A stretch of DNA of 64,000 nt from NCBI GenBank assembly GCA_965645245.1, contig OZ287067.1, positions 2,418,001 to 2,482,000 of the forward strand, written 5' to 3'. The stretch comes from Massalongia carnosa. Lineage: Eukaryota. The number at the start of each line of letters is the position of its first letter. Position 1 is the stretch's first letter. The position numbers and the translations under genes were made by a program. Shown here one piece after another: positions 1 to 64,000 of the stretch. The notes under the pieces are model-generated. The model ran no database searches and was not told the DNA's origin. It saw only the letters and a program-made list of their open reading frames with translations.

Positions 1-410
1 CTACCTATAATCTAGAGGGAAATTCAAGCTAGGGGTTGAGAATGGCTCGTTGATAAATAGTGGTGGAAGTGGAGGGGGCACTTCGTGCCTCTCTCGCTCT
101 TAAACTTGGGAGGCATGCTTCATCCCACGGCAGCGCAAGAGGTAGCGATTAACGATCGTATTAGTTCCGTACGTTGATAAGCAGTCGGGAAGAAGTTTTT
201 CGCTCCCTCTAGACTCGACCTAGAGCCTTGGATACCTATACATAGCCCCCCAATCTGCCCATGACCCATAGTTCCTGAAAAGGATCCCAAACACCATGGC
301 TATGACATAGACCCATTCCCGAATGGCCGGCACAAGAACCACCCTATTCGGCTTTCAGAAACCCCAGAGCCCATCCCAGCCCAACACCGTGAACGTTACG
401 TGATGCACAA

Positions 411-1830
411 TTATACCTTGTCACTCGATTGATCGATCAGTTTCCGCTCGCCCGCAGCATCGTGGTAGAACAACTCCACATTGGTGGTCTTGCGGATGCC
501 TTTGTTGTCGTCCACGGGAAGGATTTGCTCTTCGCTATCGGAGCTGGTATCGTTCTTGATGCTATGGAAGGTCCGGCCGCGAGAGCCGAAGGCGTTGGCG
601 GCCGAGTCTTTCCAGGTGTGGAGAGCGAGGTTGTTGTTCGGCGTTGGCTTCGAGTTACTCCCGTGGGTCGCGTGTATGTTCAAAGACCTGAAGAGTGGTT
701 TAAGAGCTGGGATGGTGCAGGCGATGGTGCCGATATTTTCTTCAAGCCTATGCAGTAGGAAGAACATCAGCACCTTCCTCGCGCGTAATGATAGGGTTCG
801 ACGTGCGACTTACGAGGCCCATATATTGACTTGTACGCCATTATCTAGACTATCGTTAGAAAGATGGATCAATCCGGGAACCCGAGACCACTCACAAGTG
901 AAATCCCCTTTGGCTAAGTCGCCAAGGTGCACCATCTTGACTATACCGCAGATCCCGGATCTACACAGGTGGCGGAGAAGTTAGCCATGGTCTGACCGCT
1001 TTGGCACACGATGAATGTACACTACTTACAAGATACCTATGCTCATGATAACCCACAAAGCGTATTTGTTACGATTCGATATCTGTAATTTGCGAAGAAT
1101 GATGATTGGAAATCCAGCACACACAAAATCCGTGATGATAGCCCACGCTGGAACTGCGTTAACTAGAGATGGCTTGGGGAGCTCGGAAATGTCCACTCTC
1201 ACCGTTTTGTGCGTATCCGATGCCCAAAATCTGGCTATACGACCAGCATCGCCCTTTGATTCGAGGATCCCACCCGGCAACGATGGGCGTGCATTGAACC
1301 AGTATCACCACGGCCGTCGCAACACAAAGGAACACCAAAATGCCCATTAAAACGTAGAGAAACCAGCGCAACGTCTTACCCGTCCCTCTAGCCATGATGC
1401 GTAGCAGGAACAGGCATGCCGAAACTTTGATGGTAGCTGTGGACAGAACGTATAAAATCTCGGTGATGTGAAAATAGAGGCCGATGTTGACGATGCTCTG
1501 CAAAGGGATGTAATACATGTGACGCCCAAGTCCTTGGGATACCATCACTATCTGAAACACCACGCTCATGAGGTTCATGAGCTGCAGAGCGGTAAGCCGC
1601 TGTTGCGCAGGGAGTCGCGCGTGAAGGGATTAAACATGATAAGTTACCTGAGCCAGCACAATCGTATGATCATCCCATCCCACATTGCGGATGACTCTGA
1701 TTCGGGCGTACATTCGAGCCGCAACGGCAAGCGTCGAGAGAATGGTGATGGGGACGACAGCGCCGAGTGTGTTGGGACCAAGGTTCCGATCTCCTCCCGG
1801 CGGAGGAGGCATTGTCTGGATATCGGACAT
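411..1830 (-). CDS. Pth11-like integral membrane protein (fungal rhodopsin domain), multi-exon
   Basis: ATG at 1830 (MSDIQTMPPPPGGDRNLG). Motifs RMYARIRVIRNVGWDD, GLGRH, IKVSACLFLLRI, QCTPIVAGWD, TDFVCAGFP and EENIGTIACTIPALKPL lie in exons separated by GT-AG introns (first intron 1647-1582). Confidence 0.9.
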
Positions 1831-4800
1831 GTTGTTGACATGCGGATTGAAGTCCAACGACACGGCAATATAGTTATTCAGAATGTCTTGGTCGATCGGA
1901 GGCACTCTTACGGTACCATGAGGAGCCGGGTAAGTTATTTCGAACGCCCACAACTGGACCCTGAAGCCCTTTCTCAATTCATGCAATCCATGCAGTCCAT
2001 GGCCATGCGAGGATGTGTGGGCTGGAATGAGGCCCGGTATGAAGTCACTAGGCCTGCACGGGTCCAATCGTTAGATCGTGACTAGCTTGATGGATGTTGT
2101 AGTAGTGCCAAAGGCCAGCTCATGACGTCCCCCCACCACGGGAAGACAATGTGAAGGGAGTGAAAGGATGCAGGGACCATATCGGCAGACTTCACGGAGT
2201 ACCGAGTACCGCGTACTGAGTACCTTGTACATGCTGTGTACTCTGCTGGTAGTTACAGAGTATGGATGGTCAAACACTCAAGAAATTGTTCAATTAGAGA
2301 CGGACTAGCGTCCTCAACCGAGCGCAAGGGCCAGGTTTGATAGGGACTAAAATGCAGAGAAAAGCGGGAAGTCCAAAGAAAAAGCATCTGGCCTAGCGAG
2401 GACGGTCAAGGAAAGGAGAGTGTGGGCATGAGTCGCAACGTAAAGGAAATAGGTACTTGGGGCTTAACTAATGCCAAACCTTTGTGGGGATGCCACGAGA
2501 TTTTGTATTTTAGCGTTATCGGTACCTTGATCAAACGTCCACTCGATCGCTTGCCGGATGGCCTTGCTCTGATTAGTGGCGAAACTTCTCCTGGAGCGTG
2601 TGCCGTGTCCCTTGCCTTGAGATCTAGCGTCCCATATTCATCTCGACGACTAGAGCACATTTGGATCACGTTATTGCTTATTTAAGTCCGATGGGGAAGC
2701 CTGCGTTAGGCTACTCGTAGTTACGTATCGTTCGCTTCGGGGATAGTGGAACAATTCTGGCAATCGAGAATGAATCTGTTACATAGTTACCAATAGTTAG
2801 ATATGGTCACCACATCATTTGGACCCGGTTTGCAGAAAACATCATTCATTGGCCATCTTACAGGTAAAACGTATTACCTAAGCTATAAAATCACTGCTCT
2901 CCTACGTTGTAAATCCAATGGTTAACTAAGGAGGTACTCTGCACGCTTGTCACTAAGGATATTTTCCATGCCCATCAGGCATGCGCAATTTCAGTGAGTA
3001 CGCTGTGCAGACTACGAAGGTATAGGCCAGTTGCAGAACCCATATCCCCGGGTTAGTTTACGGAGTAAACTGAACAGGACAGCATGAGTATCATACGATG
3101 GCTTCAGGTGGATAGTCAACTGTTCGTCGCCGATAGGTGTAAATTTACCCAGCAAAGACAGAAGGATATCTAAGCGTACTTTAAGAATTCCGATCCTATT
3201 ACTCTGTACAATCCGTGGCAATTGCCATCACGTTTCCTGGGTCCAATGCACCGCTGTTTTGTTTCGAAAATCAGCCCATTGATTTGCAAATGGCCAGGGA
3301 TCCCTACTATCATACTATTAATGAAGGTTAATTTAAGGTATTCCTAGGTCTAAAGTTACCTACGCCCATTCTGAGATTCCGACCCTAAACACAACACAGA
3401 AACACTAACTATCCCACGTGGTTGAAATTCATGCATTTGTGTCATCCTTGCTGGTTAGAAATAGTTTGAACCTTATACCCCTGATCCAAGTCAAACAGAG
3501 TCTGGGGCCAGAAGTAGATCATCAGAATCTGCTTTGCATCAGCCATCGGCAGACCGGACTGGTTGGATGCTACCAACCACTAAGTCGGAAACCTGGAATT
3601 TCTCCATGCAAATCCTGAGTTTTTGGATGAGCTTGATACGGAAGCCCTTTGCCATAGATTCAACCAATGGATAACGCCGTCAAAGCCCCTTAAGATTAAT
3701 CGACTAGAGAAGTGTTAAACTTCTGAAATGTTGAGCACCACTGTTGGGTATAACCCTTGCATGCTAGCGGGGATAGATACTAAAATAATGCTCCATATCT
3801 CACTACCGAGAGGCTACATGGCGTTGGACCAAGATTGCTACATCTTGGTTGCCTCGGCATCTTCATATCTATATGGAAGACGCTTAGGGGACTCGAGGCT
3901 CACCAAAGCAGCATTCAAAAAAGCATGATGGGGTTTGAGGAAACCCAGTCTAGTCGCTCCCTAAGAGCAAACACGTGACTGCTTCCCGAAAATTCCAAGT
4001 CCCTCACGCTTCGCTTCAGCAACATTGAGATGCTTGGATTTGTTCCTATTTTGGAGCGTACTTTTTCCTTCCAGTCCCCGGTGATCGCGATCTCTTGCGA
4101 AGGAATTTGGAAGAGGGAATCCTCTGCTGGATCATCTCAATTCAATTACCGCTGTGAATTCATCGCGGAAATGTATCTACTCTTCAAAATAAGGAGCCGC
4201 CAGGGGCTCGCAAATCTGGCTTTTCAGTAGAGCCTTCGAGTTGGAAGACACGAAAAGTCCTAGGGGCAATACAGGTAGACCTCCTTGAGGGCATCGAACC
4301 CTCTGGTTCCATGCCTATCCTAGACCCAAATCTCTGCTTTAATCTCTCTCCTCTTTTCATGAGGATAGGAGATCTTCTGTCAGATTGTTTAAGTGCGAGT
4401 TTTTTCCTGTTTCCCGCACGAAATCCCGATTATTTCAATCTCTCAAAACATATTATACATTAGGAGATTTAATAAATTATTCTCGTTTACATACTCCTTC
4501 GCTTTGGGGTGCCTATACAAAGTCTCATCATGCTAGAGAGGATTACACCAAGACATCATCCTTGAGATTGGGTGTGATTCACAGGTTCCAGATCCTTCGA
4601 CCCATGCCGCTTTTCTTCTCTCAAGACGCGCTATAATGGCCTCCAGTAAAACTTGACATCTGGCATGCGATTTTTTATTTGGCTCAACACCGAAGACCAA
4701 GCTCGCGCGTGATGTGGAAAGACAATAGTTCTTCCAGCATTTGGCGAGAGGAGTACGAAGAGATCGTATAGCATCGTCAAGGATTTCTTTGCTTATAGGT

Positions 4801-5260
4801 CTTTTCTAGCGGCATACTCCAAGCCCTGACCCATTGAAGGGAAAACAAAGTGGTTCTATTCTCTCAGTTTCCCTGCTGGCCTGCGCGTGACTACAGATCA
4901 TGTGTCGCAGCGAGAAAATTCTTGCAATTGCATATCTGGTGCACTTACCGTTTCTCTAGTTAGCAAGTAAGAGGCCATCGGATGATCTCGCGCTGCTTAA
5001 AGGTGGGTGCATCTCCATGTCGCTTTAAACCGAAAACCAAGAGTCTGCTGATGGGCTTCACCGTCCTATCTTCAGAGGTGATAATTCTGGATATACGATG
5101 TCTCATTCGACTTAGCAGAGTGCTCCTAGCTTTGAACACAACTAATCAATATTCTTCAATTTTTAAAAGCTCTGGATAGCTATTCTCTCTAACAAAACCA
5201 TACGCGAAGATTTGCCATTTCAAACGCTCCCCCAAGGCCGCTCAGTGTTGCATCGAATCC

Positions 5261-5858
5261 TCACAGGCATGCAATTGCCGCCGCAGCAATAGCTGCGGCG
5301 AACCCTCCCAAATGAACGCTCAGCTCGTTCTCACTATTCTTGGTAGCGGCTGTGGCAGAAGTTGCACTTTTTGAGGACGCGGAAGTGCTCGCTCCGACGG
5401 AGGTCACGCTGCCTTTTGTGGTTGTAGCACTGGCGGCTGACGGTGTCGAACGGCTTGTTGAAGAAGGTGCGGAAGTCGCAAGGCCAGAGCAAAATGCGTT
5501 TGCTTGGGTGTCGAAAGGTTCGCCGGGGCAGAAAGAGGTGAAACACCTTGATCAAAGCAGGTCAATGTCATGTACTGTTTGAAGAGAATGCGGAATAGCA
5601 CCTGCTAACCTCGATTCTATTGAATAGAAAGAGCAGATGCACTTTGTATCATTTTCGCTGCAGCCAGCAAAAACTGCCGCATTACACAAAGTGTACGCCC
5701 TTCATGTCACTAGATTAGCTTGCGGTTTATCAAAGAGCAAAGCGGAACATCGGGACTAACTGGTTTAGCGAGCAGTCGTTTCCTCTTGTCTGGGAAGTCT
5801 CCTGCGCATGTGCGATGCTTGCTACAAGTAGAAGGCGAAGAATGCTTTCGAGAAGCAT
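5261..5858 (-). CDS. Small secreted Cys-rich, Ser/Thr-rich, probably GPI-anchored cell-surface protein (CFEM-like architecture), 3 exons
   Basis: Manual splicing gives MLLESILRLLLVASIAHAQ..NDCSLNQ/AYTLCNAAVFAGCSENDTKCICSFYSIESR/CFTSFCPGEPFDTQANAFCSGL, then a Ser/Thr stalk and a hydrophobic tail (LGGFAAAIAAAAIACL*). The N-terminal domain has 8 Cys. Confidence 0.75.
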
Positions 5859-8031
5859 TATAGGATTTAAATTCAAAGAATGAAATCGTATGGGGTGGAA
5901 AATATGTCCGATGTATGATGATGAGGAAACTGAAAATGAAATGATGCTAAGTTGGGGGCACGAAGGATATATGTTCCCAAGGTCCTTCCCAAGCGGTATG
6001 AATAAACTGAATTCAATTTCTCCAATCAGTTTTTCTCGTTTAGCTTTCACCAATTAGCAGGACGAGCGCCCGGACTAGCTTTAGGCGGCCGAAACAAGAA
6101 TCAGCCCATTTGCAAAGCCCTTTTCTCCGCCATGAACTGATCTTCGCAGTTTGAATGGCCTGCGAAGTTCCTATTGTTAAGAGGGGGCTTTGGTTATGAG
6201 CCCAATCTCGTATCCGAAGGTCGCAAATGTTGCGATGATACCTACGAGTTCGACGAAAACAAGGATCAACCACGGGTAGAAGGATGCCCAGCTGTGGTAC
6301 TCTCCGGTAAACGGTGCCCTATAATTCTGTATTTTACTTTCTGGCTATTTGAGAGATTGAAGTTGAAAAGAGTTCAAGTGCATGAGATGGGACGTTTTCT
6401 ATCCTTTGGATGGGGCACAAAACCATTAGCATCAAACAGCTAACTCGATGAGTCAATTTGAATTTTATGCCGCGATTTGGCATGTAGAAACAAATAGGTG
6501 GATATGAAATTCGTTGAGCTAGGCATAATGACAACGTTGAGTAAGTAGTTCGGCTAGGGCGAAAATCGGGCAGATTGTGAACAGCCGATGGAGGTCGAAT
6601 ATGGATAGCTGATGAAGAACGAAGACAAAGAAAGATGATGTTCAAATAATTGAACATGAACAGAAAAAAAGAGACATAAATAAAAGATCTACTGGCATTT
6701 TTCTCCTCATCATTCTCATTGACTCTAAGTTCAGCAACAAAAAAGCATTTTCCTCATTGGCTCACTTCTTGAGTTAGCCGCATAGATAGAGGGAGGTTTT
6801 CTCCTTACTGCTGTCAAAACAAAGTCATCATAGAAGAGGTTCTCGGCAAAACCGAGCATCAGTAGGGCAGCAGCGAGGGTAGAGGTGTCTAATCAAAGAT
6901 AGTAATTATATATGTTCAGCCGACACGAAGGAGCCTGCGAATTTCTAGGTCGTCCGACCTGAGATGAATCAGATTGAAAACATCGAGATACTTGAATAAA
7001 ATGAAGAGACTACTATATCTCTTTTATATTTGCGGTACATTCCTTGAAAGACTGCCAGATACAGCAAGTTAGCAAACTTAAGCGCTCCGTGAGTTGCTCC
7101 TGTTCATGAAGATTGTTTGCAAGGATAACGCTCAATGGTGCTTAATTCTATTTAGAAATTTTCCTCCATATAAGGGAAATGTAAGCTTCTTGCTAGGCTA
7201 CAAGAGCTCCTAGCGAGATTATCAACAGCCTAGATCTTTCCCCTCTAAGCGTACTAAAACGGCTTGTCAGAGTTCAGAACGCTATTATAGAAAGTCAAAG
7301 GTCCCTCTTAGTGCAACTGAGAGCCTCAACTGAACCTATATCCGTTGAACGCAAAGGAAAGTAGGTAAGCGCAACGTCGTCGAGGACCGCGTGAAGTAAA
7401 AGCAAAGTTTTTTTCCACACGAGGCACTGACTATTCAATCGAGGGGGTTTCATGAGTTATAACTATCGGTTGCAATGATTGTAATTTCGGCTGATGAGTG
7501 ACTAACCTTCTAAATAAACGTTGACTCATATTCATCGCTCATTCATACCCAGCCTGGAGAGTTAAGGTCCCAGGAGTAATAAAAGCCTGGAGGAAAGCTC
7601 AACAATGGCCCATCAGCAGCACCAAATTCCGTGTCGGTCTCCACTCTAATTCTATTCTTTCTATCAAACCAACAGCTTTGCGAATAGAAAAGAAAAGATG
7701 GGAACAGTTATATCAATCTTGAAAGTGACGGAAGCTTTAGTAACCGCAAAACGACTAGGCAGATATTCGCGCGCTGGACTCTCGTCTAATGCCTTCTTTC
7801 TTAGGTCTGTCTTGATTGATATGGATTGATCGAAACAATCCACCCTTCCTGATCATTCTCGGCGAGGCATGCTGCGAAACCGGCAACGATGCAGTTTGTT
7901 TATAGGTACACCGTGATAGGTATGTTTGGAGATGGTAGTAGGAGCGTCGTCACATTGATGCAATTAGGGATAAGGTACCACGCATGAGTATAGAGTAACT
8001 TCGTACGAAAATGTCGGTAACTTACCGAATA

Positions 8032-8121
8032 CAGGCACGTGGGTGTCAAAAGTTTTTACCTAATGGGGGTCAGGGCCCCTCACCAAAATTTTCAAGGCAC
8101 CTCACCAAAATCATCAGAATT
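8032..8121 (-). mobile_element. Detached 3' end (TIR) of the Tc1/mariner element at 24467-25773
   Basis: TA-CAG terminus. GGGTGTCAAAAGTTTTTACCTAATG at 8041-8065 is identical to 24471-24495. It abuts the TA TSD of pogo copy A. Confidence 0.85.
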
Positions 8122-8123
8122 TA

Positions 8124-10641
8124 ATCGTCGGCTCGCTTAGCTCGTGGATCCGACAAAAATGCGAAAGCATTTTAGTCGGGGAAAGCGGTGCATCCCGGAA
8201 AGCGGTGCATCCAGCCAAAATCATCAAATTTTCATCTTTTTCACCTTTTACCCTCAATCATCTGGGTTAATCATTAGCTAACGTCATACAAAGCTTGAAA
8301 AACAGTGTCATCATCATAACCATCATCAAAATCATCCCCTCGACCCCCCTGATCCCTTCGATCCCCCCGATTCTTCCGGTTCCCCCCATACCCCGCATTC
8401 TCCTCATCCTCTTCATCCATGAAAGATACGAAATCACTTTGCATCTCGATGGAGCCCCCGAAATCTCTCTGCACCCATGATTCTTCATCTACTACAATCG
8501 CGGTTTCTTCCTCATCAATCGTAGCATTGACACGTGGATTTTTTCTGGCTTCTTTCTTCGCTTCCTCAGCTATCCACACCTCATTCGTCGCTTTCCATAA
8601 GGCCTCGGGGTCAGAAATTGCTTCATACAACTCAATTGGTATGGGATTGAGGGTTTTGGTCATTTCTTTTAATCGTTTGACTCGATCCCTTTCTGCTTTT
8701 CGAGCAGCCATTCCCTTGACGTGAATTTCGTCTCTTTCCATTCTCCATATCTTCATAAACTTATTGTCCACTCGTTTCTTTTCAGCCTTTTTTTCGTGTT
8801 GTAGCTTCATGGTTAAGGCATGCTCCGCATCTTCCTTAGTCAGTCCCAATTTTCCTGATTCAGGTCTCAGTCGTTTGCGAGAAAATTTTCTACTGTTTAA
8901 CTGTTGCATTCGTGTCTGTTGCCACATTTTCAGCTCCGTTTCCTTGAGAATCGAGTTCGAAATAACTTCTTTTGCATTGATAACGAATGAGTCAAATTCC
9001 TCAGCCCGAATGGGGTCACTCCATTGCATAGATTCCTGAATTTTTGGTCCCCATTGATGATCCAATCCATATTCTATGTCGGCTATTTCCCTTGGTTGGA
9101 TTTGACGAGGTAGGGGGGGTAATGGGAGCTGATTATCATTATTCGTCTCGGTCAGAATCTCAGTCAGATTGTTTGGATTGTTGGGATTGAATGTTTTCAG
9201 CTGTTGAATGCATGCTTTTGGATTAACAGGCCACATGCCCGACTTTTCAAAGGCATGTCGAATAGTGGATGGTTTGAAGGTATTATTCCTGATTTTGACC
9301 AAATCCTTCAGAAATTGCGTCAGGGAATACTCAATAAATGACTCCGATATAGTCTCTTGAATAGCCACATTATGCCAATGCTTATAGGGTTGAAATACAC
9401 CCACATCCAATGGCTGCATACAGTGGGTTAAATGCGGAATTAGTGGATAAGGACGAATGTGATTTTCATTGGCCAAAGCAACAAATTCAGGAGTAATATG
9501 ACTGCCGTGATTATCCATAAGCAACAATTTCCAATCCGCATTCGGTCCTGCATCTGAATTCTTGATAAGATGCTTCAGATATTCAACTGCTATCTTATCA
9601 GATGTAAATCCACTGTCCGAAGGCACGATATGCGTGCCCTGTGGCAGATCATCCGAAAACCATATGGCCATGATGTCATGACCTTGTATGATGACCATTG
9701 GAGGGGGGGGATAGTCGCCGGCAGCATTGATTGTCTCGATAATCGTCGCCGATCTACGGTTTTCCGGGCTGACCGCGTAGAATTGTTTAATTTCCATGGG
9801 AACAAGAATTTCCTGTCCCCTCATGCACCCAATGCGGAAGCCAGCTTCATCAAAATTCAGAATATTTCGTCTTTTTCGAATATTCAGTGTTTTCAATGCA
9901 TGCCTATAATCAGCAAACCATCTGGTCACATCCGATTCCTGAGCGGCTTCAAATCGGATCATGGACAATGGTTTTGTCTTGATTTTATGCAAATTGCTAC
10001 GCTTCCACCAATCCCGAAACCATCGTCTTGACGGCCCTACATCGAGGGGATTATGAGCTTTTTTCAAGCTTACAATGGCATTAAAAACGATTTGATGCGT
10101 AGGTGGAATTCCATGCACCAACAAAGATTGAATAAAACCATTGATAGCCTTTGTTTCATGATCTCTCAATATCTGATTTTGTCCTCCATTTTTCACTCCC
10201 GAACAACGACGAATGGAAGAAGTCAACGTTTTAACGTTGACGTTGAAAAGTCTAGATGCAGTCATCTTGGTTTCTTTGGGATTTGTCTTCAGAAATTGCT
10301 TCTCTTCCTCCATAGGATTGAGAATGGGGGCGTTACTATCCATGGAGTGGGTTAAGAATGATGGATAAAAAGGATGATTGAGGACGTATAGAAAAGCTGA
10401 ATATGCGACAATCCGATGAAATAACTAGCTATTTTAGGAATAAATGCTGGGAAGGCTATACTTATCAATATGAGGTGATTAAATCGTCAATAATCAAGGT
10501 AGTTATTCAGATGATTGAGGGTAAAAGGTGAAAAAGATGAAAATTTGATGATTTTGGCTGGATGCACGGGATGCACCGCTTTCCCCGACTAAAATGCGAA
10601 AGCATTTTAGTCGGATCCACGGAGCTAAGCGAGCCGACGAT
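8124..10641 (-). mobile_element. pogo/Fot1 DNA transposon, copy A (full length)
   Basis: TIRs of ~140 bp starting ATCGTCGGCTCGCTTAGCTC. TA at 8122-8123 and 10642-10643. Near-identical to 25774-28334. Confidence 0.97.
8274..10343 (-). CDS. pogo/Fot1 DDE_1 transposase, 689 aa, intact, intronless
   Basis: NFDEAGF, LLMDNHGSH and QPLDVGVF catalytic motifs, N-terminal HTH region and acidic tail. Confidence 0.95.
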   Translation of the reverse strand: MDSNAPILNPMEEEKQFLKTNPKETKMTASRLFNVNVKTLTSSIRRCSGVKNGGQNQILRDHETKAINGFIQSLLVHGIPPTHQIVFNAIVSLKKAHNPLDVGPSRRWFRDWWKRSNLHKIKTKPLSMIRFEAAQESDVTRWFADYRHALKTLNIRKRRNILNFDEAGFRIGCMRGQEILVPMEIKQFYAVSPENRRSATIIETINAAGDYPPPPMVIIQGHDIMAIWFSDDLPQGTHIVPSDSGFTSDKIAVEYLKHLIKNSDAGPNADWKLLLMDNHGSHITPEFVALANENHIRPYPLIPHLTHCMQPLDVGVFQPYKHWHNVAIQETISESFIEYSLTQFLKDLVKIRNNTFKPSTIRHAFEKSGMWPVNPKACIQQLKTFNPNNPNNLTEILTETNNDNQLPLPPLPRQIQPREIADIEYGLDHQWGPKIQESMQWSDPIRAEEFDSFVINAKEVISNSILKETELKMWQQTRMQQLNSRKFSRKRLRPESGKLGLTKEDAEHALTMKLQHEKKAEKKRVDNKFMKIWRMERDEIHVKGMAARKAERDRVKRLKEMTKTLNPIPIELYEAISDPEALWKATNEVWIAEEAKKEARKNPRVNATIDEEETAIVVDEESWVQRDFGGSIEMQSDFVSFMDEEDEENAGYGGNRKNRGDRRDQGGRGDDFDDGYDDDTVFQALYDVS

Positions 10642-10643
10642 TA

Positions 10644-10762
10644 GCATTTTGGGTTGTATGGCTGAGTTGGGTTGTATGGCTGAGTTGGGTTGTATGGCTG
10701 AGTTGGGTTGTATGGCTGGCTAGCACTAAGCGAGGCGACCGGAGCGATGTGGGTGGCACGGA
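10644..10762 (+). mobile_element. Detached 3' TIR of pogo element C, with 4 tandem 18-bp repeats
   Basis: GGCTGGCTAGCACTAAGCGAGGCGACC..GCGATGTGG..GTGGCACGGA-TA matches 30499-30558. GGGTTGTATGGCTG(AGTT) occurs 4 times at 10651-10718. Confidence 0.88.
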
Positions 10763-10894
10763 TAAGTTTTCCTGTATTTTTATTAGAAAACCGATGACAT
10801 TAATCGTCGGCAAAGCACCAGCGCATCATTTAAATTACTATCACATTTACTATCACTTTATTATATTATTATCACATCATAAATCATTGCTATC

Positions 10895-13800
10895 GCCCCT
10901 ACGAGGAAGAGAAGAATGGAGAACGACAAGAATGATGAATCCGGAGATTCGAGAAATGGCCTTCGCCAAGCCGGTGAGAGGTCGTCCACGCATCAGGACG
11001 CCAAGCACTAACGAAGAACTTCTCAACAATGACGATCAATTATGAGAGACACGAACACTCTCACAATTCTGCAGTACAACGTCAGGAAAAGTGCGAAAGG
11101 CACACTGATACCATTGCTTGCAGACGAGAAAACAAAGAATTTCGATATCATTGCTATTCAAGAACCATGGAAAAACCCTACAACGGCCCTACTACTCAAC
11201 CCCTATCAGAGCGGGTTTCACTTACTTTACAAATCCGGAGGAGACACACGCGTCTGCTTCTATATCAACGAGAAGATAGATCCAGAAAGTTGGGACGTGG
11301 AATATCCAACAGAAGATCTATGCACATTGAATATAGAAATCAGAATAGGAAGCGTGTTAAGAAAAATTCATATACACAACATCTACAATCCATCCCCGTT
11401 ATCTATCTCAGCGACGGATAGTCCGTCTACCCTACCGGCCGCCCTGCGTCAACTGAACGGGCCAGGAGAACACATCTTGCTAGGGGATTTCAACCTTCAT
11501 CATCCACATTGGGGAGGTGCGAGAGTGCGAGGTCAACACGAGGCGTCCGAACAGCTACTAGACATCATTGAAAGTAAAAATCTTTCGCTCACCCTGCCAA
11601 GAGGAACAGTGACATGGGAGGCAAGAAACTCATTCAGCACCATCGATCTGGTGTTCATGACGGAAGATCTCGTAGAAAGATTGGAACACTGTATCACAGT
11701 CCCGGAGCTGAATCAAGACTCAGATCACGTACCAATATCGACGAGGCTCCGCCTCACCTGTGAACCCCTTACGCCTCCCCGCCGAAGAGCCTGGAAACTC
11801 CTGGACATGAATAAACTGAGAGAAGTTGAGAGAAATGCCCCCACACCACGCGTCGTACGAGGCGCCAACGAAATTGATGCATACACTGCAGATATTCAAG
11901 ACTACCTCAAAAGAATCGTTCAGGAGGCGGTACCATGGGCTAAACCTAGTCCCCAGGCGAAGTCCTTCTGGAATAGAGAGTGCGAGGAGGCAACGAAGGA
12001 GACCCGCAGGCTTCGTAGGATCTGGACGGCGGAAAGAAATCTGTCAGACTGGAAAAACTACATCAGAATGAACGACAAAAAACAGAAAATCATCGGTAAG
12101 GCAAGAAATCTTCATTTCAGAGAACAAATGGCCGAAGTTGCAGCATCAAGAACAGGACTCTTCCGACTCGCAAAATGGGGCAAAGACAGAAGCGACGCAC
12201 CAAGAGAAATTCCAAAAATGCCCCCGTTAGCAACAGCACAAAATCCCAATACGATAGCAGACACGTTCGAGAAGAGAGTAAATATGCTGAAGAAGTCCTT
12301 CTTTCCCCCTCCTCCTAACGCGGATCTCGGGGATCTCGTAGGATATTCGTACCCTCCAACACCAGAATGTCCAGCACTGATAACGGAAGAAGAAGTGGCG
12401 GCGGCGCTGCGAAAGCCAAAGCCAGACAAAGCCCCAGGACCGGATGGAATCACAAATAGAATTCTCAAAGCCTGTTCAGAAAACCTAATCAAATTGCTGA
12501 CACCACTTTTTCAAGCATGTGTGAATGAAGGATATCATCCGAAAGTCTTTAAAATCGCCAACACTATCACGCTAAAGAAGCCAGGAAAAGGAAACTATAC
12601 GGATCCCAAGGCATGGAGACCCATAGCGTTGTTGAACACGTTGGGCAAAGCATTGGAATCCATTATAGCAAGGAAAATTAGCCATCTGACGGAAGAATTT
12701 AAACTGATCCCGGATACTCAAATGGGTGCAAGGCCGGGCCGCGGAACGGAAACAGCACTGGAGCTGCTCACTGAACAAGTGCACACCGTATGGAATCAGG
12801 GTAACGATAAAGTGGCATCTCTATTGAGCATAGACGTATCGGGAGCCTTTGACACCGTCTCTCATCGTAGGCTCATTCACAACATGAGAAAACGAAAGAT
12901 CCCAGAGTGGATAGCCAAATGGACGGATAGTTTCTTGAAAGAAAGAGAAACCACGCTCACGATTAATCAACGCACCACTAACGCATTTCCGCTGAGCATA
13001 GGAATCCCTCAGGGATCTCCTCTATCTCCCATTCTATATCTCTTTTACAATGCGGACCTCTTAGACATTTGCAATAGACCCAGCACAAACGCGGCAGGCA
13101 TAGGATTCGTAGACGACGTGAACATCCTGACATATGGCAAATCCACGGAAGAAAATTGCAAAACATTGAAAGAAATACACGAGAATTGCGAACGATGGGC
13201 GAAACGCCACGGCTCCGTGTTCGCGCCGCATAAATACGAGCTCATACATCTAGCAAAAAATCCCAAGAAATTCAATCTCGAAGCTTCCTTCACAGTAAAC
13301 GGCAAACTACTCAACGTCACGAAATCTGTACGAGTGCTGGGGGTGTACATAGACACGAGGCTCAATTGGTCGGCGCACTACAAAGAGATACAGAAGAAAA
13401 TGACGAGACAAACGAGAGCGCTGACTAGAATCGCCGCAGCCACTTGGGGTGCGACCCTCCTACAAGCCCGTCACGTGTACACGGCGGTGGTACGCCCGGC
13501 AATGACCCATGGTTCTCTGGTATGGCACACGCCGGAGGAAACACAAAAGCACGTCAAAGTCACGAGGAAAAGCAAACTCGAGATCGTACAAAACAAATGT
13601 TTACGAGTAGTAGCCGGAGCGTACAGGGCCACACCCATCGAGGTGTTACAGGCGGAAACATTCATCTGTCCATTGACGCAACATTTGGATCATCTGCAGG
13701 CCAAAGGTAGATCGAGGCTACAACACAACGGTCAGGCAAAAGTCATAGAACAGGCATGCGAGAAAATCAGAACGAGATTGAAAGGGAAAAGAGGGCGACA

Positions 13801-14682
13801 ACGGATTATTGGAGAAACACCGGGAGCTCGTAGACAGAGATGGGTGGCCAAGCTGACAGCTGAAGTATCAACAAAGAGAAAGCCCAAACGCACACCACCA
13901 TGGGAAAAAGCGGAGAATGCACAAGAGGAAAAACGAGCAGAATATGCCGCACTTCAAAGAGAAAGAGACGGAATCATAGCGAAACGATTTAAAGAAAAAT
14001 GGAAGGACAAATGGATAGCGTATCAATCAATACATACGCTTGATCCAACAATAGCACAGTCGGGTCCATTGCACAAAAACAGGTTGAACACGCACAAGCT
14101 GCTGAATAAGGCGCAAAGCTCCCTCGCAATTCAAATTAGAACAGAGAAAATCGGGTTAGCGAGTTTTCTATTCAAACGCAAGGTGCCAGACATTGAGTCC
14201 GCGGCCTGCCTGTGCGGAAGCCGCTTTCAAACGGCGAAACATGTGATAATGTTCTGCGGATTGCATAATAGAATCGATATGTTGCGTGCAGCTGGCTCGC
14301 TGGATTATCAAAAACTGATAACAGACCCCAAAGCGATCAAAATAATCACTGCATGGCTTATGCGTACGGGCATACTAACACAGTACACCATTGCCGCGCA
14401 AATGACGGAGCAATAATGAGAGGAGAATTGGTTTTTTCTTCTACTTATTTTCTTTTCTTCTCTTTTATTCTTGCACTTACTCAGGCGCATAACGGGTATA
14501 GCGGGTTTCCCAAACCGTAGAGATCAACCCGGGGAAAGAGCGAGTCCTCTACAAACCTGGTACGCAGGAGCAGTTTTTTACCCGTTCGGGTTTTCTGCCT
14601 TTATATAGCCTATGTAGTATCTCCCGCATGGGCCAGCTTCAGCTGGTGTCATATCGGCGTAAGAAAAATCAATCAATCAATC
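10895..14682 (+). mobile_element. Tad1-like LINE (non-LTR retrotransposon), 5'-truncated within ORF1
   Basis: 14-bp TSD AAATCATTGCTATC at 10881-10894 and 14683-14696. (AATC)n tail. The remnant ORF1 C-terminus ends at 11045. Confidence 0.95.
11042..14416 (+). CDS. LINE ORF2: APE endonuclease + reverse transcriptase + C-terminal CCHC, 1124 aa, intact
   Basis: QYNV, IQEP, GDFNLHH and SDH endonuclease motifs; KAPGPDG, PQGSPLSP and FVDD RT motifs; CLCG..QTAKHVIMFC. Confidence 0.97.
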   Translation: MRDTNTLTILQYNVRKSAKGTLIPLLADEKTKNFDIIAIQEPWKNPTTALLLNPYQSGFHLLYKSGGDTRVCFYINEKIDPESWDVEYPTEDLCTLNIEIRIGSVLRKIHIHNIYNPSPLSISATDSPSTLPAALRQLNGPGEHILLGDFNLHHPHWGGARVRGQHEASEQLLDIIESKNLSLTLPRGTVTWEARNSFSTIDLVFMTEDLVERLEHCITVPELNQDSDHVPISTRLRLTCEPLTPPRRRAWKLLDMNKLREVERNAPTPRVVRGANEIDAYTADIQDYLKRIVQEAVPWAKPSPQAKSFWNRECEEATKETRRLRRIWTAERNLSDWKNYIRMNDKKQKIIGKARNLHFREQMAEVAASRTGLFRLAKWGKDRSDAPREIPKMPPLATAQNPNTIADTFEKRVNMLKKSFFPPPPNADLGDLVGYSYPPTPECPALITEEEVAAALRKPKPDKAPGPDGITNRILKACSENLIKLLTPLFQACVNEGYHPKVFKIANTITLKKPGKGNYTDPKAWRPIALLNTLGKALESIIARKISHLTEEFKLIPDTQMGARPGRGTETALELLTEQVHTVWNQGNDKVASLLSIDVSGAFDTVSHRRLIHNMRKRKIPEWIAKWTDSFLKERETTLTINQRTTNAFPLSIGIPQGSPLSPILYLFYNADLLDICNRPSTNAAGIGFVDDVNILTYGKSTEENCKTLKEIHENCERWAKRHGSVFAPHKYELIHLAKNPKKFNLEASFTVNGKLLNVTKSVRVLGVYIDTRLNWSAHYKEIQKKMTRQTRALTRIAAATWGATLLQARHVYTAVVRPAMTHGSLVWHTPEETQKHVKVTRKSKLEIVQNKCLRVVAGAYRATPIEVLQAETFICPLTQHLDHLQAKGRSRLQHNGQAKVIEQACEKIRTRLKGKRGRQRIIGETPGARRQRWVAKLTAEVSTKRKPKRTPPWEKAENAQEEKRAEYAALQRERDGIIAKRFKEKWKDKWIAYQSIHTLDPTIAQSGPLHKNRLNTHKLLNKAQSSLAIQIRTEKIGLASFLFKRKVPDIESAACLCGSRFQTAKHVIMFCGLHNRIDMLRAAGSLDYQKLITDPKAIKIITAWLMRTGILTQYTIAAQMTEQ

Positions 14683-14706
14683 AAATCATTGCTATCTATA
14701 TCTACA

Positions 14707-16763
14707 ATGGATTCTGTATCCGTACAAACACGTATTAGTGATGCTAAAACATTCTTGTTGGAAAATCCTGACGAACGAACTGCATGCGCAGCTCAGATAT
14801 TCAAAATTCGGCCTACAACGTTGTACAGCTCTATTGCGACTGATAAGAAATCTTCTTTTTCTGATATGAAATCTCCTTCTAACAAGAACTCTTCTTCCAG
14901 TGCAAAAAGTGCAAGAGGTGGACAAAACAAGATACTTGAGGAGCATCAAGTAAAAGCGATTCATCACTTTATTCGATCCTTACTTGCACAGGGTATTCAA
15001 CCATCGCATGGAGTTGTATTCAATGCAATTGTCAGTTTAAAACGCGGGCAAAATCCTGAGTCGAGTGGACCTACTCTACGCTGGTTCAGAACATGGTGGA
15101 AAAAGAATAACCTACACAAGATCAAGACTAAGCCATTAGCAATGATACGATTCACCGCTGCACAAGAGAAGGATTTACAAGCATGGTTTGTAGATTATAG
15201 ACAAGCTTTAAAGACGTTACAGATCAAAACAAAGAAGAATATTGTCAATTTCGATGAGGCAGGCTTTCGTGTTGGGTGTATGAAAGGGCATCAAATTCTG
15301 GCACCCACAGACGTATTAGAAGTTAGATTCTATATTCTTATTCATTTATTCAGCAAGTTAAATATATATTTTAGTTCTATGCGACAAGTCCTGAAAATCG
15401 TAAATCTCTCACGATATTTGAATGCATCAATGCAGCGGGCGACTATCCTCCACCACCTTTAATTCTTATACAAGGACATGAAATCATGATGGACTGGTTT
15501 TCAAAAGAGCTGCCAAAGGGAACTCGAATTATACCTTCAGAAAACGGATTTACCTCTGACAAGATAGCACAGGTATTTCTTCAGCATTATATTGATCATT
15601 CAGACTCTGGGCCAGAAGCAGACTGGAAAATAATGCTCATGGATAATCATGGCAGTCATTGTACTCCTGAGTTCATAGCTCTTGCTAATATAAATCATAT
15701 TCGTCCTTATCCACTTATACCGCACCTTACAGACTGTATGCAGCCGCTTGATGTTGGAGTATTTCGACCTTATAAACACTGGCATGATATGGCAGTTCAA
15801 GATGCTCTACTGGAATTTAATGTTGAGTCTACATTACAGCGATTTCTTGCGGATCTTACCAAGATACGTGATAATACTTTCAAGAAATGTACTATTCGAA
15901 GTGCTTTTGAGAAATCAGGAATGTGGCCTGTTAATGCTAAAAACTGCATCTCACTGCTTAAAACTTTCAAGCCGCCTGATGCTCAAGAAAAGCTACACAA
16001 TAAAGAAAAAGAGCCTACTCTTCCAATCTTGCCTCATATTCAGCCAACATCCTCAATGGATGTTGAAATAGGACTTCAAACATGGCAGAAGAAAATTCAA
16101 CAAGGAATGTTGTGGAGTGATCCGGCTCGCTCAGAGCAATTTGAGTCGTTTGTTAATGATACAAAAACCGTTTGTACACAAGCTACGTTTAATGATATTC
16201 AATTATCTATATATCAGAAAAGAAGAGAAGATGATTTAAAACAGAAATCTACCTCTCGTAAGCGATTACGAACCTTAGGTTCAGGATTAGGGCTTACTAA
16301 AGAGAATGCTGAGGAGATGATTGCAGCAAAGGAAAAACAAGCTAAAGAAACAGAAGCAAAGAAGCAGCATCAGACATGGATGAAGATTTGGCGTATGGAA
16401 AGAGACGCCAAATATGCCGAAGGAGTGATTGCTCGAAAGCAAGAAAGAAATCGTTTACAACAAATTAAAGAGCTTTCAAAACAAGATCTTGCTATTTCCT
16501 CCGAGCATCTTATTCCTATTCCCGATCCCGAAGCAATTTGGAAGGCAACGGATGCTACTTGGCAAGAAGAAGAGAGAAAGAAAGCGAAAAAGACTAAATC
16601 TCAAGTATATAATGAAGATGAAGATGAAGATGAGGCGGAGACAACATTCATCACAGATGTTACAGTTGGTTCTTCTTTGCAAAGAGATTTTCTGCCGTTT
16701 GATGAAGACGATACTGATGGAGGCAACGAGTCTGACAATGATGTACAATACAAGAACAATTAG
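14707..16763 (+). CDS. pogo/Fot1 transposase of element D, one intron (15322-15374)
   Basis: MDSVSVQ start. Removing GTTAGA..TTTTAG joins VLE to FYATSPENRKS, collinear with the copy A protein. NFDEAGF, MDNHGSH and QPLDVGVF present. Confidence 0.9.
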
Positions 16764-17852
16764 GATATTACTAGGTTTCAGCTCTTTATTAAAGCGGCAA
16801 TAGTAATTTAATGATATGATAATAAATAATAATGTGATAGTAAATGTAATAGTAATTTAAATGATGCGGTGGTGCTTTAGTGATGTGGTGGTGGTTTAAC
16901 GTTGCGAGCCTACGTGCCTACGAAGCTTCGCTTTCCCCGACTAGAAGCGAATGCTTCTTGGAGGGAGAGGATTAAGCGAGCGACTAGCCGACGATTACTT
17001 TCCGTGAAAATACGTGAATACAGACTTGACAAACGTTTCATGACTGAAACCTGATCTCATTCTAGATCTTACAGGAATTGTATAGGCACACAAGATGCCG
17101 CCCTCAGTTCTTCTCTTATGATCTCTTTATCAATTCAATGACATCATCGGACGGCAAACTGGGAATCAGCCTGAGACTAATTGCAGATACTGCAGGGGCC
17201 TGGAAGCTCAAAATGAGCCCAACTTGAAGGCAAACTCAACATTCCCAAACATTAAACCCTACTCCGTACACTAGTCAGATCTAGATAAAATCAACACACT
17301 CCCCCATTGTGCTAGCGCTGTCTGCTTTGCATCTGCTTTGCAGTGTAACTGGTTACAGAGTACAGAGTACTTCGTACCTACGTTGCACAAATCCAGGTGT
17401 GATGGACATCGTGCATGCTCGTTGCCCCGCTTTTCCTCCGAGAAAAGGTTCAACACTGAGGCTTGAAAGCCAGTCACCCGCAGAAGCTCCTCTGTTTGGT
17501 GCAGGAAATGCCGGGCATGACACATAACGATGGCTAATAGGGAATGAGGATGGAAAAGTGGCGTGGTATGGTGATGCGCTGAAGTGCTGAATGGGGCCTC
17601 ATCGTCTTTTATACCTTGCTCTCCTGCAGTGTTCCTTATCTTCAGTCTCGGCCGATGCAACATGCACTGGATGAAACTTGATTTGGGGCCGTACCACCGT
17701 ACTCGAACCTGGCCCTGTTGAGCTCGACCTTCCACTCACCACGCGCTTACCCTCCCATTGATAACTATAATAATCGTAATAGATTTGGCCATTCTTCTTA
17801 CTTGATAAAACTTCCAGTCTCCTTGTGCTCGTTGTCGAAACCCAAGCTCATC

Positions 17853-20646
17853 ATGCGGAAACCTACGGGAATTTATCTGCTGGCTGTGGTCCCTTGTGTT
17901 GCTGGTTTTGAGAATAAACTTCAGATCCCACTCTCGATCCCAGCTACTACTTCTCATGCTAGCAGCTGTGATGACGGGCTTCCTTTCCACGCTTCGGGAG
18001 CTCTGAATTCAGCGGCGTCAGCAGTTTCATATAGCGTCTCGAAGGACGACTCTTATTGGCTTGAGAATATCCAACACCGAGGCATTGCAGCCTTCAATCC
18101 TGTCAGCACCTACCAAGTATTTCGCAACGTGAAAGACTTTGGGGCCAAAGGGTTATTCAGACAGTGGATCCATTGACGTCTATGAAGACTGACTGTGCTA
18201 TCAGGGATGGCGTGACTGACGATACAGCAGCCATCAACCTTGCTATCAGCAGCGGCAATCGATGTGCTCCCGGAAAATGCGAATCCTCTACCATCACTCC
18301 TGCTGTTGTTTATTTTCCAGCCGGCAACTATTCTATCTCTTCGTCCATCATAGATTATTACTACACACAGATCATCGGTAATCCTAACGATCTCCCAATA
18401 TTACGGGCTACCGCTGGCTTTACTGGCTTCGGGGTCATTGATGGCAATCAGTACCAAGCGGGCGGTGTGCTTGGTTTTGGTTCAACCAATGTCTTCTTCA
18501 GACAAATCAGAAATCTCATCATAGACTTAACCGCCATCCCAGCTAGTAAGAGTGCTACGGGTATTCATTGGCCCACATCTCAAGCAACTAGTTTACAAAA
18601 TATCATCTTTTACATGAGCGATGCGCTCGGAACACAACACCAAGGATTGTTCGTCGAAAGTGGTAAGTCTCCAATCTTGAATAAAACTGAAACGGCATGA
18701 GCTTTATTATATCTTGAAAGAACGTTGAAATAGGTTTACCAACGTTCATAACTTAGGGTCCGCTGGTTTTGTAAATGATTTGATCTTCTATGGCGGGCTC
18801 GCCGGGGCTGTTCTTGGAAACCAGCAGTATACGATGCGAAATCTTTCATTCTACAATGCTGTCACCGCTATTAACCAGCTCTGGTCCTGGGGCTGGACTT
18901 ATCAGTCCATCACGATACAAAATTGTAGCGTTGGTCTTGATTTGACTTCGGGTGGGCACGATGCCCAAGCTATAGGCTCTGTTACCATTGTCGACAGCTA
19001 TTTCAAAGATACCCCCCTGGCCTTTAACACTTCCCATGATGCATCCTCTTCGCCAGCAGCAGGAGGAAGTCTTATTCTTGAGAATATTAAGGTTGAGAAT
19101 GTACCAATTATCGTAAAACGTCCTGGTGGTGTTACCGCTCTGCAAGGTAGCACGGGAGTATTAACAGTTCCTGCCTGGGGACAGGGACATTCCTACGCCC
19201 CCAATGGACCCAAAGACTTCCAAGGACCCATTAATCCTCCAACCAGACCGGCATCTCTTCTAAGTGGCAATGCCTACTACCAACGCTCAAAGCCTCAATA
19301 CGCTGATTTGGCCGTATCCCAGGTCATTAGTGCGCGCTCCAAGGGTGCCAGAGGAGATGGAATCGCCGATGATACGGCAATTTTGCAGCAACTGCTTCTT
19401 TCTGCTGTTAAAACCAAGAGTCTGGTTTTCTTTGACGCAGGGACCTACAAGGTGACGAACACCCTTTACGTGCCTCCGGGTTCCAGGATCGTTGGCGAGA
19501 GCTACTCGGTCATCCTATCTAGCGGAAATCATTTTGAAGATCTCACCGCGCCGAAACCAGTAGTGAAAGTTGGGCATGCTGGCGAGAAAGGCATTGTTGA
19601 ATGGTCGGACATGATCGTAAGCACTCAGGGGCCTCAGGCGGGAGCGATTCTTATTGAGTGGAACTTGGCGTCAACTGGAGCACCTTCCGGGATGTGGGAT
19701 GTGCATACGAGGATTGGCGGGTTCGCCGGCTCCGAGCTCCAGGTAGCGCAGTGTCCAACCACTCCGAAAACGCATATTACCCCTGCCGATGTTAACAAGC
19801 TGTGCATCGGAGCGTACATGTCTATGTACGTTTCGAGGTCGGCGGCAAACCTTTACTTGGAGAATGTGTGGCTCTGGAGCGCGGATCATGACCTAGATGA
19901 TCCCACAAGTACTCAAATAACCGTCTACTCCGGCCGGGGATTATTAATAGATGGGTCGGCAGGTAAAATATGGCTGTAAGCAAGCTTGCTAAGATCGTTG
20001 CCTTTGTTTCTTGGTCTTTTTAACCCCGTGATTTAGGGTCGGAACCGGAGTCGAACATCATGTGTTCTATCAGTACCAGTTCGCAAATACGCACAGCATT
20101 TTTGCAGGGCAGATACAAACGGAGACTCCGTGAGCGCAATCAGAAATGCAGTAGAGATCCTTGAACGTTAACAGCCAATAGCTACTATCAGCCGAACCCT
20201 AATGCTACCGTTCCATTCCCCATCGTTAGAAGGCTTCAGGATCCCAATTTCCCAGCATCTTGTGCGGGCCAGAGTGGTAATTGTGCCACAGCCTGGGGGC
20301 TTCGAATTATTAATTCGAACAATATATCTATCTATGGCGCGGGACTCTATTCGTTCTTTGACAACTACAATACTTGTAAGTTTACGTCCGGGAAGGATGA
20401 TAGTCACGTTCCACAAATCTCTTGGGCTTACGTACATATGCAGCTTGTTCTGCAGCCGGGAACGGTGAGGTGTGTCAATCTGAGATTTTTAGTCTCGAAG
20501 GCACGGCCTTGAAGGACATCCACATATACAATCTCAATACCATCGGCGCTACAAGTATGATCAACAAAGACCGACAGAGTTTGGCCAGCTACGCGGATAA
20601 TGTCAACGTCTTCCCGGATACCATTGCTTTGTTTTATAGTAATTAA
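17853..20646 (+). CDS. GH55 exo-beta-1,3-glucanase (ExgA/Lam55A-like), secreted, multi-exon
   Basis: Signal peptide. YWLENIQHRG, VFRNVKDFGAKGDGVTDDT, IHWPTSQATSLQN, second GARGDGIADDT repeat, MWDVHTRIGG, WLWSADHDLD, GTGVEH and QTET motifs. Confidence 0.95.
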
Positions 20647-21380
20647 CTAAAGGCTAGCAAGCTTTGTCGAAATCTTGTATATAGAGCTGAGCGTTTCGCG
20701 TTTCAACTGGAGTTGCTTGAAATACCAGATGAAAAGCAAGATTGTCTCTCTAAACTTCGTACAGCATGCGATAACGCTCGGGCTTCTAGCTAGCAAATGA
20801 AAACAATGACTTGCATGAAGCCGGTTGATATTTGAAAACTGCTTCATCTAGTGGACTTTCAAGAGTCTTTGGGCTTCGACTCGACTGCCATGCAAATAAA
20901 TGTAACACCTGCAGCACGTACAGCACCACAGGAGAAGCCTAACAAGATGATTTTCCCGCTCCCAACGCCAAACGTTACTCATGAAACTAAAATAAGACAA
21001 GTCAACTTTAATTAAGCTGGTGTTGCTACGGGACCCACGGCAAATGACAATTTTTCAAATAGGGCCATTGGGTTGATGTTTCTGGTGAGTAGTTCGTGGT
21101 GGATTGGGCGATAGCACCAGCGCAGCTAAAGAGTGACATATCTGCACACGTATCTATGTATAACTTTCACGATTGAATTTCCCACCTACTTCCAACTTTC
21201 CCGAATGAAAATCTCCTTTCAGGCCTTTTCCCCTTTTAGCTACGACTAACCCATCATACCCCCCCTCCCGTGACTTCATCATCGCTTGAAATCTGTACCT
21301 TTGAAGCCATGCAGCGCAATCGCCATCCAAGCCCGTACCTCGCATGTGGCCGGGTCTTGATCGGGAGCTACGGCAAGGCA

Positions 21381-23308
21381 TTATCTAAGGTCTTCATGTT
21401 CCGCGTTCTCCAGGGCTTGCATCGTAAGCGAATACCTTGCGCTCTTCGTTGCTAGGCGCGTGATGTTTTTACCGGCCTCTTTCCAGAAATTACACGCCTT
21501 GTTTGTGTTGATAAGGTCCTTGGTGATGGGCTGGAAGAATATGGTCTTGGCAGGGAGGATGTTAGGGATCCACACCGTTTTCATCACCCGATGGAGGTTG
21601 TTGCTATCGTTGCTCGCGACTCCCCATTCCGGAGTGCCGGGAACTCGGCCTGGGTTCGGATTCCCGTGGATAGCATGGGAGGCGAAGTAGGCCTGGAACT
21701 TGGGGGCGAAGTTGTCGAAGACCCTGGCGACGGTGTTGGCTACAATGTTTGACGTATTAAGCGCCTGCTTGACTGCCGCGGCAACGTCAATGTAGGAGTT
21801 CCAATATAGCGGGAAGAGGTCGGCGCCATGGAAAGCAAGGTCGTAGTTTTGGAAAATGTTGTATTGCAGCATGTAGGTATTGGCTTTGTCGTGGTAAGCG
21901 TCATAGATATCACGCGTGTTACAGGTAAAGACCGCGTCTCGGATGACGTCTGCAACACGCTCGGTCTGATTGCCCCAGTAAGGGAAGCCTTTGGCAGGGT
22001 ATTTCGCTTGCACGGCAGTTCTCAAGTCCTTCAATTCGTCCTCGGGGAAAAAATCCAGGAGGAATTTATCGAATGTGCTCACGTCAGTGATATGCTTTGG
22101 GACAAACTTGCCACTCTCGTCATGCACATGGGATACAATAATGGATTCGATGCCTTTCCAGTAATTTCCTTGAGAAGATATTAGCTTTTGGTCACGAAAG
22201 GAAATCCCTGCTAGAGGTGTATACCTTCACTGAGTGCTACCACAGGAAGTTGTTTGATGAGCTTGCCATCGATGGCTGGTCCGACTGGGAACAGTCCTGT
22301 GCAAGGTTTGGTGGTCTGAAATAGCTGTTGATTCGCAATGGCCAATGTACTACTGTTTTTTTTTTGCAAACATTCTATGCTGTGATCGCTGCAATTGGCA
22401 AGCTCAGCAAAATCATTGTAGACTTTATCTAATGTCCCAGTGCGACTCCATTGCCACTGAAAGGCAGGACTCTGAAGAATCGCCTTCGAAAAAAGGGGAT
22501 CCGTTTTGCCGTCATTCTGGATCAAATGATGAAGAATGGATCCTGCACCCGCAGACTCTCCCCACACGCTGACTTTGGAATTGTCGCCACCTACCAGATG
22601 AACGTAATCACGAACCCACTCCAGTGTGAGACGTTGATCGTAGAGACCGGCGTTGGGAAGTGCATTTTCCTCCATATAGGAGCCTGCCAACCAGCCAAAT
22701 GCACCAACCCGGTAATTTCCGGCAATGTAGATGACCTTACCATTGTTGGCGGCTGCAGCCTGTAGTACACCAGTTCCGTTATAGAATGGAAGACCGAAAG
22801 AGTTCTTGGAGCCGAAGAGGTATGCACCGCCAAAAAACCAAACAATCACTGGGAGGGGTACAGCGTCGGGCTTAAAGGCAGCGTGAGGTACGTAGATGTC
22901 CAGGAACAAACAGTCCTCACTAGGAGGATCTAATGGTTCAGGGGCAGTATTTGGCGCGCCTATGGTTTCCCCCTTATTGCAAGGGCGTGTAATATCAACT
23001 TGATAGCAGACTGGCCCGTAGCTGCTGTCCTGAACTGTACTATTGTCCTTGATTGGGGCTGGATAAGAGGAAGCTTTGAACCGCGAGGTTCCATTGGTTG
23101 TACGTCCAAAGCGTACGTTTGAGAAGGTGAAAAACTGTTTATTGCTTTCAGCAAAGGTTCAGTGTCTCTATATTACGGCACTCACATCTCCCTTGGAATC
23201 GTAGCTGGTGGCTTGCCATGTTCCCCATGGAAGTGTCAGCTTTGGGTAGTCAACTGTAGCACTGATCAGAGGGCTCAAGAGTCCGAGGAGAAAGAGGGTG
23301 CCGAGCAT
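21381..23308 (-). CDS. Secreted type-B carboxylesterase/lipase, multi-exon
   Basis: Signal peptide MLGTLFLLGLLSPLISA; SEDCLFLDIYVP, FGGAY, NYRVGAFG, NAGLYDQ, GESAG (catalytic Ser) and HGAD. Confidence 0.93.
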
Positions 23309-24466
23309 GTTGGACAGAGCTTTGGGTACGTCTGGTTGGCTTCAAGGTACTTCAATATACCTTGGCTACGTGTGCTTTTGACTCAAATTTCCGGTTCAAA
23401 GCAAGCGATTTATAGAGGAATGCAAATTGTTCTTGAGAATTTCACGGCATCCACAGAAGGCTTAAAACGTGCATTAGCTGATCTGATAATCGAAAGTATG
23501 CTGTTCAGGCCATGGTTCCCCTCTTCTGCAATGCAACGCTTCACCCCTGGTTCTGAGCCAGATGTAGAGGACCCACTCAAGATGCTTGAGGCGGCCAATA
23601 CTCTGTAGACCTGCGTAGTTTATCCCGCCGAAAGCCCTTCAAGCGCGATGAACTGGGCCTGCATGAAACCCCACAACGATCAGGCAGATCCATTCAACTT
23701 GGATAGGTAACTTCGCTATCATCCTCCACAGCCTTTTGGCGCCAGAACCAACTATGAGCGCGAAGAAAAGGCTTTTTTTATTTCTCAGATCCGCGAATAA
23801 CTCCATTGGAACCATTCAAATTAGCACGGGCTACTTCGGTTTTCGAAAACTACGGGGCAAATTTCCTTTGGTAAACCCAATAGAGGCAAAACATGCCAAT
23901 TGACGACTAGAACCGAATTTGCACCGCCCAAGTAGCGCCACGCTAGTAACATGGCAAAGGTCATGGCTTGCTGAAGGCCAAAGAAAAAGGTCTATGGCTG
24001 GCTGAAAAGCGGATGGGGTTTGATGACTAGTGATGTGGTACTCCGTACTCTGTGCAGAGTACCTCTGTAGTGCAGGGTGATAAGGAGACAGTGGCTTGCA
24101 TGCAGAAGACTGGTCTCGAACTTCGCTGCAGCTAAGTGAGATCGAAGAGGAGCCGAGAAGCGCAACATGACGCGATGGACGGGATCGGGATTGACGGCAA
24201 ATTTTGGTCTTTTCAATTGATTCTTTCCAAGCAAATAGATCAATGGTGAACGCGGAGAGAAAATAAAATGGGAAGTCAACGGGAATGGAGAACTAGTTAC
24301 TCTATGATGTATGATGCTCCGACATATCCCAGTACGGAGTTGTTTAGCACTAGTTAATAATTAGTCAAGAACGGGAGCGGGAGCGGAGAAGCCGATGGAT
24401 GCTAACTCGATATGCTCATAGTGCAATCGTCGGATGCAAATGACGTTAATTCAAGCCATACCTTCA

Positions 24467-25773
24467 CAGCGGGTGTCAAAAGTTTTTACCTAATGAGGGT
24501 AGGATTTTTAAGCGATAATCCCCTTCCTCCCCTAATCAACCACGGCACCATCTACTCCACCACCACAGGCCAAAAAATCCCCTGATGCTGATACCATCAG
24601 AAAAACCTGCTTTTTCATGCTTTTGATCATCGGCCGGAATGTCATCATCAAAGATGTCTGCGAGCAGGAGAGCATCAAGCTCGATCGAGGAAAATATTGG
24701 CTGAAGCAACGCCAGCGTCTTGAAGACGTCGCCTATCGACGACGTTCTCGTAGCGGTCGACCTAAAAAAGTGAGCATTTAGTTGATAAATCAAATGCTGA
24801 ATTCACATACAAATAGCGTTCGCGATCAGCCGTACACCGTACAATTGGAGCACTTTCATATAGATGCAACGCGACGTACACTGCAAAGAGGATTCAGTGC
24901 TCGCAAACCTCGTGCTGCTCGATTTAAAAAAGCGAAGGTGAAAACGCTCAGTCAGAAAAACGAGCGAATACGAGTTCTATACGGGAAAGAGCATGAAAAT
25001 CATACTATTGAGAATTTCTGGCAGTACTTTCATTTCACGGATGAGGCTCATTTCGACCCGGATCAAACGTACCAAGAGCGAGTTCTTCGAGAGGAAGGCA
25101 CTAGATACGAGTCAGAAAACATGCAAAAGATGCCGGACATGAAGGGAGTAAAACTGCATTTGGCCGCTTCTATTTCGTGGCATCATAAAGGGCCGCTGAC
25201 GTTTTACAATGACGAGCACGACGCGCCTGAAATTCAGGTTCACAAGCCCAGAAAACCACACAAGTCGAAGTATGAAACGGAGCATGATCATCGTCAGCGA
25301 ATAGCTGAATGGGAGGCATCTCTACCTCACGATTTAGAAATTAAATCAAAAGGCAATAGCATGACTCAAGCTTACTTTACGGAGCGTCTGCTTCCCGGCT
25401 ATATGACTGAAATTCATGAATGTCGTGTTTTTCATGATCGATTTTGCATCTTTCAAGAAGATAACGATCCTAGTCACGGCACACGATCTACAGACAATAT
25501 CGTACGTAGATTTAAGGCAGCTAGCTGGATTGAAACGTTGAATCATCCTCCGCAATCCCCTGATCTCAATCCAACGGAAGGGGTATTGAATATTCTGAAA
25601 CAGCGAGTTAGACGGCGACGGTGCAGCAATGTGAGAGAGTTAAAACGGGTGATTCTAGATGAATGGAACAAAATATCTATAGATGAAATTTGGGCCCGAA
25701 TTAAGGAGATGCCTGATCGATGTAAGAGATTAATAGCGACGGAGGGCAAAGCAATAAAATCCGATCTATGGTA
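24467..25773 (+). mobile_element. Tc1/mariner element (5' TIR + pseudogenised transposase); its 3' end is displaced to 8032-8121
   Basis: TIR CAGCGGGTGTCAAAAG. FTDEAHF, QEDNDPSH and SPDLNPTE motifs. The N-terminus has a frameshift and a TAG at 24779-24781. Pogo B inserted at the TA of the stop codon. Confidence 0.9.
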
Positions 25774-28334
25774 ATCGTCGGCTCGCTTAGCTCCGTGGAT
25801 CCGACTAAAATGCGAAAGCATTTTAGTCGGGGAAAGCGGTGCATCCCGGAAAGCGGTGCATCCAGCCAAAATCATCAAATTTTCATCTTTTTCACCTTTT
25901 ACCCTCAATCATCTGAATAACTACCTTGATTATTGACGATTTAATCACCTCATATTGATAAGTATAGCCTTCCCAGCATTTATTCCTAAAATAACTAGTT
26001 ATTTCATCGGATTGTCGCATATTCAGCTTTTCTATACGTCCTCAATCATCCTTTTTATCCATTATTCTTAACCCACTCCATGGATAGTAACGCCCCCATT
26101 CTCAATCCTATGGAGGAAGAGAAGCAATTTCTGAAGACAAATCCCAAAGAAACCAAGATGACTGCATCTAGACTTTTCAACGTCAACGTTAAAACGTTGA
26201 CTTCTTCCATTCGTCGTTGTTCGGGAGTGAAAAATGGAGGACAAAATCAGATATTGAGAGATCATGAAACAAAGGCTATCAATGGTTTTATTCAATCTTT
26301 GTTGGTGCATGGAATTCCACCTACGCATCAAATCGTTTTTAATGCCATTGTAAGCTTGAAAAAAGCTCATAATCCCCTCGATGTAGGGCCGTCAAGACGA
26401 TGGTTTCGGGATTGGTGGAAGCGTAGCAATTTGCATAAAATCAAGACAAAACCATTGTCCATGATCCGATTTGAAGCCGCTCAGGAATCGGATGTGACCA
26501 GATGGTTTGCTGATTATAGGCATGCATTGAAAACACTGAATATTCGAAAAAGACGAAATATTCTGAATTTTGATGAAGCTGGCTTCCGCATTGGGTGCAT
26601 GAGGGGACAGGAAATTCTTGTTCCCATGGAAATTAAACAATTCTACGCGGTCAGCCCGGAAAACCGTAGATCGGCGACGATTATCGAGACAATCAATGCT
26701 GCCGGCGACTATCCCCCCCCTCCAATGGTCATCATACAAGGTCATGACATCATGGCCATATGGTTTTCGGATGATCTGCCACAGGGCACGCATATCGTGC
26801 CTTCGGACAGTGGATTTACATCTGATAAGATAGCAGTTGAATATCTGAAGCATCTTATCAAGAATTCAGATGCAGGACCGAATGCGGATTGGAAATTGTT
26901 GCTTATGGATAATCACGGCAGTCATATTACTCCTGAATTTGTTGCTTTGGCCAATGAAAATCACATTCGTCCTTATCCACTAATTCCGCATTTAACCCAC
27001 TGTATGCAGCCATTGGATGTGGGTGTATTTCAACCCTATAAGCATTGGCATAATGTGGCTATTCAAGAGACTATATCGGAGTCATTTATTGAGTATTCCC
27101 TGACGCAATTTCTGAAGGATTTGGTCAAAATCAGGAATAATACCTTCAAACCATCCACTATTCGACATGCCTTTGAAAAGTCGGGCATGTGGCCTGTTAA
27201 TCCAAAAGCATGCATTCAACAGCTGAAAACATTCAATCCCAACAATCCAAACAATCTGACTGAGATTCTGACCGAGACGAATAATGATAATCAGCTCCCA
27301 TTACCCCCCCTACCTCGTCAAATCCAACCAAGGGAAATAGCCGACATAGAATATGGATTGGATCATCAATGGGGACCAAAAATTCAGGAATCTATGCAAT
27401 GGAGTGACCCCATTCGGGCTGAGGAATTTGACTCATTCGTTATCAATGCAAAAGAAGTTATTTCGAACTCGATTCTCAAGGAAACGGAGCTGAAAATGTG
27501 GCAACAGACACGAATGCAACAGTTAAACAGTAGAAAATTTTCTCGCAAACGACTGAGACCTGAATCAGGAAAATTGGGACTGACTAAGGAAGATGCGGAG
27601 CATGCCTTAACCATGAAGCTACAACACGAAAAAAAGGCTGAAAAGAAACGAGTGGACAATAAGTTTATGAAGATATGGAGAATGGAAAGAGACGAAATTC
27701 ACGTCAAGGGAATGGCTGCTCGAAAAGCAGAAAGGGATCGAGTCAAACGATTAAAAGAAATGACCAAAACCCTCAATCCCATACCAATTGAGTTGTATGA
27801 AGCAATTTCTGACCCCGAGGCCTTATGGAAAGCGACGAATGAGGTGTGGATAGCTGAGGAAGCGAAGAAAGAAGCCAGAAAAAATCCACGTGTCAATGCT
27901 ACGATTGATGAGGAAGAAACCGCGATTGTAGTAGATGAAGAATCATGGGTGCAGAGAGATTTCGGGGGCTCCATCGAGATGCAAAGTGATTTCGTATCTT
28001 TCATGGATGAAGAGGATGAGGAGAATGCGGGGTATGGGGGGAACCGGAAGAATCGGGGGGATCGAAGGGATCAGGGGGGTCGAGGGGATGATTTTGATGA
28101 TGGTTATGATGATGACACTGTTTTTCAAGCTTTGTATGACGTTAGCTAATGATTAACCCAGATGATTGAGGGTAAAAGGTGAAAAAGATGAAAATTTGAT
28201 GATTTTGGCTGGATGCACCGCTTTCCGGGATGCACCGCTTTCCGGGATGCACCGCTTTCCGGGATGCACCGCTTTCCCCGACTAAAATGCTTTCGCATTT
28301 TTGTCGGATCCACGGAGCTAAGCGAGCCGACGAT
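25774..28334 (+). mobile_element. pogo/Fot1 DNA transposon, copy B (full length)
   Basis: TA TSD at 25772-25773 and 28335-28336. Same TIRs as copy A. Four copies of the 17-bp GGATGCACCGCTTTCCG repeat at 28211-28278. Confidence 0.97.
26080..28149 (+). CDS. pogo/Fot1 DDE_1 transposase, 689 aa, same protein as copy A
   Basis: The ORF-track translation is the same as 8274-10343. Confidence 0.95.
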   Translation: MDSNAPILNPMEEEKQFLKTNPKETKMTASRLFNVNVKTLTSSIRRCSGVKNGGQNQILRDHETKAINGFIQSLLVHGIPPTHQIVFNAIVSLKKAHNPLDVGPSRRWFRDWWKRSNLHKIKTKPLSMIRFEAAQESDVTRWFADYRHALKTLNIRKRRNILNFDEAGFRIGCMRGQEILVPMEIKQFYAVSPENRRSATIIETINAAGDYPPPPMVIIQGHDIMAIWFSDDLPQGTHIVPSDSGFTSDKIAVEYLKHLIKNSDAGPNADWKLLLMDNHGSHITPEFVALANENHIRPYPLIPHLTHCMQPLDVGVFQPYKHWHNVAIQETISESFIEYSLTQFLKDLVKIRNNTFKPSTIRHAFEKSGMWPVNPKACIQQLKTFNPNNPNNLTEILTETNNDNQLPLPPLPRQIQPREIADIEYGLDHQWGPKIQESMQWSDPIRAEEFDSFVINAKEVISNSILKETELKMWQQTRMQQLNSRKFSRKRLRPESGKLGLTKEDAEHALTMKLQHEKKAEKKRVDNKFMKIWRMERDEIHVKGMAARKAERDRVKRLKEMTKTLNPIPIELYEAISDPEALWKATNEVWIAEEAKKEARKNPRVNATIDEEETAIVVDEESWVQRDFGGSIEMQSDFVSFMDEEDEENAGYGGNRKNRGDRRDQGGRGDDFDDGYDDDTVFQALYDVS

Positions 28335-28336
28335 TA

Positions 28337-30556
28337 CTCCTCTACATACATCGGGATTTTTTTCAACAATTCCTTCATTCCATCTTTTGATGCTATTCAT
28401 ACTTTTGGTCATCTTCAACTTTCGATGAGCTTTGGTTTGTCTAGCCACCTTGCCCAGTGCCAAAGAATATCGCTTTTCCCATGCGATCATTCGATCCTTC
28501 TCCCTCTAAGCCTCCTGATTCTGTCTATCACGAATCATTGATCAAGCCTTTCGTGCAAAAGTATGCCCCCAATCTGAAGTATCTTATTGCTCTCTCGTTT
28601 GCGTGCTTTTCGAACTTTTTCGGCCTTTGTTTGTTGATCCCATCTGTCACGGAATCGCTTCGCACCCTCCCGCTTGTCCTGATCGGGTTAGTATTTAACA
28701 GGGCCCATTGCTGTGAAACCTCACCCATCGTGCTCAGGCGTTCTTCTGCCGCCCTCAGCGCACTATCAATCTCCTACAATCCGTACCCAATCTCAACGTC
28801 TCCACTATCCAGGCTTATGACTAAGAGTGCTTCAGCACAGATAAAGGCGGGATAGGTCAAAGCAATCATGTTAAGGAAATTAGTATAGGAACAGAGATGG
28901 GGCAAGTCGAGAATAGGAGAGTTGAAAGCCATGGCTATAAAGTCTATGTGGTTTCCCAGGTGTTTAGAGCTCTTCATCGGACGTCTTGTGTATTATTCTC
29001 AACTTCTAGTTTTAGCATGTCTAGATATCCGTTCTGCAAGATAGAGTTTTGTATCTCTCCAGCCCTCCCCTGACACCATCGTTGTTCGAGAAGTTCTCCT
29101 TTTCGGACTTCCGAAACAGCCCCCTTTACAAATTTTGCTATCATTTGTGTAAGTTCATCCGAATAACGGGAATGCATCGTAATGTCTGCGGCTACTGTAA
29201 TTTATTGTCTGACAGTTCTAGGGGTTTCTTGTATTGATTGAATCGACGAAGGTGGAGTAGTCTCGCGAAGGGGTGATAAACTCTCTCTGAATTATATGGA
29301 ATTAGGCCGATTTTTCTCCATGCAGACGTAATCGTTGTTGATATGAAGGCCTTTGCCCGAAAGGTGTTGAATGCAGCTAGAAATTCCACCTTCGAGAACG
29401 TTTCATCATCGTTCTGAATGATCTCATTGACAGCCTCGGAATGTCAATGCTTTAAAGGCTGAAACACACATACATCAAGCAGTTGCAATAAGTGAGTGGT
29501 ATGTGATGGTAATTCAAATGAAATGATGTTATGAGCGTCACAATACTCTAAAAACTCACGAGTATGATGAGATTCATGTTCATTCATAACCAACAGTCTT
29601 CATGCCCCCTTTCCAATGTTTCGAGAGTGTTTATCGAAGTGTTTAATCCATTGCAAGGCCAGCCAGTCATTTGAATAACCTGATTCAGCAGTAGTAATAA
29701 GAAAATCATCGCTAAGATCGTTGAGGAAAAAGAGAGCGAGAATGCTGATACCAGTCAAAATCAGCATAGGGGGAATGTCTCGTCCAGTCCCATTGATACA
29801 TTCCACTCCGGTCAGTGATTCTCTGTTTGATGGATCGTTATTATAGATCCTTCGGTCTTTTGATGCACTAACTATTCAATCATTACGTGCCATGCCAATG
29901 CGATACCCGGTTTCATCCAAAATCTACTGATCTTGAGGATCTATGCCAACTCATCAATCACCTCTTTGTGTTTTGTAAAGTGAGCCATTAGCAACTCCAA
30001 ATCATGCTCATTTTTTCGCTCAACAGCTAGAGCTTTTCGTCGAACTTTGAATAAATCGGGCTGACGCTTTAACCATCTCTTGGTCCAATGCGACCCGATC
30101 AAAGGAGGCGGTTCCGAAACAGGAGCTGTTTGACGAAGAATAGAATTTGCTGCGATTTCCACCATGTGCAATCGGGCAGGTATGTTCAAAGAGTCCAGTT
30201 TCTTGATATACATATATAGGGCCGACTTTTGATCAGGTTTCAGACGTCTAGTATGCAGTCCTCGTATCTCTGGTTTAGATGGGGCCCCATGATATCGAGA
30301 ACGAAGTCTTTCTCTAGGCACTTCAAATTCTCGTGCAATTGCTCGAAGTTTCGCGTTTTCCGCGTGTTTAAGGCGTCAATAGCCTTCGTAATGCGACTTT
30401 CGATTTCAATATATGATTCAGGCATGGTGGTGATGGATGATAAATTGTTGAAAGGTGAATGGTTGAAATTTGACGATTTGGGTTGTATGGCTGATATGGC
30501 TGGCTAGCACTAAGCGAGGCGACCCGAGCGATGTGGCAGTGTGTGGGTGGCACGGA
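28337..30556 (-). mobile_element. Degenerate pogo/Fot1 element C (transposase pseudogene from 30425)
   Basis: MPESYIEIESRITKAIDAL, WTKRWLKRQPDL, DETGYRIG, ECINGTGRDIPP and SGYSNDWLALQWIKHF fragments with stops and frameshifts. The TIR ends ..GGCACGGA-TA at 30556-30558. Confidence 0.88.
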
Positions 30557-30699
30557 TAATCCGTTATGAGCATCGCGCACTAACTTCGCTTCCTAGGGTG
30601 TTGAGGAAGATTTAAAAATGGAAAGTTTTGCAAAGCTAACGCTCTGGAAACAGTAAATCTTGGGCGTCAATCTGTTTCTTGAAGAGGTTGAGCTTCAAA

Positions 30700-31950
30700 G
30701 CTAACCCTCATCCCGAGGTTGCTGATACGCCTTTATCTCTGTTTTGTTAGCAAAGATCTTCATAACTTTAAAGACGACTCGGTGGCTTCATCGGAAGACT
30801 CCATCCGCTCGGCAGCTGCCACTGCAAGGATTAACCAGTGGGTTTCTTTGGCTCGGGTAAGCAACATCCAATTGAAGATACTATGAAGATTCCGGCGTAA
30901 CTCCTTCAACTCGAGTAACTAGTTGATCGAGCATATGACTCGAGATGAGGTTCATGTGAAAGACTGGATCAGTAAGGGTCCTTTCGCACCAGTGAACCCA
31001 GATCCTAGCTATGTTCGCATCGACGGTGCACGAACAAATGAAGGACTTCTCGTCGCTGTGTTGCTGTTGTACGCCCGTCTTTGCGTTGGGAAAATCTTTT
31101 AGCATACATCGAGCTCACACCATCGTCGCGCCTACTGAAATAACTCTGTTTTCGGCTATTGCGATCGGCCCTTCACAACTCAACCCTTCAACGGTGAGGA
31201 AGGGATGGATCAGTCCATGTGCTACGTTAAGACAAGCGCTGGCCAACGAATCGAAAATGATGTGCTCGCGAGGAGGGTGAATATCCTGCTGAATTCCGTA
31301 TACAAAATCGGGTTTAGGATTCGACATTCCTTTACCTTTTGCCAAACCTCTAATGATGATAGCCCGAACTAACCCCGGCATCCATTGGGGGAGCAAGTTT
31401 AACACATTCCAAGTTCATGCTGACGGCCATTCCATCATCTGTGAATATCTGGGATGATTCATTTACGGTTCTTGCATCCCTAGGACATGCTTAACCAGCG
31501 GCCAAGCCAAACTGTTCTCAGCGGCCGTTACATTACGCTCTAGGTGTTGATGAATCTTGATTATCGATCCTTCGAGTGTTTCGGACGTTCTATCGGCTAA
31601 GAAAGTCGTTTTAGCTTTCTCCGCAAAGTTTGGGCATATTATGGTGAAGACAGGGTCTTTGAAATGTATGCCATGCTTTGCTAGAATGTGTCAAACATGA
31701 CGGATAATTTGTGGCACCTCCAAGCTAAACGGTAGAGGAGAAAATGAACCAAAATTGGAGGCAGCGGTAGCGGTAGAGGAGCCCAACAGCTGGTTTCTAG
31801 CCAGGGAAGGTAGATGGGGGATGAGGACCCGATTGCGAAAATGTTTGACAGCCACCCAGTAATGAGTTGATGTTGAGCAGAGCTTAAGGAGCGACTGTCG
31901 GTCTCTGTCCAGTGAAGATGGTCTGTTATCATTTTCGTCTTTTCATCATT
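30700..31950 (-). pseudogene. Degenerate gene for a fungal PD-(D/E)XK-like protein with the KPDxxYG / PFLxVExK signature
   Basis: Fragments PKPDFVYGIQ, HPFLTVEGLSCEGPIAIAEN and SFICSCTVDANIARIWVHW, broken by stops. Boundaries are approximate. Confidence 0.5.
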
Positions 31951-34153
31951 CACGAGAGATGAAGGCGAAATCACGACGTCGGTGGAATAAACAAGACAGG
32001 GCCAAAGTGAAGCCGTAGAGGCGACTAAACTCCTTTGAATTATATTGCTGATAACTTAATGTCTCGCATGTCTGTCCAATCAAATAGTTAACTAGATACA
32101 GCTGGATTTCCTTATATGATCAGGAACCTGCTCTCGCTTTATATTTATTCCAATCCACGCTCAGCGCTGAGAAAACGAGTCCACGGGAGTCACTATTCTA
32201 ATCTTCGAGGGTAGATGGAATAGTTGCTATGGAGCTAGAGCAAGAAAATGGACTGCAGAGGCAACGGATTGCAGTAACGACCCGCGGATCGTATGGATAC
32301 GCCGAGCTGAAAGATGAAACGACGGACACCCTCGAACAGGCCTCACCATGGCGTCTCTGAGCCATAATTCAGCAGATACTACAGCCACTCGTAACTGGCG
32401 CTAAACCCCAGCCAGGATCCTTATATGGTTGACTTTCTGCCGTAGCCACTGCTCCGGTGCCTGTCTAATATCCTACTGCCGTAATCCCTTCGTCCAGGTT
32501 CACGGGATTCCAAAACCAAAACTTAATTTCCGGCCGCTAGATTCTCATGACCGGTTGCAGAACGGTATTTTCACTCGCTCGGTCTGAGAATAGATGCAGC
32601 ATAAGTATCACGTGCTTGATGTCGCTAATAGGAGTATGAAGCAGAACAACATGCTGTCAACAAGAGTGGATCAGGAAGAGTAGATTAAGTAGCTACTGCG
32701 TCAAGTTTCGATAGGTTGTTTTATTCAGCTGATTGAATTCTTTCGCAGCCACAAAGATTTTTGGTGGTTTAAAACCGGCCGGCCAAATCATAAATAAGGA
32801 TTGCTTTCCTTTTTAGATTCTAATAAATGAAGTGTATCGCTAGGTTCTAAACATTGCAGCAGTCAACTTACATTAATTTTTAATTCTGGTTCTTTTTCAT
32901 ATTGTCATTAGTACTAAAAATCCATGCTGCCTACCTCCAACAACTGAATTAAGGAGCAAATGTTCTGTGCCCTTTCGGGAAGTGCCTCAGTGTCAAATCT
33001 TCTTGAAATTTCTCAAGCTATGACCCAAGCAGTGTAAAGCCAGCTACTACATAGGCAGAAGTCAGCACAGGAAATCCCGGGTTGAAGGGTTGTGTACGGG
33101 TTCGCGATGAAACTTCACTTAGACAGTCTGTAGGCGGGGATGACTTGACAATATTTCAGAACTATTGTTCAAAAGATCATACAATTTCTTACACTAATGC
33201 CCTAGCAGAGGATTGATCCTATGAACGAACATAGATCTTGAGGCGTCTGATAGAGGATACTTTCGGGAATATCTGGAATCCTCATTATGTCGACTTGTGC
33301 CGCCCAGAAATGCTTTGTTTTTTTATTCGGGTCAGTGTATGAAAAAACCGATTATACGTGAAAAAATCGATCATATACAAACCATTATTGCCATTTTTTA
33401 AAAAGGTATATCTTCAAGATTTAGTAAGGATATTAACGCTCAAACCAGCTCCGCTATTTCCAGGAGCCACACATTAATCGCATGCGCACACGCCGGATCC
33501 AAAAGCTCTTCCAATCTAGTATTCGAAAACCAGGAACTAATACAGCGGACAGTAAGAGTTGCAGTTCAAGAGGTCTTTTTCAGGAGGCAAGCTCAATTGA
33601 GGCTACTCAAAGATAATGCAAGATTTATTTCCCAGATATGGGGAAATCTCTGGAGGGAAGCTGGCAAGAGGCACTGAGACAAATGGGGTTTGGTTGGGGG
33701 TAGGTAGATAGACAAGAAGGCTTATTAGGGAGCTTGTACATGTAAGACGGTGGGGTGACAGTCTATACAATAGAATGTCCGCAGGGGGGACTAGTGGTGT
33801 ATTACCAAATCTCGGAGGAAGATATCGCAATTATAAGTGAGAATGATGAAAGACAGCACTGGAGGGAGCACACGCAATGTTTTCGAAAGCGGACAGATGA
33901 ATGAGAGAGTTTATGTGAAGACTAGCAGCAACGAATGGCCTAGAAAAGTGGACATCCACGTTCTTTTTGACTCGTTAGTGGGAAGCCATCACCACACCTC
34001 GCTAATCATAGATAGTTTACATCTCCCAAAAACCGAAATAGCAATAAATCAAATCCAGACATTGTAATCTCACAGTATCAGGGATATCGGATATTCATGG
34101 TTCTACGAGTTGATTGGTTGTCAGCCCGTGTTAGTTTTAGGTTCTGGAACTCT

Positions 34154-34949
34154 TCACAGTTTATCAATCCTCAAGGTAACGATAGCAGATTCGCCTAAGG
34201 AATAAATAACCAGAATTAGCCTGCGAATGGCATTCATCGGGGAGCCATGGTCAGAACAGAAGGGGAGTGGAATCTTGCGCACCGACGAAGCCTCCGGGCT
34301 TCCCATATATCTTTGCGCCCTCCGTCGCAGCTGGAACAACGAGTTCTAAAAAGCGGACGAGAGTCAACAGCGCGGTTCAAGATCATCCATCATTGCAGTT
34401 CGACAAATAAATTGATTCGAGCCCATTCAAACTTTCAAACTTCCTAGGCAAAATTGGGAACACGCCTATTGCCTCTTGAGAATATAAAAAGAACTCACCT
34501 CTCCCAGCTTTCAGCTCCAAATATTCGATGCCCTCCCCATCGCACGCATAACCGGCAAAAAATCTATTGAACGCTACCCCATTCCCTCCGAACAACAACG
34601 GCTGCAACTCTGGCGGGAAAACCTTAATTGTCGGGCCGAAAAATGCCCGGAACCTGGTATGCGTCGGTCCTCCGGTGGTGAGCTTGCCGTTGGTGAGTCG
34701 AAACACGGGCTGTGCGATATGAGTGCGGCTAATGTAAGGCTGGGTGGCTTTACTGGCAGCGGGGGTTGAGAGCTGCACGGGCCAGGGAATATTGTTGTCG
34801 TTGAAAGTGTTAGCGCGTAGGGTGAAAGAATAGTCAATGGTGTTGATGGCGATATCAGGGAAAACACAGTTTGTGAAGGTTGAAGTGATATTGGCTGGGG
34901 CGGCAACGACGAGGGAGAGAGGGAGAAGCAGAATGTAAAATGGAACCAT
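34154..34949 (-). CDS. Small secreted protein of unknown function, 3 exons
   Basis: Signal peptide MVPFYILLLPLSLVVA. Exon 1 ends at KAGR|GTGAGT; later exons read ELVVPAATEGAKIYGKPGGFV and GESAIVTLRIDKL*. Confidence 0.75.
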
Positions 34950-35856
34950 GATTATGGATATTTGGGGGCGAGTAAAACGTTAGAGTTTTTGTGCTATGGC
35001 CTGGTACAGAGGTTTCCGTTGAGTGCTCTGGTCGAAGAGAGCGAGAGGAGTCTGGGAGAGATATAAATTTGTTTCCAGACCCAAGAAGCTAGAACCATGA
35101 TCTTCAGGCTGGTGGAATCCCAACGAATGATGTTCGGCTGTCTTGATTCAAACCCCGTTTTCGAGGGTTATGCCATGGAACACGCAACATCTGTCTCGCT
35201 TTGGGACCATTCTCAGCCCATTTCATCACCCGACCACTCATTTATACCCCGTGCACCTGCACGTAAGAAACCTGGGGGCTATAAAAAGGCGTTAATTATT
35301 GGAGCTCCTTTTATGACAAGAACTTCATCTGAAAAGTGCAAGGTCTTGACCGCTGAGGAGAGCGAGGAAATTTGCGTGGCTTATGGGGGCTGAACGAGAG
35401 ATGCATTTTCATAAGAGCATCAAGGTTCAGGCTTGGCGAATTTCAAACCTCGATTACTGAGGATTGTATTAATGATGATCAACACTCTGTAACGGTGCTT
35501 TGTATAGAAGGTAGAGTAGCACCGACAAAGTACATCGGGAAGTCAGTAGTAGAAAGCATGACGGATCTTTTAGGTAAACGGACGAGAATTATTTCAGCTT
35601 GCTTTGCAGTAACTCGTTGCTGCTAAGTCTGGCTTGCGTGCTTATCATCTTTTCCCGTCCGTAGGATTTTCGACTCGCTTGGACTTGGTGTTGTCAAGTT
35701 GCGTCTTTAGGCATGATGTTTGTATTTGCTTTTCAAAGATTACAAAAATTTATCTGCAGCGGACCGGTTGATCAATCCACTATAAACCATCGTCATAGGT
35801 CTATCGCGTTTCAATTTGGAGTTCTCCAAGTACTCTCGGAATTGTGGTATCTTATC

Positions 35857-36522
35857 ATGGCGAGCTTTTGGTCTCTCTTTCTTCCGCTTATTCTCACAGT
35901 TCCCGTATTTTGCAATCCAGGGATTCCCAGCGAGTGGTTTACGCCCAGCGTCTCGGATGCTACGAACTCACCGAATGAGATCTCCGATGACCTCATTGGG
36001 GGCAGCGCAGGTTACTCGGAGGCCGTTCCAGAAAACCCTGTTATTGCTCATAACCCAGGCTCGTTCGATGATACTTGTAGTCCTAGCAGCAGCAAGGAGA
36101 ACGCCAACCTTAGAAGACGGCAAGCCTGCACCCCTTCGAGAGAGGAACGGCAGTGTCCAGTCTTTCTACCAATCCATGTGTGTTGCAGACGAAACAAAGA
36201 AGGACCAAATCTTACAAAGGTCGCTTATGAGAGCGTGGATGATTGTGATCCTTGTACGGTTCTTCCTGACGTCCTCATGACAAACCACTAACATGCAATA
36301 TTAAGATGAAGCTGATTTAGATATTTGCACCACATTGTGGGAATTTTGTTGTGAAAGTAACGAGTATTACTGGAGTGAGGATGGTGTAAGTTAATTTTGG
36401 TAGTCTTGAATGAGGATCTATTTCACGGTTCTTGTGAAGATAACTGAATCTTTCAATAGAAACTCATTGAAAGGGGGCTATTATGCATGTATGCATGGAA
36501 GTTAGGCCTCCATTTGCCTTAA
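35857..36522 (+). CDS. Small secreted Cys-rich effector-like protein with Kex2-type site and C-CC-C-C-CC-C pattern, 3 exons
   Basis: Signal peptide MASFWSLFLPLILTVPVFC, acidic pro-region and LRRR/Q. Introns have GTACGG..AAG and GTAAGT..TAG boundaries. The protein ends GLLCMYAWKLGLHLP*. Confidence 0.72.
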
Positions 36523-36769
36523 AGCTGGTTTTCAATGAAGCAGTGAATCCATTAACTCAAGACTTTGCTGGCATGAGACTACCCCAGAGCCAGGAATTCA
36601 TTTGCAACTGGTAACGGTTTCTCAAGATTGTGGCAGGATGAGCACATGAACGATAAATGTAAATAACTGATACTGATTCAATCTATTCTCAAGGTACTGG
36701 CTTGCAGGGACATACATTTAATTTTTTGGAATTTCAAAATAGTATCTTTTAAGGCTGTAGCTGTAGATG

Positions 36770-37400
36770 AAAAAAGGGGTTTCTCGATGGTGGTTCTTGG
36801 GCAACTTTGCAGTCAGAGGTCAATCCCCCGATCTCTCAACTTTAGACCCAAATTTTCGCATCGTCGAGTCCTGGCCCGGGAGATCACAGCAATGGAAATG
36901 CCTAGTTCCGATAACGAATAACTGGCCGCTCATTTTTACCGGCAATAGGGCGGGGAAGAACATTATGACTTAGCATGAATGCAAGACGGATCCGAAGATG
37001 AGTTCAAATTGATACACTGAAGCTCATCGTGTCTCAATATTGAGGGATTTCTGGTTATATTAGAGTGAATCGAAGTTCTAAAGATATCGGCAGGACACGA
37101 AGGCCAAAAAGTATTACGTTGCAGATGTCTAATGTTTCCAAGTTTGGGACCAGTCGCAGACCACCTAAATTTACCATTGGAAAACATACAAAGAGATTTA
37201 AACTTTCTGTGTCTACATATCAGTCCACAAAGGCATGTGCGATTTGGCCTTCGCCCCGTTGTAGTTGCAGGTTGATACCTTGCAACTTCTGCAAGCCAAG
37301 TTTGATCGTCAACGTCTGCCATTCTTTGAAGTGTTCCCTGATTTCTACGTGTATCAGGAGCCCCCTGCTGCGCCAAGCCTGTTCTTATAGACATGAGAGT
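36770..37400 (+). pseudogene. Possible SRPK/CMGC-like protein kinase relic
   Basis: Fragments GFSMVVL and IEVLKISAGHEGQK..LGPVADHLNL resemble GFSTVWL and HPG..GPNGxHLCL; many stops. Confidence 0.3.
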
Positions 37401-37549
37401 AACATCTCTGCGCTGAGAAGCTCCGGAATTTCAGGTTTTCAGGTTTTAATTTTCGAAAAGTAGGGCTGAGTCACGTTATTTAGGTTATCTTAGCTGGTTT
37501 ATTTTAACTCAATTATTATCATCTCATCTTGATCATTCCTAATCATTAA

Positions 37550-38300
37550 ACATGACGTCGATCACTCTTCCAACTCGATCTCGAGTTCCCAATATCCGTT
37601 AGAAAGATGAAGACACTCAACTAGTCATTCAATGGCTTTGTATCAGAGACGATCAGGGTATTTCCGTTTCCGTCAATCTCAATCTCTATCAAAAAGGAAA
37701 CAAGGTAGAAGCTTGTAGAAGAATGCTGTTGGAGTCTGGACTGAGTGCTCAACGACCCGATGTATCCAAGGAAAAAGCCAGAGATAAAGTCGCCCAAATG
37801 ATTAAATCTTTCAAAGAAACCAGGGCCCTCGCGGATCAGACGGGATGGGGGGTAGATCCAACAAAACATGAGGTAGTGGCGGAAAACACGCGGGGAATAA
37901 CCATCAAGGAGGTCTTGATTAAGAAATGCCCTTTCTACTACGAGTGGGAAGAGATTATGGGAGATCTTCCCACTATCACTCCACCCTACATAATGGAGTC
38001 CGAAAGACCTCACCTGGTTTTGTATGTAGAACAACGTCGGTACCATCCACCTTGCCAACGACCCCGATAAATCCATCTTGTCTCTGGTCAAACTTTCTCT
38101 TATCCTAGCTCTTTCACTGGGCCATTGAACGAAGTCATTCTTTAGCCGACACAGTGCTTCTATCACCCGTTTGGTGCAGTTAAAAACATGCCCTTCTGAT
38201 ATCCCCCACATGGTAGCTGTAGGAAGGAATCCACTGGCACTACCGTCATGTGTCATGAAATTTGAGTTAAAACCTAATGATTACCGAACCGTCAAGCGGC
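37550..38300. mobile_element. Internally deleted PIF/Harbinger transposon relic (Myb/SANT-like ORF on +, transposase on -, convergent)
   Basis: On +: KARDKVAQMIKSFK..QTGWGVD..KKCPFYYEWEEIMGD. On -: WGISEGHVFNCTKRVIEALC..FVQWPS..GFIGVVGKVDGT. Both are cut at a junction near 38005. TIRs were not found. Confidence 0.75.
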
Positions 38301-39449
38301 GATCGAGGTAAAAGCCACCTGAAAGCCTATTCAGATTCATCCTCGGTATGAGTCTGAATAAACCCCTTACTCCACTCCACCAATCTCCTCACTCCACTAT
38401 ACCCTCTTATCGCTAGAACGATCACATCCACGGGCCCACTTATCGCTCCACCTTATCGCCGCCACCATCACCAAAATCTCTCATCTAGGGTGAAGGTAAA
38501 ACATGAGAAAGAAGGGGCTGGCTCAGGTATAAAAAGAGGACATATCCTGTAGATAGTTGACTCCTCGTCCGACGTCTTGTATAGCAAACCATCCCCTAGC
38601 TATAGCTTCATTAATAAAGACATCTTGATCACCCAATCCCAGTCTTAGGAACATTAGTTCAATCCCTAACCCAGTCCTTGACAGTTAGGGGTGATCAACC
38701 ATAATAGTTACATGTGACTACGACGTGAAATATATGAACAACTCACCTGAGGTGGACAGGATAATGCTACATTTGTATTCATCAAAAGATGAGGAACGAT
38801 CGCACGAAATCATTCTAATTCAACGATCATGTTAGCATTTAAGACAACGACAAATTCACTCTTTCTTTTCTCTAATTAATTTTTCAACGAAACTTAATTC
38901 ATGATTGATATTTCTTGCCCTGAAATGATGTGAAACGCTCTTCATTTTCTTTTTCGTCGAGTAATATATATTGGAATAAACAAGACTCGATTTCTTTATC
39001 TTCTGTCATCGGAATCTTTGTTCTTCAGAATTACAATGCGGAATCTTGACTGAAATCAAGCAATCGTGATGGCCGTTCTTAACGTGTCAAGAATTATGTT
39101 TATATTTTGTCAGCGCAGGTAATAAAAACGTTGATCATAGGTATGTTGTCTCCTAGAAGACGCGTGGCTCAGGAGGCTAGATACTAGATAAAAATGGATC
39201 GGCTCGAGGTCCAAACATTTAGAATGTAGAACATGATTCACATGCCATTTCTATTTCAATCAGAAGGAAAACCCAAGCCATCGCATATGTTGTTCGCGCA
39301 CATGCTGAGCGTCTCGAGTAAATCTAACGCGGAAAGCGATATATACCCAACTGGAAACGAAGGCAGAAAGCGAAGTGAGCGGCGCCAAACGATACAGTTT
39401 TTTCTTCCAGGTAGGAAGCAAGTCAAAGTAGTCATTGTCATGACCACTG

Positions 39450-40739
39450 AGTATTTGGGTTCCAAGCTTGGCTTCTCCTCGTCACTACCGGGACTTAACA
39501 AGTCTACTGTGTAGTAATTTATATTCTCTGAGGCTTTTTGCCCTGATGATCAGTTGAGATGATTTACGTCTTGACCAGATGAGGTGAAATGAATGGCATT
39601 GATCTATAGATGATTTTCTAGCTAGGTATGCCGCCAGGGGATAGATCAAGAGATGTCTCCGAAGGAAGAAAGAATGAAGAATTTTTACCTGTGCCGCGGT
39701 GGCAATGTCATGTGACGGGCATGTGACGGGCCCGTTGACCAATGTTGGTTAATGCCAGTATAGCTGACATTTGGCATATTCTTTAGCCTCTCTAGGGAGC
39801 AATTCATCTGGCAGGAATCTTGTGTACGAAGAAGCTTCTGGAAGTTGCATGGCGATAACAGGCTGACCAAGTTTGCTCACAAGCCGTTAAACCTAATCAA
39901 TTAGATCAAAATTGCTAGGTGGTATTGATGATCAAAAAAGAGATGTTAAGATATAATGTACAAACGAAGTTGCTCTCTCCATTAATATGGCGCCTGCAAA
40001 GCGCCGTAGAGGTTAGCGTTTCCCATACACCTCTTTCTTCATGGCCACTTTCATCTAAACATCACCAATAAAGCATAGAGATGAAGGAAAACGTTTCGAC
40101 AGACTAGGAGTCGACGACAGGTTGCAAGATTCAGCGCGAAGTTAAGTGATTCAAACCAAACCTGATCAGAGCAGTCCCTGACTGCTTTATGCTTCTGAGA
40201 TTTTCGCCGATTCTTGGCTACTTCAACGCAAGGTCCGCTATAAGTGTAGTTACGAATTAAAAAAAGGTATGAAAGTGAAATCACGCATGGAACCTAGAAG
40301 CCTACGTTTCGAGTCATTCTCCGATGTAAGATTTGGGACGTTATCAAATCCAGTTAGCATACAGTGTTCTCGTTTCGTGGGGGAAAAAGTTCAGGTAGTC
40401 TAGATCATAACTAGTCAATTAAAGATCAAGGTGTCGAGACTGCTACGTTTTCCCTCTAACAGGATTATCGGTCTTTAAGTCTATCTGAGTTCTGCTTATG
40501 TGTTTTTCAATCGGTTTTTTAATTTATTGGTGCACTGTTGCTATAATCCAGCCAGTATCAGGGGTTTATCACGCCACCAGGCAAATACAGCTGTGATTGA
40601 ACGCCCTATCGTCAACCAATTGGAAATATCAATGAGCACGAGAAGTTCAGAACAATACATGAGATTTGGATGACTCTGGGCGTCGGTGCACCAAGGTAAT
40701 TTTTGAATCAAATCCTTTGGTTGCAGGCGCATAGTTTCT

Positions 40740-40774
<35 letters not shown>

Positions 40775-43700
40775 AATTCTTATTCCGATGTGGTACCGGC
40801 CGAAGGCCGGCCCATGCGGGCAAATCTATGGAATTATATAATACATGGAAAACCTTTTAAGGAAGAAAAACCAAGTAATCCGACATCTCTCCGAATACTT
40901 TTCGAGTCTCGGTCGAGGGATCTATCTGAAGAACAGTTGACCGGTGACAGGTTAAAGGAAAAGAAAGTCGCCTTTTAGCGACTTGACGTGTGGTTGTCAA
41001 TGATATAAATGCTGTGCTGTCATTGAGAACTGAGTCAGTAAGCCGGTCTTCATTAACCATGAGGTGACTAGTTTCATCGCTCTGGATGAGTCGGTAATTA
41101 GTCGATAGTTGTTTGTGCCTATAGAACGTAACATTGACTGTCTGTTGCTGTTAAGTTTGCAAAACATGATTACATGTTTCGCGGTTTGTTTCGGCCAGCC
41201 ACATGGACAGTTTGGTGTTAGGACGTCGGGGACGTGACGTCTAAATAGAAAGTCGGCTAGGCCTATCTTTTCTGAGCGTATCTGGATAGTTAGAGCGCTT
41301 TCTGCTTTGGCTAGAGTTTTGTGTAATTTGATGCGTTTTTTGGTTAGTGGGGGTGCCTGTGCTGGAGTAGGCGTAGATGTGAGATTCTGATATTTTTTCC
41401 ATGAGGTCTGCCATGCGTCTATATATCGTTTTTTTATTTTGCGGTTATTTTACCTTGAGCCGCCCGCGCCTCTTCAATTTCTCGAGCTGTATTCGGGGGG
41501 GGTTCGGCCCATGGTGGGTGCGCTACCGGCGACGCGATTTTATGTGTGTCCGATATTATTTTCTTGGCACATGCGTGTTTCAGCATTCCCGGGGTACTCG
41601 CAGGAGCTCGTTTGCGTCCAGCCCGGCCTCTGAGTTTGTTTGCAATAGAGTCGCATGCATTGATGATGAATTTCTTTTGACCTCCCTGACACAAGCGATG
41701 TCTAGCCTGCGTCTGAAGTTGATCTAGATGTATGTCAATAGGAGCTATGTACGTTTCTGCTTCCAATACCGCTATTGGGGTCGCCTTAAATGCTCCAGCT
41801 ATAGTTCGTAAGCATTTATTCTGTATGACGGCTAGCTTGTTTGAGATGCCATTCGATTTTTTTATATCCTTTGGCATGTGCCATATAGTAGAACCATACG
41901 TTATGGCCGGGCGAACTACGGCGGTGTATATCTGGCGGGCTTTTGGAAAGGTGGCGCCCCATGTGGAGGTAGAAATTTTTGTCAGTGCCCTGGATTGTTT
42001 TGTCAGTTTTTCCTGAATCTTTCTGATATGTGGACCCCATTTCAATTTGGTGTCGATTCGGAGTCCCAAGATTCTAATGTCTGTTTTTGGTTTAATGATG
42101 CTGTTTTCTATCTTAACAACAGCAGTCATGTTAAATTTCTTCGGATTTCTTGACAAGTGTATCAGTTCGTACTTTTTCGGTGCAAAAACCGATCCGTGCC
42201 GAATGGCCCATCTTTCGCATTTCTTGTGAATTCCCTCCAGCGTTTTGCAATTTTCTTCCGTGCTTTTCCCATATGCTAACACGTTTATGTCATCTACGAA
42301 ACCTATGGCGCTCGTGTTGGTTCCAGGTCTTTCACATATGTCTAGTAGGTCTGCATTATAGAAAAGATAGAGGATAGGAGAAATAGGAGAGCCTTGTGGT
42401 ATTCCGGTTCTTACTTCGAATATGTCTATGACTCGGCTATGTATTGCTAGCGTGGTACTTCGTTCGTTTAAAAAACTGTCTACCCAGTCAGTAATCCATT
42501 TTGGGATTTTCCGTTTGCGCAGGTTATGGATTAAACGTCTATGTGACACTGTATCATAAGCTCCTGCTACGTCCATGCTCAACAGAGTGGCTACTTTGTC
42601 GTTGCCTTGTCCCCATACTGTGTGGATTTGTTCCGTTAACAATTCCAGTGCAGTTTCTGTTGATCTTCCTCTTCTGGCACCCATCTGGGTATCGGGTAGA
42701 AGTCGGTGTGTTTCCGCTATGTGGGTGATTTTCTTGGACATGATGGATTCCATAACCTTGCCAAGCGTGTTCAGGAGTGCTATAGGACGATAGGCGTTCG
42801 GAGCCGTATAATCATCTTTGTCTATCTTTCTCAGTGTGATTGTGTTTGCGGTCTTGAACGCGCGTGGATGATACGCCTGATCTATGCATGCTTGAAACAA
42901 AGGAGTTAGTAAATCGGACAGCTTTTCGGAGCACGCCTTTACAATTCTGTTGGTTATTCCGTCCGGACCAGGGGCCGTGTCGGGCTTGAGTCGGCGTATC
43001 GATTCTGTTACTTCCGATCTGGTTACGATTGTGGGACAGTGAGGAGGGCTAGGATAAAAGGAGCCCTCTATTTCGCTGAGATCGGCAGGAGGTGCAGGTG
43101 GAAAGAATTTCTGTTTCAGCATCTCCGTTTTTTCCTCGAACGTGGAAGCTATTTGATCGTCTCGGGTGAGGCTAGGCATTTTTGGAATTTCTCTTGGCTT
43201 CTCACTTTTGTCCTTCGCCCACTTAGCCAGCCGCCATAATCCCATAGGCGATTCAGTAGCTTTTTCTATTTCCTTGCGGAACGACAGTCTCTTGGCTTTT
43301 TGAATGATTTTTTGTTTTCTATGATTAGACTTCGTGTACGTTATCCAATCTGAAAGATCTCTGGAGTTCGTCCAGGCGCGTCTAAGCCTGCGAGTTTCTT
43401 TCGTGATTACACTGCATTCATCATTCCAAAAGGGCTTGGCGTACTTACTGGGTCTTGCCCATGGTACAGTAGCGTTTATGACTTCTTGAAGGAATTCTTG
43501 AATCGTTATCGTGTAGGCTTCGATTTCGTCCGGAGATCGGGGAGAGAACGGAAGGGGAGCCCGTTTTTCGGGCTTCCCTCAATATTTCCATGTTTACCCG
43601 CTTCCAGGCCCTGCGTTCAACAATTGTTTGAGGTCGCATAGTTTCTATATCGCCGTGGAGGAAAGAATAAAAAATGTATACTCCTTCCCAGCAACCTAGT

Positions 43701-44300
43701 CATGGACCGTAACTAATTCTATACCTTGAAGACTTAAGTGAACACTCACCCCAAAGTTAAATCTAACTTCAACATTCTTCACTCCAGCTTCCAAATATCA
43801 CAGCAGCGCCATTCCCTGAAAATCGGAGCATATCTTCGTTGAAGAACGGATGGTTTACGGATGCATTAAATATGAATGGCCTAAAAGCGCGAACTTGGTC
43901 GTTTTCTTGGTCTTTTCCTTGAGTCGTATTTCAAACTCGTAAAAGACTACAACTATTCCTTGGAAGAGAAACGGGCGGTTGTAGACTTCATGGTCGTACT
44001 TTTAGCGCGGATCGTCGCTTGGCGCTACAGATATGAATTTAGATGACTTATAGATTACTTAGGACTCTAGCTATGACTTATATGAACTTTGTCTTTGTTT
44101 GAGTTGGGACCACCGCGCTCGAGAGTAGAAAACCACCGCATTATCTATGCCTTTTGGCACGGTTTATCTATACTTTCCGGAGTGTGATTCTAAGCGCGTC
44201 TGGTAGTTTCAATAACACGGTTGAGATCCTCTTATCGAAAGTTGGAAGAGTTAGAAAGGTGATATTATTTTCGTCGGTAAGAATTAAGAGATTCATGGTT
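39450..44300 (-). pseudogene. Putative relic of a DUF3435 tyrosine recombinase (Starship captain-like), split by a LINE
   Basis: Ordered fragments GKYR*TVPKGIDNAV, RLKEKTKKT, YLNFFPHE(R), FVTTLIA, LTS..RR.ING, IATAAQ and YLARKSSID. Heavily degraded; recognised by eye only. Confidence 0.4.
40742..43634 (-). mobile_element. Second Tad1-like LINE, 5'-truncated inside ORF2, frameshift near 41437
   Basis: 14-bp TSD CGCATAGTTTCTAT at 40728-40741 and 43635-43648. (ATC)n tail at 40742-40774. RT motifs APGPDG, PQGSPISP and FVDD. ORF2 stop at 40997-40999. Confidence 0.95.
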
Positions 44301-45113
44301 TTATGCCTTCCGAGAGTGTGCGCAATTTGGGCCGTCGATATAGTTTTGGATAACAAGCTGTAGTAAGTATTTCGACTTGCTTTACTATCTGATACTTCGA
44401 CTTTCACGCTTTCTCTGTCGCAAGAATGGTTACTTAATTATCTCTTTCTTTATTTCCATCAAGAGACTTTGCCAAGGTGCGCTGAGTGAAGATGGGAAGG
44501 TCGTTGCATTGCAGAATTGCTAATTGCTAATGTCTTAAAAAGAGGGTTCTTCTAAGCATTCCTGAGTGGCTGATCCGATTCTATTTTGGATTTTGGGGAT
44601 TGGTCGCAGTACTCTTTCTGTGTGCTTCTTTGTCAGGGTCCTAGCCTGACCTAACATGTTCTGGCAGTCATCTGACCTGCTCTAGACTAATCAGGCTTAA
44701 CATGACATTCCATCTAGAACAGCCGTAGATGCTGCGCCCCGGAAGAATTGGACATAGTTAGCCGAGCTGTCCATTTTTTATTTTTTATTAATTCATTAAG
44801 CGTATGCATCCTAAGGATATGACGCTGTGACTGCTATTTATGTACATAAACAACAGTCAGGAAGTGGAAACCTGGCCCCCAGGGTAAAACCACTCCCTTG
44901 TTCCATGTTGAACGCAACGAGACCGTCGTTCTACCACGCGGTGCATACACCCAGATCTTCAAGCGCTAGGAATCCTATAGACTCGATGAACTAGACAGTG
45001 TATTTCCACACGTTCGACGAACGTTCTCTCTCTTTAAATGTTTTGACTCAATGGAGGAAAGACTGGCCGTGATCGAGGGCAGATCGTGGTGTCGTATAAA
45101 TGAAGGTGTGTAA

Positions 45114-45259
45114 GTGTGGCCATTCTAAATGAATGGGCTTTTTCGATGTGGTGAAAGGCTTCCGCCTGAGGGGTGTGGCCATTCCGAATGAATGGGCTTT
45201 TTCGATGAGGTGAAAGGCTTCCGCCTGAGGGGTGTGGCCATTCCGAATGAATGGGCTTT
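45114..45259. repeat. Tandem repeat, 59-bp unit, ~2.5 copies
   Basis: GTGTGGCCATT starts at 45114, 45173 and 45232; the units are nearly identical. Confidence 0.92.
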
Positions 45260-45609
45260 GTATGTGTGCCTTCGAGGTGACGAATGATCAGTAGAGACGT
45301 TGATCGTTCAAATGGCCACCGAGGTGGACTTCCGCGTTGGCGATGATCAGATATTGGCCACCTCCGAGGAGGTGTTAATAGCCTGCACCACGTAGAGGTT
45401 TCTGACCCAGCAGGCCGCCGAGCTGTCCATCTATCGTTTTGAAAAACCGAATGCATTCTCGACAACAATACTTGACACCGGCTGACATGGACCTTGATCA
45501 TATTTATTTCGTTTCTCGTCATTACTCGCCCCAACCCCTCCTTGACAAACAGGCGATATCCCTCGCATAACTAGTTACTCCACGGCGAGCAAACAGCAGC
45601 AGCAGCAGA

Positions 45610-46119
45610 ATGTCACGATTTTGGGCCCACACAGACTACGCGGAAGACCAACCGCTTTCGCACCCCATCCTCACCACGCACGTCCTGCACCGCAGCTTCC
45701 AGTCCGGCGCCACGGGCGGCATCATCACCGGTATAATCCGTTCTTCTTTTCTGGCCCGACGGATCACGGCCGCGGCGTACTGGCCGACGTTCCGCACCGC
45801 GCTTCAGCGCTCGACCGGCGTTGGCGCCGCGATCGGAACAGGGGCCATGGCGATCATGTTGCCAGCGAGAATGTGGGGTCGGGAGCGGATCGAGTGGCAG
45901 GATCGCAGCTGGCGGTTGTTGGAGAATCGGGGCCAGCTGGCAGTGGATGACTGGAGTCTTGGGGGGACGGTTTTGGGGGTTGTCGGGATGGCGCTGCGAC
46001 GTCAGACAGGGGAGTTGCTAGGATGGAGGAGGGTGATGGGAGGAGCTGGCCTCGGTAACATCGCTGGAGTGTTTGGTTATTTTGGATGGCGGTATTGGAT
46101 TCATGCAGGGCGGCTATAA
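45610..46119 (+). CDS. Conserved fungal hypothetical membrane protein, 169 aa, intronless
   Basis: GC-rich clean ORF with Gly-rich hydrophobic segments and a MWGRERIEWQDRSWRLLENRGQ..DDWS motif. Confidence 0.8.
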   Translation: MSRFWAHTDYAEDQPLSHPILTTHVLHRSFQSGATGGIITGIIRSSFLARRITAAAYWPTFRTALQRSTGVGAAIGTGAMAIMLPARMWGRERIEWQDRSWRLLENRGQLAVDDWSLGGTVLGVVGMALRRQTGELLGWRRVMGGAGLGNIAGVFGYFGWRYWIHAGRL

Positions 46120-46253
46120 TTGACAATCATCGTTTACAACTGATTGGACTATGAGATAATATTGCTGTTAAATCAATAAACTCCTTGTAAGTGATATGAA
46201 TATTTGTCTTCTTCATTAGATTTGGGTTATGAATTAGCTTTAAGTTTTGCTTT

Positions 46254-47948
46254 CTAATCGAAATTTCTATTATTGCCCGCTGGCAGCGTAGGAGCACCAT
46301 TTTCTCTGTAATCAATTCCTACCCATCGGGTCACAACTTCCCGGAACGCTGGCTCCAATGGCTCCAACATTGCCAGATGAGTCTCCCAGTTCCACCGTGT
46401 TGCTACCGATTTCAGTCTCGATATGATGGTCTCAGCGCGCCTTAGCTGCAGCAGAGCAAGCCCGCTCATCAGCCCTCTCATTTCGTCGATGGAGTTGACT
46501 TCGAATTCCCCAAGTAAGTATACATTGTTTAGACCGCTCTGCTTCGGTTCGTTTGGCTGCGCGAACGAGAAGGAAGAGAGCCACTGTTGGTTTCTTTGCT
46601 CTAAGAAGCGAGACGCAACGCGGTCAAACAGCTGAACGACTCTTTTGCAGATCATGACGAGGAATATCATGGACTCTGACACAGGAGCGCAGGTCTCGCA
46701 CGCCAGAATGAAGCTACATTTCTGAAGGGCATGCTTGACAAATGAGAGGGTGTGGTCGAAGGGATGGATGTTTACGCGATGCGACTTGGCTTCGAGGTCT
46801 TCTAGAATCTGAAGAGCGACTATCATGCATTGACACCTTGGAGAAGGGGGCGAAGATGGATGAGCAATGCTGCTTCCGCCGGTAGCGTTGCGATTTTCGT
46901 CGTGGGAAACGTTGTTATCCTTCCTGTTATTAGGAGACGCAATACGGGTTTCTATGTCATCCACAAAGCACAATTGTGGTGTATTGTTTGGGAGTTCAAG
47001 GTCTTTATGCGAGGATTCATGCATGAATGGGCTTGATATGACAGAATGCACTGGCGAATTGTTTCCCGATTGAGTTTTTTGCAGCGAAGAACTTATATAA
47101 CCAGGATTCTCGAAGAATCGAGATATTTCAAAGGCCTGATCAACGTCTGCTTAGGCTGTTAGATAGATACAAACGAACAATGAGCTAACAAACTTACAAG
47201 AGTCTGTTGTTTCTGTAAATGTGGTCTCGAACTCACTCGATTGATTCCATAAATCTATTTTCGGTCCTATGTTGAGGCGCTCCTCAGATAGCGCTTGGGT
47301 AAATTGCGCAGCGCCGAACTCTGCTAGCCCATATGAAGAAGACATCTCAAAGCTGAGTCCTAGGTCTTTCTTGGATAACTCGGGATTTTCTAACTTGACT
47401 TCGGACTGCGGCACAAAATGCGAGTAAACGCATGAAAGATGAGTCTCAGTGGCCTGCTTCATGTTCATTTTTGATTCATTCTCGTTATGGTCCTTCTCAG
47501 CTAAATCAGGTATTTGACCATCCTTTACCCCGGAAGCACCTTCGGAAAGTTTTCCAGCCTCTTTTGATGGCAATATAGGCATATATTGCTCATGATTGGA
47601 CTTTGAAGGTGATAAAGGGCTTCCTGCCGTGGGCTGGTTGGTTTTTCGACGCCTCGATGCCTTTCTTTTGTTGTCCATAGCCATCAAATATAAACAAGGT
47701 ATGCCTTTGATCATACATCGATCACACCCATCTCTTCCTCCGCTACATCTGAGCTACGAAGGTGTAAGCAATGCGCATCATTCAATGATCTGTCGGCTAT
47801 CGATGCCTCGTGCATATTATACCTTTTTGAGTCGACAGTTATCGCATGCAGAATGTGTAATGCAGGGACGATTTAAGAAAGGTCGTCTCTTTTGCTCGAT
47901 ACATATCAACTCCTCGTACGAGGGGCTGCAATGTAAAACGGTAAACAT
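46254..47948 (-). CDS. Zn(II)2Cys6 transcription factor (AflR-like layout), multi-exon
   Basis: MFTVLHCS..SACDNCRLKK|intron|LRCSGGRDGCDRCMIKGIPCLY; C-terminal CQC..CETC..LGEFEV region. Confidence 0.85.
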
Positions 47949-50219
47949 GAGAACGAGGAACCAAGCTACCTTTCCGCAGTAATGAGAAGGCTAAAAGACC
48001 AAAGTTTATGGAATATTCAAAAATCGAACCGTTATGCTCGAAACAGGCTGTTATATTTAATTAATTAAGATGTCGATGAGACAAGAAAGAACACGCCATG
48101 ACTTCTTATCTGCATGTTAAGCGAGCAGTTTATATACGTCTGAACAAGATGACAAACAAGACGCTAAGATTCAATGAGATGTCGATAGAGAATGGAGTAC
48201 AGAGTTGGAAGTCGGCGAAATGTGTAGTCTCTGCTTATATACGCGTCGATCATGCTTAAATACGTAATATGTGGATGATTCTGAAGGTTGCAGGGTGTAA
48301 GCGAATCCTATTCTTCGAGACTTTTAAGGCAATGTAACGGTTATGCTGATGACATTTCTGCAGTCGAGCGAGTCTTCCACATACGGGCATAAATACGGCT
48401 CCAAGATAAAATAGTTGAATAAGCTCATCATGCATGGACCTGACCTATTGTGACTGAAACCCATGCATTGGTAGGGAAAAAGTAGATAAAACTGGTCTTA
48501 AGCCCAGCGTGTCTCACTGGGCGACAGGAGTGTTGGACACAGAATCGACCTCTAAGTTGCGGTGAGTGCGACAGAGTAACTTTCGAGGTAACTGATCCAA
48601 AGTATGACTACAGCTCAGCTCGGACATTCCATTCGGGTCATCCTGAAGGCCGTAAATGAAGCCGCGTCGTAATCAAATCAAAGTTGGAGTAAGCCATCAT
48701 AATCTTATCTTATCGCATTCGTGCTACGTATCACAGGCGACGACGAATCGACGAGAAAATCCTATGATACGTATAAATCCTCAAAATCCATCGCTTGACG
48801 CGCTCCTCGAGAAGGAGACAAAATAAGGCGTAGTCTTGGGCACTAACTCCTGGAGTACAGTCGATCTTACCCAAGTATTCCCGACAAAACAGTGGCTCGC
48901 ACTCTGAGTCAAGGCTACAATGAATGGATAGATCTTGAATGGAAAGTTTCCAGGATTATGATGCGGTCGATGGTTCAGCTCGAATCCTAAGAAACATATG
49001 CTTAGTCTAACAAGATGAGATTGCAACATCCTTTTTATGAGGTTGGCAGAACCACCAACCATATACCCCGACCACTTACACATACATGCTTAGAAATTCA
49101 GCTTATCTGTCTGCGTATCGAAGTCCTCCCCTCTGATGCTGAAAATATCCAAATGTCGGGCAAGGCGTCAGCGTCTTCGTAGCAGTGAGTATCCCAACCT
49201 TAATATTCTAAGGACGTTTTTTTGGTCTTGCTCCACTTTTCATTCCTGCTCATCTAGCAGTTCGCTCCTTTCATAAAGTGTGTTTCGAATCCGAGCATAA
49301 AGTGTATTCCTTTTCGAAACAAAGCTGTACGTTTTATCTGCTCCATCCACTCTATTTGGCTTTTCGAGGGCTTGTTCATTAATATCTCCTAATCCTCTTA
49401 AGATATTCGATTTCGAAATTCAGTGATGAATACTGGGTACAGGACCATGTTAGACGAATGTATGCCACTTGAGATTGAGATTAAATTTACCGAGTGATCC
49501 ATGAAACCAATGATAGGGTATTTTAGGCAAACATAAAGCCTCGGGTGCTCAGAACAATACTAAGACGAGCTTCGAGATGAATGCCTAACTAAGTTAATAG
49601 CATTAGATCGCCCATCAAGCCTTGTTGAAGGATTCTTAAACCGGGCTACTATTATGCAACCCTAGTAGCTCGATTGTCCATGTGGATGTCTGTCGCCGAT
49701 CACGTCAAACGAGATGTCAAACCATCCATGCGTCTCTGTGCCACAAGCAATGCAACCAACCAGAATCGCTTGGTTTCGTAAACCGAGTTCGGTAGCCACT
49801 CTGGGTTTTAAGTTTGAAATGAAGTCATGCCATCTGTCAACACACAGATTAGCCCTCCGCCATGGTCAAATAATCTAAGCAAAGACGCGCCACTGCACCT
49901 TTCTAATTAACAGCTCAAGCGAGACTCACCTAGCCCACTAAAAATACCACTTCTCCCAATGTCAATGATTTGTCCATGCCTGTTAAATATGGACATTTCC
50001 ATCCCCCGGAGAGTCACCGTCCGATCCAGGTACACCGTTGGTGCATTAACAACTCTAAAATGTGTTACTTGTGAACCTATCTTTACTCAAAAGTGGCAAA
50101 AGAGTTCCAAAGAAGGAACAGTTATTTTTCCCTTTTATTCATTCCTTAAGGGGAGGGTTTGAACTGTTCCCTTCGATGTACATCTCTTCCTATTAAATTA
50201 GTAAGTGGGTAAATATCGA

Positions 50220-50293
50220 CTCCCTGTCGGGGATTCGAACCGGCGTGGTGTGCGTTTACGTTTGCGTAGGAATTACCGCTTGACTACGAGGCT
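50220..50293 (-). other. tRNA-derived sequence (pseudo-tRNA or SINE head)
   Basis: A-box-like TAGTCAAGCGG and B-box GGTTCGAATCC at tRNA spacing, with 3' ACAGGGAG. The acceptor and anticodon stems do not pair properly. Confidence 0.6.
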
Positions 50294-52088
50294 GTTAGTG
50301 ATAGAATGGCGACTTAAAGGAAGACTTATTTAGAAATTCTTTAGGTTTTAAACCCATGGCGATTTCCTATACAATCGCCTACTGGCGGAATTTGTTTACC
50401 GCTGCCGTTCTTGTAAATCCATAGATCAATACACTGATGAGTCAACACCTAGAGGAAATCAAGAACGCTACTGGGATTTTCATGAAAATGTGATAAAAAC
50501 TATTAAGAGACTCTGTCTTGCTTTACTGCTAAATTGGCTTTTGAAACTTCCATAACGATTGGCACCGGGCCAAGTATGCCGCAATATTTGTCAAAAGTCA
50601 AAGCTCGAAGAGATCCAGCTCTGTCGGTAGAATAGATTATATTCGTTATGTCCCGTATACGTAGTCTTACCTTCAAACGAGAAGGTATTTCCCAATTCTC
50701 TATCAATATCACCAAGGCTTGATAGAAAGCGAATGCTTGGCGAAGTCGGATCAAGCATTGCTATGTTCGGAGGGGTCCTCATCTTATTATCTGCTCAGCG
50801 GACAGCAAGATTTCGCTTTCCTATGAAAACTTGAAAAATACACTTTCTAGAATGCTGTATAACCAACCCAACGCTTCAACTCCTTGAAAAAATCTGTAGT
50901 GTCAAGAATCATTAAGCTGCAAGACTCGTTAAGATAACATGATGATTGGCTGGGTGTAACAAAGCATAACTCCAGAATAACGTAACTAAGCACCCAAAGC
51001 CGTTTATTACAACGACAGCGACATTTCGGCTTTCATGTGAACGTTTCTAGTATAGGGTAAACTCTGTTTGATGTGTTGCTGGAGTCATCAAGTGAGTCAG
51101 CTAAAGCGACTCTGCTATCATAGCCGTCCATGATAGAGGGATTGAAAATTGGTTTCTTGCCGGTAACGACGGAATTTCTCTGAGAAATGGCTTAAACAGC
51201 CAAGGATCATTTGTTCAACGTTGCCTGAATGCGGGCTGGAATTCAGCTCTGCGGTAAAGCTCAGTATCACTGCCACCTCTGTATACTTTAACTCTGGTCT
51301 TTGTGTAGATTGCGGAAGAATGACGGAGGCTCGCTGTAGTAGCTTGAAAGTGAAAACCAGAACAAAATCCGACTCTCTCTCGTTTTTGCACTCGCCGTCC
51401 TCGGCTGAAGAGCCCGTGTCAGATCAGTCGAGTATGTTGTTAGGAAGAGTCTCGGCACTCTTCACAAAATCTTTGCTATTGTTTAAAAAAACGATTCTTA
51501 ACCTCAATAGCCATATCTAAACCGGCGTCTTCTGCTGTTGTAAACCATGGAATTGCAATCTATAAGCAATGCCATTTATCACTCCCAGTATTTAACTAAC
51601 TTCGGAAACAGTTTTCCAATGGAGTTGGGAGCGAATAGAACATGAGAAGATGACAACATTATGTGCGGCAACGGCAAAAATCTAAAAGGAGTTGAAAGGA
51701 TCTGAGACTTACGTTCACAATACAAATAGTATGCCAAATTCAATCCTTTCTTTACGTGCAACGTAAGCGTAAAACATTTGGTCATTTTGGATGTATTGTA
51801 TTGTGGTTTTCTTATCAGAGGAAATGTTCTCCTGATTCTATCCAAATACAAGATTGTCGACTTCCGCGTTTGGTGTCAGATAATCTGGCCTCAGGAGGCG
51901 TAATATAAGCGAATGGGTTACCGGAAGACATTACTACGTAGTGAATAGGTATGCCTTTTATTTTCAAAGCGATATTGCCACGGAGACAACGTTACAGAAA
52001 TCGATATTATACCTAAGACAAGCTTGTTAACAGCCAAGAGCTTTCCCACATATTCATGATGATCGATCTTCACAAGCAAGCTCCAGTT

Positions 52089-53540
52089 TCATCTCACCCC
52101 GGCCCCCACAACGCCAGGATTCCGAATCACGCCATCTTCTTCAGGCCACCCACCAAGCTGAACGGCATCCTGTTCAGGGCGACCTGCCGGATGGGTATCG
52201 AGCTGAACTTTCAAGCTCTGGTCTGGCAGCGATGGAGCACTCCAAACTTCGGTTGAAACAAGCTCTATTTTTGAGCCGAGTGTTGTTTTAGCGGTCCCCC
52301 CTAATGGATCACCTAATGGAATTTGGTGAGGACTTCCGGGCGGAAGCGTTGAAGATGTCGTTTTGCTCTTGTCACTCGAGAAGATTGCTTTCAGGTCTCT
52401 GAAAAGTGGTGTGTAGCAGGGCAGACACACGCTGACAATGCCAAGACAAATCTCTGCATGGGACCATACGCCTGCCGACACGTCCGTCCCTGGAAGAATG
52501 TTAGTAGCATCAAGGGTGAGGAGCGAAGAAAGAGTCACAAGATACGTCTCCTCTTGGAACCTTGATGATGTAGGTCAGCCTGATCACATTAATGATGCAA
52601 ACGCTATTTTATCAATGCTTCGGTCAGCCAATTACTCGCCATGCATCAGATTAAGGGATGAGTACTGACAATCCACCCAATAGAAATATGCCACACACGG
52701 CCACTTTAGTTCTCAGGCTTGCTTGAAGGCCCCAGATGAGTGGCAGGGGTGCTGCAACAATGCACATATCGAGTACTAACGTTAAAACCGTGTGGCCACT
52801 GTAAAACGGCCGAGCGCTGAAGCACCGGCCTTTGACGGACTGGTCCCAGATTTTACTAAGCGGTCGGCAGTTTACGAGCACAATGATGAAAATTCCAAGG
52901 TTAATGGTGGCGGTAAAGACGCCAAGCACATAAAGAGTATTTCGGAACCATAGGCGATGGATGTTGAAAACTCGTCGATACAACAACAAAAGTGAGATTT
53001 GGGTTAACGTCACACTCAGGATGAAGTTGAATTCATTGAAAAAGAAGGCCTAAAGTAGGAGGTCACGATATTGTTAGAGTTGGAGAGCAGAATGCAGCTT
53101 AGGTCAAGGTTTTTGTTACCTTGATCGCTGGCTTCACTTCCTTTGGGGTCGTAGCTAAGATATGCCGTCCATAACCATTTCGTACCTCTGGTAGTATCAG
53201 CATCGTCGTCATATGGATGAGCATGCAACCGAAAAGCGTACGGTATATGAAAGAAATGAAAGAGAACCAACAAAACAGCTGCGGATTGTTTAGTGATGTT
53301 CTCGCCCCTCTTATCGTTTAATGTTACATGTGCACGCACGCAAGCCGCAAAAACGGTATAATCATCTGCTCTACATCCGGCCTTCGTGCGCCATCTAACC
53401 AAGAATCGCAAGAAAACTGCTATAGTTGCCAACACTGAAAGCACAGCAACGCCAGCGTGAATAGCAGGCCCCTTGGTTTCCTGAAGGTGCGACAGTTGGT
53501 AGTTGACTTCCGCAGGAGATAAGCCGAGGCCATCAGCCAT
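52089..53540 (-). CDS. Second Pth11-like integral membrane protein (fungal rhodopsin domain), multi-exon
   Basis: MADGLGLSPAEVNYQLSHLQE; LRFLVR..ADDY, QISLLLLYRRVF, NCRPLSKIWD, LDMCIVAAPLP and WSHAEICLGIVSVCLP motifs. Confidence 0.9.
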
Positions 53541-54681
53541 AATGCAACAAATCAAAGCACCAAAAAGGAGAATGAATCGCTATTATTGGGGTCTGTGACT
53601 TCATGATAGTTGTGTTGAAAGAGGTCAGATGTCCCAGGTTTTATGATTGCTTATGTCGAAGGTTGTCTGACTGGGGTTGTTTGATCCCCACAATAGAGGC
53701 GTGGACTACGCGGCAGCCACCAAATATGCCGGGGTTAACTAACATAAGTGAGCAATTACCTAGAGTATGTACCTGCGGGAGCTTCACCAGACGTGTACCT
53801 AGGATCATTTATTCTTTAAGTATATTCGCATTGGTTTCAAGAAACTTGATGTTCAAGGAAGCGTACTAAATTCTCGATACTGTTAACATACTCGTGTACT
53901 TCGTACTGCTTCAGTTCAATTTATCTTCATTAGTTATTGCGAGGCAATTTTAGTATCTAAGGGAACTAGCCAATAAAAACTTCCTAGCCTCGTAGGATTC
54001 TGCAGCCATCAATCCAACGCTGGACGAATTAAGCCAATGAGCGACCGCTGACAAGGTCTTATCGAATACGGTCATTGCTCCGTGTGGCTTGATTGTGCGA
54101 GTAATCACCATGGAAGGTACCATCGAAGGTACCTTGAAACCCATTCCCGCGACCTGGACCTGCATGCCAGCCCATATGGGAGATCAACATCTCAACTGCC
54201 GACATCCTCATTACCTAAGTATATTAAAGTGTAAGCTTCCCACTCCCACGCGACTGGGCTAGTGCGTGTATGACTGTCAAAGATTCCCCAATCGAAGGCG
54301 CACAATCATTCACGCGTAAAAGTTTTTTTCCTGAGGGAGCACTGGCGGCTTCCATCTGTGCCGTCGTGGCTTCGAAAAGCAATGATGAGAGTGCTTTGGA
54401 AAGAAAGAGATAGCCATTTCTGCGCAAAGAAATCACGACATGTGATGAGCTAAGCGAGGAATCTAGGAATTACTGTCTCGGCGTTAGCAGAAGCGGCGGG
54501 GATCCGTCGTAAACACATATAAGCCAGAAACATGCTTTGAGAGTAGATGGGCGAATAAGGTTTAGAAGATTATAACGATCTTGGCTATAACGATAATCTG
54601 CTTCTAGCGATTTGACCACGTGGAACTGGTTATTTTCTTAGATATTGTTAGTATTTTATCGAGTTTTTTGGTACAATCATA

Positions 54682-56842
54682 GAAGATTTCCCGAGGAAAT
54701 GCCGCGCCCGGCGAAATGCCGCACTTTACAATTCGGCATTAGAATATTGTTTTCGTCGTTGATCAACAACTACAACGATTAATGGAATGTGTATTAAATA
54801 TAGTATAAATAGAAAGTATATACACGATATCCGACCTTAAAAACCTTACATAGCAAAACGCCCTGGGCGCTGGACCCTTCTTCCAGTCGAGGTAGTTAAA
54901 ACCACCTCCTCTACCTCTTTAGCGATAATAACACGAGTAGGCGGCTTTACCTTCTTCTTTCGAGTCTTTTGAACTTTATTAGACCCTGTATACTGCTTCT
55001 GCTGCCCGAGCTGTCCCTTAGGATATCTGTTTGCTGTTTTACGTAACTCCTTCTGAGCCTGCTTCTCAGCGGCCTTTGCTACCTTTGCTTCTGCAGTCAA
55101 TCGCCGCTTCTCTAGAGCGATTGCTACCTTTTCTAGCTTCTCCTCTTCTTTCTGTAACCTTTTAGCAGTAGCTTGTCGTCGCTTCTCGCTAATATCTAGC
55201 TGGCGTTGTGCTTCTTCTTCCTCTTTTGCTGCTTGAAATTCCCTGGCAGCCTGTACTCGCCTAGGACTAAAGAATTGAGGGCCTGAGTCCTCTTCCCCAA
55301 CTAAATTAAGCCGTTTACCTCTCTTCCTCCTCTTCTTTTCGTCCTGAAGGGTATTGCAGAGCCCTTTGATCACGTATTTGTTGATAGAGTCCTGGGCAGC
55401 AAGGCGTTCGTTAGCCCGGAAGATCTTTGCTAGTAATAAATTTGTAGGCGCAATATCGTACGCTCGCTGCGTACGGCGAATAGCACGGCTTGTCATTGGT
55501 GTTTTTGGCGACTGAGAAGGAGCCTCGATTATCTGTGGTGTGATAACATTTAGTATAAGGCTCGGATTGTAAGGCCAAATACCGGTTTTTTCGAAGGCAG
55601 AAGTAATTTTTTCCTCCGAAAATGCCTGCTGCCATGCAGGGAAGAAAACGCTCCAAAAGGCTCTTTTTGACATGTTTATCATGCCTAGACTCTCGAACAT
55701 TAGTCTATTCAGCCCATTGGTATAGAACGTTGCTAACGGCGCGAATAGAGAAACGTCCAGAGGCTGTAAACGATGCGTAGAGTGCGAAGGTAGAATCAGG
55801 AGAAGAATACGTAAGTTATCGCATTTATCGATAAACTTAAGATTCACGTGGCTAGAATGACCGTCTACTATCAGTAAACGTCTTCTATTTCTAGCCTTTT
55901 GCTTCGTATAACGCTGAAAAACCTGCTCTAGCCAATTTAGGCCAAGGATATCACAACTCCATCCTTTCGCCGATACTGCAAAGAACGCCTCGTCATTAGG
56001 ATTTACATCCTCAACCCATGTATCCTGGAGTATGCCAGAGTCGCCTTTATAGATCAAGGCAGGAGGTAAAGCGGTTCCGTCGGCCCCGATACAAGCAAGG
56101 AGGCTGATAAACTCCCTATTCCCGTCCTGGCTTGCATGTGTGATCCGCCCTGATTCAAGGGCCTCTAGCGACATGATACGTTGCGTGGCGCTTGCTTGGC
56201 CAATCACAAAGCCCTTTTCGTCCCAATTGTAAAGGTTTTCCCTCGTGATATTGTATTTTTCGACACCGGCGATTAGCTAATAGAAACATTAGTTATTTTC
56301 GATCATAATTAATATTCAACAAATAGGAATGGGTAGTTAACACGCTACCAAATCGTAGAATTGCTTAAATAAAGGCGGATACTCAGATTTTATACGCTGG
56401 CTATCCATATTTCGAAGATAAAGACTTTTAAGCCTATCCTTGTATCGGCGGACAAAATCCCCTGTCCAGTTCTTCCCTACAGGCCCTCCTATCACCTCCT
56501 CCGCTAGGTTTCGTACAATTCTGGCGGTTGGGGGCAGTCCACGATCGACAAGGCGATTGATTTGCTGAATTAAGGCCTCTTCCTGGGCCAAGGTAAGTCG
56601 TTACTTGTATTTTGACGCGGCTGCCTTTTGGGACACCGTTTGGCCTTTCCAGCGCCTCCGGAGGGTACTTTCGACTAGGCTAAACCTTTTAGCTGTCCCC
56701 CTGAGGTTAGGCTGATCTTGCTGATTCAGATCAGCAATTGCGAGCTCGATACGAGCGTTGAGGGTGGATTTATTCATGTCTGAAAGTAATGGTTGGAAAG
56801 TGAGAAGATGCGTCGGGTGCGGCATTTCCTCGGGAAATCTTC
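54682..56842 (-). mobile_element. pogo/Fot1 transposon F
   Basis: TIR GAAGATTTCCCGAGGAAATGCCGC at both ends. TA TSD at 54680-54681 and 56843-56844. Confidence 0.95.
54846..56777 (-). pseudogene. Transposase of element F: one intron (56277-56348), premature TAA at 56601-56603
   Basis: MNKSTLNARIELAIADL..YK*RLTLAQEE; NWDEKGF, LIVDGHSSH and QPLDVSLF motifs. Confidence 0.88.
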
Positions 56843-57982
56843 TAAGAGCCAGAAAGCGTACTAAGCCTAATTTGATAGCGAGCTAGTACAAAGTAGGATA
56901 AATTAGTATGTACCGTTTAGTATTAATGCAGATCTGATAATCTCTTTACAACGATTATAATCAAACCTTTCCGTTTATTTTTTTACAGCTTTCTTCTTGT
57001 TAGATGTCCAAACGCGCGGACCAACCGGGGGGCATACATAAAGCACTTCTCTCAGCGCTTCGGAGGTAGCAGCGGCTATGAGTGATGAGAGGAAAGAGGG
57101 ATTAACCTTGATAAGATCCTAGCACCCTAACGTAACCCACCACTACTTTAAACACCAGAATATCTAAATACCCTCATCGTCATCATCAATGACAGCGACA
57201 ATAATAATGAATTATATAAATCCTGAATAGCCTCGTCGCTCGAAAACAGTCTGATCATCACCCGAGAGTAATTACATCCCCCAACCCCTTCCATTGTCAT
57301 GGAATTACCTCGCACCCTCCCACGTTTCCTGATCGGGTTAGTATTTAACAGGCTCTCTTGCCGTGAAACCTGCCCTGCATATTGAATAGAACCGTTATTC
57401 CGAACTATCCTGAAACCTCACCCCATGTGTTCAGACGTTCTTCCGCTGCCTTCAGTGCACTCCCAAACTCCTATATCCCGAATCCAATCTCAACGTCTCC
57501 ACTATCCAAGCCTACGACTGGGATTGCCCAGCAGAGAGAGATTGCTTCGGCATGGAGAAAGGCGGAACAGGTCAAAGCGATCATGGTTAGGAAATTAGAA
57601 CAGGAACAGAGATGAGGGCAAGTCAAGAATAGGGGAGTTGGAAGCCATGGCTATAAAACCTATGTGGTTTCTCAGGTGTTTGGAGCTCTTCGTCGGACGT
57701 CTTGTATACTATCCCTAGACCTAGCTTTCTAATAGTAACTCTTGCATATCTCCCTATCTGGACCTTGTCCGTGACATCCATTACCATCCGAAAAACCTCG
57801 TCGTCGAACTTCAACTCTCAAGATTTATGTCTTCATAAATTAGGACTTCCCTCCCTCACCACCGGCCTGATAAAATAAGGCGCGTTCAAACTCGACCCGT
57901 AAAGGCTCGGAGATGCTTTCAAAGAACGAGCTTGCGGGGTAGGCGAATCCCATACAAAAATCAATTGTGTTTGGGTGGAATT

Positions 57983-60445
57983 TCAGGTAAACTTCATCTG
58001 ACTTTGAGAGGTAAATGGAGCATTTGTAGGCAAATTATCTCGTCTTCTTTTCGATGGTCCTTGATTTGACATCTTCAACCTCTTTTCCTTCTCCTTCTGC
58101 ATGGCCTTTGTCATTCGTTCACGCTTACGTTCAGTCTTCAGTTCATCCTCTTTCTTTTTCTTCTCAGCCTGAGAGGCCACTCGTTTGATTCTTTTATCTT
58201 TTTTCTTTCCAGCCTCCTTCTTTTCAGCAGCGTTCATCTTTCTAGTCTCAACGGCCTCCTTTCTCAGACGAGTGATCTCTGCTTTCTCCTTCTCTTTATG
58301 CGATATGCCTCGGCCTGAGCCTCGGTGAGAACACGTCCGAAAGCAATGTCATAAGTAGCCCTTTTCCCTGCCACTTTTCTCTTTTTCTTTCTCTTCTTGG
58401 CCAGATTCGCTTTGAATAATGACTGAGTAGAGTCTTGAAGAAGTGTTCGATCTGCGAAGGCGATAGCAGTTGCTCTTTTGAGACGCCGAAGCCGGTCTTG
58501 ATGTGATTTGGGTATGAAAATTTCCAATGAATTCAACATAGCAGAGTAATCGCGCTTGTTAGAAGGAGTTCTATCGAAAGAATTGTTCGAAAATGAACTG
58601 TTGATGAAGGTGGAGGTGGAGGTGGAGGTCAAGGGAAATACGATTGAACTCGAAGGGGCCGAAGGAACCGATTGAAGAAATTGAGGTAATTTCTCAATTA
58701 ATCGCTGCGGGTCAAAAGAATAAATACCTGAACTTGATAGCAAAACATTAAGAAAAGAATGTTACTTTTATTCACCAGTTGCAACCCAAGCTGACATGAT
58801 TACATCGAAAGTCATGACCGTTTCTCTTGCCCTCTTTAGAAACTTCAGATAATTCAATTTATTCACGTACAGCTCTCCGAATTTATTTCGCTCCTTTAGC
58901 TGTTTTTTTATGCTTTGTCCAGAGGTCCGAAACATTCTACGTTCAAAGGCTGAAGAAAATGAGTAGTATGAGGTGGAAGACAGAGCGGAATTATATCCAC
59001 TGACCAGCAGTACTCGATAAAATCAACAGAGACATGAGACGCATGCCCGTCAATCAGAAGAAGTCGTCGGCCTTTCAAATGAACTGTCTGAGGATTGAAA
59101 CACTCTCTCACCCAGGTCAGTCCATGACTGCAGTCCAGCCATTCTTGCTAACGGCAAAGGTTGCCTCGAGAAATTCCTCCTTTCAGGGTTTTACTATTCG
59201 TATACCTTCGAAGATAATCATGAGCTTGAACACGCATCCTCGAGTAGAAACGAACGCTATGCAGGTGCTCCATTTCCTGTCTCCAGAATGAACGGAAAAG
59301 GCGTTTTTGTCGCATCGTCGCACGATGACCTTTCTACAAAATAATAAAAATTTTAGCGTAAACATCAAACCTTAAACGATGAGGCTTAAAACTTTAAATC
59401 AAGATTAAATTTTCAACCAATCGATGATCTGAAATGTAGCCCTGCTCAAGCTTATTAACCGTAAAACATCTAATCTCAGATATTTTCTAACCGAAAGTGA
59501 CTTAGCTGAAAATATGATCACTTACCGAATATTTCCCGCAACTCCCATCAGATGTCCCTTTTCATCCATGTTATAAACATCACCTGTCGCAATGCCATAC
59601 TTGTCCATTGTTCTTCGAACAAGCGAGAACCAATCCTCGAACACTTTGCGATCAGTGTTCCAATGTCGTTCCTGATCCAAGTGACGAGGATATCGAGAAC
59701 GATAGTCCGAATATCGATCAAGAAAGCGCTTCGTCCAATTAATTCCCAAAGATGCAGAAGATTCAACGCGAAGTCTCAACAACTTCATGACCTTTTCACG
59801 AATCATATCAAAGCGAGCGGGAAAACCCAAAGCAGTGCTCGAATCAATGTAATTAAGAATGGATTGCTCCTCGCTGTCATCCAAAAGGCGACGAGTCAGA
59901 CCATAATCCGCGGCATTTCGACTTCCTTTTATTCGACGGGCCACAGTTCCCCTGTTGACCCCGTAAATAAGAGCGACTTCGTTCGCTGTTTTTCTTTTGC
60001 TCTTTGCAGCTATGACAGCTAGACCTACACGATCTCCTCTGGAAAGCGGCGCAATCACCCGCCTGGCCAAAGGCGATGACATGGGCGAGGAAGACAGGGA
60101 AGAACATACCGAGTTCATGCGAGGTGGAGAGGGCGATGATGCATAAAAAGCCTCCAACTATTCTTTCACTTCTCCGCGAATTTCTTTGCGCACATGGTCC
60201 ATGGTCATGTCCGGTACGCGTGCGAGACCTGTCCAATAGCCCTCCCGTTCTAAGACCTGATAATATGCCAGTTGACGCAGTAGATCAAGCTTCTTGTCGA
60301 GATCATTATCCTTCAAAGCGGCCTCGAGCTTCGTGTTCAATTGTCGATGCACTCGCTCTCTCCACTCCTTTCCAGATATGCCATCTACCAAAGGTTCTTC
60401 GACAAGCTCTTCGAACTGTCGTCGGATGGCGACGGCCTGAAGCAC
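57983..60445 (-). pseudogene. Transposase of element E with N-terminal extension; introns, stops and frameshifts
   Basis: YGVNRGTVARRIKG HTH; YNMDEKG, LLIDGHASH and LQPLNV motifs. Intron 59334-59525. In-frame TAG at 60158-60160. Confidence 0.85.
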
Positions 60446-60489
60446 CGGATTTATTGAACGTTACGGGAGGGGAGGGGAAGAATAAAACA

Positions 60490-61008
60490 ATGGATGATGA
60501 CTGGTATCGGGATTCTCGGAGACCTCGACAAGATCAGAGCATGGAACCTGTACGTTCTTCTGATTGGAAGAGATGGAAGGGCGCGCGCCGGATGGGAATT
60601 GTTCAATTGAACTGGCCATGTCGAAAGGTCTTTGAAGAGGCAGGAAAAAGATGGAAGATTGTCCAGGAATTCGACAATTATACGACTATTTTATATACAA
60701 AAGACAACGAAGATTGGGAGAAATATCCGATGAAAAAAGAGCTTTTATGTTCATTTGGGCCTCTGATAATTCCAACCCCTTTGATTTAGATCTTGTTTGT
60801 AGCTAAGCGAACTACTTTCATTCAAAATCACACTCGTCATCTCACTATAATTAATACTGTCGATCATGAAGCTATTACGAAGAGAGTTTTCGCCTGGAGA
60901 GACTCGGAAGGCATGGGGAAGTCGGATCAAAAAGGGTGGTTGGTTTGGGCTCTGGGCGACCAATTGAAGCAATTCCTTCGGTCTGGGGTTAGATTAATGG
61001 CTGAATAA
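60490..61008 (+). pseudogene. Divergent cargo ORF inside element E (~172 codons, one internal stop), unknown function
   Basis: MDDDWYRDSRRP..IIPTPLI*ILFVAKR..GVRLMAE*. Two ORF-track entries share one frame across the TAG at 60787-60789. Confidence 0.45.
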
Positions 61009-61885
61009 GAGGCGCCTTTAGTTAGATTCATGAAGTTATTCATATCGACGACGTTGCAGCTGGCGACAGCAAGGTAAATGAAGCAATTCTGGTGTTTAAA
61101 GTAGTGGTGGGTGACGAACTAGTGGTGGGTTACGTTAGTTAGCTAGCAGAGAGAAATGTCCCCCCAAAAACATTCAAAACAAAACCCACGTCCTCAACCG
61201 CCCCTTTCTTAACATCAGCAACGACAGAAGAAGCCCCTTTTCATGCATCTTTTCTAACGACCAATAACTAAATCCCAAGAATGGCCCTGGAAAAATCCTC
61301 CCTGCCCCTACTACAATTAGTTGATTCCACAAGCCCGAAATTATATTATTCCCCACAAAGCTCCCCAGGCCCTCCCGGCATCCCATCATCGGGCTTTAAT
61401 AAAGCACCGCTCATTAAATACTTCAAGCCTGTACCTCTCTTCAGTTAGCCTCAAGTCAAGTCAACTCCCAGGAATTAGAGGTAAGTGTTTTTGAATATGT
61501 AAATGGCAAAAGGGGGGAATGATGGGAAGATTAACTACGTGAGTCGGTCGGTTGGTCGGACGGCCGGTCAGGGAAATTTTCGTCTAGGGACTATATTCTT
61601 GTTGAATCACTAGATATCATCACTAAATTTTTAGGGGGGCGGGGGGGCGTTTTGCCACAAATCCCCGTCGCAGCTAGTTCGGGGGTTCCTTCCTTTATCC
61701 ATCTATAATGGTTCGAAGTCTACTGTTTTATGCTATTACGTATCTGCACTCGTTGCATGTCTGTATAATACTAATATAAGCTAGCCTGATGTATTAAGTT
61801 CGTGGATTGGCGAGCGTAGGCTAGGGAAGCGAGGGAACTCATTAGGTAAATGAAACCCGTATCTTTCAGCTACCGACAACGACCT

Positions 61886-64000
61886 TCACCATCCAAACTG
61901 CTCCTCAAAATACCCCAGTCCTTCAAACCCGCTCCCCACAATTCCCACAGCCGCACGGCGGCTATCATCCGCGAGCCTCGCAGGTCCGCACACCACGATC
62001 GCAACGCTACCTACGGAATCAGCAGCCTCCTGCCGCAAGATTTGTCCAACGTCCGGGCGCTCATAGCGGAACCGGACGTCGTCAGGGAGCCATTCGAGAT
62101 CAACGGCATGATTTTTAATCGCCGGGGGCGACGATCCAGTGACAAAGAGATCAAACTTAATCTTTGGGTTGGACGACGCCTCGGCGAGTTCCGTGTTCAT
62201 GACGTCACTAATAAACGCGTGCTGCCTTGCAGCCCAGATGATGCGCGCTCGCTTGGTGATAATACGTCGAGAGAACTCGGTAGTGGATTGGTTCAAGAAC
62301 TCTTGGATATAAGCTAGGACGACAGAGATACCGCTGCCCCCAGCGACGAAGATAACTGTATCGTATTGGAAGACCGGAGCAGTCTCACCATAAGGACCTT
62401 CTACCAAGGCGGTCAATTCTTTGAACCTGGTTCCACTCTTGTTAATCGCGTCTCGCAGACACAAGGTTGACCCTTTGTGTGGGCGAATCAGGAAATGAAG
62501 CTTCGTGGGAGACTTGACATTCGATTCCTGCGACATTTCGCAATCGCTGTTGCTCTCGCTCCACATGGGAGACATGTTTACTTTCTCATGATCATTAGTA
62601 ATAGAACGATTGGGGGCTGCCACTGGACTGATTTGCCCGCCATGAGTCCAACCGCACATTGTAAAAGGGTGGTTACCCACGGCTTTCAATATGAATGGAA
62701 AGTGCAGGTAATAGTGTGTTCCAGGTCTTGGTTGTTGATGGTAGGACGGAGTAAAAGTAAGACGAATAATATCATGTTCTGGGTTGTATACTGCAATGAC
62801 CTTCGTGTGCCGAATAAAGGCGACTTTGTAATTGAGCACAAGCAGCCTCATAAGCCTGACAAAATGATCGAAGACCCAGATTGCGACGCAAGGCCACAGA
62901 AAAGGCTCAAAGTTCCCTCCCAGTATCTTAACGTGGCTTTGATGTACAAGTTAGCTGTGGAGTATGAGAAGATGTAAATATGCTTACTAGAACGTTGTTA
63001 CTAATGCCATCAAGGCAAGGCCTGCGTGTAAGGCCAGGAAGACCTCATATGCTTTTTGACGGATTGGGTATATTGAGAATAGCACCAGGAAGCTCATACT
63101 TATGGTAGCCTAAAATCCGTTAGTTTTGACACGCAAGTTTGGCTTCTGTAAGCCTGTAAAGGGTTCACGAATCGAAAAGAAAGATCTTACGATTACACCG
63201 CAATACCAGTATTCTTCTTTGAAGACTTTTGCGAGCGACGTTCTCCCTCCATCTGGTAAAGTAAGTGCGTGTGATGTAACTAAGTGGACCATGCAACACT
63301 AACCCATGTACACCAGATACGTAGAGCCTATTGAATGAATAATCGCCTCAATAGCGACTACTCTTGCTACATATCTGTGAAATATATTGAATGTCCCAAA
63401 GTTCCACCCGGTCAGCCAGAGAAAGATATCGTTTCTGCCAGCAAATATCCACAGTAGGGGTAAGTTTGCGACAGCAAGGAAGCCGGTACGACCAGTAACG
63501 TAAGCTAAGATTTGCTCATTCTCTCGAGACCAGCTGGTCATGCCTCTTAGTTTTATCCCCCCCCCCGCATACTTCAGAGATAGGAGCGCGTATACATACA
63601 AAATGTTCTGGAGGAAAGAGGTGTATCTGATCGAGGACAAGATTATATTCAGCCCCACAAAGCCGACTATAATCAGAGACTGGACCCGCGTCGGAATAGT
63701 GCACCAGCCCAGGGGCTCTTGATGGCGATAACCAAAGGTTCCTGGAAGAATGATATATTGTTTGGTCCATCGTTGAATACCACTAAAAAGTGACTTGCAG
63801 GAAGGTTGTCGGCGTTCAACCGTTTCAGTATCTGGATAGGATCTCTCATGGACCAGTCGGACTACAAATGCAAAGAGCCGGTTGATCATCCCGATAAGGA
63901 GAATGGTTCCCCAAAAGCCATACATGGCCCAGCTGTAGTGAGGGCTATGTTAGCTTTGTACGTGCCGAGCGACTTGAAGCCACTTACCTAAAATCCTGAT
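61886..64000 (-). CDS. Ferric reductase (FRE-family) transmembrane component, 5' end beyond the window
   Basis: RTGFLAVANLPL..AGRND, FNIFHRYVAR, HPFT (FAD), VEGPYG, VAGGSGI, VCGPARLAD and EEQFGW* motifs. Confidence 0.95.

What the first reader, a model, noticed from the sequence alone, without database searches (positions are those of the whole stretch)
8032..30558. 15-kb inversion between two inverted pogo copies, recorded by two split host transposons
Seen: copies A (8124-10641, -) and B (25774-28334, +) are near-identical inverted repeats, but each has mismatched flanks. A sits between the Tc1 3' TIR (8032-8121) and element C's 3' TIR (10644-10762). B sits between the Tc1 body (24467-25773) and element C's body (28337-30556). 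Both host TIR pairs are now direct rather than inverted. Reverse-complementing 10644-25771 and removing A and B restores both hosts. Tc1 then reads ..GATCTATGG-TA-AATTCTGATG.., keeping its TAA stop, and C regains inverted ends with TA on both sides. Inference: ectopic recombination or hybrid-end transposition inverted the block holding the GH55 and carboxylesterase genes, and it may still flip.
Basis: partly seen in the sequence, partly recalled or inferred. Interest (0 to 1): 0.85.

Follow-up and report, generated by a model that had tools for sequence, protein, structure and literature searches.

The report
Transposon-made 15-kb inversion, fungal genome
Two almost identical copies of a pogo-type jumping gene lie head to head around a 15-kb stretch of a fungal chromosome, and the broken halves of two older jumping genes beside them show that the stretch was turned around, which is a tidy example of a well-known kind of rearrangement.

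Summary
Pogo copies A (8124-10641, -) and B (25774-28334, +) are inverted repeats. Their core matches at 2386 of 2388 bases, not 100%. All four junctions carry TA.

A's flanks are the missing ends of the two older elements that B interrupts. These are a Tc1-like element and a decayed pogo/Tc5-like element, C. Both host TIR pairs are now direct repeats. Re-inverting 10644-25771 in silico gives a 1397-bp Tc1 and a 2341-bp C with inverted ends.

Independent support comes from a lichen-metagenome run of another strain. A multi-copy Tc1 contig there runs from the body across one TA into the exact reverse complement of 8091-8120. A C-family contig there shows the predicted 9 bases before 28335.

So a derived, pogo-mediated inversion is the best reading (about 0.8). 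Ectopic recombination (about 0.45) and one-step hybrid-element insertion (about 0.33) cannot be told apart here. A mis-join at the 2.5-kb repeat (about 0.1) cannot be excluded, because only short-word contigs were available. Flipping is untested.

This is a known kind of event, seen with Galileo in Drosophila and Dici1 in a yeast. It is a new member of that kind, of modest interest.

The parts
8032..8121 (-). 3' terminal 90 bp of the Tc1-like element, including its TIR. It is now cut off from its body and lies in the same orientation as the 5' TIR.
   Evidence: The 25-mer 8041-8065 is identical to 24471-24495 on the same strand. An X1 contig joins the Tc1 body to the reverse complement of 8091-8120.
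8122..10643 (-). Pogo copy A with its TA on each side (element proper 8124-10641). Intact transposase ORF 8274-10424 (-).
   Evidence: DDE_1 at E 7.2e-15. TIRs of about 140 nt. Core 2386/2388 identical to B.
10644..10762 (+). Terminal 119 bp of element C (TIR with 17-nt subterminal repeats), now direct with respect to C's other end. Followed by C's TA at 10763-10764.
   Evidence: X1 loose end CCAAAATGC before 28335 equals the reverse complement of 10644-10652.
10803..16997 (+). Old pogo-like relic D, with ends TA-ATCGTCGGC...GCCGACGAT-TA. It is interrupted by the LINE.
   Evidence: DDE_1 at E 1.7e-11 for 15375-16763. 51% aa identity to the pogo A/B transposase. Ends read. Inverted arms 10812-10864 / 16826-16878.
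10895..14682 (+). Intact non-LTR (LINE) retrotransposon inside D, with a 14-nt target duplication at 10881-10894 and 14683-14696.
   Evidence: ORF 11033-14416 has Exo_endo_phos, Exo_endo_phos_2 and RVT_1. TSD read. X2 contigs with 0 differences at 15-30 times single-copy depth.
17682..19979 (+). GH55-type beta-1,3-glucanase gene (exons; the 3' end was not delimited).
   Evidence: PF12708 at E 9.1e-55 and 3.2e-28. PDB 5m5z_A at 2.8e-103 and 3eqn_A at 6.4e-103.
21381..23158 (-). Carboxylesterase gene (two long ORF pieces).
   Evidence: COesterase at E 3.3e-55 for 22211-23158.
24467..25773 (+). Tc1-like element body, from the 5' TIR to the TA target of the pogo insertion. Transposase ORF 24782-25774.
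   Evidence: DDE_3 at E 5.6e-9. Restored element of 1397 bp with a 34-column TIR alignment, 1 mismatch and 1 gap. The single-copy X1 contig stops aligning at 24465.
25772..28336 (+). Pogo copy B with its TA on each side (element proper 25774-28334). ORF 25999-28149, 689 aa from the first ATG at 26080.
28337..30558 (-). Element C body, a decayed pogo/Tc5-like transposon with several frameshifts and stops, plus its outer TA at 30557-30558.
   Evidence: HTH_Tnp_Tc5 at E 3.1e-8 for 29941-30375. Weak DDE_1 fragment at E 0.05. Restored element of 2341 bp with a TIR of about 72 nt.

Best explanation
The 15.1-kb segment 10644-25771 is a real, derived inversion made through two sister copies of an active pogo/Fot1-type DNA transposon. 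The segment holds C's end, relic D with a LINE, the GH55 gene, the carboxylesterase gene and the Tc1 body.

The ancestral order was: flankL, Tc1 (reverse), block (reverse), C, flankR. One pogo copy inserted at a TA near the 3' end of Tc1. A second copy inserted at a TA 119 bp from one end of C, in the opposite orientation. It was probably a local hop from the first, with the donor site restored from the sister chromatid. A crossover between the two inverted copies (non-allelic homologous recombination) then flipped everything between them. Each copy kept one original flank and gained one flank from the other site.

Shown: the anatomy, the reciprocal fit, and that intact family members join the fragments as predicted. 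Inferred: that the assembly is right, that two insertions preceded the flip, and that the exchange was homologous recombination.

No gene is broken. Both breakpoints lie inside older transposons.
For: The two copies are inverted and identical at 2386/2388 core bases, with the same 689-aa ORF.

All four flanks pair reciprocally. The Tc1 body (24467-25773) plus the reverse complement of 8032-8121 gives a 1397-bp element with matching TIRs and a TAA stop. The reverse complement of 10644-10762, plus TA, plus 28337-30556 gives a 2341-bp element with TIRs of about 72 nt and TA on both sides. Both host TIR pairs are direct in the window (0 chance matches in 100 shuffles).

There is an independent check in run X1, a different study. 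Its single-copy contig differs from the window at 30 letters and 28 gap positions over 7.5 kb. A 982-nt Tc1 contig there (depth 391.7 against 28 for the single-copy contig) covers 24848-25774. It then continues for 55 letters, and the 30 shown are the exact reverse complement of 8091-8120. A contig starting at 28335 is preceded by CCAAAATGC, the reverse complement of 10644-10652.

There is no deletion or duplication at either site. By the passages read in Delprat et al. 2009, this excludes aberrant transposition from two separate sites.

The window runs through a 3.8-kb LINE whose X2 contigs are identical at 15-30 times single-copy depth. I infer that the assembly used reads long enough to span a 2.5-kb repeat.

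At 26120 the only contigs laid from X2, X4 and X5 carry C where both A and B carry A. This hints that A and B are each other's nearest relatives.
Against: Nothing here proves the physical arrangement. All runs were served as k=31 contigs, and both arrangements share all four junction sequences.

Chimerism of the two copies is the signature that separates recombination from hybrid-element insertion. It cannot be shown, because the copies are nearly identical and no parental copies are known. Near-identity is exactly what the one-step rival predicts.

No un-inverted chromosome was seen, with or without pogo copies.

The Tc1 5' end is flanked by CA rather than TA, and its TIR is 5 nt shorter than the 3' TIR. 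That copy is therefore slightly decayed.

The C evidence from another strain is only 9 letters. It is supplemented by one ambiguous joint, X4 10642<->28380 on opposite strands, depth 852.3, shorter side 31.
Confidence: 0.45

Rival explanations
1. One-step hybrid-element insertion (aberrant transposition). A single pogo copy sat in Tc1 or in C. After replication, the transposase paired the left end on one sister chromatid with the right end on the other. It then integrated this 'hybrid element' into a TA 15 kb away on the same chromosome. That single event yields two full copies in opposite orientation, the inverted segment between them, and TA at all four junctions. The inversion is real under this reading too.
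For: The outcome has the same topology as recombination, except that the two copies start identical rather than chimeric (Delprat et al. 2009, passages read). Here the cores are 2386/2388 identical and the ORFs are identical. Both copies carry A at 26120 where the only family contigs laid carry C. The two sites are only 15 kb apart, and A and B are the only copies of this family in the 64-kb window. The element looks active: intact 689-aa ORF, DDE_1, long TIRs, and summed contig depth about 10-18 times single-copy in X2. One event is needed instead of three.
Against: The copies are not strictly identical. There are two transitions and four terminal indel or flip differences, which must then be later mutations. 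The passages read name the mechanism without tying it to an element family; references 13 and 14 cited there are on P elements, and the Ac/Ds papers were seen only in the search listing. Near-identity is also expected if the second copy arose by a local hop before recombination.
Confidence: 0.33
2. Assembly artefact. The chromosome has the un-inverted order with one pogo copy inside Tc1 and one inside C, in opposite orientation. The assembler joined the wrong flanks through the identical 2.4-kb core.
For: Swapping the paths inside the identical core turns one arrangement into the other without changing any junction sequence, so nothing in the contigs contradicts it. The differences between A and B lie only within about 300 bp of the ends. 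Consensus polishing of a repeat can produce that pattern.
Against: The same contiguous window passes through a 3.8-kb LINE that is identical to many other copies (X2 records 9-12 with 0 differences at depth 7400-14713 against 480). That calls for reads longer than the 2.5-kb pogo. This is inference; the read type is not on record.
Confidence: 0.1
3. No inversion. A-block-B is a composite transposon that moved as a unit, or the fragments beside A come from unrelated Tc1 and C copies by coincidence.
For: Two inverted copies of one element around cargo genes look superficially like a composite transposon.
Against: A composite insertion would have one target sequence split across its outer flanks. 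Here the outer-left flank (Tc1 end) pairs with the inner-right flank (Tc1 body), and the inner-left flank (C end) pairs with the outer-right flank (C body), each at base precision across a single TA. A coincidence would need four independent exact fits.
Confidence: 0.02

Closest known systems
Galileo-generated inversions of Drosophila buzzatii (2z3, also 2j and 2q7; Delprat et al. 2009, PMC2775673; abstract and passages read)
   Same: There are two copies of one DNA transposon in opposite orientation at the two breakpoints. Flanking target sequences are exchanged between them. There is no deletion or duplication. The same two candidate mechanisms apply.
   Different: There the un-inverted chromosomes were sequenced, the 7-bp TSDs are informative, and both copies were shown to be chimeric, which settled the mechanism. 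Here the TSD is the palindrome TA, so the record is kept by two split older transposons instead. The copies are too alike to test chimerism, and no un-inverted chromosome was seen. The element is pogo (Tc1/mariner superfamily) rather than P-superfamily, and the host is a fungus.
Inversion between identical Dici1 DNA-transposon copies in inverted orientation in the yeast Diutina catenulata (PMC13469147; passages read)
   Same: A fungal genome, identical DNA-transposon copies in inverted orientation, and an intrachromosomal inversion attributed to ectopic recombination.
   Different: That case was found by comparing strains. This one is inferred from one assembly plus family contigs. It is in a filamentous, probably lichen-associated ascomycete, and the element family differs.
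Hybrid element insertion of P elements and alternative transposition of Ac/Ds (the mechanism is described in Delprat 2009, with P-element papers as its references 13-14; Sharma et al. 2021, PMC8225341, and the other Ac/Ds papers seen as search listing only)
   Same: They predict an inversion bounded by two copies in opposite orientation, made in one transposase-driven step, with a nearby target.
   Different: The cited work was not read beyond those passages and listings.
Intramolecular replicative transposition of bacterial IS elements
   Same: It gives the same final topology.

Membership tests
TE-mediated inversion by ectopic recombination (Galileo type) | Two homologous TE copies in opposite orientation, one at each breakpoint | tested here: met
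   2386/2388 core identity, opposite strands.
TE-mediated inversion by ectopic recombination (Galileo type) | Exchanged flanks or target sites between the two copies, with no deletion or duplication | tested here: met
   The TA duplication itself is uninformative. The split Tc1 and C halves are exchanged and rejoin across a single TA each. The Tc1 join is confirmed by an intact family contig, and the C join by 9 letters.
TE-mediated inversion by ectopic recombination (Galileo type) | Both copies chimeric with respect to the parental copies | tested here: inconclusive
   There are only 2 substitutions and 4 terminal indel or flip differences, and no parental copies are available. Within-copy against between-copy TIR comparison gave no signal.
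TE-mediated inversion by ectopic recombination (Galileo type) | Un-inverted arrangement present in other chromosomes or isolates | not testable with these tools
   No genome is held. Only k=31 contigs were served. There is no orthologous metagenome contig.
Hybrid element insertion | The two copies are identical (sister-chromatid origin) | tested here: inconclusive
   The core is 99.92% identical and the ORF is identical, but the termini differ.
pogo / Fot1-Tc5 group of the Tc1/mariner superfamily (copies A and B) | DDE_1-type transposase domain | tested here: met
   PF03184 at E 7.2e-15, 55.4 bits against a cutoff of 22.
pogo / Fot1-Tc5 group of the Tc1/mariner superfamily (copies A and B) | TA target duplication and terminal inverted repeats | tested here: met
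   TA at all four junctions. TIRs of about 140 nt.
pogo / Fot1-Tc5 group of the Tc1/mariner superfamily (copies A and B) | N-terminal CENP-B/Tc5-type helix-turn-helix | tested here: inconclusive
   No Pfam hit at E<=1 for residues 1-240. Residues 53-146 align weakly (24% identity, E 0.003) to the HTH_Tnp_Tc5-bearing ORF of element C.
Tc1-like element (host 1) | DDE_3 transposase, TIRs, TA duplication | tested here: met
   PF13358 at E 5.6e-9, 36.4 bits against a cutoff of 28.6. The TIR is met. TA is present at 8030-8031, but CA at 24465-24466, so the duplication is only half kept.
Composite transposon | The outer flanks of the pair form one contiguous target site | tested here: not met
   The outer flanks belong to two different elements. 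Each pairs with an inner flank instead.

The most novel reading that the evidence does not exclude
The pair arose in a single transposase-driven step. This would be a hybrid-element (sister-chromatid) insertion by a pogo-family transposase, giving a natural record of that mechanism in the Tc1/mariner superfamily and in a lichen-associated fungus. The two near-perfect 2.4-kb inverted copies would still exchange, by gene conversion and occasional crossover. The block carrying the GH55 glucanase and the carboxylesterase would then exist in both orientations within populations or thalli. The clustering of all A/B differences within about 300 bp of the element ends fits continuing exchange in the core, but consensus polishing could also produce it.
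Probability: 0.25. Interest if true: 0.5.

Novelty: new member of a known kind. Interest (0 to 1): 0.3.

Why it matters
This is a clean, base-resolved case of a DNA transposon reshaping a fungal chromosome. The usual record, exchanged target duplications, is erased because pogo duplicates the palindrome TA. Two older nested transposons keep the record instead.

It shows that this genome carries recently active pogo, LINE and Tc1 families with no sign of RIP. Near-identical repeats therefore persist as substrates for further rearrangement.

It also offers a simple system for asking whether pogo-type elements make inversions by recombination or by aberrant transposition. Four primers or a few long reads would be enough, and the same data would show whether such inversions flip.

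No gene is disrupted, so no phenotypic effect is predicted.

Tried and rejected
1. Whole genome. None is held for this window, so intact Tc1, C and pogo copies elsewhere in the genome could not be fetched.

2. Earlier scan notes. There are none for this genome, for look-alike stretches, or for the keywords tried.

3. Orthologous locus in metagenome contigs. I scanned with the carboxylesterase ORF. This returned 7 loci, the best at 50% identity over residues 212-315 and the rest at 31-36%. None is an orthologue, so there is no gene-order comparison.

4. Orientation in other strains from run contigs. No contig bridged a pogo copy or linked a flank to the block, and contigs end at the repeats.

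5. Depth gaps in X1. Run X1 shows zero summed depth over the LINE (11282-14616) and the pogo interior (25956-27289).

6. X4 joint 10642<->28380 on opposite strands (depth 852.3 against about 890 for single-copy contigs; shorter side 31). The simplest reading is a C-family paralogue that joins C's end to C's body in the predicted relative orientation but lacks 43 nt. The table does not fix which way the two pieces face, so I do not count it as evidence.

7. Joints at 10827<->16954, 16885->16953 and 16894->16939 (X2 and X4, at single-copy depth). They fall in the hairpin-rich right end of relic D. I take them as word-graph folding or small assembly differences unrelated to the inversion.

8. Within-copy against between-copy TIR comparison, as used for Galileo. 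Each terminal difference is private to one terminus, so it says nothing about chimerism.

9. Using depth at the 17-nt TIR units to count copies of the A/B subtype. The rows at 28233, 28250 and 28267 are mutually inconsistent, so I dropped it.

10. Composite-transposon and coincidence readings. Both are rejected (see rivals).

11. Solved structures for the pogo transposase. There are none at E<=0.01.

12. Literature searches. Judged by titles and abstract starts, none of the 12 papers listed by each of the fungal-pogo search (45 papers matched) and the lichen search (15 matched) describes a pogo-mediated inversion in a lichen-forming fungus. Only listings were read, apart from the two papers cited.

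Full report
OBSERVATION

The repeat finder reports inverted arms 8180-10567 and 25856-28243, 2388 nt long with 15288 nt between them. A self-BLAST extends the match to 25768-28243 against 10647-8180, at 99.39% over 2476 columns. A direct comparison shows the core is 2386/2388, not perfect. The two transitions are at 25994 (A in B, G in A at 10429) and 26063 (T in B, C in A at 10360). Both lie upstream of the first ATG at 26080, so the 689-aa reading frames are identical.

With their TA dinucleotides the copies measure 2522 bp (A, 8122-10643) and 2565 bp (B, 25772-28336). They differ in 49 alignment columns:
- a flipped 4-nt hairpin loop and an 8-nt deletion in A's right terminus
- the two substitutions
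- 34 extra nt (two 17-nt units) in B's right terminus
- a 1-nt deletion in A's left terminus

All four junctions read TA next to ATCGTCGGC... or ...GCCGACGAT.

WHAT THE PIECES ARE

- Pogo copies A and B. The 716-codon open frame carries DDE_1 (E 7.2e-15). With TA duplications and TIRs of about 140 nt, this is a pogo/Fot1-type element. An N-terminal Tc5-type HTH is only weakly indicated.
- Tc1-like element. The ORF 24782-25774 carries DDE_3 (E 5.6e-9).
- Element C. It carries HTH_Tnp_Tc5 (E 3.1e-8) and a weak DDE_1 fragment. It has several frameshifts and stops, so it is an old pogo/Tc5-like element.
- The block between the copies. It holds an old pogo-like relic D (10803-16997; 51% aa identity to A/B). 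D is split by an intact LINE (10895-14682) with endonuclease and RT domains and a 14-nt target duplication. The block also holds a GH55 beta-1,3-glucanase gene (PDB 5m5z and 3eqn at about 1e-103) and a carboxylesterase gene.
- The rest of the window. It has fungal markers: Fung_rhodopsin, an AflR-like domain and a ferric reductase. One run holding the block is labelled lichen metagenome. The host is therefore an ascomycete, probably lichen-forming or lichen-associated.

THE RECORD OF THE INVERSION

A 25-mer of the Tc1 TIR occurs only at 8041-8065 and 24471-24495, both on the + strand, with none expected by chance. C's ends are likewise direct repeats: 10704-10752 against 30488-30536 at 92%, and 97.6% with E 4e-13 over 42 nt.

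Joining the Tc1 body (24467-25773) to the reverse complement of 8032-8121 gives a 1397-bp element. Its TIR alignment spans 34 columns with 1 mismatch and 1 gap, and the transposase frame ends in TAA across the joint. Joining the reverse complement of 10644-10762, one TA and 28337-30556 gives a 2341-bp element. Its TIRs are about 72 nt with 2 mismatches and one 9-nt gap, and it has TA outside both ends.

The outer-left flank therefore pairs with the inner-right flank, and the inner-left flank with the outer-right flank. That is the signature of an inversion whose breakpoints lie in the two pogo copies. It is not the signature of a composite transposon.

INDEPENDENT CHECK WITH PUBLIC RUNS

Five runs from three studies hold the single-copy block. 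I laid contigs of X1, X2, X4 and X5 on 10615-30614 at 90% likeness.

X1 comes from a different study. Its 7511-nt single-copy contig differs from the window at 30 letters and 28 gap positions. In X1, a 982-nt Tc1 contig (depth 391.7 against 28, so a collapsed multi-copy family; 26 differences) covers 24848-25774. It then runs on for 55 letters. The 30 letters shown are the exact reverse complement of 8091-8120 (0 mismatches, the only match, 0 expected).

A C-family contig in X1 that begins at 28335 is preceded by CCAAAATGC, the reverse complement of 10644-10652. That is a 9-letter match to a specified prediction.

The single-copy X1 contig stops aligning at 24465, which fixes the Tc1 boundary.

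WHAT COULD NOT BE SHOWN

All runs are served as k=31 contigs. The two arrangements differ only in which flank pair is connected through the identical 2.4-kb core, so they share every junction sequence. No contig spans a copy. Nothing here excludes a mis-join by the assembler, and nothing shows both orientations.

My reason to think the assembly is right is indirect. The same window passes through a 3.8-kb LINE whose X2 contigs are identical to it at depth 7400-14713 against 480 for single-copy contigs. Long reads must therefore have placed it. No genome is held. No orthologous metagenome contig was found. No earlier notes exist.

MECHANISM

According to the passages read in Delprat et al. 2009, TE-induced inversions come from ectopic recombination between two inverted insertions or from aberrant transposition. 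Aberrant transposition from two separate sites leaves deletions or duplications, which are absent here. Hybrid-element insertion from sister chromatids gives the same product as recombination, except that the copies are identical rather than chimeric.

Here the copies are nearly identical. They share A at 26120, where the only family contigs laid from X2, X4 and X5 carry C. They lie 15 kb apart and are the only two members of the family in 64 kb. All of this points to sister copies. It fits either a local hop followed by recombination or a one-step hybrid-element insertion. Chimerism cannot be tested with two substitutions and no parental copies.

I rate recombination slightly higher (0.45 against 0.33), because it is the mechanism documented for natural TE-bounded inversions, including in a fungus (Dici1 in Diutina catenulata). 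The margin is small.

All A/B differences lie within about 300 bp of the element ends. That fits continuing gene conversion in the core, but consensus polishing of a repeat could also produce it.

DIRECTION AND TIMING

Tc1 and C must have inserted as whole elements, so the restored order is ancestral and the window's order is derived (barring an odd number of further flips). The event is recent, given two substitutions between the copies.

The usual dinucleotide indices show no RIP on any element: TpA/ApT is 0.43-0.75 and (CpA+TpG)/(ApC+GpT) is 1.24-1.79 (the thresholds are recalled). Identical repeats can therefore persist in this genome.

COMPARISON AND VERDICT

This works like the Galileo inversions of Drosophila buzzatii and the Dici1 inversion of Diutina. 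It meets their defining features except demonstrated chimerism and a sequenced un-inverted chromosome.

Its one distinctive point is how the event is recorded. The target duplication is the palindrome TA and so is uninformative. Two nested older transposons serve as the witnesses instead.

It is a new member of a known kind. It breaks no gene, and it deserves modest interest (0.3). The boldest reading still open is a natural one-step hybrid-element insertion by a pogo transposase, with a block that still flips. I put this at about 0.25.

Noticed in passing
window 10587-10590 versus 25814-25817: The same terminus of the two pogo copies holds a perfect 13-bp-stem hairpin (CCGACTAAAATGC-loop-GCATTTTAGTCGG). 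Its 4-nt loop is flipped (GAAA against TTTC, read from outside inward) in copy A relative to copy B. This is a micro-inversion of a hairpin loop, of the kind made by template switching at palindromes.
   Followed up: partly
window 28210-28276, 8180-8212, 25831-25863, 10555-10583: The pogo TIRs contain a 17-nt unit (GGATGCACCGCTTTCCG-like) in variable number. Counting the terminal variant unit, there are four units at B's right end, two at A's left end and at B's left end, and about one and a half at A's right end. At 28233 and 28267, high-depth family contigs from X2 and X4 carry an extra A in this unit.
   Followed up: partly
window 10895-14682: An intact LINE: a 1127-codon frame with endonuclease and RT, a (TCAA)n-like tail, and a 14-nt target duplication AAATCATTGCTATC. 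X2 and X5 contigs are identical to it at many times single-copy depth, so the family looks recently active. A diverged relative (about 72% identity) lies at 41437-43578 on the minus strand.
   Followed up: partly
window 16864-16953: Contigs of X2 and X4 at single-copy depth skip 44, 67 or 90 nt here. This is in the hairpin-rich right end of relic D. It is either word-graph folding at palindromes or a small local error or polymorphism in the assembly.
   Followed up: no
window 24465-24475 versus 8030-8045: The Tc1 5' end is flanked by CA instead of TA, and its TIR lacks 5 nt present in the 3' TIR (CAGCGGGTG against CAGGCACGTGGGTG). This copy is slightly decayed, although its transposase frame is open for 330 codons.
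   Followed up: no
whole window: There is no RIP signature on any repeat. The window is a nest of DNA transposons. Further DDE_1 and HTH_Tnp_Tc5 ORFs lie at 54849-56276 and 59525-60157, and a C-like relic at 57291-57712 is 81-84% identical to 28640-28996.
   Followed up: partly
window 46257-47150 (-): An ORF with a weak AflR (aflatoxin-regulator type) domain, E 2e-5. This hints at a secondary-metabolite regulator near the transposon nest.
   Followed up: no
window 45114-45259: A short tandem duplication: 87 nt at 96.6% identity, offset by 59 nt.
   Followed up: no
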